DNA of 64,000 nucleotides from Raillietiella orientalis (lineage: Eukaryota): assembly GCA_036172245.1 (NCBI GenBank), contig JAYWIR010000011.1, positions 1,736,001-1,800,000 of the forward strand, written 5' to 3'. The notes beneath the pieces were generated by a model, which was given only the letters and a program-made list of their open reading frames with translations, made no database searches and was not told the DNA's origin. Made by a program: the position numbers and the translations under genes. Every line of letters begins with the position of its first letter. Within the stretch, counting starts at the first letter, position 1. This document shows, in pieces, positions 1 to 64,000 of the stretch.

Positions 1-519
1 CTGATTAAGATCGCACCCAGCATCAATTATCAATTACGCGGGCGACCGCCTGAGTCGGCGATTCCGTGTGATGCGCTCTGATGCTCGACTTCTCGCCCAG
101 ACCAACATCTCCTTCTGTTGAATGGGTTCCTCCTGAGAGAGGCTGCGATCATGCAACGAAGAGAATTCACATCTGAAGGAGATGAGTAATGAAAAAAAGG
201 TTCGGGATAGCGAATCCCTCTCTCGTCAGTGGGGATCGCCATAGCGGCGACGGGGATGTTCCCCTTTGAACTCGAACCAGCACTGATGTGGGACACACCC
301 ATCTGTCTGTTTGCCCTCTCTTTCGCGATCCGGGGAACCCGCGCGCGAAGAAAGCAGCTTCAGCCCTCTCGTGGGAGTGCATCGGTAGAGCCACGGTCAC
401 CCTGCTCGGTGCTAACCGGACCCGATGCTGCTCAACTTCGCCGATGCTGAGAGCATCTTGCGGAGATCCAGGAAGTTCTCTGCATAGAGCAGAAAAATCT
501 CCCTGTGTTGCAGCTTCCC

Positions 520-2533
520 TAACAGTGTGGACCGTCACTTATCGGTGCTAACCCGGAACAATCTTCGAGACTGTAGCACGAATACGAGCCAGGCGCCCGC
601 ACTCCACCTCCCTCTTCGGCATCGTCCTTCGTTCGAGAGACTCCCGAGATTCGAGACTTTGAACTTTACGAGGCTGCAGCAACTCTGCACTGCTCATCTC
701 CGTAAGGTGCCCCACCGCCGCCGCCGCCCCATCGCGAGGAACCAGGCAAAAGTCCACTCGGGAGGAACTCTTCAGTCCCTCGATCCCGATGCCGCGACCA
801 CCCTCTCGATCCCGGATCCCGCCATTCACCTGCGCATGGACCGCCTCCCGCCGAGCGTGCCACTCACTCGCTTTCCGCAGCCGGGAACGAGGTCACGCAT
901 TCTTCAACGGTCTCGTCTCCCTCCGCGAATGACCGCAAGGGAAAAGTCCGAACAGCGATGTTCACGAGACTTCTCATCCAGCATCCGGACCATCTGTTCG
1001 GAGATGCGGTGCACTCGCGCGCGTTGCCGCGATGTCCGTACCCTCGGGGGGAACAACTCGCACGTGAGCGAATCCACCTCCGCCGGGAAAGAGTGGAGTG
1101 CAGGTCGAGGTGACCGCCAGCCGACGGTTCCCGCCGAGGAGGTTCCTCCGCTTGCCGGAGGCGAGAGGCTCCACCACGGTCGAGATGCATCTGGCGCATC
1201 CCTCTGGGGAACCTCCGCCCCCGCCATTCTTGAGAGCGCCAGAACCGCCGCGATAGGCAAAGGTGACGGCAGGACAGCCCTGAAAAACAGCGAGCCCGGC
1301 GGTCCATTTCGCGACCGAAGCGAACCGCCATTCCCTACCCCCCTTCCCTCCATGTGGGGATCAAGCCTCCTTCATCTTCTCGTTGCCACGGATCCCCGCC
1401 ATGAAGTTCCGCAGAGAGCCCTCCTGTCGCTCCCGAACGAGAGGGACGAAGAGCGGATACGCGCGGGAAGGACCCTGGAAGAACGACGAAACTGCGGCTC
1501 AGCGGTGATTCTCTTGCGCGTTTGAGGACGCCCTCCTCCCGCAACGCCTCTGAGCCGTTTCCATGGTTTCCCGCGCGCTCCGGAGCGAAGAGAGGATCCT
1601 CGCTTTTCAGCCACGGTCGCCGCAGCGGAGAGCGCAGGCATCTTCCGAGGCGGGATGAACGAGTCGCGGCGCTCCCGCAGTCAGAATCCCACGTTCGAGA
1701 TCATCTTACCGAGAGAGAAGGAAGTTTCTCGTCCAGCATCCGGACCAGGGAAAATCCGCAACGGTCGGTCATTCGAACAGCGCCGATAAACGGGTTCCGA
1801 TGAAGAAGAACGGGCCGGGAGCAGACGTCAGAGGAAGGACGGGCACCCGTCCCCGCGGCAGAACTCGCCGTATCCGCCCTCAGGGACCAGGCCCTCGGCA
1901 GGGTTCCACCGGGCTTCTTTTTCCGCTCCCCGGCGGCCCAGCCGCCACCTCGCGGGATCGGTGGCGACGCCCGGCTCGAGGAGCTCGGGCAGCTCACCGT
2001 CCCGGGGTCCGCCTCGAAATCCCGAAACCGAGCCGCGCGACCGAACTGCCGCGTTGCCAGGAGCAACGCCCCCCTCTCTCTCTTTTGAGTCGAACCGGAA
2101 GCCGATTCTCGCGCCGAGAACCTCTGCTGCGGAGTTGTCCGCGGCAGAGGCTCGCGTCACGTTCTCTGCATGCCGAATGGCTCTCCAAGCAACCAGCTCG
2201 GGTCCTCCGAGGCGTGGGCGAAGGGGATCGGAGGGCTTGCGGACGGTTCGATCGTCGGCCGTCGGCTCTTGCTATCCTGGAGGCCTTGCGAGGGTCCAGC
2301 GCACGGAATCTGCTCGGTACTCGAACACGGAGTCATGGCACGCGCGCGGTCTGTTCTCCAGATCGGGAACGAACGCTTCCGGGTTCCCTCGAAGGGTCAT
2401 CTCGCGTCCGGAAGTGCTTTGCGATCTCTTCTTTGTACGAAGAGGAGGCCCAATCGATTTCCCGCCCTCGGGAGACCCACCCCTGCCGCCTCGGCGACGA
2501 GGTTGGCGGCTGCGGACGAGAACGCCGCCGGCA
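520..2533 (+). pseudogene. Decayed leucine-rich-repeat (LRR) coding sequence
   Basis: Frameshifted LRR-like fragments: HLSVLTRNNL (~535), SFERLPRFETLNF (~630), IARNQAKVHSGGTLQSL (~730), SLSAAGNEVTH (~870), FFNGLVSLRE* (~900), HPDHLFGD (~980), TLGGNN (~1040), PGGPFRD (~1295), and LRRCT-like GDPPL...GW (~2470). Confidence 0.55.
607..2533 (+). repeat. 1.93-kb inverted duplication, copy A (pairs with 47993-49919)
   Basis: Reverse-complement match with a constant coordinate sum of 50526 at both ends and for internal ORFs. Only scattered substitutions, mostly transitions. Confidence 0.97.
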
Positions 2534-3293
2534 ACTTGTCGTCCGACGCTGTGCATTTGCGGCGCGTAGTACCTCCTGGCCGGCGTCGAGTTCAGTCGGG
2601 ATGGGCGTAGGGATTCGAAAATCGTAGGGTTTGTCTCCGGGAAGTGGGAAGAAGCGTGGCGTGTCCCGGTCAAGGACCCAGCCTTTCCGTGTCCTGTGGA
2701 AGGTGAGCATTCCGCGCCTCCCACCTCACCGTCTTTCTGAGAGCAGCATCCCCGACCAGCGCCGATCTTCTTCACCCTCAGAGGACCGGACAGATGCCGG
2801 ATGCGCCTGCCTTCCGTGTGCTCCTCGAGTCACGGGACGGGCGCGCGAACTTTCCTGGCTGCCTGTGCAGCTGCCCGCGCCCTCGTCGGAGGGGGAGACG
2901 GGATCCTCTCCTTGGTCCCACCCGAGGCGGCGAATGGGTCTGCGCAGATTGAGAAAGGGTCAGGAGTCGGCCGGCCCAGAATGGAAAGGCGAGAGCCCCT
3001 CTGGAGATGCGTGCCTCCGGAGGGATGCCCGGCAAGTAGACGGACGGATCGGCTGCGGGTTTGGGCCGGTCTCGAAGTGGTCCGTCTGGAGCCACTCCTG
3101 TCCCGCCATCCCAGTTCGGTTCGCAGAAACTGGGCGCGAGCGCGTTGGACGGCCCAGCCCTTTGCTTGGCGACTCGGAGCTCCCTCGCTCTTGACACCAC
3201 GCATTTCCGCGGAGGTGCCGAATGCTGCGACGTTTCCTTCCGCCTTAGATGCCGGCGATCCACGGTCAGGGGCAACCTTATGACTCTTTTCAG

Positions 3294-3494
3294 GGAACCC
3301 GAGAGATGCCTTGATCTGGTACTCCTGTGGGAACGTCTTGGACAGCACATTCGACATGGACACTGGTGGAACAATGAGGAACGTCTTGCACAAGAAAGCC
3401 CTCGAAAGGGAAGATCACGGGAAGAATTTATCTTGCGTCGCTAGAAACGAGAAATCTGTACAGTCTGCCTCTTCAGTGAAACTCTTACTGTATT
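3294..3494 (+). CDS. Exon of Sidestep/nephrin-like Ig-superfamily protein (C-terminal half of an Ig domain, equivalent to Side Ig2)
   Basis: Acceptor ctcttttcag|, donor |gtatga. Translates (G)NPRDALIWYSCGNVLDSTF...NVLHKKALEREDHGKNLSCVARNEKSVQSASSVKLLLY, with the Ig C-strand Trp and a D-x-G-x-x-L-x-C F strand. Phase 1 to phase 1. Confidence 0.85.
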
Positions 3495-3843
3495 GTATGA
3501 TTGTTAATGTATTTGGTACCGAGATGGCAAAATACGGGCTCCGCGTCGCGAACTTTGCTCTGTACGCCTTCGCGTTCGGCGCCTCGAGTCCCCGACCCCG
3601 ATTAACTGCAGCGCTGCCAAGTCCAGGAGACTTCAAGGATGAATTCTCCCGTAGTTGCTTTCCTTTTGAAAGCAACGTTAAGCAAGAATCCTCCTTTGTT
3701 GACGCTGATGCGCTCTTGCGCTGATGGCTCAAGTTAAACTCTTCCTTCGATGGTTCGAAGTCTTTCTTGGGAACGTCGTCGTGTGCGCCATGCTTTCTCA
3801 TAACGCCGTTTCTCAACGAGCACTCACGGAAGATTTTTTTCAG

Positions 3844-3992
3844 TGGCTCCCTTGAAGCTCTGGATTGCCAACTTCACCTCGCCCATGAGGGTCGAGGAGC
3901 TTCACGTTCTGATCTGCCACGCGGTCGGATCCTACCCCTCTGCCGAAATAACTTGGAAGCTGGACCAAGAAATACTGAACAGCTCAGTCACG
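3844..3992 (+). CDS. Side-like gene exon (N-terminal half of next Ig domain)
   Basis: Acceptor ttttttcag|; (L)APLKLWIANFTSPMRVEELHVLICHAVGSYPSAEITWKLDQEILNSSVT matches the C-x3-GS-x-P-x-A-x-ITW pattern of Side-family Ig3. Donor is at 3993 or 3996 (tandem GT). Confidence 0.88.
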
Positions 3993-4269
3993 GTGGTAGA
4001 TACGGTTTCTGGCGTGTTTAGGGATGGCACGTTTCGAAAGACGTCTTGGCCTGCGGTCAGCATGCACCGCGGGTAGCGACTGCCTTCTTTCGAGAAAAGG
4101 ACAGGTCCTGAAGGTCCTTCTTTGCGTGTGTTTCCTGCATCGACCCCCCTCCTCTCCCCCTCCCCTTCCTCAACGGTGAAGCGACGGATGTACTGCTACA
4201 GATCCAACGACGGTCCGGTCAGAGAGCGCTCTGGGCAAAGCTCTGCACGCCACGTTGGCTTACCGTCCT

Positions 4270-4460
4270 CGCTTAACCCTTTGAGTGTCCACCTTCGGGG
4301 AGCGACCCTTCAGAGAAAATTGGGAAGCGTCTCTTCGGGGTTCTCTTCCGAGGGGGAATAAGGGAACGGCACCCTCGCGGGTTTTCCCTCCGGAGATTTA
4401 AACGAGGAGAGCACTCATTTCTTCTCCGAAAGTTCCAAGAGCGGAACACCGGTTTTTTTC
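4270..4460 (+). mobile_element. Internal fragment of the same SINE-like family
   Basis: ggggagcgacccttcagagaaaattgggaagc is nearly identical to 10321-10350. Confidence 0.6.
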
Positions 4461-4949
4461 TGAGGTTTCCTTGTGTCCTCCTCGGGATCGGCCGACCAGG
4501 ACTCGTCGCGGCAGGGATCTCTTCGCGCCGGTAGGCTCGCGACCACTGGCGGCGCGCTTTATTTCGCTCTGATTGGGAGACTGTTTCGAGGGGTCTCTGG
4601 GCTGGGAAACGCCGTCTCCAGGAGAACGGAGCTCCACGCTCCCCCATCCCCTTCCCCCTCCGTCCGTGCTCCAAGAAAGGTGCGGCGGCAGCCGGCTCGC
4701 GTCCCTCCCCCCCACACACATACCCAAAAGTCGCGACCGTGCTGCCTCTACCGGGAACGCGACAGAGTTGGATGCGCAGGGCGGCTCCACCCGGAACTCG
4801 AAACTGCGTGCGTCAGCTGGAGCGAGCTGACGGTGCTCCTTCTCTCCCCACCCCCACCCCCACCCCAACGTGTAGCGAAAATGGAAAAGGGAGAAACAGA
4901 CTAGTCAGCTTCTAAGGTCAGCTCACTGCACGCGTCTCTCTCCCCCCAG

Positions 4950-5091
4950 TCTTCTCCGTCCTTCAGCGTGAGGAGCCTCCTGTACTACGAACCCACCATT
5001 GGCGACCACGGGAAGACGATCGCCTGCGAGGTCAGGAATCCCCACCTTGAGTTCCTCGCCCTGTCCGAGAGGAGGAAGCTGGATGTCCACT
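4950..5091 (+). CDS. Side-like gene exon (C-terminal half of Ig domain)
   Basis: Acceptor tctctccccccag|, donor |gtaagg; SSPSFSVRSLLYYEPTIGDHGKTIACEVRNPHLEFLALSERRKLDVH (P-x-x-x-DHGK-x-I-x-C-x-x-x-NP). Phase 0 to phase 1. Confidence 0.9.
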
Positions 5092-5618
5092 GTAAGGAGC
5101 CGTCGCTCTCGGGGTCCCTCGTGGGTGGGGTCTCACCTGCCCGCTCTGGGAGGGAAGAGCGGGGCCAAGGGTAAAGACCGCGGTAGTCTTATGCGTGTGC
5201 CTGCCCTCCCGAGGCAGCGTGCGGCCCGGCGCAGACTGCTCTCGCAGCACCCACGCCCGTGACGCAGCGACGGTTGCGCGGCCAGAGAGCACCCTGCAGA
5301 GGGTACTGCGCGGGAGAGCCTCCCCTCCCTGCTCCCTGAACCACCTTTTGACCCACCTGGTACATATGTGTTCTTCACGATATACATTAATACCCCGCGA
5401 AGCGAATTTCGAGCTGTTTCCGCATTCAGGGAGTCGGGTCGAGTTTTTCCGCCCCCGGGCAGAGTTGACTAGACTTCTAAAAAAAAAAGTCAACACGCCT
5501 ACGTGACCCCCATGTGTCCGCAGGCTATGTGCTTGCTACGTGTTTTTCCGCCATTTTGAAAACTGCCTGCGCACATGCACTTTCCATTTTTTTTTTTTTT
5601 TTTTTTTGCCATTCCCAG

Positions 5619-5749
5619 ATGCCCCGATCGTGACCTTGCACATGGACTCTCTGATGACAGCATCGGTCGCCAGAACATCGGACAACGTAACCTTAGCGTG
5701 CAAAGTCCAAGCCAATCCCGAGGTCACAAGCTACACCTGGATGAAAAAC
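5619..5749 (+). CDS. Side-like gene exon (N-terminal half of Ig domain, equivalent to Ig4)
   Basis: Poly-T tract plus attcccag|, donor |gtaggt; (Y)APIVTLHMDSLMTASVARTSDNVTLACKVQANPEVTSYTWMKN (C-x-V-x-ANP...W). Phase 1 to phase 0. Confidence 0.9.
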
Positions 5750-5789
5750 GTAGGTGTGCGCCCACGTTCGCATCGTACCCTCTCGCACG

Positions 5790-6330
5790 GCGCGGTCACG
5801 CCGGTATTTCCACTGAAGCCGCTGGCGATCAAAATCCCGAAAGATCATAAGAAATGGACACAGGTGTGCTCACTGTATGCACTGACATATATATTTATAT
5901 AATGATTAATAAATGGATTAATATATACCATGAAGATCATAAAAGATAGACACATATGTCTGTTGTGTGTATTCATATACGTATTTATACATACATACAT
6001 GTACATTTATGTAGATATATTTATATCATCTATAAACATCGATAGACGTAATAAACATATATAGTTTTTTTATACTCTTTAATTTATATATCAACAATAT
6101 AATCAACAACCCATTAATTTTATTAGTCACTGAAACTTAATAAATATATGTTTCAGTAATATTCCTGTTAATAATATGAATGTTAATGCATATGACAATA
6201 AACCTGTATGGTAATCAATGCAGAATAAGCGTACGTGTGTTTCTTTCTTATGGTCTTTCGGGATTTCGATCCTTCGGGATTTTGAACCAAACCTAAGCCA
6301 AGTGACCCCCTGACGACCCGCGGTCACTGC
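5790..6330. mobile_element. MITE/foldback-like non-autonomous DNA element with AT-rich core
   Basis: Inverted ends atcaaaatcccgaaagatcataagaaa (5828-5854) and tttcttatggtctttcgggatttcgat (~6244-6270) flank a very AT-rich ~350-bp interior. Confidence 0.65.
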
Positions 6331-8165
6331 ACGCCTGTGGCGAGACGGTACCGTTTGAGGGAACCCAGGCAGCAGTGAGAAGTGTCGCAAAGAGCAGCAG
6401 CACTCGAAGGGAGGAAGAAGATGCGCAGCCGCTGGAACCTGCCGATCTGGGAAGAGGACGAGCGCGAGGAAGGGAAGACAAAATCCGACCCCGGAAAAAA
6501 CTGGCCCTGGCGTACGCGCGCAGGACGGGGGTGGGAAGGGAGAGGGTTAGCTTGCCGGAATGCGCTCTTCTTGCGAAGGATTTGTCCTGGGAGGTTGCGA
6601 CCCACCTAGCGGGACAGCGAAGAGGACAGGCTGCCCAGCGGGCCGGTGGCGGCAGGAGGGGCGGAAAGGTCGAAGCCATCAGGCACCTCCGTACCGCTAC
6701 GTTTCGCCCTGGACCTTCTCGAGAGCGGACGGAACCGGCTGACGGAAGCTTCGCAGAAGACGACCTCAGGGACGGCTGCTCTCAGGCGCTGAAGCCGTGC
6801 TTTTCACATGTCACTTCGAGCGTGAACTTGCAACGGGTCTCCACCCTCTCGAGAGGGCCCTTCAAACGCAAATGATACTTAGGATGATGGAACGAGGAAG
6901 CCTCCGTCCACCCGGCAAAGCGCGTAAGAAAGAGAGCTCTCCGAGCAGCGCAAACTGGAAACCGAGCGCGCCGGTGGCGAAGTTGAGGTCATCAACTCAC
7001 TCGATGGGAAGCCCGGTCGAACCTCCTTGCTGCGCTTGCTGACACCCTATCTAATGCCAAAGCCTCACGGGAGGAGGTTAGTGCGAGATAGCTTCAGGGT
7101 TGCTGGTGGTCCATGTCTACTGCACCTCTGTCCATGAAGGCGCGGGAAGATGCACTTTCGCCTGAGGGTCCCAGCCTCAACTTCCTGCTTCCATCACATC
7201 AATTATTTATTTATCCATCAATTCAGCTGTTTATTTATCCTTCTGTTCACTTTGCCTGAAATACTGGCCACTGGAATGACGACGGGACTTCCTCCACCGC
7301 AGCGTGCTTGGGGCTGTCCTTCATCCCCATTTCTGGAACCCTGTCTCGCTCCAAAACCAGGAAGAGAAACTGAAGATCCCAATCGGTTTGGTCGGAACCG
7401 CTGTGTCTGTCGCATCCTCCAAATGCCACTCCAGACTGCGGAAAAGACATGCGTGCTCAGGGGTGCTACCGCACTTCATGCTACTCCGTGAAGTCTGGTC
7501 GTGTCTCAGAGTCAACTGCGTATCTGAACCTGCACCCTTCTCCTCTTCCTCCCTTCCACCTCCTGCTTTACTCTTCTTACTTCCCTTCTCCTTCATTGTC
7601 TCTTCGTTCGAGCAGCATCCACGATCCACTCACTAGCGCGTTGGATCGGCGCAGCCGCGAAACGAAACGACTCCTCCGTCTCTACCAAGAAAACCCCAAG
7701 CTCCGTCCCACTGTCCCTCTAGCAGCTTTACAAGGGAGCAGAGAACCGCCTTCCAGGCGGCGTGCAAAAGTTCCTGCCGTGTTGCGAGACTGAGGGTTGG
7801 CAAGGAGGCGTCCCTTGACGAAGAGAACCTTTTCGCCATCAAGAGTGGACTCTGGTCTTTTCCACTCTTGCCCAAGAGGCAGAGAGGAAGACGAAGACGT
7901 TCGTTCCATCCGGATAAGTGGGTATGGACGGTGTCCACAGTGACCAGTGGGCACCGAATCGAATCTTTCGTCACGCAGGCAGCGCGAAGAGCCTCATGGT
8001 AGCGCTGCAGCTCTTGGTCTCGGGGATGAGATGTTGATCTAGGACGAAACTTCAAGGCATCCGCTCGTACTTCTGAGGGGCTTGTCAACCTTGATGCCGA
8101 GGATGATGGGCGGTGTCCTCCTCCCTTTGTTTTTCTCGCAGCTGCTTCCGAGTGTTTCCTTTCAG

Positions 8166-8319
8166 GGCGTTGTTCTGCGCCTCCCTCCTCTGCAGCATCT
8201 GCCACCCTCGAATCTGCATCTCTACAGCGTAACGGAAACACATGAAGGCTTGTACGGCTGCATAGCAACCAACAGCGTCGGGAGCGGGAAGAGCAACTCT
8301 TTCTTCCTCATGGTCCAAG
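8166..8319 (+). CDS. Side-like gene exon (C-terminal half of Ig4-equivalent domain)
   Basis: Acceptor tttcctttcag|, donor |gtgcgc; GVVLRLPPLQHLPPSNLHLYSVTETHEGLYGCIATNSVGSGKSNSFFLMVQ (H-x-G-x-Y-x-C-x-A-x-N-x-x-G-x-G-x-SN). Phase 0 to phase 1. Confidence 0.9.
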
Positions 8320-10034
8320 GTGCGCTTCCCACTTCCGTCCTTCGTTAGGCAGCGTCCGCCTCAGACGCGTGCTCCCGTGTCAGGAGGAAGTACGCGACCG
8401 CAACGGCGGGGACACTGTGCAGCGTGGAGCTGCGGCGGCGAACCAATGAGCCGGCAGCTCACGTGCCCAGGGAGAGGCACCCCATGCCGCCTCCCGCGCC
8501 AGAGTCAGGAGACCGTGGCGACGAGGACGGCGTCTTGAGGAAGATTACTTGTCCCATCGGGGGCGAGGACGCCTGTTCTCTGGAGATCAGTCCCGAAGGT
8601 AGGACGGAAGCGGGCGCTGGGAGTCCCTCCGCCGGCTCCGGCAGGTCTTCCGATCCGCTCCCGACCGCGTTCTTCCGTCCGTCCGGGCGAGCTGGGACTT
8701 CTCTGAGGGGTGAGCGCAGCTCTGGCGGGGAGCTCAGCTCGCCGGCCGCACCCGTTGTCCGGAGACCGCTGTATCGCTCCGCGGCCCCTGCGGAACTTTT
8801 GCTTCTTCGCCGATACGCTGGCAGCGGGGTGCGGAACTTCGCTGTAACCCGCCGCCGCCGCTCCCGAGATGCCGATCTGGTCCCGGAGCGCGAACCGAGC
8901 TTCCGGGAGTCTTCACTCGGAAGTCTCTTCCTTCCAGAGTGAAGGGAAAGGGCGAGACGTCGGGTCAAACGGAGAACGGGACGGAGGTTCCTTCCTCGAA
9001 GCCTTTGTCCCGTCCCGGCACTGCCAGCAAGGGGGTCGCAGAAACCCCTCCGTCGGGTCGAAGGAGCGGTGAGGTCAGGGGGCGACCCATGGCCACTTGG
9101 CGGATCGAACGATCCTTCGTTAGTGGGTCCGGCTGGGCACTCGACTTCTCGTGCCACTCCCGACCGAGAAGGTGGAAGATTTTCGAACGCTTCCGGCGGG
9201 GCCGATACGCCGACGCGTGCCAAAGCGTGCGAAGGCTCGACCTGGTTCGCACCCGCTTCACCACCGGCGGGCACGTCCCTCCTCGCGAACGACCCTCTTT
9301 CCCCTCTCTTCCCCGAAATCCGAACTCTGCGACCTTTGACGCAAATTCCCCCCCCCCCCCCGGGCACTCCGGCGCGTGGTCACACGCACTCTTCGAGGAG
9401 CTGCCGGGAGCTTTGGATATCTCTCGAATCTCTCTCCTCCGGGATGAGCTGGCATTCGTGCTCGAGTCCTAACCCATATCGTTCCCTCCGTGGCTTCAGC
9501 GGAGGGATGCTGTGGTCCTCGAGCGAGCAAAAACGAAACCGACGGAGCTATTTCCAAGATAGAGGGAGGATGCTGTGCCTGCCATCCGCTTCCTGCGTTC
9601 GTCTTTCCCCTTCCGCCTTGCTCGAGATCCTGCGTTAGTCGCCACGTCAAGAGAACAGAGCGGAAGAGGATGCTCTCTGGCGGCTCACGGCTGTGCTGGC
9701 TGCAAGCGTTGCTCCCTGCGTTTTTCGCAGGGGAGACTGGCCGATGCTTCATTCTGCATTTTTCACGCGCTCACGCGTGCTCACGCTGCCTCGGTTTCTC
9801 GCGGAGCCCGCATCCGGTACACGAGATGGACGTCCCGGGAAGAGGTTACCCGAAGTTTCCGATCGTCCGGCCGAAAGCGCACAGGCAAGCCGTTCTCCCT
9901 GACTGGGTTGATCCCGGACGCGTCGTCGGCACGCACCGTCGCACTGGATGCTGGGCGCGCGCGCCACACCATTCTCCTCTCGGAGCTTCCCGCGGCGAGT
10001 TGATGACCCCTGACCACCTTGCCGTTCTTCGTCT

Positions 10035-10580
10035 CCTAGGCGTTGGCAGAGGGCCCCACCAACGTGCCCTCGTGGCTGCCGTGAGCGGCATCGAACGTAG
10101 AGGGTTTAAATCCCGCCCGGGGGAAGGGTCGACGCCGAGAAATTGGGGGGACGTCGTGGGATGCTTCCGCTGACTGGCCGATATCGGAAATCGTCCCTCC
10201 GGGGTTTTTTCAGGAATCAAGGAGCTTCGGAATTCCCCCCGGAGTTCCCCTTCGTCTGTCAAAATCGAGATGATGGATCGGTACCTCTCCAGAGTGTGAA
10301 GAAGCGCGCCGTTCCCTTTGGGGAGCGACCCTTCAGAGAAATTTGGAAGCATCCCTTCGGGGCTCCTCGTCGGAGGATCATAAGGAGCTCCTCCTCGAGA
10401 GGAAACTATGGAGTGGCTCCTTATGTGGAGTCCCTCCGAGGGAATAAGGAAGAGGTTCCCTTCGGAGGCAACCAGGGAGAGGCTTCAATTCGGGGTTTCT
10501 TCTACCAAGCGTAAGAGTGGACTGCTTCCTTCAGAGCCCTTCCTGGATTCATAGGGTTATCCCCTTCCTTGAAAAGCTAT
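10035..10580 (+). mobile_element. tRNA-derived SINE-like repeat copy
   Basis: Degenerate B box (gggtttaaatccc) in the head. Body motifs (ggatgc..ccg.tgactgg, ctctccagagtgtgaagaagcgcg, ttcctggattcatagg) are shared with the copies at 15.6, 23, 31 and 62.4 kb. Confidence 0.7.
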
Positions 10581-13500
10581 AGGTGGCCCCAGATGGCGTG
10601 GAACAGTGGGAGCTCCGTGGGCCTCCAGGCGAACGCTTCCTGAGGACCAACGTGCCCTCTCAAGCTGTCGCCGCCGTCTCTCCGGCGGAGAAAGGCAGAG
10701 ACGCTTCGCGGTGCTCGTGCTGTCCTCCCTTTCTCGCGCTTCTTCCGTGCCGCCGTTCCCGACTTCCTCTCGCATGGGCGCGCGCAACGTGTGGAGTTAC
10801 AACTGGACTTTAGCCCTGGAGCCTGCCTGGTCTTAGACGGACGCAACCTGCATCCTGCGTTAGGCATCAGGTGGCATGGGTCAGAATAGGTGTGAAGGGA
10901 GGTGCTTCAGCTTGATGACTTCTTTGAACTCAGCGAGTCCGGGGACTTTGTAGATTCCAACTAGTTCCTGCATCCAGAGAAGCCGCTTTGCCATGGGCAT
11001 TTTTCATAAATTGTGCATGATTTCCGGCAGGCAGAAGATCCCCAGCTGGGGATGGTAACCCTGATTCGCTTTCTCTACTCTCCACATCCTTCCTGCTTTT
11101 CTTCTTCTCCTTCTGATTTGCTAAGTACTCAAGAATCGTTGCTTCACCCCCTGTGGGCGTCGGAGCGGCTCGGCAACACCGTCTCATGGAGTGCGCTCCC
11201 ACTTTCACGCTCCCAAGGTGCGCGCGAAGCGGATAAGGAGGATCTCGATAGCACCACTCCCGATCCCTCCGAGTGATGAGGAAGGGAAAGGGGGGCAGCC
11301 GACCGTAGACGCAAGCGTTCCCTACCAATGCACACCCGAATGCTGGAGCCACCCCGACGCCAGCACGCGGAGACTCGCAAGCCGCAATGCACCCAGCTCG
11401 GTGTTGATCCTTCAAAGGGGTACCGGTGGACCTACGACGCTCCGTGCCGCGCGCGGGCGCCAGCGCAGGTGAATCAGAATGGGACGAGTTCGGCATGCTG
11501 AGCAATGGACCAAGCGTCTTTGCTCACTGCTCGCGAACGATGATGCTGATCGCGGCGTCGGCGCCAGGATTAGGCCGTCTCTAAGAGGGAAAGACATGCC
11601 TTTTTCTTCCTTCGATTCTCTCGTGGTTGAAAACTCAACCCAGATGAAGGATATCCTCTTTTGTGATTTAAAATTTCTCCATCTCCTGTATCAAAAGAGC
11701 ACCTCATTGCTTTGCGAATGCCAAACATTTGCTGCTCATTTGCTTACGAGTGCCCACGCCTCTTGGTCCAGCGATGCATGCATGGCAGGCATTCGTGCCA
11801 TCCACTTGCCTGTAAGACCAGTCTTCGAGTAGACGTTTTCGATTCTCTCGATATTTCCCGTCAGCAAGTTCATTTCAAAGCTCGTAGGATTTATTGACAG
11901 AGATGAGAAATCTCTGGACCGAAGTCTTCCTGATCGAAATCAAAATATCTGCATTTTTCTGGAGCCCATTTTTCATGGATTTGAGAAAGCAGAGGCTTCC
12001 AGAAAGGGACTGCCAGAGCTGCCAAACTTGTTTCCCCGTTCGGATTTCTTTCCTGACGAAGAGAATTTGCCTGGAAGCAAGCAATGGGGACCGACATGGA
12101 TTGCTTGAGACCAGCACATCTCTGCGTTCGGGACAAAAGAAGATGCGATTCCTGCGATGAAGCCAGGCAGCCAAAAGAAGTGGCTGCTGATGCTGTACTC
12201 CAGAATGCAAAATCCTGATGCACCTTTCAGGAGACAACCCACACGACAAAATTGATAGCAAAGAGTGAGAGAAGGAGAAGGTAAAGGGCAAGGGACCTTA
12301 CAGGAAAGCCTTGCATGTGTTCGCCACACGGGTCACTCTTGCAGAATTGGCAATGCAAGTTCAAGGAATCGAGAAATGGCTGGAGGGAAATGAAAAGGGG
12401 AAATCAGACCCCCATCTGCTGAAAGAAGCTCTGCGGAGAAAGGTGGTCTTCCTCATTGTGTAGCATCTGCATCTGATGTGCTTCTCTGGCCGCGACCTCG
12501 CTTTCCAGAAGTTCCTGGAAATTTCCATCTTCCTTGCTCTTTCCTGTCTCCTTCTCTCCGGGGTCTCTCCCTGCAGTCTGCAGCATTCTGCCGTAGTCAT
12601 CATTGCTTGCATCAGCTATTTTGCTGTGTCGTCAGTGCTTCGCTTTTTTTTTTTTAAAAGATAAAGGTTCTTCGACTCCGAATCTCCTTGTACTGCATCG
12701 TCGGGCGCATTACTTTACAGTCAAAGAACAAAAAGCGGGGAAGTCGTCCGTGGGTGTTCCGACTGCTGCCAAAGAAGTCCACGCTGAAATTCTTTCTGTG
12801 GAAGTGGAAATTTAAAGCTGCTTTGGCTTTCGCCGCCGCAATTCCTATTTGGGGACGCATTGTGACCAACAGGGCAAAAACCCAGAGGTTCATTTCGAGG
12901 ATACTGAAGCACTCCAGAATGGTGTACTTCCTGCACTACGACAGCTGCCTGCAGGCAGGAGATTCTCCGTCCAGGGAACTCTTCGGGGTGATCGGTCCTC
13001 TTAACCGCATTTGCCTGCAGAGCACGCGAGCGCCTTCCACAGCGCGCCACCTCGTGCACGGTATTTTCAGGGATGAATGTTGCTGAGAATGCTGTTTGTA
13101 CACAATGGAGGGAAAATCGGCGCGGTTTCGCAAAACGTGGTACAGTTTGAAGGTTCAAGGACGGATCTGGATATGACATTTGGTTCGACGGAGATCGTTT
13201 CCGTCTCGGTGGAAACGATCGAGTACAAGCAGCATCCACACAAAAGCACCCGCCCACTCTGCACATCACTCACAGCGGAAGTGATGATTTCCGTCTCATT
13301 GGAAGAAGGGAGGCATTCCTTCAGCACTTGACAAACCAGCCCCATTCCCTCTTTGGTCCGGGCATCCCACCGAACTCGAACCACCGCAGAGCCAGCACAG
13401 AGGAGTGCACCTGGCACACCGAAGATTTTCCAACACTCTCATTAATGACTAATGACTGTACTGATGGTCTGTTTCACCTATTTCAACTTCCCAACCAGGG

Positions 13501-14619
13501 ATCTTCCGTGGAAATGTGGAACGCATCCCGTAAGGCATTTCTTGCTAACAGCTGGATGGGTCAACGTTTCACGCAACCGTAAATTTTAACATGAATCACA
13601 CGAACGGCGAGTCATTCGCGGGGCGAGTAATGCCGCTGCTTATGACTGGAATCAATGCGGATATGACGTACTACTCGCTAATTTGGAAGAAACAGGCATG
13701 ATGGATGGTTCCAAGGAGTGCATCTGAAACCATCGCAGTTATCCGTTTCTTTTTTAATGTTCCCATTTGTTGGTTCGGTCCTTTTGTACATGTCTCCCTC
13801 CATACGAGAGCACGATTTACAGGGACGGAACCCATGAAAACCTTTTGTACAACACGACGGGCTCCTCTCAAATGGCTTCTGTCGTCTTGAACCGTCTTCC
13901 CCCTGAACCGCACTTCAATTTTTCATTTTTTTTTTCTTTCGGGATAATGATATGAGTTCCTTTCTTCTGGAATAGGATGCGTGGCAGGATCTCGCTTTCT
14001 CCATGAAGGTGAGGACTTACGGTCACTTCCTGCAGACTGTGGTGAGTTCCAGCGAATTCGGCTCCTCACTTTTGCTTCTCCAGAGATTTCGACCGTGTTA
14101 ATCCGCTCCCAATGCATGCTGCTCTCTGCTCTGTGGAGGAGTACATGTTCGCTTTATGTGTACAGCACACATAGGCATAGGAACCTATCCAGGCACGAGT
14201 ATTCATATGAGCACATTTATAAGTACTCGTACCTGCCTGCCTGTATATGCACGTGTGTACTTGCGCATGTATCCGAGCTGCTTGTGAACCGAAACACACC
14301 GAATTGCTGGTTTTCTGTAAGTAGAACCTCCGTATAATCACATGGTTGCTCGTCTTTCCGATGTTTTCTTAAGATGGAGTTGAGTACAAAGTCGCGAAAG
14401 ACCCAGAAGGAAATAAATACCATGGCAGCGAACCTCAACACGAGGTTTTCTGCCATCAGGGAGATGCCTCTCGGAGTGCCGAGACTTGATTCTACTCAAA
14501 CCTTGGTATAGCGGCTCAGAAGGCTGACATATACAGATCAAGACAGACTCAGAGACATGAGGACCTCTCCACCATGTTCTTCGTCCATCTTCTCTTCTTC
14601 AACCTTCCCTGAGTTCTTC

Positions 14620-14863
14620 CAGCGTCACGAGCACCGACCCAAATCCCGAGAGGTCATCAGAGTAAACGCGAGTGCTCATTCTACGTACATCAATATATAC
14701 AAATCGATTTGAATATACATACGTGAATATACGTCTGAATATACAATGCTCATTATGTGCATCAATTAGTATAGACAATATATACATGTACATAAATATA
14801 TGAATGTAAACATGTATATATTGTCTATACTAATATATGAGCATTGTATATTCAGACGTATAT

Positions 14864-14943
<80 letters not shown>

Positions 14944-15335
14944 TTGATAAGCTTATGTATTCATTTTTTATAACCTTTTGTACATATATAAATATATATT
15001 ATCAATACAGATTGATGTACATCAACATGTGATGGCCACACTCAAACGTGGAGGACTCATTGAAAGGACCGCAGTGGATGCTGCACATCAATGCGTTCGC
15101 CACAATCTTTCGCGTACACATCAATAATACAAGCAACCATTTATTCATCCTGTTGGTGAGATGCATGTCACCGAATGCCAACGGATATATCCGTTTCGGT
15201 CATGCTGCTGCTCATAAGACGTGCGTTCCACACAACGAACAACCGTGCACGTGCAAATCCATCTGCACGTCAATCCGTGCAGAATGAGCACACGTGTGTT
15301 TCTTCCTCACGGTCATTCGGTACTTCGAGTCAGAC
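14620..15335. mobile_element. Second copy of the AT-core MITE family, containing (TA)n
   Basis: Left end aaatcccgagaggtcat... and right end gcagaatgagcacacgtgtgtttcttcc are homologous to the ends at 5830 and 6220-6270. Confidence 0.6.
14866..14940. repeat. (TA)n microsatellite
   Basis: Perfect dinucleotide run. Confidence 0.98.
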
Positions 15336-16711
15336 CACATCCGGCGGACAGCCGAGAGGCACCGTGCGACCTCCGGCACACAGTCTCCCCTTCCCGCGCA
15401 TCCTCCGCTCCCTCGGCACTCCAGCGCTTCCGGCATCCGAGGAGCCCCGGAGTGCGGCAACGACCGCCCTCGAGGCGGAGGGCTCACCTTCAGCGGCCCG
15501 TCCTCCGCCTGCTCCTCCTTGCCTGCCTTCCCTAAGCACTCAAGAACAGTTCGCCTAGGGGCTCGCGAAGCTCTTTGGAGCTGTCCACGCCACCCGAGGT
15601 TGGGTGACCCCGGGAGGGGACCGCCCTGTGAATCCAGGAAGGCTCCGGAAGCACGAGTCCTCTCCTCTTACGCTTGGGAAGGAACCCCGAGGGAAACTCT
15701 TCCTTGTTCTCTCCGGAGGGACCCCCGGAGGGACCCCCTGGAGGGGACCGCTCCTTTTTTTCTTCTCCGGAGGGAACCCGCAAGCGAATCGCTCCTTATT
15801 TCCTCCTCTGAACTGAACCCCGAAGGGACGCTTCCCAATTTTCTTGGAAGGACGCTCCCCGAAGGCAGCAACGCGCTTCTTCACACTCTGGAGAGGTGCC
15901 AAACCACCAGCTCCATGGTGCTCCATCGAGGGTTTCCCCCCGAGGCGGGGAACGACCCATCTTCACAACCTAATGGGAACCTGATCCCTGGAAGGACCCC
16001 GCAGGGTCGACTTCCAATCCTGAACAGTCAACGGGGGCATCCGGTTTCCGACTGCTTCCGCCAGTGTCGCACCCGGAACCCGCGGGCCAACCAGTTCCAT
16101 TTTGCCCACGACGCACCCTTTCCCCGGCTGGGATTCGAAGCCGCGACGCTCGCCGCCATGCGCGGAGACCACGCGGCCGCCAACACCTGCCTCCTTTCGC
16201 CTTGCCTCTTCAAGATCCACCTCCGATCATTCACGGGGACGGGCGAAGCCCGGCCGGCCGGTGGGAGCGCCTTTCCTTCGCCCTCGCACAGCAGGCCCGG
16301 CTTCGGCCTTCTCTTCGCCCCCGGGATAGTTGGAACGAAAGACGCCCGCCCTTCCACGCTTGGAGGCGGCACTCTCGGTCTGGGCCACTAGCCCGACACG
16401 CTCCTCCGTGCGTCACCTTCTGGCTGCTGGCGCACCTGTCGAGCATGAGGTGACCCGGAGATCCTGCCGCCTCTCCCGCGCGGGCGATCAATGCCGCCCA
16501 GGAGGGCAACGTCCCTGCAGGTGGAGAGTGCGGGCGGGCAAATCCGCAATCTGCAGAAAGAAGGTGCTCTCAGTGGACTAGGAGATGACCCGGCGGCTCA
16601 AGGGTAGGCGCCAACTACGCGCGTGGTCTCCTCTTGATCCGGGCGTTTTCCCACGCTGCCTCGCGCCGTATCGCTCTCTTCGGCTCCTCGTGGTTTTCTT
16701 ACTCAAGTGGG
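14991..16711 (+). repeat. 1.72-kb direct duplication, copy A (pairs with 61810-63530)
   Basis: Constant offset of 46819, identical ORF track, one substitution seen near 16675. Confidence 0.97.
15590..16195 (-). mobile_element. tRNA-derived SINE-like repeat copy (also present at 62410-63014 inside the duplication)
   Basis: Minus-strand head ...gtggtctccgcgc...gcgtcgcggcttcgaatccc (B-box-like) plus the shared ~500-bp body. Confidence 0.75.
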
Positions 16712-19700
16712 GCGTCCCGAGTAGAGTCTCCCCAAATGCACACATTTGGACTCCCCTCTCTGAAACGTCCACTTCACGTTCCCCCGTCCGGAAGCTTGCA
16801 CTGTGGGACCCAGAAATTTCAAACAGCTTGAAACGACCGTCAAGAGCGAACTTGTCGACCTTATCGGGCGGACCGAGACGTGCCGCTGACTTTTCTGCGC
16901 AAAAATACTCGCTGGCGGCTGTGGTGGCTTCTTAATGAGCTGTCTTCTGCTAAAATTGACAAATGTTCCCTCCGCTTTGCTGGATATTCACAGCCGTTGG
17001 TAGTGCGCTGGAGTAGGGAAGAAGAACCTGGTGGCGTCGAACCGTTGCCATAGGGACAGCCGCCAATACTTTATGGCCACTGCTTTGGCGAAAATCTGCA
17101 GTCCGGTGGGCGCCGGTGGAAATGGGCCAAACGGGCTGTCTCGGTTGTCGCACACTTCGCCGAAGTCCAGTGCGGAGTGCCCTTTCGCCGATCTTGAAAA
17201 GCGCTCTTGTGATCATCGCAGATGGGACGAGCTATTGCTAAGGGGAGCAGATAGTATTCTGGGCTGCGGGAGAGCCAAGATGTAACACATGCTAGATGCA
17301 AGATCAATTCAGGCGGAAATCCTGTTCAGAGATGGAATGAGATTTCGGAGCTGCAGAGAGTCTTTGGAAGGAAACGCGGAAAGAAAGCTCGAAGAGGAGC
17401 AAAAAAGCAACGTTTTCGACGAGAAGCGTAAGAAACGACCTCAGCATAGCCATAGTGCGAAGCTTCGGCTTTTGCAGCAGCGAAAGAAACTGAGCCAACA
17501 GGTAGAGGTCGCTGGCTGGGTGCTCTTCTCAATCGCTTACTTCTTGAGCTGGAGTGGGGATTCTATCTGGATAGCAGGTTCAAAGGGTCGGGAACGAATG
17601 CGAGTTCTCGAACGATCACTTGGTTTCAGCTCCGGGATCGATTTTATCGCGGTCCCGAGCCGGAGGATGTGGAATAGGGCGTGTCTTCTCTCCTGTTCTT
17701 TCCAGAAAATTCCAGCGTTCGCACCTTCTACCGCCCTCGGTCGAACCATCGCGTGTCGGCGTTCCCCTTTTTCGCGATCGCGCTGGGTCTCTGCTACCGA
17801 CCTTGGCGACGTTCCTCAAGCCGCTGGATCCCGGAAACGGTCTAAAATCATCTTTTGAGAGGATGGCTGCCAAGTGCCGTGGGAAAATTCCGCAGCAAAA
17901 GTTTCCGCCATGCTCGCTGCGGCTTCCAGCGGTTCTTCGACTCGCGTGCTGAACTCGAAAATTCCGGGAATTTCCTCCTCCGAAGCCGTAAATTCCTTCG
18001 GGAAGGAAGCAGCGAGGCATTTGTTTTTGCTTTTTCCTTTTTTTTTTTTTTTTTTTTTCGCTTGTGTGTGCTTTGCTGCATTTAAACCAATTTTTCAGGA
18101 ATTAAATTTCTAGGAAACTGAACAGCGCACAAAGTTTACGAAGTTCCGGGAAGCCATTCGTTTTCACGCTGTTCCGAGAGCCGTACCTCCATCTCTAGAC
18201 GCTTCATTTTTCGAGAGAAATTCGAAACAAAATCCCCTCGGAAAAAGTTGATGAAGACGAACCTTCGAGCACGCCGTTCTCAGCCATCTGAACGCGATTT
18301 TGTTCCTCACGCTAGAAAAGCAAAACGGAAACGAAGAGTGTGTGTCGGCACGTGAGTAAACAACCCGGAACTTCAACGGTCAGCCCTTTCTGCAAGGGTA
18401 GAGAGGCACCCTTTTCCCATTAAGAGGATTCTTCCCGGGATCAAGCTGAGCATGGGATCCGTCGGGATGCTCCTTTGCTTGCGCTTGACAACAGGCCGCC
18501 ATGGAAACGCGATGTGAACCCGCATATCAGAAAGCGCCGCAGAATCACCTCAAAGCATCCGGCAGCACACGGATCGGAAGAGGAGGATGAACTCGTGGGA
18601 GGAGCCGTCGCGATGCTCCGAAGGCATGCTCGGAAGCTGCGGTGCTTGGAAAGCACAGTAGCTGAAGGCCGCGACCCAAGGCACCAGCTGCGGGCGGAGC
18701 ACCTCCCCCTCGCCCTGCTTTTTGTCTGCAAAGATGACGACGGCGGCCTCACTCGGCCGTTGAGACGCGGACGAATTGTCCCAGGACACGCGCGAGTCGA
18801 CCGAGGCAGACGGACCAAACGAGCGAAGCGTTCAACCAGGGCGCCGACGACGAAGACGAAATAGCAGGTCATGAGAAATGCCCGTCCCGCTGGAACGACG
18901 TCATTTGTGATCAGTGGTACCTGGTAATTGGTTGCAGTGGATGCAGTTTCCGGTCGCAGTGGATGCGTCCGGTACTCGACTGGAGAAAACTGGAGACCAA
19001 GTCCCCGCGCGGCTCATGGCCGTCTGGGCTACAACGCTCATGGTAGCTCGATTGGCTTTGTAGCGGAAGTGACGCTTCGGGACTCCTTCGGGAACGGCCC
19101 CCCGTAGCGATGCTTCCCTTCGCGGCGGATTAGAATTCAGACAAAGACTGCTAAAAGAGACGTCTGCCCTCCTTTGATCACACCTAATTGCGTTTTAATT
19201 GCAGCGTGCCGGTGTGCGAAACCTCCGTGCCAACGTACCCTACCAGGTCACGGACGGGCCCTCTGTAGCGCGCGTGCACATTGCCGGTCGGGCCAGAATT
19301 TTCTGGCCCGACCGGCAATTTCTGGCCCATCAGACCGAGTTTCCGCTGGGTGGTTTCGAATCCTTTTCTTGCCGCCTCGGTCGCGCCGTGGAGGGCTGAT
19401 CTTCGGTCATGCCGGGCGGTTGGCACACACAGCAGGGGAACAGCGTGCCAACGGAACGAGCGCCTCCTGGACCCGTCTGCTTCCAGTGATCAGGATCAGA
19501 GTCGTGCCTTCCCGAGCTCGCTCCCCCCTACAGAAGCCCCGGAAAATGCATTTCGGCAGTCGCTTTATTTATCCCATAAAGTCCACTCCAGAAACCGAAA
19601 GCCCTTCCGGAGACCCTTAGCGCGAGGCTCCTCCGAGCAGCCATGAGATAAATGAAGGGAGGATCGGGTTGAGATCTTGCTGCGTCGAATTTTTTACAGG

Positions 19701-22700
19701 GTACCTCCGCCCGCTATCTTCTGCGATCCTTCAGGTGCCCGTATGATCTTCCAGGTAGCTGCGTGGGCGTTCGGGAACCTTTTTGAAGCACTCTCCCCCT
19801 TGAGAGAGGAAGAGAGCTTCCGCGGATCCAAGGGGCGTCCGTGCTGCTTTCCAAAGCCTTTTGACCCACTTTTTCTTCCTCCGTCTCGGTCCCGACGACC
19901 AAATTCTGCGTCACGGAAAACTTCCGTGAGGAATCGCCCTTCCTCAAACGCTCTTGAGGTTCTCGGCTGACTTCTCGACGAGTCACTTAACGGGGACAGG
20001 CTGCTGGAAAGAGGAATCGCATCAACACGTGTTGGGACGCGGGGCACGATACCGATTCCTGGAGAATAATGGTGTCCGCTTCTGGTTGCCGAGTCATACG
20101 GGATTCACGGATTCCCTTTCTGAGGGAAATCACCCGGACTGAATTACCGCTGTTGACTTCAACTGGCAGATCTCAAAGGACGTTCTCCTCCCGCTCTTCC
20201 CTGACAAATGGAAACAGAATCCATCATCACACTAATTCAATTCGCGGAATTTTTATTATACAATTAAATAAAAAAAAAAAAAAACAATTCGTTCTTCTGT
20301 TCCCGCCTTGAATGGTTGGTGTTCCTGAGAGCGTCCCTTTGGAGGGAAGCTTGCCGGATTCCGAAAAGAAATTTCCATCGACCATTTTCCAAACGATGAA
20401 TGCAAATGAGCACTCCCTCCTCCCCTTAGAAAAAAAAAGACAAAGAGTACCTAACGAGTTTCGAGCAATAGCTAACGACCCTTTTATATCTCACAGGCAT
20501 TTTGGCTTTCTCTTAAGCGAATCCATATGCATGGATTTTCGTGTTGTCATACCCTTCCGGGTACCGGGTTCTGTCCTCCCTTCCCTTCATCCCTCCATAT
20601 CCTTCCATGTTTTGCTCCTTGTCGTTGCCCTTAACACGTGTGACATCGTGAAAATCGCACCACCACTGATAAGGAAGAGGGTTTGCTTTCACCCTAATAA
20701 GTGTCAGTCGTTTGGATTTGTGATGCCGCAGTTTCGTGGCGCACGAGATCACAAGGTGTACAAACGCATAAACGAGTACAACTTTAATTTGCCAGTGGAA
20801 CAGACTTGTACCGAAAAGGGTACTGACGTGGAAGAATGATTTAGCCAACCTTCTCGAGGACGGATGGCATAGGCAGACTCATACCGAAAAGGATACTCAG
20901 GTGCCGACATCATCTCTAGAGCTGCCCACTAATGGTCCCCTTTCCCCCCACAAGAAGAGGCCGTTATTAGAGCCCAGAGCGTTTGGCCCCCTACTCCCCA
21001 TGGGCTACAAGTATCAGCACGGAGTTTCAGCTGGAACCTGCAGCGACTCCGCAGCTAAACCAAATTCGAGACCTGTGCCGTGCGGTCAAGTGATCAGAAA
21101 ATCTCCAATAAGCCGCGATCGGTTCCTCCTGTCGCATTTCCAGAAGGCGGAAGCTGTGTTTCCGGAAATGGCAAGCCGGAAGATAAGATGAAGAGGTTCT
21201 TTGGTTGAGGCTGAGGTGGTTCTCCATGCCACAGGAAGGTGCAGATCGCAGCAAAGGATCCCGCTGCAGGAAGGCCACGCAAGCGCTGAATCCCCTTCGG
21301 ATAACAACCTGCGGCCTCGCGTTCCCGGAAGCTCCTTTGGGAACGGCGAAGGGTGTTTCGGCTCCGTTATCGCCATTTTATGTCTTCCGGTGTTTCGGAA
21401 AAGGGAGCCGCGGTGTCATGCACTTGGATGCTGCCTTCCTTCCGATCATTTCGCATCATCGGGGCTCGCGCTGCTCATGCGGCCGATTCAGGTCTTTAAT
21501 TTTTTTAATAACCGGCTCGTCCGGATGATCTTCCCGTGAATTCTGTCCCCATCATAGCTCAGAGCTTCCACTGTTCCCAATCTTGACAGGATGGGCAGCT
21601 TCGGAGTGATTTACTTCGGAGTTTTTTGTCCCTGATGATACAAACTGTGATTTACGTTCGGCGGGATGGAACTTTTTTTTATTTTTAAAGCGAGGTCTTT
21701 CACAACTGGATTCTCCGTGAGGTACGCAGGGTCTGCTCGACTAAACAGATGCATCCATGACTCCCAAGCTGGCTTTCAGAGCTTTTCCTTCCGTGGGAGA
21801 AGCAAGTTCACTGTTCCCCCCATTTCCTCCAAAAAAAAAAACTGGGAAAAGGTTGTGCTCAGTTCATTCTGCTTTGTCCCTGCATCGCCGATCTTGCAAG
21901 ACCGAGTTTCGCCTTGCCTAGAGTCCCTTTACCGTCACACTTCCCAGGGATCTTCACGCATTGCGTCTTCAGCTCATGCGCAGAGTTCGTTTTCATCTTT
22001 CCTTCTTATAGAATCGCTTTCCCTGGAGAGTAAACCCTTCACCTTGGTCAACCTTCCGCATTTCCGTATTGGGAAATATCGTTTCTTGGTCCAGTTCCTT
22101 CTTCAAGAGTTCTCCTCCTCCAGCCGACGCAGCTCATCTGACCTTGCGCTCCATGGTTAGAACTCCAGGGAATGGTCATTAAAAGATCCTCTAGTCCGTT
22201 CCAGAGCCTCCGTGCGTCCGCATGGAGTTGCAGGACGAGAACTCCCTGCGTTTGATTGACCCTTCGCTTACAAGAGCTAAGCTCACAGAGTGGCGTCCGG
22301 ATGATGCGCAGAACTTGCATGGACGCGAGCTCCGGTGACCCCGCAAGAACTTTCTGCAAGGGGCAGTTCCTCCTTCTCCTCCTCCTTTCAACACTTCGTG
22401 ACCACGTTGCTAGTCATCTCTTGTCCAACAAAACAGCTGACCAATCGTAATTCGAGGAGGGCACGAGCGCCACGAAGATGTCCCATAACCTCCTCTACTC
22501 GAAGTCAAAGCGGTTCGGTCGTGGACCTGTGCCATTTGCGACGTCAACGGGGCTCTCTTTTACCATTCCTGACTCCCTTCCTCTCCACCCGTGATGCGAT
22601 AGTCGTGCACAAGAAACGTCCGGGATGCTGCGACCGCCCTCGAACGCGGCGATGCTCGAGGAATTGATCGCCGCGGCGCCTGCTGCTGGCGAGGACTTCC

Positions 22701-22919
22701 TCCAGACGCGCCTCCCTGCAGGTGATATCCCAAGAGCTGAGTTCCTTGCGTGTCTCGTTTGTGCCGCGTGTCAGGACGCACCACCATGCAGTCTCACGAG
22801 GTTGCCGTGAGCGCGCGGAATCCCTGCATGGGCGTTTCTGGAGACCTCCGGTTCCTAGAAGTCCACTGCTGGCGTTCGGGAGGATGACTGTGCTTCTCTA
22901 GTGGAGAACGCTCGATTTT

Positions 22920-23185
22920 CACCATCGGAGGAAAACCCCGAAGGGCTTCTTGATTCCTAGAAGGTCAGCTTCCAGTCCTGGCCAGTCAACGGGGGCATCT
23001 GGCTTCCACCGTTGTCCCACCCGAAGTCCGTGGGTCAAGCAGAGTCATCCTGCTGGGGTAATTCGAACCCAGGATGTAGCCATTTCTCGGCGCCGATCCT
23101 TCCCGCGGTGGGATTCGAACCTGCGACGCTCGGTGCTTTGCGCGGAGAGACTGCATCCACGCTGCCGCCAACGCGGGCCAGTTTA
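22920..23185 (-). mobile_element. tRNA-derived SINE-like repeat, 5' part
   Basis: Minus strand has a perfect B box GGTTCGAATCCC (~23110-23121), a second gggttcgaatt (~23060-23070) and the shared ggatgcccccgttgactg-type body motif. Confidence 0.7.
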
Positions 23186-23746
23186 CTGACGTTTCTTTCT
23201 TGTGCCTTCCCGAGCGCTGCCTCAGATCTACCGAAGCATCGCGCACGATGCAGAGATCTTCTTCCAGAGCGCTAGGTCTGGAAGAAGAAGCTTACCACAT
23301 CCGTAAGAACCAGAGGATCAGGCAGCCTTTCCTTCCCCATGTCTTCGTTTCGCTCGAATGATTTCGGGCTGACGTGTGTGTGTGACGTCGCGGAACGTGG
23401 CCTCGGATCGTGCCGGAGCTTTCCTTTAACCCAGGAATTTCGCGGACGTCGCGCTGCTGCCTCCCACAGATCTCCCCGCATTGACAGCTTGCTGCCTGTG
23501 CTCCATGGCACCCTTTGCCCGTCTCGGATCGGAACGCGACAGATTTGCGCCCTGCGTTTTCGCGCGTCCTCGACGAAAGCAGCCCTCCGAGCCGGAGTGC
23601 CACGAATGTCCGCCCGCGCGCCCTCTTAGGGCTCTGCTTCCAAACTTCCACAGCGAGATGCCTTCCTCCTTCCCTTTCACGTTCGCTGCTCCTGGGTCCT
23701 GCCCTGCCTCGCGCATCTGCCCACTGCGCACACTTGCTCTTTCCAG

Positions 23747-23973
23747 ACTTCGTCGACGCCGCGGGGAGGTGCGAGCTGAGGACACTCGAGGACAACGACG
23801 CGTACATCCGGTGCGAGAAGCTGCTGCCCGTGAATTCTTCGGAGCCGAAGAGGCTGCACTGGGTCGCGGTGGAGGACAAATCCGGGAACTTCCCAGCAGC
23901 CGTGCGGAACGCTTCGTGGCCTTCCGAGCCTATCTTCCACGTGGGGAGCCTATCGCTGACCAGAAGACACAGG
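23747..23973 (+). CDS. Side-like gene exon (FN3-like domain, first part)
   Basis: Acceptor ttgctctttccag|, donor |gtgaac; (D)FVDAAGRCELRTLEDNDAYIRCEKLL...LHWVAVEDKSGNFPAAVRNASWPSEPIFHVGSLSLTRRHR resembles the two-Cys FN3 of Side proteins (C...C...V-x-N...P-x-F-x-V-x-x-L). Its phase-1 start matches the 8319 donor. Confidence 0.72.
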
Positions 23974-25468
23974 GTGAACTTGCTCTTTCGAAGCGACATC
24001 CCCTCGAAGGAAATCTCGATACTGGGAATCCTGTCCCAAGGGACGAGTTCGAGGAAGCCATCAGGTAGGACGGTGAATACACCCCGCGATTTTCGCATCC
24101 ACTGGCTCCCGCGTGCTCCAGAAAAGCCCGGAAGTTTCCTGAGAAACGAGGGCGGAGAGGGAGTCCTTCCCGACACGCTGGACTTTCGCCTCCCCCGGAA
24201 CGTCCGCTCGGTTCCTACCCCTCTTCCTCAAAGACAGAAAGCATTGCTTCCGAGAAACGTCGTCCTCTCAAGGGCGTCCCTGGTCCCACATCGTAACGGA
24301 ACCCCCTCCTCCCTTCCCCTTCGGCTGCGGCTCTGCGCTCCTCGCTCTTCTCGAGGAAAATGCGGCGTGCCCAACCTCTTCGACCGAAGCGAACCCGGTC
24401 GGTACCACCTCTCTCCTTCCGGATTCGCAGCGGATGCGCGACCCGGAAGCAGAGTTGGGCCGGGACCAGGCCCAGAGCTCTTCTTCAAGTCCCTTCCGTC
24501 TGTCTACCTCGTTCGGATCCACGTCAGTCTAAATGTAGAGTTTTTTTTTTTCGGATTTCTTCCGGTGTCGGGGAAGAGCGAGCTGGTAGTGGGTCTGGGG
24601 AAACCGCCTTCGGTTTCTGCCTTCGATTTCGCCCACAGCCCACTCGCTGTTGCGTACGTGCAGATCGGCGTGCCACGGGGGACCTCGCGGTAGCAGTGCG
24701 GCGCAGAGGAACCTGGAAGACGATCCGGTTTCCAGGGCAGGAGCAACCACTGGGATGCTAAAGAGGGCGTTCTTTGATTTCCGGCTAACAGTGGCAACGA
24801 AAGCTCGGTCTCGGGCTGCCACTTTGTGCTGAGCGTCAAAAACCGTTTGCTCTTCCCCGGTGTCCACCTTCCGAATCACAACGACTTTGAGAGTAGAGTA
24901 GACGCTTCCCGGACCACCTCCTCGATGACATACAGCGCTCATCCCAGAAATGCTTCAACCGTGGATTGCAGAAAACTGCTGAAGACAGCATCTTCAAGAA
25001 CTTTACCGGCGCGGATGGCGGCGGCTCCCGGCAGAGAGGTCAGGAAGGATCCACCGCTCCACCCGAGGAACTCGCGGATCCCCCGCTTGAGCTGGTCGGA
25101 TTCTGTCTGGAGAGATCAGCTGAACCTCGAGGTCTTCGAAGAATCGCAGGGGACCCCTCCTCAGGGCATCGGATCGATTCTCCCAATTTCGCGAGTGTTG
25201 ACCTGAGAGCGGACGCCCGGCTCGAGCATCCGTCAGTCACCGTTTTTCCCGCCGAAAGACACGTCGATATGGTAATACGATTATTGGTCTCCGGAGGACG
25301 GAGGCTGCGAGTCGGGCGGCCCGGACCACGACGGGCGTGCGTCTAAGGAAGGGAGGATTCCTCTGTCCCCCTCGTCTCCCTGCGTTCCCTTTGACCTGGC
25401 TGTCCCCGTGGCCTCCGCGCGGGGTTCCTTGCAGAGATGAAGGCTCCCTAGGGAGGGTCCTCTCTCAG

Positions 25469-25547
25469 TGGTTCGCGTGCCTCCACCGTCTCCTCGGGGA
25501 AAGCGGCACCAGCATGATCGTCGTCGTCCCTCCAGAGACGCTAGCCG
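25469..25547 (+). CDS. Side-like gene exon (FN3-like domain, second part)
   Basis: Acceptor cctctctcag|, donor |gtgggt; WFACLHRLLGESGTSMIVVVPPETLA aligns with the FN3 G-x-S...TL ending. Phase 0 to phase 1, consistent with both neighbouring exons. Confidence 0.65.
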
Positions 25548-27220
25548 GTGGGTTTCGCTCTTTCGGTGCCTGGGAGGGTGCCGCCCCGGCGGACGTAGAG
25601 GCCACGTTGGACGCCAGGCCGAGCGCCATCAGCCTGGTGAGAGGCGGTGGTTCGCGAGCGTCGTTGGAACTCGCGCTCAGCGTCCCTGATCTCAGGCGCA
25701 CGCAGGGCGTGCGACGCCCTTGCTGAGAGTCACCAGGATCGAGGAAGGGATGGAGCAACCGCTCCGTGCGTCAGCGCCCGCAGAACGTACCATGCGGTCT
25801 GTCCACGCAGCCTCAGCGTGCTGCCACCCACGCGAACAGCTCTCCCCTGTCTGCGTGGAAGGTGAATGGGGCGCGACGGGGGACTTTGTGGCTCGCAAGG
25901 TAATCTGCCGAGTGCTACAGTAGGGCAGACGGGAGGCGCCAGCGGAGGACCTGAAAGACCAAGAGGAGAGGAGGATGAAGGACGGTGGAGGCAGAAGGCA
26001 GACGGCGCGCCCGAAGCGCAAGCGGCCCGGAGGGAAAGCTGGCAGAGTGCGCCAGGGACTGAGTTCCCCTTCGAGGGAGGAACGAACCGTAGTGGGGGAC
26101 GGGAAAAAAAGAAAGGCTGAGAAGCCGAGGCGCAAGTGGGTGCAGGACCAGAGAAGCGGCACCTTTAGCCCGCGGGAATCCGGTTCCCTGCTCCTACCGC
26201 CACCCATCTTCCTCACCGATAAGGACGAAACGCCTGGGTTCCTTCCCAGGGAGTTCCAGCTGCCGAAGCGGAAGGGGATCGCGAAGCCGCGCCCTTGACC
26301 TCTTTCCTGCATTTCGCCAGAAATCCTCCACAGTCTAGAAGGATCCGGATTTTTTTCCCCCACAGACGCAGTCGGTAAGCTGCGTTTCCTCTCCTCCTCT
26401 TCCTCCCTCCCATCAAGTCCTGTCTGCTTTCTCTTTCCTCCCCTCAGGAGGGGTGTTTCGAGATTTCACTCCGACTGGGAACTCGGGAACTCATCGTGCG
26501 GATGGGGTGGGGTGGGGTGGGGTGAGGTAGAGGGAAGGAGCATCCGCAGGCGCTCCGCCTGGCGCAGAGGCCGGGACACACCCAGCGACTCAAAAGATGC
26601 GGAAGCCGTCTGCGTTCCTTCCGGTTCTAAGAAAATCGATGAATCTCCTTTGGACGCTATCGACTGCAGCTCGCAGGAGACCGGCCGTGTCCCTCGGGTT
26701 TCAGCTCCTTGATCAGGATGTTTACATCGCTACCTACTCTTCCTCTGTCGCTTTGATCACATCCGTCACCGTCTGGGATCGACTGGTGAACTCGGGATCC
26801 AGGGTTCTCCAAGACAGCAGCGGCGCGGCGTGGCCGCTGCCTAAGCATCGGAAAGACTAAGATCAGTGGAGATCATCCCATTTCCACCGAAGAGCGGCAA
26901 GCAGTTTCGGTTTCAGTGGCTCCCGCGTAAGGGTGAGACCGCGCAAGGGTGTCGCTGTCGCGCAACCGTGCGGTCGTGACCCTTCCTGGAAGGGGATGCC
27001 CGAAGAATCCTCGTCGGAAAGATGGCGCACTGAAACCAACTGGACGACCTCGACGGATCGGTTTCTTGCGTGGAGATCACGCCTTTCTGAAAGCATCCCA
27101 CCACGCGAATTGCTTCCGTGATTGTTTGCACATTCAGCGCGGAAGCTTGGAAAAGGAAGGGGGAGGGGATGACTGTCTGCATCCGAAGCATTCACGTCTA
27201 AAACGAGGACTCCTCTTCAG

Positions 27221-27384
27221 CCCACGAGGTCGCGCTGATTCTGGGGTGGTCGTCCATTCCGCTGGTGACGGCACTCGTCCTGTGCGTCTGCTTCTACAGG
27301 AAGTGCCTGCGGAGAAGCCACGCGTCCCGTGATCCGAGGAACTGACGCGCGGCGATCGGAGCATCACTTGGGATGATTGAAAGT
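27221..27384 (+). CDS. Side-like gene transmembrane exon; in-frame TGA at 27343-27345, GTAAGT donor at 27385
   Basis: Acceptor ctcctcttcag|, phase-1 start; (A)HEVALILGWSSIPLVTALVLCVCFYRKCLRRSHASRDPRN*RAAIGASLGMIES is a hydrophobic helix followed by a basic stop-transfer segment. Not in the ORF track because it has no start codon. Confidence 0.75.
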
Positions 27385-30300
27385 GTAAGTTGCGAGTTAG
27401 CACGGCGGCGCAGGAGGCGGGGACATCCCGGAATCACGCTGCACGTGATTTGTGGGGAAGGCATTTGCTGTCCCCATGGGGTCTACCGGCGGCTCGTACA
27501 GCATCGGTTCTTGACAGATACTGAAGATTTGCTTCCTCTCTTCCAGGGCAGCAGCCTTTGGGACTGCAGCCGTGGAAGCACGGCTAATCCGATCGTCAGC
27601 GCTAACCGTCATGCACGGCAATCAAGAGGAACCCGGCAACGAGGATGGATGTGCTGCTGAAACGAGCGTTGTCGCGCGTGGTGGCAGCGAAAGCCCTGAC
27701 GAAAGCGGGAACGTGAGCTGCCCGCTGTCCGCAAAATCGGTCCACAGGGTGGACCGTTCCCTGCCTGGGTGGACCACACGAGCTTGACGTTCCTCTCGAG
27801 TTTCCGAAGACATCCGATGAGGCCTTCGGTCAGCGTTCCACAAAACGGGAATCGCGGGATGGAACACACCCCAAGGCGCAAACAGAAAGCCTTACCATTT
27901 CCGAAAATACACGCATATTTTTTTTTTTTTTTTCCTCCTTTTCCATCCCTTCCTTTGTCTCGTTTTAGAATCCAGGGAAGATTCACAATACGCTGAGATT
28001 CACCTTGATTTTGCCTTCCTCGAGCGGCGAGCGGAGGCGGTGGGTTGGACGCCATGGCGACCTGCCGGGGATCCAGGAGTCCTTCAGCGCGCGTGGAAGG
28101 AAGGGCTGAGGAGCTGCCGAAACGAAAGCATCCCGCAAGAAAATGCCCTAGGGGGAAACGGAAAGAAAGAGAGAGAGAGAAAAAAAATCTAGAATCGCTC
28201 CAAGAAACATGAGGGCGGAAGTTTCGACATGCCCCTTACAAAGGGCATTTCCGCAGATTGCCAAGAAGTCACCTTCTAGAATTCTTGAACGAACTCTTCT
28301 TCAAAGGAGGAAATGGCAAAATCGGCGGGAAAAAGCGGATTCGCTCAAGACCATCTCAATCATCCACCCTTAATGGACTGCGTGGTCCGCAAGCCCTCGT
28401 TTGTTACGCATCCCTTATGCACCCCCTTCGAGGACAAAAATAGCTTTTCCCCGTTACCTGGAAAGCACTCCCTCCATGCGCCATTCGGGATGCGCTGCTG
28501 TCCAAATCCGATGCATCCCTATGGAACACCGGAGCAAGAAGCGCGCCTGCAGGATCCAGTGAAATTTTCACGTCGCGATTTGCAATCAGGAAGACGCGAT
28601 GGGTTGCTAAATAGGGAGGGAGAGCCGGTCAGGGTGCTTTCAAGCTGCGGTGAGGACAAGATGGCTGGTGCAAGCGGTGGTTTGCTGTCTCCCGAAGACG
28701 GGGCCTATTCCGTGGGTGCGCGCTCCTTCCCAGAGCATCAAAGTCTGGAGGAAAGAAGGCGTTAAGAGAGTGGTGCTCGCGACCCAGGTGGCGGGGAAGG
28801 AAGAGGAGGAGGAGAGCGCAGCCTTCTTAGAACCACCCCATGGACGTTGCAGCCGTTCGTAGAGCTGCCTACGCCTTACGAACGAAAGAATGACAATAAA
28901 GTGCTGAATGGGAAAATCGGGAAGAAGCGCTAACGGGAGGAATGCCATCCAATCAGTGAATGAAAGTGTGGCATTGCATTATGGGATCAGTTACGAAGGA
29001 AATGAGGGAGAGCTGTCCGAAGAACAGCTGCGCAATTTTTCTGGAAGACGAGGCCAGCGACCACCGCACGCAAAATAGCGAGCTGCCGTGGGCTATCAAA
29101 GCAGAACTCTTGGTTAGCTCGTGAGCTATCCCTGACGGGATCCCTTTTGGCTGGACCCCATCCAGCAGCGGAAGAGCGTACCGCGCCACCCGGAAGGATC
29201 GTTCCCTGGTCGAGGTTCGAGACTCCGCGTGAGGAACGAGACGTCTTCCGCAAGAGGTCGAGAATCCCGACCTTTCGAGCTCCCGCTCCATCCATCCTTC
29301 ATGGCTTCCTAAGACTTCACTTCTCAAGGAGGATTCTCAGGAAACCCGTTTTTTTAATCCTTCCGCCATGTTCTTTCAGGATGTACGGTGTTCTGAAAGT
29401 TCTTTGACCCCCCGCATTTCCTTACCTAAGGGTGCCACAAGGCATTTTCTTACGTGCAGCAGAGGCAGTTCAGGGTCGGCACGATAAATCCCGCGAAAAT
29501 CTCGGGGAAACTTATCAAATGATCTGAAGATGTTCAGTGAGACAATGATTCCTCGGGCTTATCTCAAGGACAGAAAACGTGCTGGCGCGCACCACTCGCA
29601 AGCAGAATTCATCTGACATCGGAAGATTAGGGAGACGGTCCCAGCATCCTGAATTTAGAAACAAACTGGATGCTGGAAATCCTCGATATCTTGGGAGTTT
29701 TCGTAGCTCGCAAATAATCTCTTATTTAGCCATTCTGTGCCAGGACTGGTTACTTCAGGGATTCCGTGCTCGAAGATTCAGCTTAATGAGGTTTGGATGA
29801 TGGGCAATTTTTCCGTGTGTGCTGGCGTGTGGCGTTAGTATATTCAGGAACTATGAAGAATGGACGTGCTAATGGTTTCACATCGTTCGGTTTATTTTTT
29901 TTTTTCGTAGATCGTTAATATACGAGTGAATGGGGAGGCGATCTTTGAGAGGTGGCATAAAGATCGGGAAGCGGATACAGGCGCGGGAGAGGCTAGCTAA
30001 AGACTTTCTTCCGAGGGTGGGATGAATCAGTGAATGACGCGGATGACTTTAGGAATTGAAGGCTGACAGGCGAGGCAACAGGACCCCTTTCAGATTCCTT
30101 CCCGAGGCGAAGAAAGAATGGAACAAAACGTTCCAGACATTAATTTTCCGTGTCTCCAACGAGCTCTGCGAATCAGGGCTTCCCCCTTGCCAAGACACGT
30201 TGAGGACGCCTCCTTCACATCATGCACGGTGTGCACCTTCTTGAAGGAGGACCGGCTCTAAGCCTTTAATAATTTCCTCTTTTGCAGCCGAATTATTAGC

Positions 30301-30974
30301 CGAAACCAATTCAACTCTCTAGCGAGCACACAAACGTCCAATATTCCAATCCGTTGTGAAAACGCGAATCGGCAACGACAGGAAAGCATCAGCACATTCA
30401 CGCGGCGGCTACCTAATATGGACATAAGAAATTGAAAACAGCCATTCCCGGAATGTGGTAAGCCCGCAACCAAAGTCATCTCGCAAGCTGCTGATGAAAG
30501 AAGACGGCGATGTGAGGGAGCTGTGGTCTCACACCAAAGTCGGAGAACGTCGTCGTCGAAGGGCTGAATGGGAATTTATGGAACGTACCCGCCAAACGCC
30601 CGCCTGAAAGGTATCTCTATACTCATCTACTCAACCACTATGTTACAGCATCACAGTCACGATGGCTTCTCCGTGTTGGCTTCATTGGCAGCAACGCCGT
30701 GGGTTGGCAAGCAACGAGCTGTCGGTTCTAAAACGAAAGAAATGGAAGGCGGGGAAGAAGCATGCGAGTCTTTTTTGCCTGTTTAAAACTGAAACGATAT
30801 TCGAGGTCGAAACTTCCTCAGCGCCCAAAGCCTTTTCCGATTCAAAAGTAGCAACGAATACTAATGAATGGATATAATTAGAGGATCGGAGTTCAGTTCC
30901 CCGAGCTTGGATAATTTTTGCGCTTTCCCTTCTTTCCTGTCTTCGCAGTTCTTCGACACGGGTCCGTACCACAC

Positions 30975-31670
30975 GAGTGTGGGTAATTCTTCAAGATAGG
31001 GGGTACCCCCGGCCTATGAATCCAGGAAGGACTCGGAGTCCGTTCTTCTCTCGCCTGGGGAGGGATCCCCGGAAATGGAGATCACCTCCATCCTGGTTGT
31101 CTCCGAAGGGGAACCCAGAAGGGAATCCTCCTTTCTTATTCTCTCCGGATCCTTTCCGAGTTCCCTTCAGAGAAGAAGGGAACCCGGAAAGGATCCGATC
31201 CTGGAATTTCTTCTCGGAGGGATCCCCCGCAAGGGATCCGCTCCTGCTTACTCCTCTGTAGAGAACCCAGAAGGGACGCTTCCGAAATTCAGAAGGGCGC
31301 AGCTTCCCCGAAGGAATCCGCTAGCATTCTCTGGACAGGTGGTGGCGACACACCTACTCCATTAGCACGACACGGAGGATCCCCCCGGAATGGGGGATCC
31401 TCTCCTCCACAACCGGAGGGGAGCTCCCACTCTGTGATTCCTGGAAGGACCCGGAGGTCGAATCCCATTTGTCCCGGCCCTCGTCGGGGGCATCCGGTTC
31501 GAACCATTTCTAGTGCCGCACCCGGATGAATGCAGGCCAACCAGTGTCATCTTGTGGGGTGAACTCGGAACCCACGACGCACTGCGTCGATTCCTTCGGA
31601 GTATTCGAACCCACGACGCTTAGTGGTGCCACGCGCGGAGACCACCGTAACCACACAGCCTCCGACGCGA
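30975..31670 (-). mobile_element. tRNA-derived SINE-like repeat copy
   Basis: Minus strand A-box-like tggttacggtgg and B-box-like gggttcgaatac; body matches 15590-16195 and 10035-10580. Confidence 0.72.
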
Positions 31671-31749
31671 GCTTTTCCTTTGTTCCCGGTCCAATCCTCC
31701 AAACTCCATCCGATTAGTTAATTGGAAACGCTGGAGACGTACGTTCAAA

Positions 31750-33600
31750 ATAAGTGTGTCCTGCGCGTCCGTGGCTGTCATTGCGCGACCAGTTATCAAA
31801 GGTCACACACAACAGCTTTATTTCCGCCACTCGGAAATCCCCATTTCCGAATTCGGGAAATCCAGAGATGGCTCAGCTCACTCCATTCGCTTCTGGGTGA
31901 GATGTTCTTACACGTGCTTCCAGAGCCAAGTGCGGCCACATCTCCGAACAGCTCCAGAAGCCCGTGGCTCAGAACTTCCGTGGACGATGGTCGCTGCGCT
32001 GGCAAATGGAATAAAAAATCGCATCCGCTGGAAGTAGCTTCTTGGGAGTCTGCGGTCGCTGATCATCGGTTGGTAAGCAATTGTTTTGTAGGGCTCTGAA
32101 GTGCGGAGGATTATGGAGCAAAAGCCAGAGTCGGTTATGCGGGCTTGTAATGGCTTCGCACCCATAGGGAGCACATCCCCCAGGCTTTAGATCACGTTCT
32201 GAGTGCTCAGCTTGGTTCGTGTGGATTCTTCCAGAACTGGCAGCTACACATGAAAACGGCAACTACGCAGACCCTCAACACGAAATTGCTGAAGCGCGCG
32301 ACTGGACAAAGATAGATCAGATGTCAAGATCGGATCAAAGGAGGCGACTTTCACTGCGTGCCGCGTATCCACGGAAACCAAAACGCATTTATGCGAACTG
32401 TGGAGCTCTTTCACTCGTCTCTGTTGCCGGGTGCGGGATTTTAGTTTGGGAACGCGTTTACCGTACTAAGGAGCTTGGATCTTCTTTCCTGGAAAAACTT
32501 TCTCAGGGTATTGTTCCACAAAAAAGGAAAAGAAGTTCTATTGAGCGCTGGGCACGCGGCCTGTCCTACCTAACGATTTCGTCGCCCTCACCTTCACCTC
32601 ACAGGTCAGCTGCCCCCTCGTGAAGCCTCGGTCCCTCTTCCCTACTTTTAATGAAAGTTTACCTACGCCTATTCCAGTTGTCGCCTGCTTTGCATGACTG
32701 AGCAGGGCAAGTCTTGCAGAGGACTGTCGACACGCTGACAACGGGGCTGCTCTGGAAGCGCACCTTTCCTTTAAAGGACAGCCAAGCGTTCTTTGCTGAA
32801 GTTTTGAAGAATTCGTCCTTGCACTCTTCACCAGCAGAAGCGTCAAAAAACCTCCCGATTTATGAATGAAAACAGGCTAAGCCATCCGAAAGTTCGTGGA
32901 ATGGTAGAGTATCCCTAAAAGGTTTGTCAGCAGAGGTTCATTAAAACCAAACGATTCCTTGTTTCACCATTCTTTCAGGATAACAAATGGTCTTCACGTC
33001 CCTTCATTGTCTGCGTTCACTACCAAATATCCGCAGGTCACCGTCTAACGATCTGCGGCGCGCTTATCAGAGAGTTTGGGGCAGTCTGGTGTCTGTCTAG
33101 AGGAGAACAACCTGGAGAATTACTGGAATGAAAGAACGCAGCAAAATTCTATTTCGCCCCTTCATTCGTCGTTCTCGATGGGAGGAGGATGGAAGGTCTT
33201 CGTTGGAAATGAGGACTGCGTCGCGCGCCAGCCAAAATTGCTCTCTGAATGGATGGGTTTATAAATTTCCTGCTCTCGTCGCCATAGGCAACAGATCTGC
33301 CGATCCGATCACGGGAGCCTGCATCCCGACTGAGCCGATTTCATGCAATCGTTTGGTATCCGCGGACATGGGGAAGCCGTTTCACGGAGGTGCTGTAGAT
33401 GGAAATGAAATCGAGGAAAGCTCGATGGAAAACTGCCTTAGGAAGGAGAAGGACGTATACGCTTATCCTGGACTGCGGCTGAGTTATTTACACGCATCCG
33501 ATCCGACGAGTGCGTCCGCAGAGAGAGAGAGCACTTCCTTCCCGTGTCTGGCCGCCCGCCTGTACGCTGCCATTCTGATCGCTGCGTTGGACAAGCACGG
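31750..33600 (+). mobile_element. Decayed hAT-superfamily transposase (ZMYM1/PRKRIR-like type)
   Basis: Motifs in the expected order across frames: LRTHRE (cf. LRGHxE), NYADPQHEI (cf. IQNEI), VWER, SESSW (cf. xTRW), and the C-terminal dimerisation motif YPGL...PTSASAER (~33465-33525). Confidence 0.55.
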
Positions 33601-34479
33601 GGGTCCTTCCAAATACTCTCCTTCAGCAACCGAACGAGGTCACCCTCATACTGGAGACCAGCGACTGCTGACCTGTGGTCCGTAGGAAGGTTGCCCACAG
33701 GAAGGCTCCAGGGAGTGCGTCTCGCCGAAGCGAGCCCTGATTGAGACGAATGGGGAAAACAATCAACGGATAGGTCCGGGAGATGGGTGATTATCCTTTT
33801 TGTAAAAGGGGCTCCCGATCTCGAGCCTGATTTGCATTAAAGTGAACTTCATTTCCAGCATGGTAGACATTTGGAACGCGCGTTCATTACAGGCAGTGTT
33901 ACCATACATCTCTTCTTTGGCGAAAAACACACACGCACACGCAGTAAATAAACATTTATCCGAACATTGTGCATTCCATAAAGTGAATAAGTGATGTATT
34001 TGTAGCCTATTGGATTCGTGTTTACGACGGCCATTCGTTCCCTTCATTTGCATTTCCACAGAAGATTCATCCACAAGATCACGATAAAGAACACCTTTGA
34101 AACATCTTGCTATTTATAGTCTGATAACATGCAATACTTCTTAGGGCATCTGCTTGGAAGATCTCACATGTGAAGGGTTTCAAAATATTACGTCCAAATA
34201 ATGCGTTGGGATTCCGAGCTTTCGTAGGAAAACACCTTTGGCTTTTTCATTGGAAGCTGTTGGAGAAGGGAAACGCCTCCAAGGAGTAAGGAGGAATTTG
34301 CTCTTCCTTGGAGAAAACTGGGAGTTCCCCTTCAGAAGAGAAGTCACAAAAGCGAGTGCAATGACCTGAATTCGAAAGCTCGTTGGTTAATGCGAATGTA
34401 GTAAGGAACTAAAGGAGGTCAACTTGCTGTGTCCGCGGTTCCCTCCCCTTCCTCAGAATTCTGTTCCACCAGGGACAAG

Positions 34480-35100
34480 CACCCCTGAATACCAAACGCC
34501 GTTCGTTCTTTCCACTTCCTGACTGTGGCACGAAGTATGTCGAAGTGTGGAAGCAGCACGCTGAAGCATCTTACTCTCTCTGTGGTTCCTCTGAGTACCT
34601 CTGAGATGCAGCGCCCAGAGATGTAGGAGCGCGCGATTTCCTCTGTAGGGGTGACCTGAGCCGGCAACCATTCTTTCGGGTTTCTTCCGAGCGAGGTCAG
34701 CGTGAGGTTCGCATTCTAAGAGGGCTTTTTCCTCTTTTCCAAGAAGACACTTTTGGAGCAGAAATCCAAGCGGCTCTCCGTGGCTTCCGCTCTGGTTCCA
34801 CGAACTGATGAGCTCGTCCAAGCACACGTCTTTAGAAAACGACAGCTGTCCGCATCGCAGTGGCCAGAACCCGCGCTGACACACCCACCCACTGCCATTC
34901 CCTGGAGCTTCCACCTGAATCACGCCTGCCAGATACTCCTCCAGCAACACCGACGTCGGCTGGGACCCCAAACACTCGGTTTGTGATTCCGCTGATGCGC
35001 ACCCGCACCCGGGATCACTGGAGGTCACCAACCGTCCAAAATGAGGGCCGCGCTCCAAAGGGCGTAGAGCTTCTGCGACTGCGGTGCGAGGCAAAGAGAT
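34480..35100 (+). mobile_element. Probable decayed fragment of the same LINE family
   Basis: RDFLCRG and RRLGPQ resemble segments at 44.4-45.0 kb and 54.3-54.9 kb; heavily frameshifted. Confidence 0.35.
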
Positions 35101-36859
35101 GTACCAAATGAATTCTTCCTTATGATGAATCGCCTTCTCAGGACATCGGAAAGGAATGATTTTCCTCTTACAAATGAAGAAAATACGAAACCATCACGAG
35201 TGTCATGTTGAAGAATGGGGGTACCATTGAATACATCCACACTTTTTGAATGGATGGAGCAAAGTACAGCATCCAGTAGGGAATCTGAACAACACACCCA
35301 TGCTCCGCGGAGCTGAATGATGCGGTTCTTCGAAAGACATTCATTTCTCTCGATGCCTGTTCATTTGAAAGTCATCATTGTGTTCTTCAGAAGCAGCGAA
35401 AAAAAAAGGAAAAAAAGCACAAAGGATTTGTCCTGGCCATTGCTGCCAAGGACGATGCAGAATAGAAGGATTTCGCAGCACAGATTTTATTTTCCAAACA
35501 AACTAATGCCATCCGGAGGAAGAAGAAGAGAGAGGATGTTTGAACCAAAGCATTCATCAAAGAGAACGGAGACTGGAGGTGTGTTTTTGGAATGGAATGA
35601 CCTTTCAGAGTGCCACGAGTCGCCATCCTTCTCTTTTGCAATTTCCGTGCTCCTCGCAGCAAAAAAAAAGAAAATTATATCATAGAAGTGCATCGACAGG
35701 CAATCGGGGAGACGAAAACACAGCTTGAGCTGGAGAAGAGGGGCCATGGGGGACCTTCGTGCCTCAGCGGGACGCGCACACCCGTTAAAGAAACGCGCTG
35801 ACCGAAGGGGACCACGGTTTCGTGTGTGGAGGGCGCCAATTCCTTGCATTTTAAATCTACGATGGCCAGTCCCTCTCCTTCCCTACTCGGACATTTCAGG
35901 GCTGGTTGGTTGATCCCCCACAAAATGCTTCACAACGAACAGTAGGTTCAGCAGCGTCGTTCCACCAGAAGGAGCGTCTGCTTGCCCAGAATTTGCGTCT
36001 CCCGCACTAGACGCCTCCCGTGTTTGGGGATTCTGGTTTCCTCTCCCGGTGCTTTCGTCTGTTGGGGAGGCGTTGGTGTGTCCACTCTGTGATGTTTCTG
36101 GATTGGCACACTTTCTGACGCCGATTTCCCGTTTCCCTGTCCGCCCATCGACGTCGGTCTCCCTTTTGCCATTTTTTGCCACCTGTGTCGCCTTGATGCC
36201 CGTGACGAAGAAGGCGGAGCGCATCTGGGTCATTGGGTCGCATTCGGGAAAGCCATCGTTCCCTTGAAATATAGTTCCTTCTAAATGGATTCAATTTCGA
36301 CGATATCTGTTCTTTCCTCCCCCGCATCCATGGTCTCGCTTGCTAGATTCCAGCCTCTGCATGTTGTTGGGCAGCTGAAGAAGTGAACTTCCGCCTCCAC
36401 TTCGCCGCCATCTGTGAATCCGTGTTTCGAGTTTTGGAACGCGCGCTTCCGTTTGCCTCGCGCGGAAATCTCCCACAGAAGAACAGGAAAAGGCATCCGG
36501 CGTCTGGGGCATCCGGTTGCTAATTGTCCGACTTCCTCACTGATAATTGCTGTCATCTTTATATTTATTGATTTTTTTCTCTTCCACATTGCATGAGCGT
36601 ACTCCAAATCCGTGGTAAGAGTTCTCTTACCCGACTTGCTGGTGAGGGAGGGAGGAGATGGACTTGAAGGGGAACGGAAGAGAGACAGGAAATCAAGTTG
36701 TTTCCTCTCTCGAAGAACAATTTTCAAACAGCAATCGTAGAACGCGAAGCAGGAAACCACAGGTGGAAAACGAAAGATTCGGGTTGCTGACATCCAGTGA
36801 CTCCCCGGTAGGACAGAATGCTCGGAGAAGACTTCAAGAAAGCAAAAAAAGGATTTTGT

Positions 36860-37075
36860 TTTATGTATTTAAAAAAGGTGTGCTTTTTTGGTGGGCTTTA
36901 TGGAGCGTGGAAAAACCACAAGTCTACTGTGAAACGCTTTCGAAACTGCGGCGTGCCATTCAGAACCGACGAGGTGGAATGCTGGGATCAGGAATTGTTC
37001 TTCGTCACGACAACGCGCGCCTTGGCAACCTCATGCTGTCCTCAGATTTATTCATTTATCGTAAAGGGTGGTCTA
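36860..37075 (+). mobile_element. mariner transposase remnant (internally deleted)
   Basis: KKGVL...VYCETLSKLRRAIQNRRGGMLGSGIVLRHDNAR closely follows the mariner YCETLxKLRRAIQNKRRGML...LLHDNAR segment that contains the second catalytic Asp. Confidence 0.85.
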
Positions 37076-37086
37076 TGGTCTCGCAT

Positions 37087-37132
37087 ACACACACACACAC
37101 ACACACACGCACGCACGCACGCACGCACGCAC
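37087..37132. repeat. (AC)n(GCAC)n compound microsatellite
   Basis: Seen directly. Confidence 0.97.
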
Positions 37133-40100
37133 AGACAAAAGAGAAACTCCATGTGCCGCAGGCCATGGTGTCTGGACAAAAGCTTAGGTTCCAAAGGTGC
37201 AGCCTCTCCTCGTCAGGAACGAAAGGGGTGCGGGCAATCAATCCGCCCTTCAATGACCGGCATTTCCTCATTTCCAAGAGCGCGCCCTACATCCTCTCAT
37301 CCTCCTCCACTTCGTGAGGCGTGGTACCTGCTGAGGGGAATCGTCTTTCCTGAATGACTACAAAATGGCATTAAAGGAGCTCGAGATCCGATTTTCGTTC
37401 AATAGAGGAAGCTGAAAGGGTTCATCGAAGCGAATGCTGGAGATCCCCTCGTCAGGCTACTTTAGTACTTTGTACTTATTCAAATGGATATTCCGATGAA
37501 ACTGGAGTCAAGGGTTCAGCCTTCGAACGGCACCATCCACGATGCCGCAACACCCTCACCCCTCTTCCAGATTACACTACAAGCCCTGGGAACGTGGGAA
37601 GCGCAGTACCCAAGGAATTCTGCGATCGAGCGCTCAGGGGAAAACACGGGAAGCAGTCGGCAGAGCGCAGCCGGCACTCCCTTTCCTCCGCGTGCCTTTC
37701 CGAGGCACAGTAAGGAACTGATTAGAGATTTCTGCCTTCCAGGAACGCTTCGGCGCCGGCAGCTCAGGGAGCACTGCTTTCACGGCAGTTTCCCTGATAA
37801 AGAGATTGGAGATTGGGGCGAGTGATCTAATGACTGCCCTCGGCCGCCCTTTCAGTGCGACCTGGTGATAGAAACCCGTAGCAGCGCAGTGCCGACAGCG
37901 GCACCGCCATGTTGTTTTCGCCGGAGGATGGTGGTCGATCTTAAGATGGGAGAACAGGCGAATTTCGTGCGGTGGCAGGGCCACTGGCTGGCCGCCATCG
38001 TTGGCAATGACCGAGTGAGAACTGCTAGCCTCCTCACCAAAAGACGCTCAGATCTCCTTGGTGTGTTGCGCTGCGGAGGAACGATGGGTGCCGCGAACCT
38101 GAGAAGATGAGTCTGTCGAGCGCGTGTTCCAAGGGTTTCCGCGCGCGTCGGAGAAGCGGCTGCTCGGAACAGCTGCTCGATGCACAAACCCTGCTCCTCT
38201 GAATTCGAGTACATCCCGAAGGGCTGCGAGGATTAAATCTCGTTGCCAAGGTCGCGCCGCTGCTTTCTGGATTCCTCTATCACACCGAGACGAGGCGGAT
38301 GTCGGCAGCGGGATGACACGACCGTCCCCGTGGGGCACCCGCTCTTACGGCCTCTTACGGGAGCCTGCGGGTTTTCGTTTCCTGCTAAATTGCGCTGCGT
38401 CAAACCGCTGGAGAGAGGATGCGAACGAAGATGGCAAATTCGCTCCAGAGAAATGCGAAACCGGCTCGAAAAAAATGTGGAGATCTCCTTAGTTGACCTT
38501 AGGAAGTCACGTAAGGAAGGCAGAATCCCAGTTGCATCGCTTCCTTGGGATTACTTCCACGGAATGCCGGCATCACCTAACGTCTGCAGGCTTTCCAGAG
38601 TTCCGACATGCCTGAACACCGTTTGCTGCAAAACCCACAGTGGCAGGGGAGTCTTCCTCTTCGCGACCGTATCCAAATACCCGGACAACCAAGGCCGAAA
38701 AGACTTGGAAAGTGAACACTCAAAGGCTCACCGGGAAAGTCTTGTGTCCTTCTGCATCTGGGCACGCCACTGAAGACAAGCTGAGGAAACAAACCTTTCT
38801 ATGACAGCTACTGCACGGCTGGTCTTCCTGCCTTGAGGAGTATCCTTATGTATTTGTGCCTGTTTGTGGAGCAGCGAGATCCTAATAAAACTGGACATTC
38901 TGCCTAACTAGATGTCAGTGTGGTAGTCGAGTAGACGGCACCATAACCTGTTTGACCTGCTATGTCCGCCCGGATATGAAAACATTCCTTCACCAGACTC
39001 AGGTAATAAGTCGGTTTCCGGCTCAGTTTTCTGATAGCTCTACACCTTCAAGGCGTTTCCGACCCTCCAAAGTATTGGAGACTGGCTTCGCATCTTCCAT
39101 GCGAGAGTACCACTTTGAAACTTCCCCGCCGAAGCTGACCTTGCGATTTGGGACGAGGAGAGCATTTCCGTTCCACTCCGATCCCACATTTGATGGATTC
39201 CAGATTTGCATCATGGTTCCCTTCCCATCCCGCTTGACGACTCTTCGCTTTTGCTGCCACGAGAGATTCTCCATAAGATGATCCCTGAGCATTACTGGTA
39301 CTGAACTGGAAGAATCGAATAAGCCAAGAGCTGTTGGCGTGCACACCCGCGCACGTCTTGAACTCTTGTCGCACGGCGAGTAACACCTTATTGGCTGCAA
39401 GTCTTCGGTGGTCCTGGGAAAAACCGCTTTCTCTTTGTTCAACTTTGCTGGATTACAGCGTGGCGTCTCACTCTTCCGCAACCATCCACTTTCCCTGCAT
39501 CCATCCATCGTTCCATAACTGTCATCATTTGCCTTTCTCCCGCCAGCATCTCCTCTGCAAACAATCCTCAATTCTGTGCAGCCCTTGAAGTGCAAATCTT
39601 CGACACTCAAGACTTAGACGAAGACTTTGCCCCATCTTTACAGGATCTGCTGCCTTACTGCCTAATGCTAGAGGGCTCAATTCCCTCCCGTTTTCCTATG
39701 GCCACACTTAGCAGCTCCTACATTCGCTCCACCTTCGCTTGCCATTTGTTTTTTTTCCTGCATTCGAATCTCCAATACCGAAGTTTCGCTGAGGTTCAGG
39801 TTCATCGGTAGAAGGACCAGTTCTTTGTAGGTGTCCCCGCTGCGAAACCCAGTCCATAAGAATAGAGACCCGGTTCCTCCTGAAACGAAACTCGCGCGCT
39901 GGTCACACCCCATAGAAGAAATCGCTAGAGGTCACCTGAAACCGGCGTGGAATGTGCTGTCTGCTGTGTCTGCGAGCACCTGCTTTCAATCCAGAAGAAT
40001 ACGCACTCATCCTTCTGACAGACTCCACGACTTCAGCGTCTCCTCCTTCAAGCAAAGACCCAGGCTTTCCCGACCAGAAGCAGCAAGAGGGGATCGACCG

Positions 40101-41599
40101 AGGCGGCACGCCGAAGGAAGCACAGAATTCCACGACCGTGGGCTTCCGCGTCGTTGATGTGGGATTGCAATCGGATATTCGTGATGGAATTCATCGGAAT
40201 GCTTGTAGGGCATTTTTTTTTTTTTTTTCCTCTCAGAAAAGGAATCCATCCTCGCTCATCAAGGCCATCATGACATTTTATCCATGTATGATGATTACAC
40301 AGCTCGAGAAGCAGATGTAATCAGACTTTGGGAGCAACTCCTTCGTTCTCCTTTTAATCATCGGAAGCTCCAGCCATTCTTCCTAGGCACTTTGATCCAG
40401 TCATGTTTCCATTGGCGAGTCTCGTGTTTCTTCAGCAAACGCTGCAGCGGGGCTTTTATGAAGCGCAGCAACTCATGAAAAACGGAAAAGTTTTCCTGGT
40501 CCAGAAAGTCTTCCTGCACGACTGATAGCTTCGGAGAGCACTGAGATGCTGTCGGGAATGTCAAGTGAACTGACCAAGGGGAGCAGTCGGATAATCTCAA
40601 AGCTGGAAAGAAGAACCGCCTCCAAAAGATTCCGAAACTGCCTGAATAAGGGATACGAGAAGGTTGCAAATTTTTACCAGCAAGAGGAAGTGACTCTGCG
40701 AGATCATCATTCTTTAGCCTTGCCGTAAAGCAGCAAAAGCTGAAGAAGGATTTCAGCGTCGGATTGCACCCGCCCGAGAGATGCTGTCGAGATGGACCGT
40801 TCTCTCCGCTCTTCAAATAGTAGGCGAAGAGTCGCGCTGTTGACTGAAATCGAAGAGATTAAAGGACGATACCTGCGGGCGGGAGCCTGGCTATGGGCTG
40901 CTGAACCGCAACAGCCGCATCCCTTCGAACACCTCGGAAACGAAGACCTTGGAGTAGCATAGTAAAATGGAACAACACCAGCGATAACTTTCAGTTTGAG
41001 ACGCCCTCCCTGCGGATGATGCGCAATCCCCGGCATACGGATCGCACACCACGTTTACGGGGGTCTCTTCCTTTGCCCTCGGGAATGGGCGGCGCTCGTG
41101 GCGTTTGCCTCTGTCCAGGAAACGGATGCGAGCCAAGTCGAGAAATCATGCGGCCCGCTGTTCCTCTTTGAGGACACTCACGGCTCGATGGGGAAAGTCC
41201 GCAAGTTCTGTCGGGGCGCTCTCGGGTCGGCGTTCCCCCTGATGGAAAATCTGTGCCGTTTTCACGTTTCTTTGATACGTCTCCGAGTTAGTTAATAGCA
41301 TCCAACTCTCCCCACGACAAATTGCCTTTTCCCGGTTTTGCTGTTGTCTAAGTAACGAGCACCCAAACAAGGAAGAAATCCCCGGTTGCTCTCCTGAGAG
41401 AACTCGCTCGGCCTTCGTTGAAAGACTGTTAAAACATGGAGTCGCTTTGCGCGCATCTGTTTGGGTGTGAAAGATTCCAAGGATTCCATGTGTGGTCTCT
41501 CCCTTTTCTTTGTCATTTTTCACCAGGAATAAGAATTTGATCCTCTGTCACAATCTTGTATCGGAAGAAGTTGAGATTCCCGAGAAAATTCCCTTTGCC

Positions 41600-42680
41600 A
41601 TTTTCCGGTTGCTACAGACGATCTCCGAATGGCATGCAGCTCATCTTGGAAGACGCACAACTTCCCGAATTGCTTGGAACCATCTATGGACTTAGCCTGA
41701 GATTTTCATTTTGCAGCTGGGGAAGCTTAGATCCGAATGTTTTCCGGTGGTCCAGTTCTGAAAACTCTCGACGGATAGTTAAAAAGCAAAACTTTTCCCT
41801 CTCCCGCCTGCTACTCGTCTCATTTATTGCAAAGTCCACTTCAGTAATGAGAAAGACAAAAAACTCTTCTGCATCTGAGGGCTGCCTCGTGATTTAGGAG
41901 TTGAATCAGATCCTGATTTGATCCCCCTCCTGAAAGTCAGTCGCGAGTGCAGAAAGCGTGCAAAGAGCTTCGTTGTCATGGATACACACACGTGTTCGCA
42001 CTTGATTGAATAACGGCACAATCCGAGCAGTCCTTGCTCCAGGTGTGCACGCCCTGCAAAGACCAGGCGGTAACCGCATTTTGCATCCGACGGGACGAAG
42101 ACGCAACTTGCTAATTCGCGTCGGACTCCGGACCAACGTTGTCATCAAAGGGAGCAGCTGACTGTATCAGTCTCCTCAGAAGTTATGTTTACTGAGATGG
42201 GATGCTGGGAGAGCACGATGCACACATCTGTGATCAAGAATCGGCTGGCATCGGTGACAACATCGAAACGAATGCTTGAGCGCGGAATCCGATCGCAAGG
42301 AGTTTCCGGTGGAGATCCACAGCTGATCCGGGAGGAAGCGGGGCCGATGGGGGGGGGGATGCCGAGGTGATTGAATAAGGAATTGGCAAGATGAAGTATT
42401 CGATGAGCGTCATCGAAAGATCCCGATGGCTCCCGGTGTTCAGATATTGCGAAATACAATGAGCAGATCGAACGCGTCGGACAACGTCCGGTGCGCACCT
42501 TAGGGCGTTCACGGTCAAGCACGCTGCGGTACGAACCGTGTATTTGCAGGGCTTCGTGCAGGTTGGCAAGCCCGAGGCACTCATTCTGAGCAAGGAAAGC
42601 ACTCTCAAGCCATGGAAGAGGGAAGGAAACCAAGAAACCCAGCTCAAGCATGAAATTCATTTGAGCCACGTGAGCCTCAT
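41600..42680 (+). mobile_element. Decayed hAT transposase fragment (catalytic core)
   Basis: REQLTV / LRSYVY*DG (cf. EQL...RYV), DPDGSRCSDIAKYN (cf. YDGAxxMxGxxNG) and VHGQAR..NRV (cf. VHCxAHxLNL), in the correct order. Confidence 0.45.
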
Positions 42681-43049
42681 AGTGCTGCGCTTCCCAAACT
42701 GCGCTCCGTGGTGTTCCCGTGGACAGTCAGTAAGCGTTCCGCGAAAAATTATGAAAATAAATATATTTCAAATACGTTTATTTTACCATTTTGATGTGTG
42801 TTTTGTTTTGCATAGTCAAAATTTGAGAATGAATGCTTGTTTTGTTTTCTTAACTCTTACATTTGCTTGCTTGCTTTATTCGTTACGAACATCTTTCCAC
42901 CTTGCCTTATGGTTACCAAGGTATCCCGCCGAGATTTCAGCACTTGTGGAGTGTCGTTTCCGTCATAGGGAAAGCATGGGAAACGCTGTCACGGTGGAAG
43001 ACGGCCTTCCGATAACCCGCAGCAAACTGATCTTTTTCTATTGGACTTC

Positions 43050-43550
43050 CTCCGGTGAGGTAAGCCGAGACGGCAACTGCATCTTCGTCGTTGCGTGGAT
43101 CGAGGATTGTGATGGGAAAAAATTCCAAGATTCAGAAAACGCCTCGATTCAGACCACCGAAGACGGGAGAGGAAGGGGAGGGGGAAGGGAGACCCTCGTG
43201 CCACGCACCAGTTCGCCACGAATATGCCCGGATCAGTTAGTGATGCTCCTGTGGATGCTGGAACAGGCCATCACCACGTGGAAAAGAGCGTGCGCGCGCC
43301 CGATGCTCCGCGTTCCTTCCAGCGTGGAAAAATTGGTTGTCCCAGGCGAACACATTGAGAAAATTCAGATCTCTGTCGTGGGCGGGATGAAAATCCGAGA
43401 TGCCGTCGTTCGCGTGCCCGAAGGGAAACTTCGGACTCGAAGGTGCGAGCTGAACGGCCCTCCCCGAGCTGGTGATTCCTTCCACCGTGAAGCTCGGAAA
43501 CGAAGCTCTTTGTGCGAGCACTGTCACTTTGCATCGACTTTTGCGTTGCA
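43050..43550 (+). pseudogene. OTU-like cysteine protease domain remnant
   Basis: VSRDGNCIF (cf. DGNCLF catalytic loop), LVVPGEHIEKIQI (cf. G-W-G..EI helix) and HCHFAS (cf. HYxS), in one frame and in the right order. Confidence 0.4.
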
Positions 43551-44164
43551 AGGATGGTCCTCCGAGCAGGCCACTCCAGTCTTGAGGAACGAAACCGGGG
43601 GAAAAAAAAAAAAAAAGAATCTCTCTCCCCTCCCCATCCTATCTTCGGGCAAGTCCACTCGGTATGTGCCCCGACCTACTTATGGGGTTGAGGTTTTCAT
43701 AGTCAGATGATGATGAACAGAATAAAATGGAAAAGTCCACTGACACTTCTTCGCCAGCAAGCTAGATGTGGAGCTCCTGAGAATGACAGGAGTTCCCAAC
43801 GCTCCAGGTATGGGCCGTAGGAGGGATTCCAAAGCACCGCCACAAAATGCAATATCCGAAGTCGTCACACTTGGATGGCGGATTCAGTCAGGTTCCTCCA
43901 AAATGGTGCTGCAACAGGATTTTACCCGGTGACTCCGGGACGTTTATTTAAAAAAATGAACCACAAGTCAGAGGGGAACAGTGTTCCCTGAATACAAGAG
44001 ATGCCAGAAAAAAGAAGAAAAACAGCAGAAGTTCATTGGGGATGACCACCTGCACGCAGATCGACTTCTATGAAAGCAGGGGACGGAGGAAGGGGACAAT
44101 AAATAAACATAAGAAAAAAGATAGGAGGGTAAAGGTCTTTGGTTTTATCCGTTCCTTCCTTTCT

Positions 44165-45700
44165 AGGAGAGGCTGTGCATGATGGCGACCTCGCTGATGA
44201 CTTTTTCTGATACAGGAGGCCACCTAGCAGCTGTTCTCATGAAGGCGGCTGCCATGCTGATGGCCTCCTTTCTCTGCGGACGTGACTCCAACACATGGCG
44301 GGCTGTGACAGTGGCGCGGCAGTTCTTTGCGATCACAGCGCCCGTCATTTGGAACACTTTTGTGGCCCCCGTCCTCCGACCCCTGCTTTCTGTTTGTTCC
44401 CCCCCCCCCGGTGTGGTAAAAGAGACGAAGGGCCTCCTTCAAGAAGCCCTTTGGGGCAGTGGGAGGTCCCGAGTCCTAGTAAAAGACTTGTGCGCTCCTC
44501 GTCGCGATGCAGGACTTGGACTCTTGACGTTGGAGCGCGTGGAAGTTCAACTGAACTTAAGAAGACTGGCCTCCGTGGCACAGAACTGGGCCACCCATTG
44601 GTGAGTCCCTACACGCTCGCTCTCCGGTTGGCGGTCGGTGGCGAAGGACTCGTAGCCCTGCTTGAGCGTCACCACCTCCGGCTCCTATCTTGAGGCTTTC
44701 CCCTCCGGTGTGTCGCTAATCTGATGAAAGCGAACACGTGGATTTCCTGCCGCCCCGCGAACACTCCGTCCTGGAAGCAGGATCAAGTGAGGACTTGGAT
44801 CCAGCTCATTCTGGTCCCGTCGGAAGTCACCTGATGCCGAGAGTTTCGGAAGAACAGCGGAGGTGGTGGGCAGTGAGCTGACTACGCTGGCTTACCCACC
44901 AGCCACCCCCTTCGCCTCAGCGGTGTCCGGCACCTGCCCACCGGCGAAGCGGGAGGTTTCCTGAGAGATCTCGGCCCGCAGAAGGCCCACAGTGGCTGGA
45001 CTACGCGAAAGCTGCCTGAAACAGCAACAGCAAGAACCGGCTCCAAAGGACTGGAAAGTGGAAGCGGAATATTCTCCATTCAGCCCGAAAAGTTAGAAGG
45101 GAGAAGGGCGTAGGGTGGATCCGATGAGATCCCAGGAGATTCTGGCGCAGCCCACGATTCTGACGGACAGTTCCACTCTTCCCCGGAATCGGCACTGGTG
45201 ACGTTTAACTGGGGAAGGGGGTGGGGGCTGGGGGAATCCCATGCAACGCCTGCCGGTGTCATTGGTCCGGGGGGAAGGCGGGCTCGAACTGAGACAGGTG
45301 TGTGCGAAGAAACCAAGTCCTGCCACGTGGACTGCGTTGCCTTCTGATCCTCCGGGGACGTCCTTGCCACGACCCTCTGCATCACCGGAGACAACCCCAG
45401 AGATACCATAAACCGCCCTTCGCGCGAGGATGCAGCCGCGCACCGTTGGCAGCTGTATGCTTCCTCCGAGGGATTGAGGTAGTGCTCGGAGCGCCAACGA
45501 AGGAGGCCGGGACGACGGGAGGTCCATTCGCTTCGCCATTTGCCACTTCCGGATCACCTCATCCGGAAGAAGACATTCGGATGGAGCTCGCAGAGAACGC
45601 AGAAGTATCCGCAGCAGGCAACGACCCCTTCCCGAACCTTCCCAACTCGACGTTCCCCATTTATCTATTTGTATTTTTGTTCGCTTCCCTCCCCTCCGTT
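44165..45700 (+). mobile_element. Decayed Tx1/L1-like LINE ORF2 fragment
   Basis: LLQEALWGSGRSRVLVKDLCAPRRDAGLGL is the post-RT FLW.G...LC.P...GGLG motif; T-rich/C-rich tail at ~45660. Confidence 0.6.
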
Positions 45701-47399
45701 GCTCGGAAGGACCTCTCAGAGTTCCATGCCGGCATCTCGGCGTCTTCCCCGGCGAATGTGGAAGTGGCCAGACGTGGAGTCCTGCCACCGGTGTTTTTTA
45801 GGGGAGAGAGGATGGGGGTGGGATGTTTATCGGTATCAGGGAACACCTCGGACACCCTGGAGAAACGGAGCGATAGACCCCGAATTAGGAGGCTCCACTA
45901 TTTACCTGCTTCTCTCGAAGGCTCTTCAGGGGATTTGGATGCAGGAAGGAATGATGGAGCTCACGAAGATTTTGCTTGCCAGCCTCCCCCCCTTCTCTCT
46001 CTCCCATCCCCCATCCCGAAAAGATGGCCTCGGAGGTGCCTCTGAACCCGCGGAACTCACGACGCGAAAGGGAAGGGAAAATCGGGGTGGATGATGTCCC
46101 GGGATCGCATTGGTTTCGTGGGGGATGCAGGTCCGAAGGAGAGCCATCTTCCTCGTGGGAAGCCTACCGGCAAGAAAAGTCCTTCCGCGTTCCACGGACC
46201 GCGCGCACGTCGTGATCCGAGCGGTGAACTCTCCAAGGCACCTCTTCTTGCGAAGCACCCGGCAGGCGGAGGAAGAAAATCTCCCTCCCCGCCCTCCCCC
46301 CAATCCACGAGTGCCTCTCGAATTGTGAACCTCCGAAACCGGAAAACTTCAGGTCCGCACGTGCGCGCGTGCTTCTTTTTCCGCACCAGGTTACTTACCT
46401 CTTCCAGGATGCCGGAGAATGGACGTCCGTCCGTTGCACGCCTCTCGGGTTCCCTCGGCAGCGGGCACGGGGTGGCGATTGCCGATACCCAGCTCGGGAG
46501 CACTCGCAGAGAGCTTCGGCTCCACGTCCGCCATGCGGGTGACACGAGCCGCGGGGGATCAGTCCCGAAGGACGACCGGTGACGTCATAGCCAGCGCAGC
46601 CCTCGGTCGGAGGGAAGGGGGGGGGGGAGGGGAGAAGATGGCAATCGACTTCCGTGGCAACTTCAGAAGCATCGGCTGTCCAGACCTCCCCACTCTCCCG
46701 CATGCTTTGGATGCCGATCCGCTCCCGAATTCCTCTGTGCGAAATGGACCAGGATGATGACACTTAACTGTAGCCGGCAGCGGAGGTCCTTTAGTCACTC
46801 GATCTCATTGCGTGGGTCCGCTAATTGGTCGTATAATCTCAGTCCCGGGTCGCGGCGCGGCCTGCTGAACGCTCGGCAATCAGCGGCGATTATCTGGCAA
46901 ATGTCCGGGAAAATGGAACCGGGGATGCGGGCTGCTCAAGGCTCCGGAGCGCTGCATGCGCGCTCCCCCGGGCCGCTCATCCCACGGTACTGCGGATGGG
47001 GACCGCGCACCCGGCACGCCTCGCACTTCAACCTAATTAACCTGCGCTTTTACCGAATAGCCTGGATGCAGATGAACGCCCTCCCTGACAAGGGCGCCCC
47101 GGGAAGATGATTTATGTGACAGGGGTGCGTTCCCCAGGACGCGGTTGCCACGAATCGCACTTGGCGTTCGCGAAAGGCCAGCACGCTTTCGGCACACGTC
47201 CAAATATCCTCCCTCGCCTTCCCCCCTCCATCGATGGGGAAGTAGCATCTCCTGTGAAGGAATTACGGCAATTGCGACTGACAGCGCTGCGTCTCATCGC
47301 ACGTGAAACGAGACCCTCCCGTTCCGCGGAACGCGGAACTTCGTTTCCTTGCCGACCGGTTGTTGACGTGAGACGCCGATCACGACTCTCTGGCACGAC

Positions 47400-47750
47400 T
47401 TATTGGAACCCGCTAGGGCATCCCTCGTCCCCCTTCCCCCCGCCTTCTTCCCTTTGAGGGATGTGCTCAGTGGAAAGGCTGCGTTGGGGTGTCTACGTGA
47501 ATACCCCGCACATTCAGCAACACTTGTTCCTCCCCCCCCCCTCTTGGGCCATGATGGTGCAGATGACCGCTGGTGGAAGAGGGCTGCTCTCGCATGCCTC
47601 AGGTCACAGAGACGAGATCTTCGCGCCCCATGCGCTTGACTTCTGGCCTTCAGGCGCTGCCCATGCTGACGCTCGCACAGAGGTGTTCAGGGAGTTCCAT
47701 TCTCCAGTCCAGGAGGGCGAGAGAAGGGGATTCCGGTCTGAGTCGGTGAT
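47400..47750 (+). mobile_element. Probable LINE ORF2 fragment
   Basis: DRWWKRAAL and VFREFHSP resemble RRWW (44860) and LREILEHP/LREIVSHP (54980, 56280). Confidence 0.35.
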
Positions 47751-47992
47751 GACATTTACACTTTCAAAGGAGAAACTTGTTTTCCCCCTTCGAGACGGAA
47801 CGCTGCGATGGAATCCTGCGAGGTCTCAAAGGGCTTAGGGCACCAGAGGTCTCGGGGAAGTTCGGGAAAGAAGTCAGAACGTCTGTGGGAGGTCGTACCT
47901 GCGTTCCCACTTGCTTCAGAACCTCGCTCTAGGCAATGACTGCGACACGGGAAGCAGGGATAAATCTCCGTCGAAGCGCGAGCGAAGGGACC

Positions 47993-49919
47993 TGCTGGCG
48001 GCGTTCTCGTCCGCAGCCGCCAACCTCGTCGCCGAGGCGGCAGGGGTGGGTCTCCCGAGGGCGGGAAATCGATTGGGCCTCCTCTTCGTACAAAGAAGAG
48101 ATCGCAAAGCACTTCCGGACGCGAGATGACCCTTCGAGGGAACCCGGAAGCGTTCGTTCCCGATCTGGAGAACAGACCGCGCGCGTGCCATGACTCCGTG
48201 TTCGAGTACCGAGCAGATTCCGTGCGCTGGACCCTCGCAAGGCCTCCAGGATAGCAAGAGCCGACGGCCGACGATCGAACCGTCCGCAAGCCCTCCGATC
48301 CCCTTCGCCCACGCCTCGGAGGACCCGAGCTGGTTGCTTGGAGAGCCATTCGGCATGCAGAGAACGTGACGCGAGCCTCTGCCGCGGACAACTCCGCAGC
48401 AGAGGTTCTCGGCGCGAGAATCGGCTTCCGGTTCGACTCAAAAGAGAGAGAGGGGGGCGTTGCTCCTGGCAACGCGGCAGTTCGGTCGCGCGGCTCGGTT
48501 GCGGGATTTCGAGGCGGACCCCGGGACGGTGAGCTGCCCGAGCTCCTCGAGCCGGGCGTCGCCACCGATCCCGCGAGGTGGCGGCTGGGCCGCCGGGGAG
48601 CGGAAAAAGAAGCCCGGTGGAACCCTGCCGAGGGCCTGGTCCCTGAGGGCGGATACGGCGAGTTCTGCCGCGGGGACGGGTGCCCGTCCTTCCTCTGACG
48701 TCTGCTCCCGGCCCGTTCTTCTTCATCGGAACCCGTTTATCGGCGCTGTTCGAATGACCGACCGTTGCGGGTTTTCCCTGGTCTGGATGCTGGACGAGAA
48801 ACTTCCTTCGCTCTCGGTAAGATGATCTCGGACGTGGGATTCTGACTGCGGGAGCGCCGCGACTCGTTCGTCCCGCCTCGGAAGATGCCTGCTCTCTCCG
48901 CTGCGGCGACCGTGACTGAAAAGCGAGGATCCTCTCTTCGCTCCGGAGCGCGCGGGAAACCATGGAAACGGCTCAGAGGCGTTGCGAGAGGAGGGCGTCC
49001 TCAAATGCGCAAGAGAATCACCGCTGAGCTGCAGTTTCGTCGTTCTTCCAGGGTCCTTCCCGCGCGTATCCGCTCTTCGTCCCTCTCGCTCGGGAGCGAC
49101 AGGAGGGCGCTCTGCGGAACTTCATGGCGGGGATCCGTGGCAACGAGAAGATGAAGGAGGCTTGATCCCCACGTGGAAGGAAGGGGGGTAGGGAATGGCG
49201 GTTCGCTTCGGTCGCGAAATGGACCGCCGGGCTCGCTGTTTTTCAGGGCTGTCCTGCCGTCACCTTTGCCTATCGCGGCGGTTCTGGCGCTCTCAAGAAT
49301 GGCGGGGGCGGAGGTTCCCCAGACGGATGCGCCGGATGCATCTCGACCGTGGTGGAGCCTCTCGCCTCCGGCAAGCGGAGGAACCTCCTCGGCGGGAACC
49401 GTCGGCTGGCGGTCACCTCGACCTGCACTCCACTCTTTCCCGGCGGAGGTGGATTCGCTCACGTGCGAGTTGTTCCCCCCGAGGGTACGAACATCGCGGC
49501 AACGCGCGCGAGTGCACCGCATCTCCGAACAGATGGTCCGGATGCTGGATGAGAAGTCTCGTGAACATCGCTGTTCGGACTTTTCCCTTGCGGTCATTCG
49601 CGGAGGGAGACGAGACCGTTGAAGAATGCGTGACCTCGTTCCCGGCTGCGGAAAGCGAGTGAGTGGCACGCTCGGCGGGAGGCGGTCCATGCGCAGGTGA
49701 ATGGCGGGATCCGGGATCGAGAGGGTGGTCGCGGCATCGGGATCGAGGGACTGAAGAGTTCCTCCCGAGTGGACTTTTGCCTGGTTCCTCGCGATGGGGC
49801 GGCGGCGGCGGTGGGGCACCTTACGGAGATGAGCAGTGCAGAGTTGCTGCAGCCTCGTAAAGTTCAAAGTCTCGAATCTCGGGAGTCTCTCGAACGAAGG
49901 ACGATGCCGAAGAGGGAGG
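47993..49919 (-). repeat. 1.93-kb inverted duplication, copy B (decayed LRR sequence)
   Basis: Reverse complement of 607-2533; near-identical ORF translations in the mirrored track. Confidence 0.97.
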
Positions 49920-50448
49920 GAAGGGGGGAGGCTTGGCAAATCCGAGAGTACATCGTAGCGACGCACGCCAGCGCACCGCGTGACCAACAGCGATGGTGCT
50001 GTTTTTCCTCCTTAAAGGTCGCTGGCTGTTGTTGTTGTTTTTCCTCTTCTTCGTAGTGAGCTGAGGACGCCCCACGCATGCCGCAACTCGTGCCTTCCAC
50101 GACCTCGTGACAGATTTTGGTCCTGGACCCGGAATCCTGTCTCCGAATTATTCGCATCGATGCGGGTGTAGCTTGGGGCGTGTCCTCTCAAAGCGCCCCG
50201 TCGCCCTAAAAGGAGGCGGCAGAATGAGGAAGCACCATCTCTTGGCGTAATTTCGAATCCCGACGCGTCACTTCTGCTCTCCAAAGACATCGTTAGATCT
50301 TTTACATCTTTCCAGGCACTCGAAGCAGACTGCAGATCAGATTGCCTCAACCAGTCGTCGAGACCAAAGGAGCCTGCGTGCGCAATATCAGTTTTTTTCT
50401 TCTTCTTCTTCTCTCCTTTGTAAAATCTTTTACCTCTCCGTTTTCCAG

Positions 50449-50859
50449 GGTCCCCATGTTCCAGCAGGAGAGACGCAGACCCACTCGAATGTCGTGGATA
50501 TGGAGATGGTCAGCTTTCCGCCCATCCCGGAGCAGTCTGCAGAAATGGATCCCTCCCTCGCACGATCGGCGCTCTCCCCGGATGAGGTCACCAGCACTTT
50601 GCAAAGGGCGGGATGTTTGAGCTCCCGTACGTCCCTCCCCGAATGCGACTTGGCAGTCGCTTCCCCATCCCTTCCGAGACCCTATGTATCCGATGGGAGA
50701 ACGAGGCTCGCCTCCGTCGCCCGGGAAGGAAGCAAGGAGAGCCTCGAAATCACGAGATCCCAGATGCCGCCCACGGGAGCACGCCTGGGTCACTTCGAGG
50801 ACACGAAGAACTACTTGAACTCCCTTTCGACTACTTGGTTTCCCGCTTTCAAGGAATAA
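50449..50859 (+). CDS. Candidate terminal coding exon (low-complexity cytoplasmic-tail-like), possibly of the Side-like gene
   Basis: Long pyrimidine tract plus ttttccag|, then 136 open codons in phase 0 (GPHVPAGETQ...DEVTSTLQRAG...KNYLNSLSTTWFPAFKE*), AATAAA at 50863-50868 and an AT-rich 3' flank. The link to the upstream gene is inference from phase only. Confidence 0.45.
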   Translation, partial: GPHVPAGETQTHSNVVDMEMVSFPPIPEQSAEMDPSLARSALSPDEVTSTLQRAGCLSSRTSLPECDLAVASPSLPRPYVSDGRTRLASVAREGSKESLEITRSQMPPTGARLGHFEDTKNYLNSLSTTWFPAFKE

Positions 50860-50862
50860 GAA

Positions 50863-50868
50863 AATAAA
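50863..50868 (+). promoter_or_regulatory. Candidate polyadenylation signal AATAAA
   Basis: Starts 4 nt after the TAA of the candidate terminal exon. Confidence 0.35.
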
Positions 50869-50920
50869 GCGCAGTGTGATTTACGGGGATCGGGTCACCA
50901 GCACGGGGATTCGGCACACA

Positions 50921-51180
50921 GTTTATGTATTCATTCATTCATTTATTCAATCACTGATTTATTTACTTATTTATTCTCTGATTTATTTATTTATTCATTC
51001 ATTCATGTATTTACGTATTTATTCACTTATGGATTTATTTCTTTATTTATCGATTGATTCACTCATTTACTCATTTACTAATTTATTTATTCACGAATGC
51101 ATCGATTCATTAATTCCTTTATTTATTCGTTCATTCATTCATTGGTCCATTTATTTATTTATTTAATCATTTATTTATTG
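50921..51180. repeat. Degenerate (ATTC/ATTT)n tetranucleotide tract
   Basis: Seen directly. Confidence 0.9.
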
Positions 51181-53939
51181 TTGCTGCTTATTCAAAGATT
51201 TTGGTGAACTTGACCAGGTCTACTGGTTCCTCCTTGTCTCTGTCGCCATGGTTACCCCACCGACTCACCAATGTTCAGTCCCAACTTCTCGATCCCAATG
51301 CTTGCCGCCGTCGGTTTCTCGATCGATCAGATCGCTCGCTGACTCTGCGGGGGCACCAAAGTGGTCCTGGAAAGCGTCATCCGCCCCGATTGCGCCTCAT
51401 GTCGTTCGTGTCGCGCAATGTCCCAGTGTGCTGCCTCGGCGGATCACCGTGGCTGAGGGGCTTCGGAGGCTTGGAGGAAGGTCACTCCTCTTCTCTTGGG
51501 CGTTTCCTTTTCGCCGGTTCCAGCATCGTCCGTTTGATCTTCGGCACGTTTGAAGGCCGGGTGCGCTCCAGACCACCGAGCCGTCTTTTGAAGCTGAGCG
51601 CTTGCGCTTCTCGCGACGTCAGCGGAGCTTCCGCGAGATCCGAGCGAATCCTTGCAGCCCACCTTCCTTCTCGCTTGTGTCCAGCCATCTGTGCGCAGCC
51701 CGGGTGGGCAGAGTCACCCCTCCCGTGCGGCTGACCCATTCCTGACGCAAACGGGAGCCTCTCGCTTCTCAAACCGAGTCGTCTCTGTTTAGCCACATGG
51801 TCACGTGACTCTCGTTCGGCCGTGAGCGCCTCGCGGCAAGGCGTTCCGGTTGAAAACGGTCAGGTCTCTTCTGCGCTCGTGTCCTGGGATGCGTGTGAGG
51901 ACATGTGGACTACCCGAAAAAGAATTCTTCTTTGCGATCGAAACGCGATGGCATTGCAGAAGCTTCTACGCCATTTTGGCTTTTCCGCCATTTTGGTTGC
52001 TTCATCTTTGGGAGGCTCAGGCCGTCAATGGGAACCGGTAGATCCCAGAGTTCGGGATTTTCATGACGCTTTGGGGTACTCTTCCACCATTTTTAACACT
52101 CGTCCGGTCCATCATTGACGCAGTGCTCGGAAGCCTTTAGGATGCCGTGAGCGTTCCAAGCGTGCCTTGCTAGAGAACGTACTGCGCATTCTTCTAAAAT
52201 ACAGAAGCTGCTAGTTGTCTCTGCTGCTGCAGCAGATTCCATCCACCTGCATCCTCTAGTTGATGATCCAGACAGCGTGTCCACTGTCTAGGGGTTGTCG
52301 GTTGGATACCAGAGGGCTGCAGAGAGCTCTTCTCATCCCAACAGAAAAACATCACCCTCTAGCAAGAGTTTGCGAGATCCAAGGAGCTGTCCGTAAAGAT
52401 TTTGAGGAGCACCAGTTCTTGCATCAAAAGTCCTCGTGGGTCATCATGCCTCAGATCCTCCAGACTCGGAGTGGCTACGTCGGGTAGCCGACCTGCCAAC
52501 CACCTTCCCAGTTGTTCTGGTCGCCTCCACACCCCTCCAGAAGCTGAACAGCGGTCAGACTGCTTTTAAGAAGCAGAGATGGCCATCGGCCCCTTCTTCG
52601 ACGGGAAGTTCGTCTCGCCACAACGGGCTGACATTTCGCATGCTTCTGATGCCCCTCCCCTCCTCCTCCTCCCTTTGCTTTTTTTTTTTGTTTGATCGCC
52701 CCCCCCCCCTACTCGGCCAGACTCCGCAGGCTTAAAGCCCCACTGAGGAACGCCCTTCGCAGACATGCGAGGTCCAGCATCTGCCTCAAAGACTTACCGG
52801 CGCCGGAGGGAGTCGTGCGGCTGGGACGGTCGCGCGCGATGGGCCTGCGCGCCAAACCGTGGACTTGCGCGCGGACTGCGCCCGCACGTCCTTCGGCGAT
52901 GCTTCGGCAGCGAAGGATGACGACTTCCGCTGCTACCTCGCCCCCGTCACAAGATGCCGAAATTTGGCTCCCTCTCCCCCTTCCCCGAGGCAACTCGCCT
53001 CCCTTCCGGAAGCGCATTCGTGGTTCTCCTGCCTCACGAAGAGCCCGAATGCCCGGTGCCAGGAAGCCGTCCGTCCCGGGCTGCCTCCCAACGAAGGCCT
53101 TCTCGGAAACTTCGTCTCCTGCGACGCTTCCCCAGCCGTCCTTCGGGGGAGAGCTGCTGCAGGACCTGAAGGAGTCGAGGCCGCCACACCTCTCGCCGCA
53201 GCGCGGTCCGCCCTCAGGGCAAGAGGCGACCCGGCGGGCCGGGAGTGGCTCTTGCAGGAGCGGCCGCCGCCTCCGCTCCTGCATGTCCAGGCGGAGGGAC
53301 TCCCTCGAGGGAGCGAACTACTCGGCGTCGCCCCCGAGAAAAAACTCGCGGTCTCTCCCCAACGTCTGAACACTTCCGTATTCCCTGTGACCTGGAAACA
53401 GGACGCGCTGCCATCTCTGTGCTGGGGGCTCCAGTGCGACCAGCGCCCGTGCCTCGCTTTCCTGAGAGCCGCATCCTCGACCTGTACCTGGAGCGGGTCG
53501 CCGTGCCATGGAGACGTAGGTCAGTGTAGGTCACCTGCATGGTAACCGTGGTAACTGCGGGGGTGTATTTAATGATTCGATTTAATGAAATTGGGAAGAT
53601 GAGTAGTGTGGTAGTTTGCCTGCACGAGGGCGGCAGCGAGGTGACCTCGCCAGGTGGAGGAAGCCAAGTCAGAGATCGCCGACATTAGGCTCCGGTACTG
53701 AGCAGAAAGCAGCTGCTGGTCTATCCCCACTCTCGCTTTATTCATTTCTTTATTTTCCCTTCCCACCCTTTCCGGACTTTGAGAGTGGCTGACCTGCGTG
53801 TCGGTGGACCTTTTCTTGCTTTGGGGACCGCTGTTTCCGTACTGTTTGCTCTATCGAATAAACGCCCCGTCGTGACCAGGTGATCAGGGGTTAGCATGTA
53901 GCCAAAGCACTTAGCATTCTGGATTCTGCACCGTGTCCA

Positions 53940-55835
53940 TGGCAAGCAAAAAAATGGACTTTCAGCGAAAATCTTCTGTTTTCCAAGTCGATGCATCACC
54001 AAAGACGCGGAATCCTCAGGAAGACCACACCCGATTGGGTGTGGTCTTCCTCAGTCCCAGCATCGAAAAGCACATCAAGAAGTGCTTAAGCCCGCCCGGT
54101 AGAGAAGCCAGTAAATGTCTTCCGTGCGCCGATCCGGGCGAGAGGTTACCTACGCCTTCCAGACCTGCCAGTGGAAGCTGATCGGCCTGATCGCTGGCCG
54201 CTGTTTCAAGCTGCTGATGTCGCCGCATCTAGCGGTGGAGAATTCAGTCAGTGATGCCCTGAAAGTTGCAGTGGAAAGGGAAATTCGAACTTCCCTCTTG
54301 GATGGCATTCGGCAAATCGCATGAGCCTTCGTTCCTGCCAGCGGTGATGGGATTCCTGAGTTCCAGGGAATGGAATTCGGCCTCCAGACGCCGAAAGGCA
54401 GTCTGAACTCTCGACGATGGAGTGCCTGGGATATCCGCCGGTGGACTTGCAGTCTCACCTGCGTGGCATCCACCAAAAGGATGCATGGGTTTCCTCGGTG
54501 GAGGAACGTCCTGATCAGGATGTGCAAGTGGGCGTTCCTTGTCAGCGCCTTGCTTCCAGCCGCCTTCCTTCTGACGCTGACGACATACGGGTCGCGGCTT
54601 GCCGCGTCGTCGACATGCACCTCGACTGGACCCACGGCCTGTGGCAGCCGCCCCCATTCTCCAAGCGGTGCTGATCGCAGGCGCAGAATACATTTTCTTT
54701 CGCAAGGATTCCCTCCCGACATGTTGTTCGGAAAGGTCGGAAGTTCTTCGGGGAGCACCCTCATTGGAGCTCCTTGCGCGCCGCCTCCGCAGCATCTTTC
54801 ACTGCAGACTGCAGCTTCGGAGGGTGGCTACGCTGACTAGGAAGAACAGCTGGATATCGTGCCATCCCGCGAACGGTGTTGCCTGGTTGCAGAAAACCGT
54901 TCGCACGCGGGCGCAGCACAACAAGCTTTGCCCGGAGCAGACACAGTGTTTGCTGTACTGTTTTTACACCAACTGCTCGCTACGGGAGATCCTGGAACAT
55001 CCCATAAAGAGTGCTTGGGCAGAAAGAACCTCCGTCGTCGCAGCGCTGCCCTCTCTGAGGGAACATATGGGCAGCAGCCTTGAGTCTAGATGGGAGGCTA
55101 GTGTGAACATCTCCGGAAGGAGAAAAGGACTGGGCGAGTGGACGACGGGCCAGTTCACCGACGCTGCGACCCTGAATGTCCCGCCTCGAGGACTTTTGCG
55201 CTGGGGCGAGCTTCTGGGAATCCCTGAGGAAGACCTGGAGTGGCCTTTAGTGCTTCTGGACAGACAAACCCTCCCATTAAAGTGGCAGGAGTCGGTGTTG
55301 ATGCTGCTGCACTGGGACCTCCCGTGCAACACCCACTAGCATCACTGGACACGGGATGTGTATGGACCAAAACTGTGCCAGGTGCGGGGAGCAGGAATTC
55401 CTCCTGCACCTGCTAGTGTGAGCTGTGATGCCCTCCAGCACCTCTGGGAACGCTTCTCTGCGACTCTTAGAACCTTCGACGGCAATCCCAGGGAAGCTAT
55501 AAAACTCTTCTTTATGTGGAACGCCCTGCAGCCCTTGCAGCACTTTGCTACCTCCGCAGGACCGTGGCAGCGTGGAGCGACGCCAACGGAGGGAGGAACG
55601 ATAGGAACGCCGTCCACTTCGCTCTTCGTTTTCTACGGATAGCGGTCAGATGGTCCACCTCGACGTCTATATCAAGCAAGACCTTGCAGGCACCCTCCAA
55701 AGGATGCAGAGAACCGTCCCTAGCAGATTGTCATCCCTTTCCGTACCCCACTCACCCACTCCCCCAAAAAAAGAATTGCTTCATTGTTATTTTGTTTGTT
55801 TTTTTCTTTTTTTTGGCCCCTCCCCTCTGCTGACC
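53940..55835 (+). mobile_element. Decayed Tx1/L1-like LINE ORF2 C-terminal half
   Basis: RLGVVF, VEREIR, CLGYP.DL (cf. GGLG), and LRWGELLGIPEEDLEW...LPLKWQE, which is clearly paralogous to 56500-56600; same C-rich/T-rich tail. Confidence 0.65.
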
Positions 55836-56229
55836 TGATGGACCTCACCGGTCTGCGAACCGTTTAAATGGCAGGGTATACACGAAAAGGACGTGGTTGA
55901 ACTGGTGGTCCAACCACACAAATTGTAGGTGTTTATTTTATCTTTAAATAAATGCATCGGCGTACCCAGGTGAAAATTTTCGGCATCCTGCGAGCAGCCA
56001 TACACATCCAACAGTTGTCGGTCGAGAATCCATCGTCACGATGAGTCGGTCAGCAAACGAAGACTCTCAAGGAGAAATCAGGAACTGATTGCTTCCGACC
56101 AACCCACCCCGATCAACGGATTCCGGTCTTTTAAAGTCCAGACGCAGTTCCAGAAGGCGATGAATAAAATGGATAAATAGAAAATAAATAAAATGAAAAA
56201 TAAAGTACGATAATAATCGCGCTTTATTT

Positions 56230-57140
56230 TTCAGCGAGGTGGACTTCTGCCTTCGTCGAGGCAGGAACGCTGGCCAGCCCCTGCGGGAGATCGTATCCCA
56301 CCCACAAAAGCTTTTGTGGGCCTCATTCATCCCCCTTGCCCCCGTGCTGCCCTCCCTTATGGAAGCCAGGGACAGCCAAGAGGAGACTTCGTATGAAGTG
56401 TCCTGCCTCATCGGGGACAGGAAAAAACTAATGAAGGCGTGGACGTCTCGGGAACTAGCGGACGCTACAACCCCGAGTGTCCCGCCAAATGGAATTGTGC
56501 GCTGGGGCGAGCTGCTCGGCATGCCTCCGGAGGAGGTGAAGTGGACCCCGGCGTATTGGGACAGTGGCACCCTCCCTTTGGATTGGCAGGAGACGGCGCT
56601 GCTTGTGCTCCCTTGGGGACTTTTAAGCAGAGCACGCCTGTCTCACTGGACATTGGGGAGATTGGATGCCCATTGTACAGAGTGAGGGGAAAGGGAGACC
56701 TTCCCCCACTTACTAATCGAATGTGTTGCCCTCCGCCGCACGTGGGATCGACTCTCGTCGGCCATAAATGTAGCGGTGGGCGACCCTAAAAACATTTTTC
56801 GTCTCCTCCTGATGCGGAACTCCCTGCCAGGTGCCGCGTGTGTTGCAGTTCTCTGCTGCACACGGGGAATATTGGACAAGTGGAACGCGTCGATAAGAGG
56901 CCGCAGTAGTCGGAATGCCATCCACTGGGCGGTCATCTCCATGGAGAAGGCTTCCCGTTGGCGCCGGCTGAGTAACATTCTGCCAGCACTTGTTCGCATC
57001 CGGAACCAGATGCAGAGGCCTCCCCTGGGCGAACAGTGATCCCTTCCCTTCCCTCCCTCCCCATAAACATTGTCCCCCAAGCGTTTTTACTTTTTGTGTG
57101 TTTTTTTTTTTTTTTCTCTCTTTTTCCCGTCCCCTTCGCC
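56230..57140 (+). mobile_element. 5'-truncated Tx1/L1-like LINE 3' end (zf-RVT region)
   Basis: One frame from 56239 to 57039 with a single internal TGA in C-T-E-*-GERETFPHLLIEC (CX2CX7HX4C), followed by a C-rich/T-rich 3' tail. Confidence 0.75.
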
Positions 57141-57729
57141 AGTGGAGAAGGCCTTACCGGCACTCAAGTCGGAAAGGACAAGTGCATAAGAAATAAGAAC
57201 AATGTGTTCTGACAAGAAAACAAATACAATTAATTAATAATTGACAGCGATTAATAATTGTAAAAATGTTTTTTAATAATAAAAGCCCCGGCTTACTCGG
57301 GTGAAAGATTATCGTACTTTATTCGTTTGTTGTTTTCCGTCGGTGGCAGAGTTGCCCTGACAATCTTCGAGGGCTGCTCGGGCCGGCCTGCTGGCCTTCC
57401 TCCGCAGCGGTCGTTGCCTCCATCGTCGTCGCTCCTAAAAGGCATCTCCTCCTCTATGCCCAGCTCCCCTTTTCTCACCCTCGGCTCTTCTGCCCCAGCT
57501 GCGAGTGGAGTCCGCCCAGAAGTCAGATCCTCTCCTCCTTCTTGTTCCTCCGTTCTGCTCTTCAGGACGAGTTCGTCTTCGGCCTCGGAAGCTCATTCTC
57601 ACGTCCCAGGAGACAGGAGAGTGTGGAGCAGCTCTCGTCTCCTGGAATGAGAATTCGACAGCCAAAGGTTGCCCGCCTCCGGAGAAAAACACACCGAAAA
57701 CTGGGCGCAACCAAACGCTTCCCACTGAT

Positions 57730-58032
57730 CTTTCGGAAGTCCGCCCATGATTTCCCAGGTGTGCCGTAGTGGGATCTACGATTCTGCCATTAAAAAATGC
57801 ACCGGCAGACAACATTTTTTTTCTTTTCTTCATTCTATTTTCCTTAAGTACTCTTTAAAGTGTTTACTACCGATAAGCTGCGTCTTCTTAGTCAGAAGAG
57901 CCATGACTCTTCCAGCAGCACAGGGATTTGCATTTCCTTTGCTGCCTTAGGCAAATGGACTTCCTTCAGAGTTCACATGGAACTGTCATAGAGTCGCCAT
58001 GCATGTTCTTCTTTTGGCGAACGGAGAATGCC
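57730..58032 (-). repeat. Diverged repeat, inverted relative to 63539-63830
   Basis: Shared blocks such as ttagtcagaagagccatgactcttccagcagcacag; the ORF track shows parallel peptides (MISQVCRSGIYDSAIKKCT vs MISKVCCSGIYESAIRKCT). Confidence 0.85.
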
Positions 58033-58639
58033 AACACGAGACCAATCATACGGTTCACCCGAATCTGGGAGCTCCTTCCAGTCTCAGTTTCCGGTGGACG
58101 CCCGCGCTACACCGGGAATTCCTTTTCTTCTTACCTCATGAGTCTGGCAAATCCCCAGCATACCCTCCCCAGCACGGCGGGAGATGAATTCTCTCCCTCG
58201 CGGGAACTCCTCCTCCTTTCGGATTCACCTTGTTGAGAATCCCGGTGTTCCCACTCGTCTCGGCACTTTTCCTGCGCTGCAGTTCCGGATGCCCGTATGG
58301 TCTTGGCCACCGTTCGCCACGATTCGCCTCTGGGGGACCTGGAGAAGCGTTTCAGCTTGCACAGGCGCTCAGGCACGCTTCCTCCAGGATTCGAATCAGA
58401 CTGTTCCGGTGGGGATGGTTGTCCGGATACGTACAGTCATCACCGTTTCGTTTTTTCCAAGCGTCCTCTTGTTGGGAAGGAACTTTCCTCGACGATCGAC
58501 AATCTCTTCTTTCTGGGTTCATTCCCGGGTTAGCAAAGGAGCATGGATTTTCCTGGAATGCCCAGAGGATATTCCTAAATCCGACGCGTCCATCCTTTCT
58601 CGAACCCGTCACCGCCCACCCCGCCATCTTTCTGGAACA

Positions 58640-58880
58640 CCGCAGCCTCCCTCCCTGCAACCATATACACCGTATCTCACTCGCAGAGAGGAGGCCGAGG
58701 GCGCGTACCCACACATAACAGGAGAGGGCGTTTCTGGAATGCTCCAAAGGCTGCAGCACGGTTGCAAAACGCATCCCGGGAAGCGCTGCCACCTCCTCGG
58801 CCTCTTTGGTGACCGTCCTCTTCCATGCCCTTCCATTCTGCTCATTTCCAGGACGGAAGAAGAATGCGACTGCCCTCCGA
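58640..58880 (+). mobile_element. Possible decayed LINE ORF1 (gag-like Zn-knuckle region)
   Basis: LQPYTP...LQRLQHGCKTHPGKRC resembles the PYxP...CQxxGHxxxxC pattern; several ligands are missing. Confidence 0.3.
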
Positions 58881-59299
58881 GGCAGCCCGTTCCGCTCGCA
58901 ACCACCACAGCCCTTGGGCGAGGTTCGCCGGAATCGCCACAATCTGCAGGTGAGAACGAAGAGGATCCTCAGGACAGTTGCGGCCGGACTAGGAGTGACC
59001 CGGAGAACTCCCCATTCCCACCGAACGCCTTATTTATTCACTTGCTGACCCCCTCATCATCATCCCCTAATCCCTCCCTATTCATCCCCCCCCTCCAGGA
59101 GCAGATTCGAACCCTCCCGCTGGAAGTTTTGCGGGAGTCCAACCCTTTCGTATTGTCCCTTTATTCTATTTATTTTAGACGAAGGTCCGGTGTGCTGGAA
59201 TAAGGTGGATGTGAGGTGGCTGTGAGGTGGCTTCCACGAAGTCTGTGACCGTTCCAATCTAAAATACGTCCCCCTGTCTGCCTTCTGGATGCAACTGCA

Positions 59300-59490
59300 C
59301 TCTCCACTGCTCTCCACCTCTCTCCACCGTTTGCTAACGCTCTCTACTGATCTCTACCGCTCTCTACTACTCTTTACTTCATGCTACCGCTCTCTATCGC
59401 TCTCTACTGCTTTCCACTGCTCTGTGCCGCTTTCCATCACTCGCAATCTCTTTCTATCGCTCTCTGCCGCTTTATACCACTCTCTACTGC
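59300..59490. repeat. Degenerate ~10-bp pyrimidine-rich minisatellite (ctctctacYg)
   Basis: Repeated ctctcYacYgct units. Confidence 0.8.
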
Positions 59491-61194
59491 AGCCATGTTG
59501 TCCGACCCCTGATGGATGGGTTCTGAGAACCCCAGCAAATCCCAGGCCACGCTCCCGATGGCCTCTCGATCAAAGATGGTAGGGTCGAATCTCGGCCGAA
59601 ATCTCCTTTTGTCCTGGCCCAGGACCACAGCTGCAAATCGCAGCCGCTTCCTCCGCTATTCCGGTGCTCGAATTCCGCCGAACGGCAAGGCCGCAGCCAC
59701 GAGGCGGAAGGTGTCCGTGTCCCAGCTGGGTGACTCGCGTGCGCGCGCCCTCTTCTTCCCTGCGGCAGGCTTGCTGGCTGCATGATGCTGCTCGCTCGGC
59801 ACGTCTTCCTCATTGTTTATTCTTCAGGCTCGCTTATTCGTGGCCCCTCGGTTTCGAACTGGGTGATGGGGACCTGAGAGGGGGAGCACTCTCTCGGGAG
59901 GCTCTTCCTTTCGCTCGTCCGCCCTTGCATCCCGTTAGAGGTCACCGCCGCCGCCTCATTGGGACGTTTCTCTTCCTCCTATGAAAACTTCCTTCCGGAT
60001 GGGGACTGGCTTGGAGCTTCCTTCGACGGCGAGCCGGTGGTCTCCTTAGCGCCGCGCCAGCGGTGGGGCGCTGTCGTCGCCATGGTGCTGGAATCCCTGG
60101 CTGCTGTTCCGAGGATGGCATTGGCAACTGCTGCTAGCGTCCGTCCGACGCGGCTATCACAAAAGCGCCAACTGGAGGGAGGAGGGGGGAGATAAAAGAA
60201 GTTTGATGCCTCCTCTGATGAAAGGGGCGGGAGAACGAGATGGAGGGAACGCGATGCCATGAATAAAAGATGGTAATGAATGCACTGATGGGAACGGGGT
60301 GTGGGGGAGGGGGAGCAGGGGGGTCGGGAATCGAACTGTCCCGAATTGCCTCAAGCAGCCTGGGATCACGCGCTCCTCCAAGTGATTAATCAGGGAACAA
60401 AAGGTCCAACTAATCTTCGCCCCTGTGGAGGCAGCACGGTGCGTGATGAACGGCCTGGTAATCAAGGATGATGCGATTTGCATCTCCGACCATCGAGCCG
60501 AGAAGAGACTCAAGGAGGGGAGGGGAGCAGCAGCCCTTTGGGACCCTGGCCGGACGCGAGCAGGCAGTGCGAGGAGCGCAAGCTGCCGTCGGTTCCTTCT
60601 GGAAAGCGCTCGCTGCGTGAGTTCCCGAAGGAAGGCCATCGGGACGGGCGGCTACCGCGTCTAGGAAGAGTCGAGTCTTCTCTCCCTCTCCCTCTCTTTC
60701 CATGCCTGAGCGATTTTTTTTTTTTTTTTTGGCACACGTTATGCCGGAAGAGGGCTCGGAAGATAGAGGGAGGGGCAGGGGCATAGGAGCAAATCCCCCA
60801 AAAATATCCAAGAAAATCTGCTTCGTTCTTTCCTGAGCCTGAGCGAGTTGCGGAAGTCGCGCTCCCACCCGGTGCGGTTTCAGCGCCTCGGGGAACGGGC
60901 ATCCCGTCGAAGGGCTGCTGCCGCCACTAGCAGTACACGCCCAGAGAGCTCGGCCGCGGAGCTCTTCCCTTCCGGGTGCCGGGAGAGGTGCGGAGTGAAT
61001 TCGGTGGGGAGGAGCTGAGGGGGGATGAGATCCGGACACCCGGCTCCGGGAGCGGAGGACCACGGATCGCGAGGAGCTGGAGGCGGTCGCCCAGCACATC
61101 GCGGAAGGTAGCGGGCGCGCTCCGCCACGCAGCGGAGGGAAGCAGGCGAGCTCCACCATCTCCACTCTTCGCCTCCTAGTCCTCCCCAGGATCC

Positions 61195-61286
61195 TCTTGC
61201 GTCACGATCGACGACCCAGCCGGTGCGCTGCAGATTCAAATTCCGAGAGGTCATCAAAGGTAAACGCAGATGCTCATCCTACGTGC

Positions 61287-61339
<53 letters not shown>

Positions 61340-62155
61340 ATATGTGTGTGTGTGTGTGTACAAAAATAAATCAGTGTAAATCTGTGCATGTATACATATA
61401 CATCAAGACATATGATAAGCATATATGTTTATTTTTCATAATTCTTCGCATATATATGTATACAGTGGCATTTCGGTATTCGTTCCTAACCCTACTTCGT
61501 TCGGGAACCCATGACGAGTGCTGAACGAGTTCCTTCCTAGGATTCGTGGTATCATTTTTAGGACCATTTTAGGACCCGGGATTAACTCTTTAAGTGTACA
61601 GAAAGCACACAAAAAGAAAGGATTCGACAGGCACTCCATGGAAGTGTCGCGTGCCACCATGGACTAAAAGCGATTTCTTGTTTCATCACGATTATGGGGT
61701 GTCGTGTTCCGAGCATGCGCCGAGTGTCGAAACATTTTTTTTCCCGTCAAAATGTGACGAGTACCAAGTTTGAAGAGTTCCGATACCGTCGAGTACCGAC
61801 ATGCTGCTGAATATATATTATCAATACAGATTGATGTACATCAACATGTGATGGCCACACTCAAACGTGGAGGACTCATTGAAAGGACCGCAGTGGATGC
61901 TGCACATCAATGCGTTCGCCACAATCTTTCGCGTACACATCAATAATACAAGCAACCATTTATTCATCCTGTTGGTGAGATGCATGTCACCGAATGCCAA
62001 CGGATATATCCGTTTCGGTCATGCTGCTGCTCATAAGACGTGCGTTCCACACAACGAACAACCGTGCACGTGCAAATCCATCTGCACGTCAATCCGTGCA
62101 GAATGAGCACACGTGTGTTTCTTCCTCACGGTCATTCGGTACTTCGAGTCAGACC
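61195..62155. mobile_element. Third, chimeric copy of the AT-core MITE family
   Basis: Diverged left end (aaattccgagaggtcatcaaaggtaaacgc), (TA)n/(TG)n, ~350 bp of unrelated sequence (61461-61809), then a right half identical to the 15-kb copy. Confidence 0.55.
61291..61359. repeat. (TA)n plus (TG)n microsatellite
   Basis: Seen directly. Confidence 0.97.
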
Positions 62156-63530
62156 ACATCCGGCGGACAGCCGAGAGGCACCGTGCGACCTCCGGCACAC
62201 AGTCTCCCCTTCCCGCGCATCCTCCGCTCCCTCGGCACTCCAGCGCTTCCGGCATCCGAGGAGCCCCGGAGTGCGGCAACGACCGCCCTCGAGGCGGAGG
62301 GCTCACCTTCAGCGGCCCGTCCTCCGCCTGCTCCTCCTTGCCTGCCTTCCCTAAGCACTCAAGAACAGTTCGCCTAGGGGCTCGCGAAGCTCTTTGGAGC
62401 TGTCCACGCCACCCGAGGTTGGGTGACCCCGGGAGGGGACCGCCCTGTGAATCCAGGAAGGCTCCGGAAGCACGAGTCCTCTCCTCTTACGCTTGGGAAG
62501 GAACCCCGAGGGAAACTCTTCCTTGTTCTCTCCGGAGGGACCCCCGGAGGGACCCCCTGGAGGGGACCGCTCCTTTTTTTCTTCTCCGGAGGGAACCCGC
62601 AAGCGAATCGCTCCTTATTTCCTCCTCTGAACTGAACCCCGAAGGGACGCTTCCCAATTTTCTTGGAAGGACGCTCCCCGAAGGCAGCAACGCGCTTCTT
62701 CACACTCTGGAGAGGTGCCAAACCACCAGCTCCATGGTGCTCCATCGAGGGTTTCCCCCCGAGGCGGGGAACGACCCATCTTCACAACCTAATGGGAACC
62801 TGATCCCTGGAAGGACCCCGCAGGGTCGACTTCCAATCCTGAACAGTCAACGGGGGCATCCGGTTTCCGACTGCTTCCGCCAGTGTCGCACCCGGAACCC
62901 GCGGGCCAACCAGTTCCATTTTGCCCACGACGCACCCTTTCCCCGGCTGGGATTCGAAGCCGCGACGCTCGCCGCCATGCGCGGAGACCACGCGGCCGCC
63001 AACACCTGCCTCCTTTCGCCTTGCCTCTTCAAGATCCACCTCCGATCATTCACGGGGACGGGCGAAGCCCGGCCGGCCGGTGGGAGCGCCTTTCCTTCGC
63101 CCTCGCACAGCAGGCCCGGCTTCGGCCTTCTCTTCGCCCCCGGGATAGTTGGAACGAAAGACGCCCGCCCTTCCACGCTTGGAGGCGGCACTCTCGGTCT
63201 GGGCCACTAGCCCGACACGCTCCTCCGTGCGTCACCTTCTGGCTGCTGGCGCACCTGTCGAGCATGAGGTGACCCGGAGATCCTGCCGCCTCTCCCGCGC
63301 GGGCGATCAATGCCGCCCAGGAGGGCAACGTCCCTGCAGGTGGAGAGTGCGGGCGGGCAAATCCGCAATCTGCAGAAAGAAGGTGCTCTCAGTGGACTAG
63401 GAGATGACCCGGCGGCTCAAGGGTAGGCGCCAACTACGCGCGTGGTCTCCTCTTGATCCGGGCGTTTTCCCACGCTGCCTCGCGCCGTATCGCCCTCTTC
63501 GGCTCCTCGTGGTTTTCTTACTCAAGTGGG
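61810..63530 (+). repeat. 1.72-kb direct duplication, copy B
   Basis: Near-exact copy of 14991-16711. Confidence 0.97.
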
Positions 63531-63538
63531 CCTCAAAG

Positions 63539-63830
63539 GGCATTCTCTGTTTGCCAAAGGAAGACATGCATGGCGACCTCTATGACTATTCCATGTGAAC
63601 TCCGAAGGAAGTCCAGTCGCCTAAGACCGCAAACGTAATGCAAATAACTGTGCTGCTGGAAGAGTCATGGCTCTTCTGACTAAGAGGTCCTGCTCGTTGG
63701 TAGTAAACACTCTGAAGAGTACTTGAGAAAGAATAAACGAAAAAAAAAAGTGTGTTCTGGTGCATTTTCTAATGGCAGACTCGTAGATCCCACTGCAGCA
63801 CACCTTGGAAATCATGGGCGGACCTCCGAA
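63539..63830 (+). repeat. Diverged repeat, partner of 57730-58032 (may continue to the window end)
   Basis: Reverse-complement similarity to 57730-58032. Confidence 0.85.
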
Positions 63831-64000
63831 GGAACAGGATGACTGGATGCATCTTTGGAAAGTGTTTGGTTCAGTCCGACGCAAGAGGGGAGGAACCGAG
63901 TAGAAAAGCTCTCGATTCCTAAACGATACTAGATGGTGCAATTGGTCTATCCCATCCAGCAGTCTTTTTTTCACCCTCAAAAGTTCAAACCTCACGTGCG

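Follow-up and report, generated by a model that had tools for sequence, protein, structure and literature searches.

A candidate readthrough stop codon behind the transmembrane helix of a divergent Sidestep-family receptor gene in Raillietiella orientalis

The question raised by this locus is whether an in-frame TGA shortly behind the transmembrane (TM) helix of a receptor gene ends the protein, or whether some ribosomes pass it and produce a longer cytoplasmic tail. We analyzed a window of 64,000 nucleotides (contig JAYWIR010000011.1, positions 1,736,001 to 1,800,000), in which the original prediction had placed a TM exon, a TGA-C, a donor behind it, a distal open reading frame (ORF), and an AATAAA hexamer; all of them are present where it had placed them. 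The gene, intact but divergent, encodes an Ig receptor of the Sidestep family, a surface protein of the nerve-guidance type. A Side profile of 15 proteins, picked as Side-like from 150 hits on size and match position, matched 7 exons (E 2.7e-10 to 1.4e-4) over profile positions 66 to 436 with their order kept, and the Ig1 to Ig4 exons stand in profile order with the intron phases of the paralogues. The upstream exons are as follows.

3294..3494, plus strand: second half of Ig2 (Side profile, E 2.7e-10)
3844..3995, plus strand: first half of Ig3 (E 5e-9 with a profile built from 5 paralogue exons)
4950..5091, plus strand: second half of Ig3 (Pfam C2-set_2, E 0.0013, under the cut-off; Side profile, E 1.4e-4)
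5619..5749, plus strand: first half of Ig4 (Pfam Ig_3, E 3e-5; Side profile, E 2e-7)
8166..8319, plus strand: second half of Ig4 (Pfam Ig_2, E 1e-4; Side profile, E 1.4e-4)
23747..24064, plus strand: exon D, 105 codons in phase 1/1, with codon use of the coding type (GC3 0.80)

Spliced together, the upstream coding sequence amounts to 1220 nt, or 407 codons, in which the sole stop is the final one; neither stops nor frameshifts occur in these 1220 nt or in 35 exons of the paralogues. Fly Side consists of five Ig domains, an FN3 domain, a TM segment, and a cytoplasmic domain, as outlined in PMC9743010. The present gene differs in that Ig5 was not found, FN3 is unrecognizable, the TM exon is not a multiple of three, and the family tail motifs are absent. 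A profile search for Ig5, which is found in 5/5 paralogues, returned nothing below E 2 between 8320 and 27300. Exon D probably encodes a degenerate beta-sandwich where the family has its FN3 domain; its position, size, and phases suit FN3, and its seven-strand model has low confidence (pLDDT 45). FN3 profiles did not match exon D and a fold search gave no match at E 0.001, leaving its resemblance by eye to the FN3 domain of Side unconfirmed. The NPD-x-IP motif is absent in every frame and was dropped as a frame guide, its best score being -0.3 bits whatever the frame; the ES-x-V/I C-terminal end was likewise not found in this gene. Homology searches with exon D, exon E, and one paralogue exon returned no homologues, and because the known paralogue exon itself drew no match, such searches must be insensitive for short exons. 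Within the animal's own genome, the TM region, D, and E each have one match, itself, with no second copy or haplotig, and an exact 29-nt pattern gave 0 matches in metagenomes.

The elements surrounding the stop and the putative tail are listed here.

27221..27384, plus strand: TM exon of 164 nt; its acceptor is weak (-7.5 bits) and the helix extends to about 27291
27343..27346, plus strand: in-frame TGA followed by C, single copy in the assembly
27385..27390, plus strand: GTAAGT donor in phase 0 (10.0 bits), with GAAAGT just before it at 27379
27516..27526, plus strand: two weaker acceptors (AG ending at 27517 and 27526; 4.6 and 5.7 bits), phase 0 into the protein-like frame of exon F
27547..27712, plus strand: exon F, 166 nt, acceptor 14.0 bits, donor at 27713 8.3 bits
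27658..27660, plus strand: second stop, TGA-A, in exon F, reached by readthrough on the default splice
50449..50859, plus strand: exon E, a phase-0 ORF of 136 codons (50449-50856) plus TAA, acceptor 11.5 bits
50863..50868, plus strand: AATAAA hexamer, followed by a 79% AT stretch at 50930-51190

In the TM exon, the helix is followed by 17 cytoplasmic codons, the TGA, and 13 open codons. A single TM helix and a cytoplasmic domain are present (TM-tail profile, E 0.11), and if the TGA ends translation the cytoplasmic tail has 17 residues, compared with 76 to 298 residues in 12 Side relatives. The leaky UGA-C context is present in this gene but is weak on its own, with C following 22% of the TGA trinucleotides in the window, and the openness of the 13 codons means little, being expected by chance in 70% of cases. 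Of the 1100 GT sites from 27221 to 50449, the donor at 27385 is the best, and only 3 of 3042 sites in the window score as high. Codon use changes at the stop: the 17 codons before it are coding-like (1% of null), and GC3 is 34/40 before the TGA versus 6/13 after it (Fisher p 0.009). The 13 codons beyond have a coding-to-noncoding density ratio of 0.06 to 0.45. GC3, a synonymous score of -5.1 bits, and an average composition give them no coding signature, at the low power that 13 codons offer. None of the 5 paralogues carries a stop in its TM exon.

The original prediction overlooked exon F, which starts 162 nt past donor 27385 and whose acceptor ranks 3rd of 1478 and donor 4th of 1100. One frame is open throughout exon F (55 codons, entry phase 2, exit phase 0) and is tail-like in composition, at a score that 49 of 776 null stretches reach; together with E it is open over 191 codons, the two being mutually in phase. 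However, this protein-like frame is one base out of phase with the best donor/acceptor pair, so a long tail could arise only via a weaker acceptor, by leaving out F, through an indel, or from a weak donor before the TGA. On the best splice sites, the gain from readthrough is just 51 residues, ending within exon F, and this default extension is not tail-like (its F part is matched by 1302 of 1659 null stretches). The in-phase acceptors 27517 and 27526 are 8 to 9 bits weaker than the best one, against a largest gap of 4.5 bits in the paralogues (35 exons), and the codons they add are not tail-like either (9393 of 11843 null stretches as high). By predicted splicing, the second ORF opened by readthrough measures 51 codons on the best sites and 150 to 215 via the weaker routes. 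One mRNA giving a short form and a tail of about 165 residues had been proposed; the readthrough part of that proposal gains support from a stem 3' of the stop, whereas the proposed junction 27384>50449 would have to skip a strong exon. A corrected gene model including exon F, replacing that simple junction, is the practical result. The accompanying argument that a stop less than 50 nt from a junction escapes NMD fails, because exon F puts the last junction 205 nt past the stop; in Drosophila, premature stops are reportedly not defined by exon boundaries, as summarized in PMC4304730. By eye, exon F looks similar to the exon that follows the TM exon in paralogue C6, a paralogue of uncertain frame.

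Exon E is probably the last exon, and we infer that it belongs to the Sidestep-like gene. Its composition is tail-like, being equaled by only 1 of 67 null stretches. Measured against chance, the distal ORF at 50449 is moderately unusual: among 32 strong acceptors in the interval, 2 open a phase-0 ORF of at least 136 codons, 2 have a poly(A) hexamer no more than 60 nt from that ORF's stop, and 50449 alone combines the long ORF with the nearby hexamer. Seven other AATAAA hexamers, unmentioned in the original prediction, lie before 50863. Scans for tRNA and Rfam families gave none, apart from one chance miRNA match in the AT-rich stretch.

Folding of three spliced forms brought out a predicted stem directly behind the stop, formed by two arms.

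27347..27360, plus strand: 5' arm (pair probabilities 0.84-1.0 spliced; 0.99-1.0 at four tested pairs unspliced)
27588..27602, plus strand: 3' arm in the predicted fold, within exon F

This single-sequence prediction has 14 bp, a 1-nt 3' bulge, and, after splicing, a 65-nt loop. Its stability is equaled at 7 of 945 TGAC sites, at none of the 36 other exon junctions, and in 3 of the 289 windows matched for GC, so it beats 98-99% of the controls, as a single sequence with a short spacer and without covariation. The stem begins 1 nt past the +4 base, versus the usual spacer of 8 to 12 nt, and its portion past +9 is equaled at 19 of 945 sites. Within the 13 codons themselves there is no local hairpin (z +1.0), and since the 3' arm sits in exon F, an mRNA that skips F (27384>50449) lacks the stem (z 0.09). 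In kelch and in alphaviruses, the UGA readthrough signals described in PMC3159437 are similar in their UGA, a stem of 10 to 14 bp (14 bp in kelch, with alphaviruses of similar geometry), a bulge of 1 nt, and an extended loop; they differ in having the 8- to 12-nt spacer and covariation, whereas here the predicted stem adjoins the stop and its arms lie in two exons. Conserved structures accompany 9-10% of fly and mosquito readthrough candidates versus <1% of other transcripts, by the figures given in PMC5100048, where readthrough is also called abundant in the sole crustacean tested. The stem may form and stimulate readthrough.

Functional readthrough is the single most likely reading of the TGA-C, and we adopt it tentatively. 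Points in its favor include the UGA-C, the stem, the known readthrough of fly side-V and caps, the stop-free 407 codons, the tail-like long frame of F and E, and the longer tails of the Side relatives; points against it include the fall of GC3 at the TGA, the frame misfit, the default extension that is not tail-like, the missing spacer before the stem, the rule of PMC5100048 discussed below, and the lack of a TM-exon stop in the paralogues. Most translation would stop at the UGA and yield the 17-residue tail, while a minority of ribosomes would insert an amino acid at UGA-C, aided by the pairing of the bases just past the stop with exon F. On readthrough, the default junction to 27547 would give a 68-residue tail; acceptor 27517 or 27526, or one extra base in the assembly near the junction, would give a family-sized tail of 229 to 232 residues; and skipping of exon F would give 167 residues. 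The gene may thus make short- and long-tailed forms, but exon F breaks the simple model. A rather improbable elaboration is a switch coupled to splicing: because the stem arms lie in different exons, the leaky UGA would be armed when exon F is included, and which 3' splice site is used would set the tail at 17, 68, or about 230 residues. Were this so, nearly the whole signaling tail of an axon-guidance receptor would hang on recoding; no published case of such a switch was found in our search of a literature collection with few subscription journals.

Readthrough itself is an already known kind of mechanism. Drosophila side-V (CG34371), a tier 1 readthrough gene with TGA-G and 34 codons, shares the protein family and a UGA stop with the present gene. 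The stop of side-V ends a 3423-nt ORF and its short extension has 82% GC3, whereas the stop here comes after the TM helix and GC3 beyond it is 46%. Myelin protein zero (MPZ) is an Ig-family member. Vertebrate L-MPZ resembles the predicted long form in that readthrough gives a membrane protein an isoform with a longer C-terminus, but the gene is unrelated and L-MPZ has been shown experimentally, whereas the case here is predicted from sequence (comparison with the account in PMC7070019). Drosophila caps (capricious) combines TAG-C with a 240-codon extension common to Anopheles; it too is a neuronal single-pass surface protein, and its extended C-terminus is like the unextended region of its relative Trn (PMC4528330). 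It differs as an LRR protein with TAG and a conserved extension in one interval, where the present gene has TGA and a putative extension spanning introns. If the reading of the TGA-C as readthrough is true, it would add an example to a mechanism cataloged mostly in flies and mosquitoes, with readthrough deciding if a receptor of the Sidestep type carries any cytoplasmic tail and splicing building the readthrough signal; if false, what is left is a truncated paralogue of the ordinary kind, alternative splicing, or a bad allele.

It is somewhat unlikely that the TGA is simply a working terminator, with F and E as 3'UTR exons left over from an earlier tail that later acquired a one-base indel, and the stem as chance or a splicing aid. 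This would fit the end of coding-type codon use at the TGA, the out-of-frame default splicing, and the loss of other family features (Ig5 exon, NPD-x-IP, ES-x-V/I end), as well as the statement in PMC9743010 that fly Side requires its first Ig domain to attract axons, a task for which this domain is also partly sufficient. Against a plain short tail, the long frame of F and E is open over its 191 codons, in phase and tail-like; two lesions would fall within about 200 nt and none over the next 570 nt; and the stem (about 1-2%) and the UGA-C (22%) must both be coincidence.

Alternative splicing at a weak donor before the TGA, leading to a stop-free tail of 194 to 207 residues while donor 27385 makes the short form, is also unlikely.

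27300..27344, plus strand: weak donors GA 27300, GT 27303, GT 27324, and GA 27339 in phase 2, and GT 27329 in phase 1 (-5.5 to 2.3 bits)

The routes run from GA 27339, GA 27300, or GT 27303 to acceptor 27546, or from GT 27329 to 27551, and require no lesion. GA 27339 matches both the strongest acceptor and the place at which the coding signal stops, and 27329 preserves the phase-1 intron of 5/5 paralogues. By the rule presented in PMC5100048, alternative splicing is assigned when a second ORF is interrupted by an exon break and lacks coding signal ahead of it, making this the default call. GA donors occur in this genome (citrate synthase and NUBP2 were checked), and both candidates obey the AG|GAA rule described for Eurytemora, a copepod (PMC5714493); however, both checked donors are otherwise consensus GAAAGT with 10.4 and 11.9 bits as GT, whereas the GA candidates reach just 2.4 and 1.5 bits when likewise scored as GT, and the paralogues have no GA donor (0/35). 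Every donor before the TGA is at least 7.7 bits below 27385, compared with a largest such gap of 4.0 in the paralogues, and 27300 and 27303 are further disfavored by the coding-like 17 codons before the TGA.

A nonsense allele in the sequenced animal (e.g., CGA to TGA) or a consensus error at a normal sense codon is decidedly improbable. The tail exons do appear intact, but a sense codon by itself leaves the long frame unrestored on the best splice sites, GC3 is low after the site, the 35 paralogue exons and 1220 nt of this gene are clean, and the stem is left unexplained. Recoding of another kind, whether by selenocysteine insertion, by A-to-I editing that turns UGA into a Trp codon, or by a +1 frameshift, is next to negligible: the UGA adjoins a stem and the +1 frame is the one required in F, but that frame stops at 27373, Rfam matched no SECIS anywhere in the window at its gathering score, nor close to the two stops at E 1 (the 3'UTR extent being inferred), and the UGA pairs weakly in longer folds (0.18-0.25), its A coming after G. 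An A after G is a poor ADAR context. An altered genetic code is unsupported, as exons of Dscam, citrate synthase, and the ParA family are read in the normal way.

Judged by its sequence, the gene under study is a divergent member of the Sidestep (Side) family. PMC9743010 describes fly Side as a TM-helix protein with five Ig domains, one FN3 domain and a cytoplasmic domain. Here, the search of 8320-23746 for an Ig5 exon found none (5/5 paralogues, that is, other Side-family genes of the same genome, have one), and exon D matched no FN3 profile, a domain present in all five paralogues followed, which came from 19 C2-set matches. Loss of an Ig5 exon, of phase 1/1, would keep the frame. In Pfam, fragments of Ig or C2-set domains were recognised in three exons, each scoring below the curated cut-off, and one more exon came from a profile of five paralogue exons (E-value 5e-9). 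The same profile led to 150 unnamed proteins, 15 of which were picked as Side-like on size and match position; their profile matches seven exons in order, two lying upstream of the window. The coding sequence spliced together from 3294 up to the TGA runs for 407 codons, with the final stop as its only one, and therefore the receptor gene is not generally decayed. The exons discussed are, all on the forward strand:

23747-24064, exon D, in the FN3 place
27221-27384, TM exon, with in-frame TGA-C at 27343 and phase-0 donor at 27385
27547-27712, exon F
50449-50859, exon E, with a 136-codon ORF

The original prediction read the TGA as a candidate readthrough switch between a short and a long tail, and all of its features, the TM exon, TGA-C, donor, distal ORF and AATAAA, were recovered where it had placed them; what it overlooked was the 166-nt exon F between donor and distal exon. 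The TGA leaves a tail of 17 residues, compared with 76 to 298 in 12 relatives, and the TM exon has 164 nt, while those of 5/5 paralogues are multiples of three, end in phase 1 and carry no stop. Donor 27385 ranks first among the 1100 GT sites of the next 23 kb, and the acceptor (27546) and donor (27713) of exon F rank 3/1478 and 4/1100, on matrices from 35 paralogue exons that are partly circular because exon ends were chosen by consensus score and five exons were hand-corrected. An equally strong acceptor-donor pair occurred at 0/9 acceptors in the 22.5 kb beyond F and at 1/10 on the minus strand. One frame of F is open throughout, leaving in phase with the ORF of E. In amino-acid composition relative to Side tails, this frame was equalled by 49/776 intronic stretches and E by 1/67 (overlapping stretches in both cases); synonymous codon use supported neither. 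Because no homologue tying E to the Side-like gene was found, its membership is presumptive. The interval's top acceptor score (16.8 bits, long T run) belongs to a 49-nt candidate exon at 40237-40285 (donor 6.5 bits), whose inclusion would shift the F-E frame. The TM exon acceptor is weak (-7.5 bits); if this exon is skipped (24064>27547), D is joined in phase 1 to F, where a stop follows 13 codons later (GC3 10/12 in these codons), which would yield a secreted ectodomain.

We tentatively place functional readthrough at the TGA-C first among the readings, by judgement rather than computation. A published supplement lists fly Side-V as a conserved top-tier readthrough gene and side-II, III and VI in tier 3, and fly Caps has a 240-codon readthrough extension. 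PMC5100048 estimates readthrough to be abundant in D. pulex. PMC13278127 reports +4 C, +9 G and -7 G enriched in top fly candidates, all three present here; +5 A is absent from this site, and -2 A accompanies ordinary termination. A predicted stem pairs 27347-27360 with 27588-27602 in F (14 bp, one G-U pair, one-base bulge). The spliced 120 nt gave folding z of -3.7 and -4.35 in two runs, with 3/289 scored GC-matched windows as low; the duplex was equalled in 0.5-2.3% of three other nulls, at 7/945 TGAC sites and at 0/36 exon junctions. It is kept with upstream acceptors and in pre-mRNA, and lost when F is skipped. According to PMC3159437, the kelch and alphavirus readthrough stems are of similar size but have an 8-12 nt spacer, which differs from the stem here, and some plant viruses share stop-CG and G at +9 with this site.

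GC3 falls from 34/40 before the TGA to 6/13 after (p 0.009); equally low-scoring windows make up 13% of 291 from the exons of this same gene and 1.3% of 1145 paralogue windows, and 2/5 paralogues also lose GC3 at the TM-exon end. A run of 13 open codons has a 70% probability by chance. The GC3 data give moderate support to constant translation stopping at the TGA or shortly before it. No coding signature, a defining feature of readthrough genes, was detected in the 13 codons that follow the stop, a test of low power, and thus the Side-like gene is a candidate for a known kind of mechanism, not filed as a member. Under all readings but sequence error, the default mRNA should give mostly protein with the 17-residue tail. 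The argument that the stop escapes NMD fails, because with F included the distance from the stop is 39 nt to the first junction and 205 nt to the last; the junction-distance rule may not hold in arthropods.

The best donor is in phase 0 and the best acceptor enters the F open frame in phase 2, so that with default splicing a readthrough product gains 51 residues before a stop at 27658. Longer tails would arise with acceptor 27517 or 27526 (232 or 229 residues), by skipping F (167), with an upstream donor removing the TGA (194-207), or by a one-base indel. That the downstream tail is a relic is somewhat unlikely. Less likely still is splicing from an upstream donor. PMC5100048 assigns to alternative splicing a second ORF that is interrupted by an exon break and lacks coding signal ahead of that break, a description that fits this locus, and the two GA sites upstream of the TGA obey the looser Eurytemora rule only (PMC5714493). 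Of the 35 paralogue exons, four have an acceptor that is outscored by another no more than 30 nt downstream (gap up to 4.5 bits), and four have a donor outscored by another no more than 90 nt away (up to 4.0 bits), whereas the gaps here are 8-10 bits; the unselected paralogue donors were 34 GT, 1 GC and 0 GA. An allele or sequence error is improbable, and other recoding is very improbable. The TM region is single copy in the 210-Mb, 491-contig assembly.

In paralogue C6, the exon after the TM exon (G000:C6 near 1898675) seems by eye to switch protein-like frame, possibly through an indel or unmodelled intron. Two repeats and one further stretch were recorded in the window:

14991-16711 and 61810-63530, direct duplicate of 1721 nt, 99.9% identical, each copy adjoining a TA microsatellite
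607-2533 and 47993-49919, inverted duplicate of 1927 nt, 99.0% identical, second copy ending 530 nt before E
about 36900-37030, short stretch with a by-eye likeness to mariner transposase

At 27379-27390, GAAAGT stands immediately 5' of GTAAGT, resembling a six-base donor duplication; the two GA-AG introns checked in the same genome, in citrate synthase (1841 nt) and in NUBP2 (144 nt), both begin with GAAAGT and are a selected and not random pair. Citrate synthase (G000:C1 near 122256) has a GC-AG intron in addition to its GA-AG intron, and the TM exon of the C26 Side paralogue ends at a GC donor.
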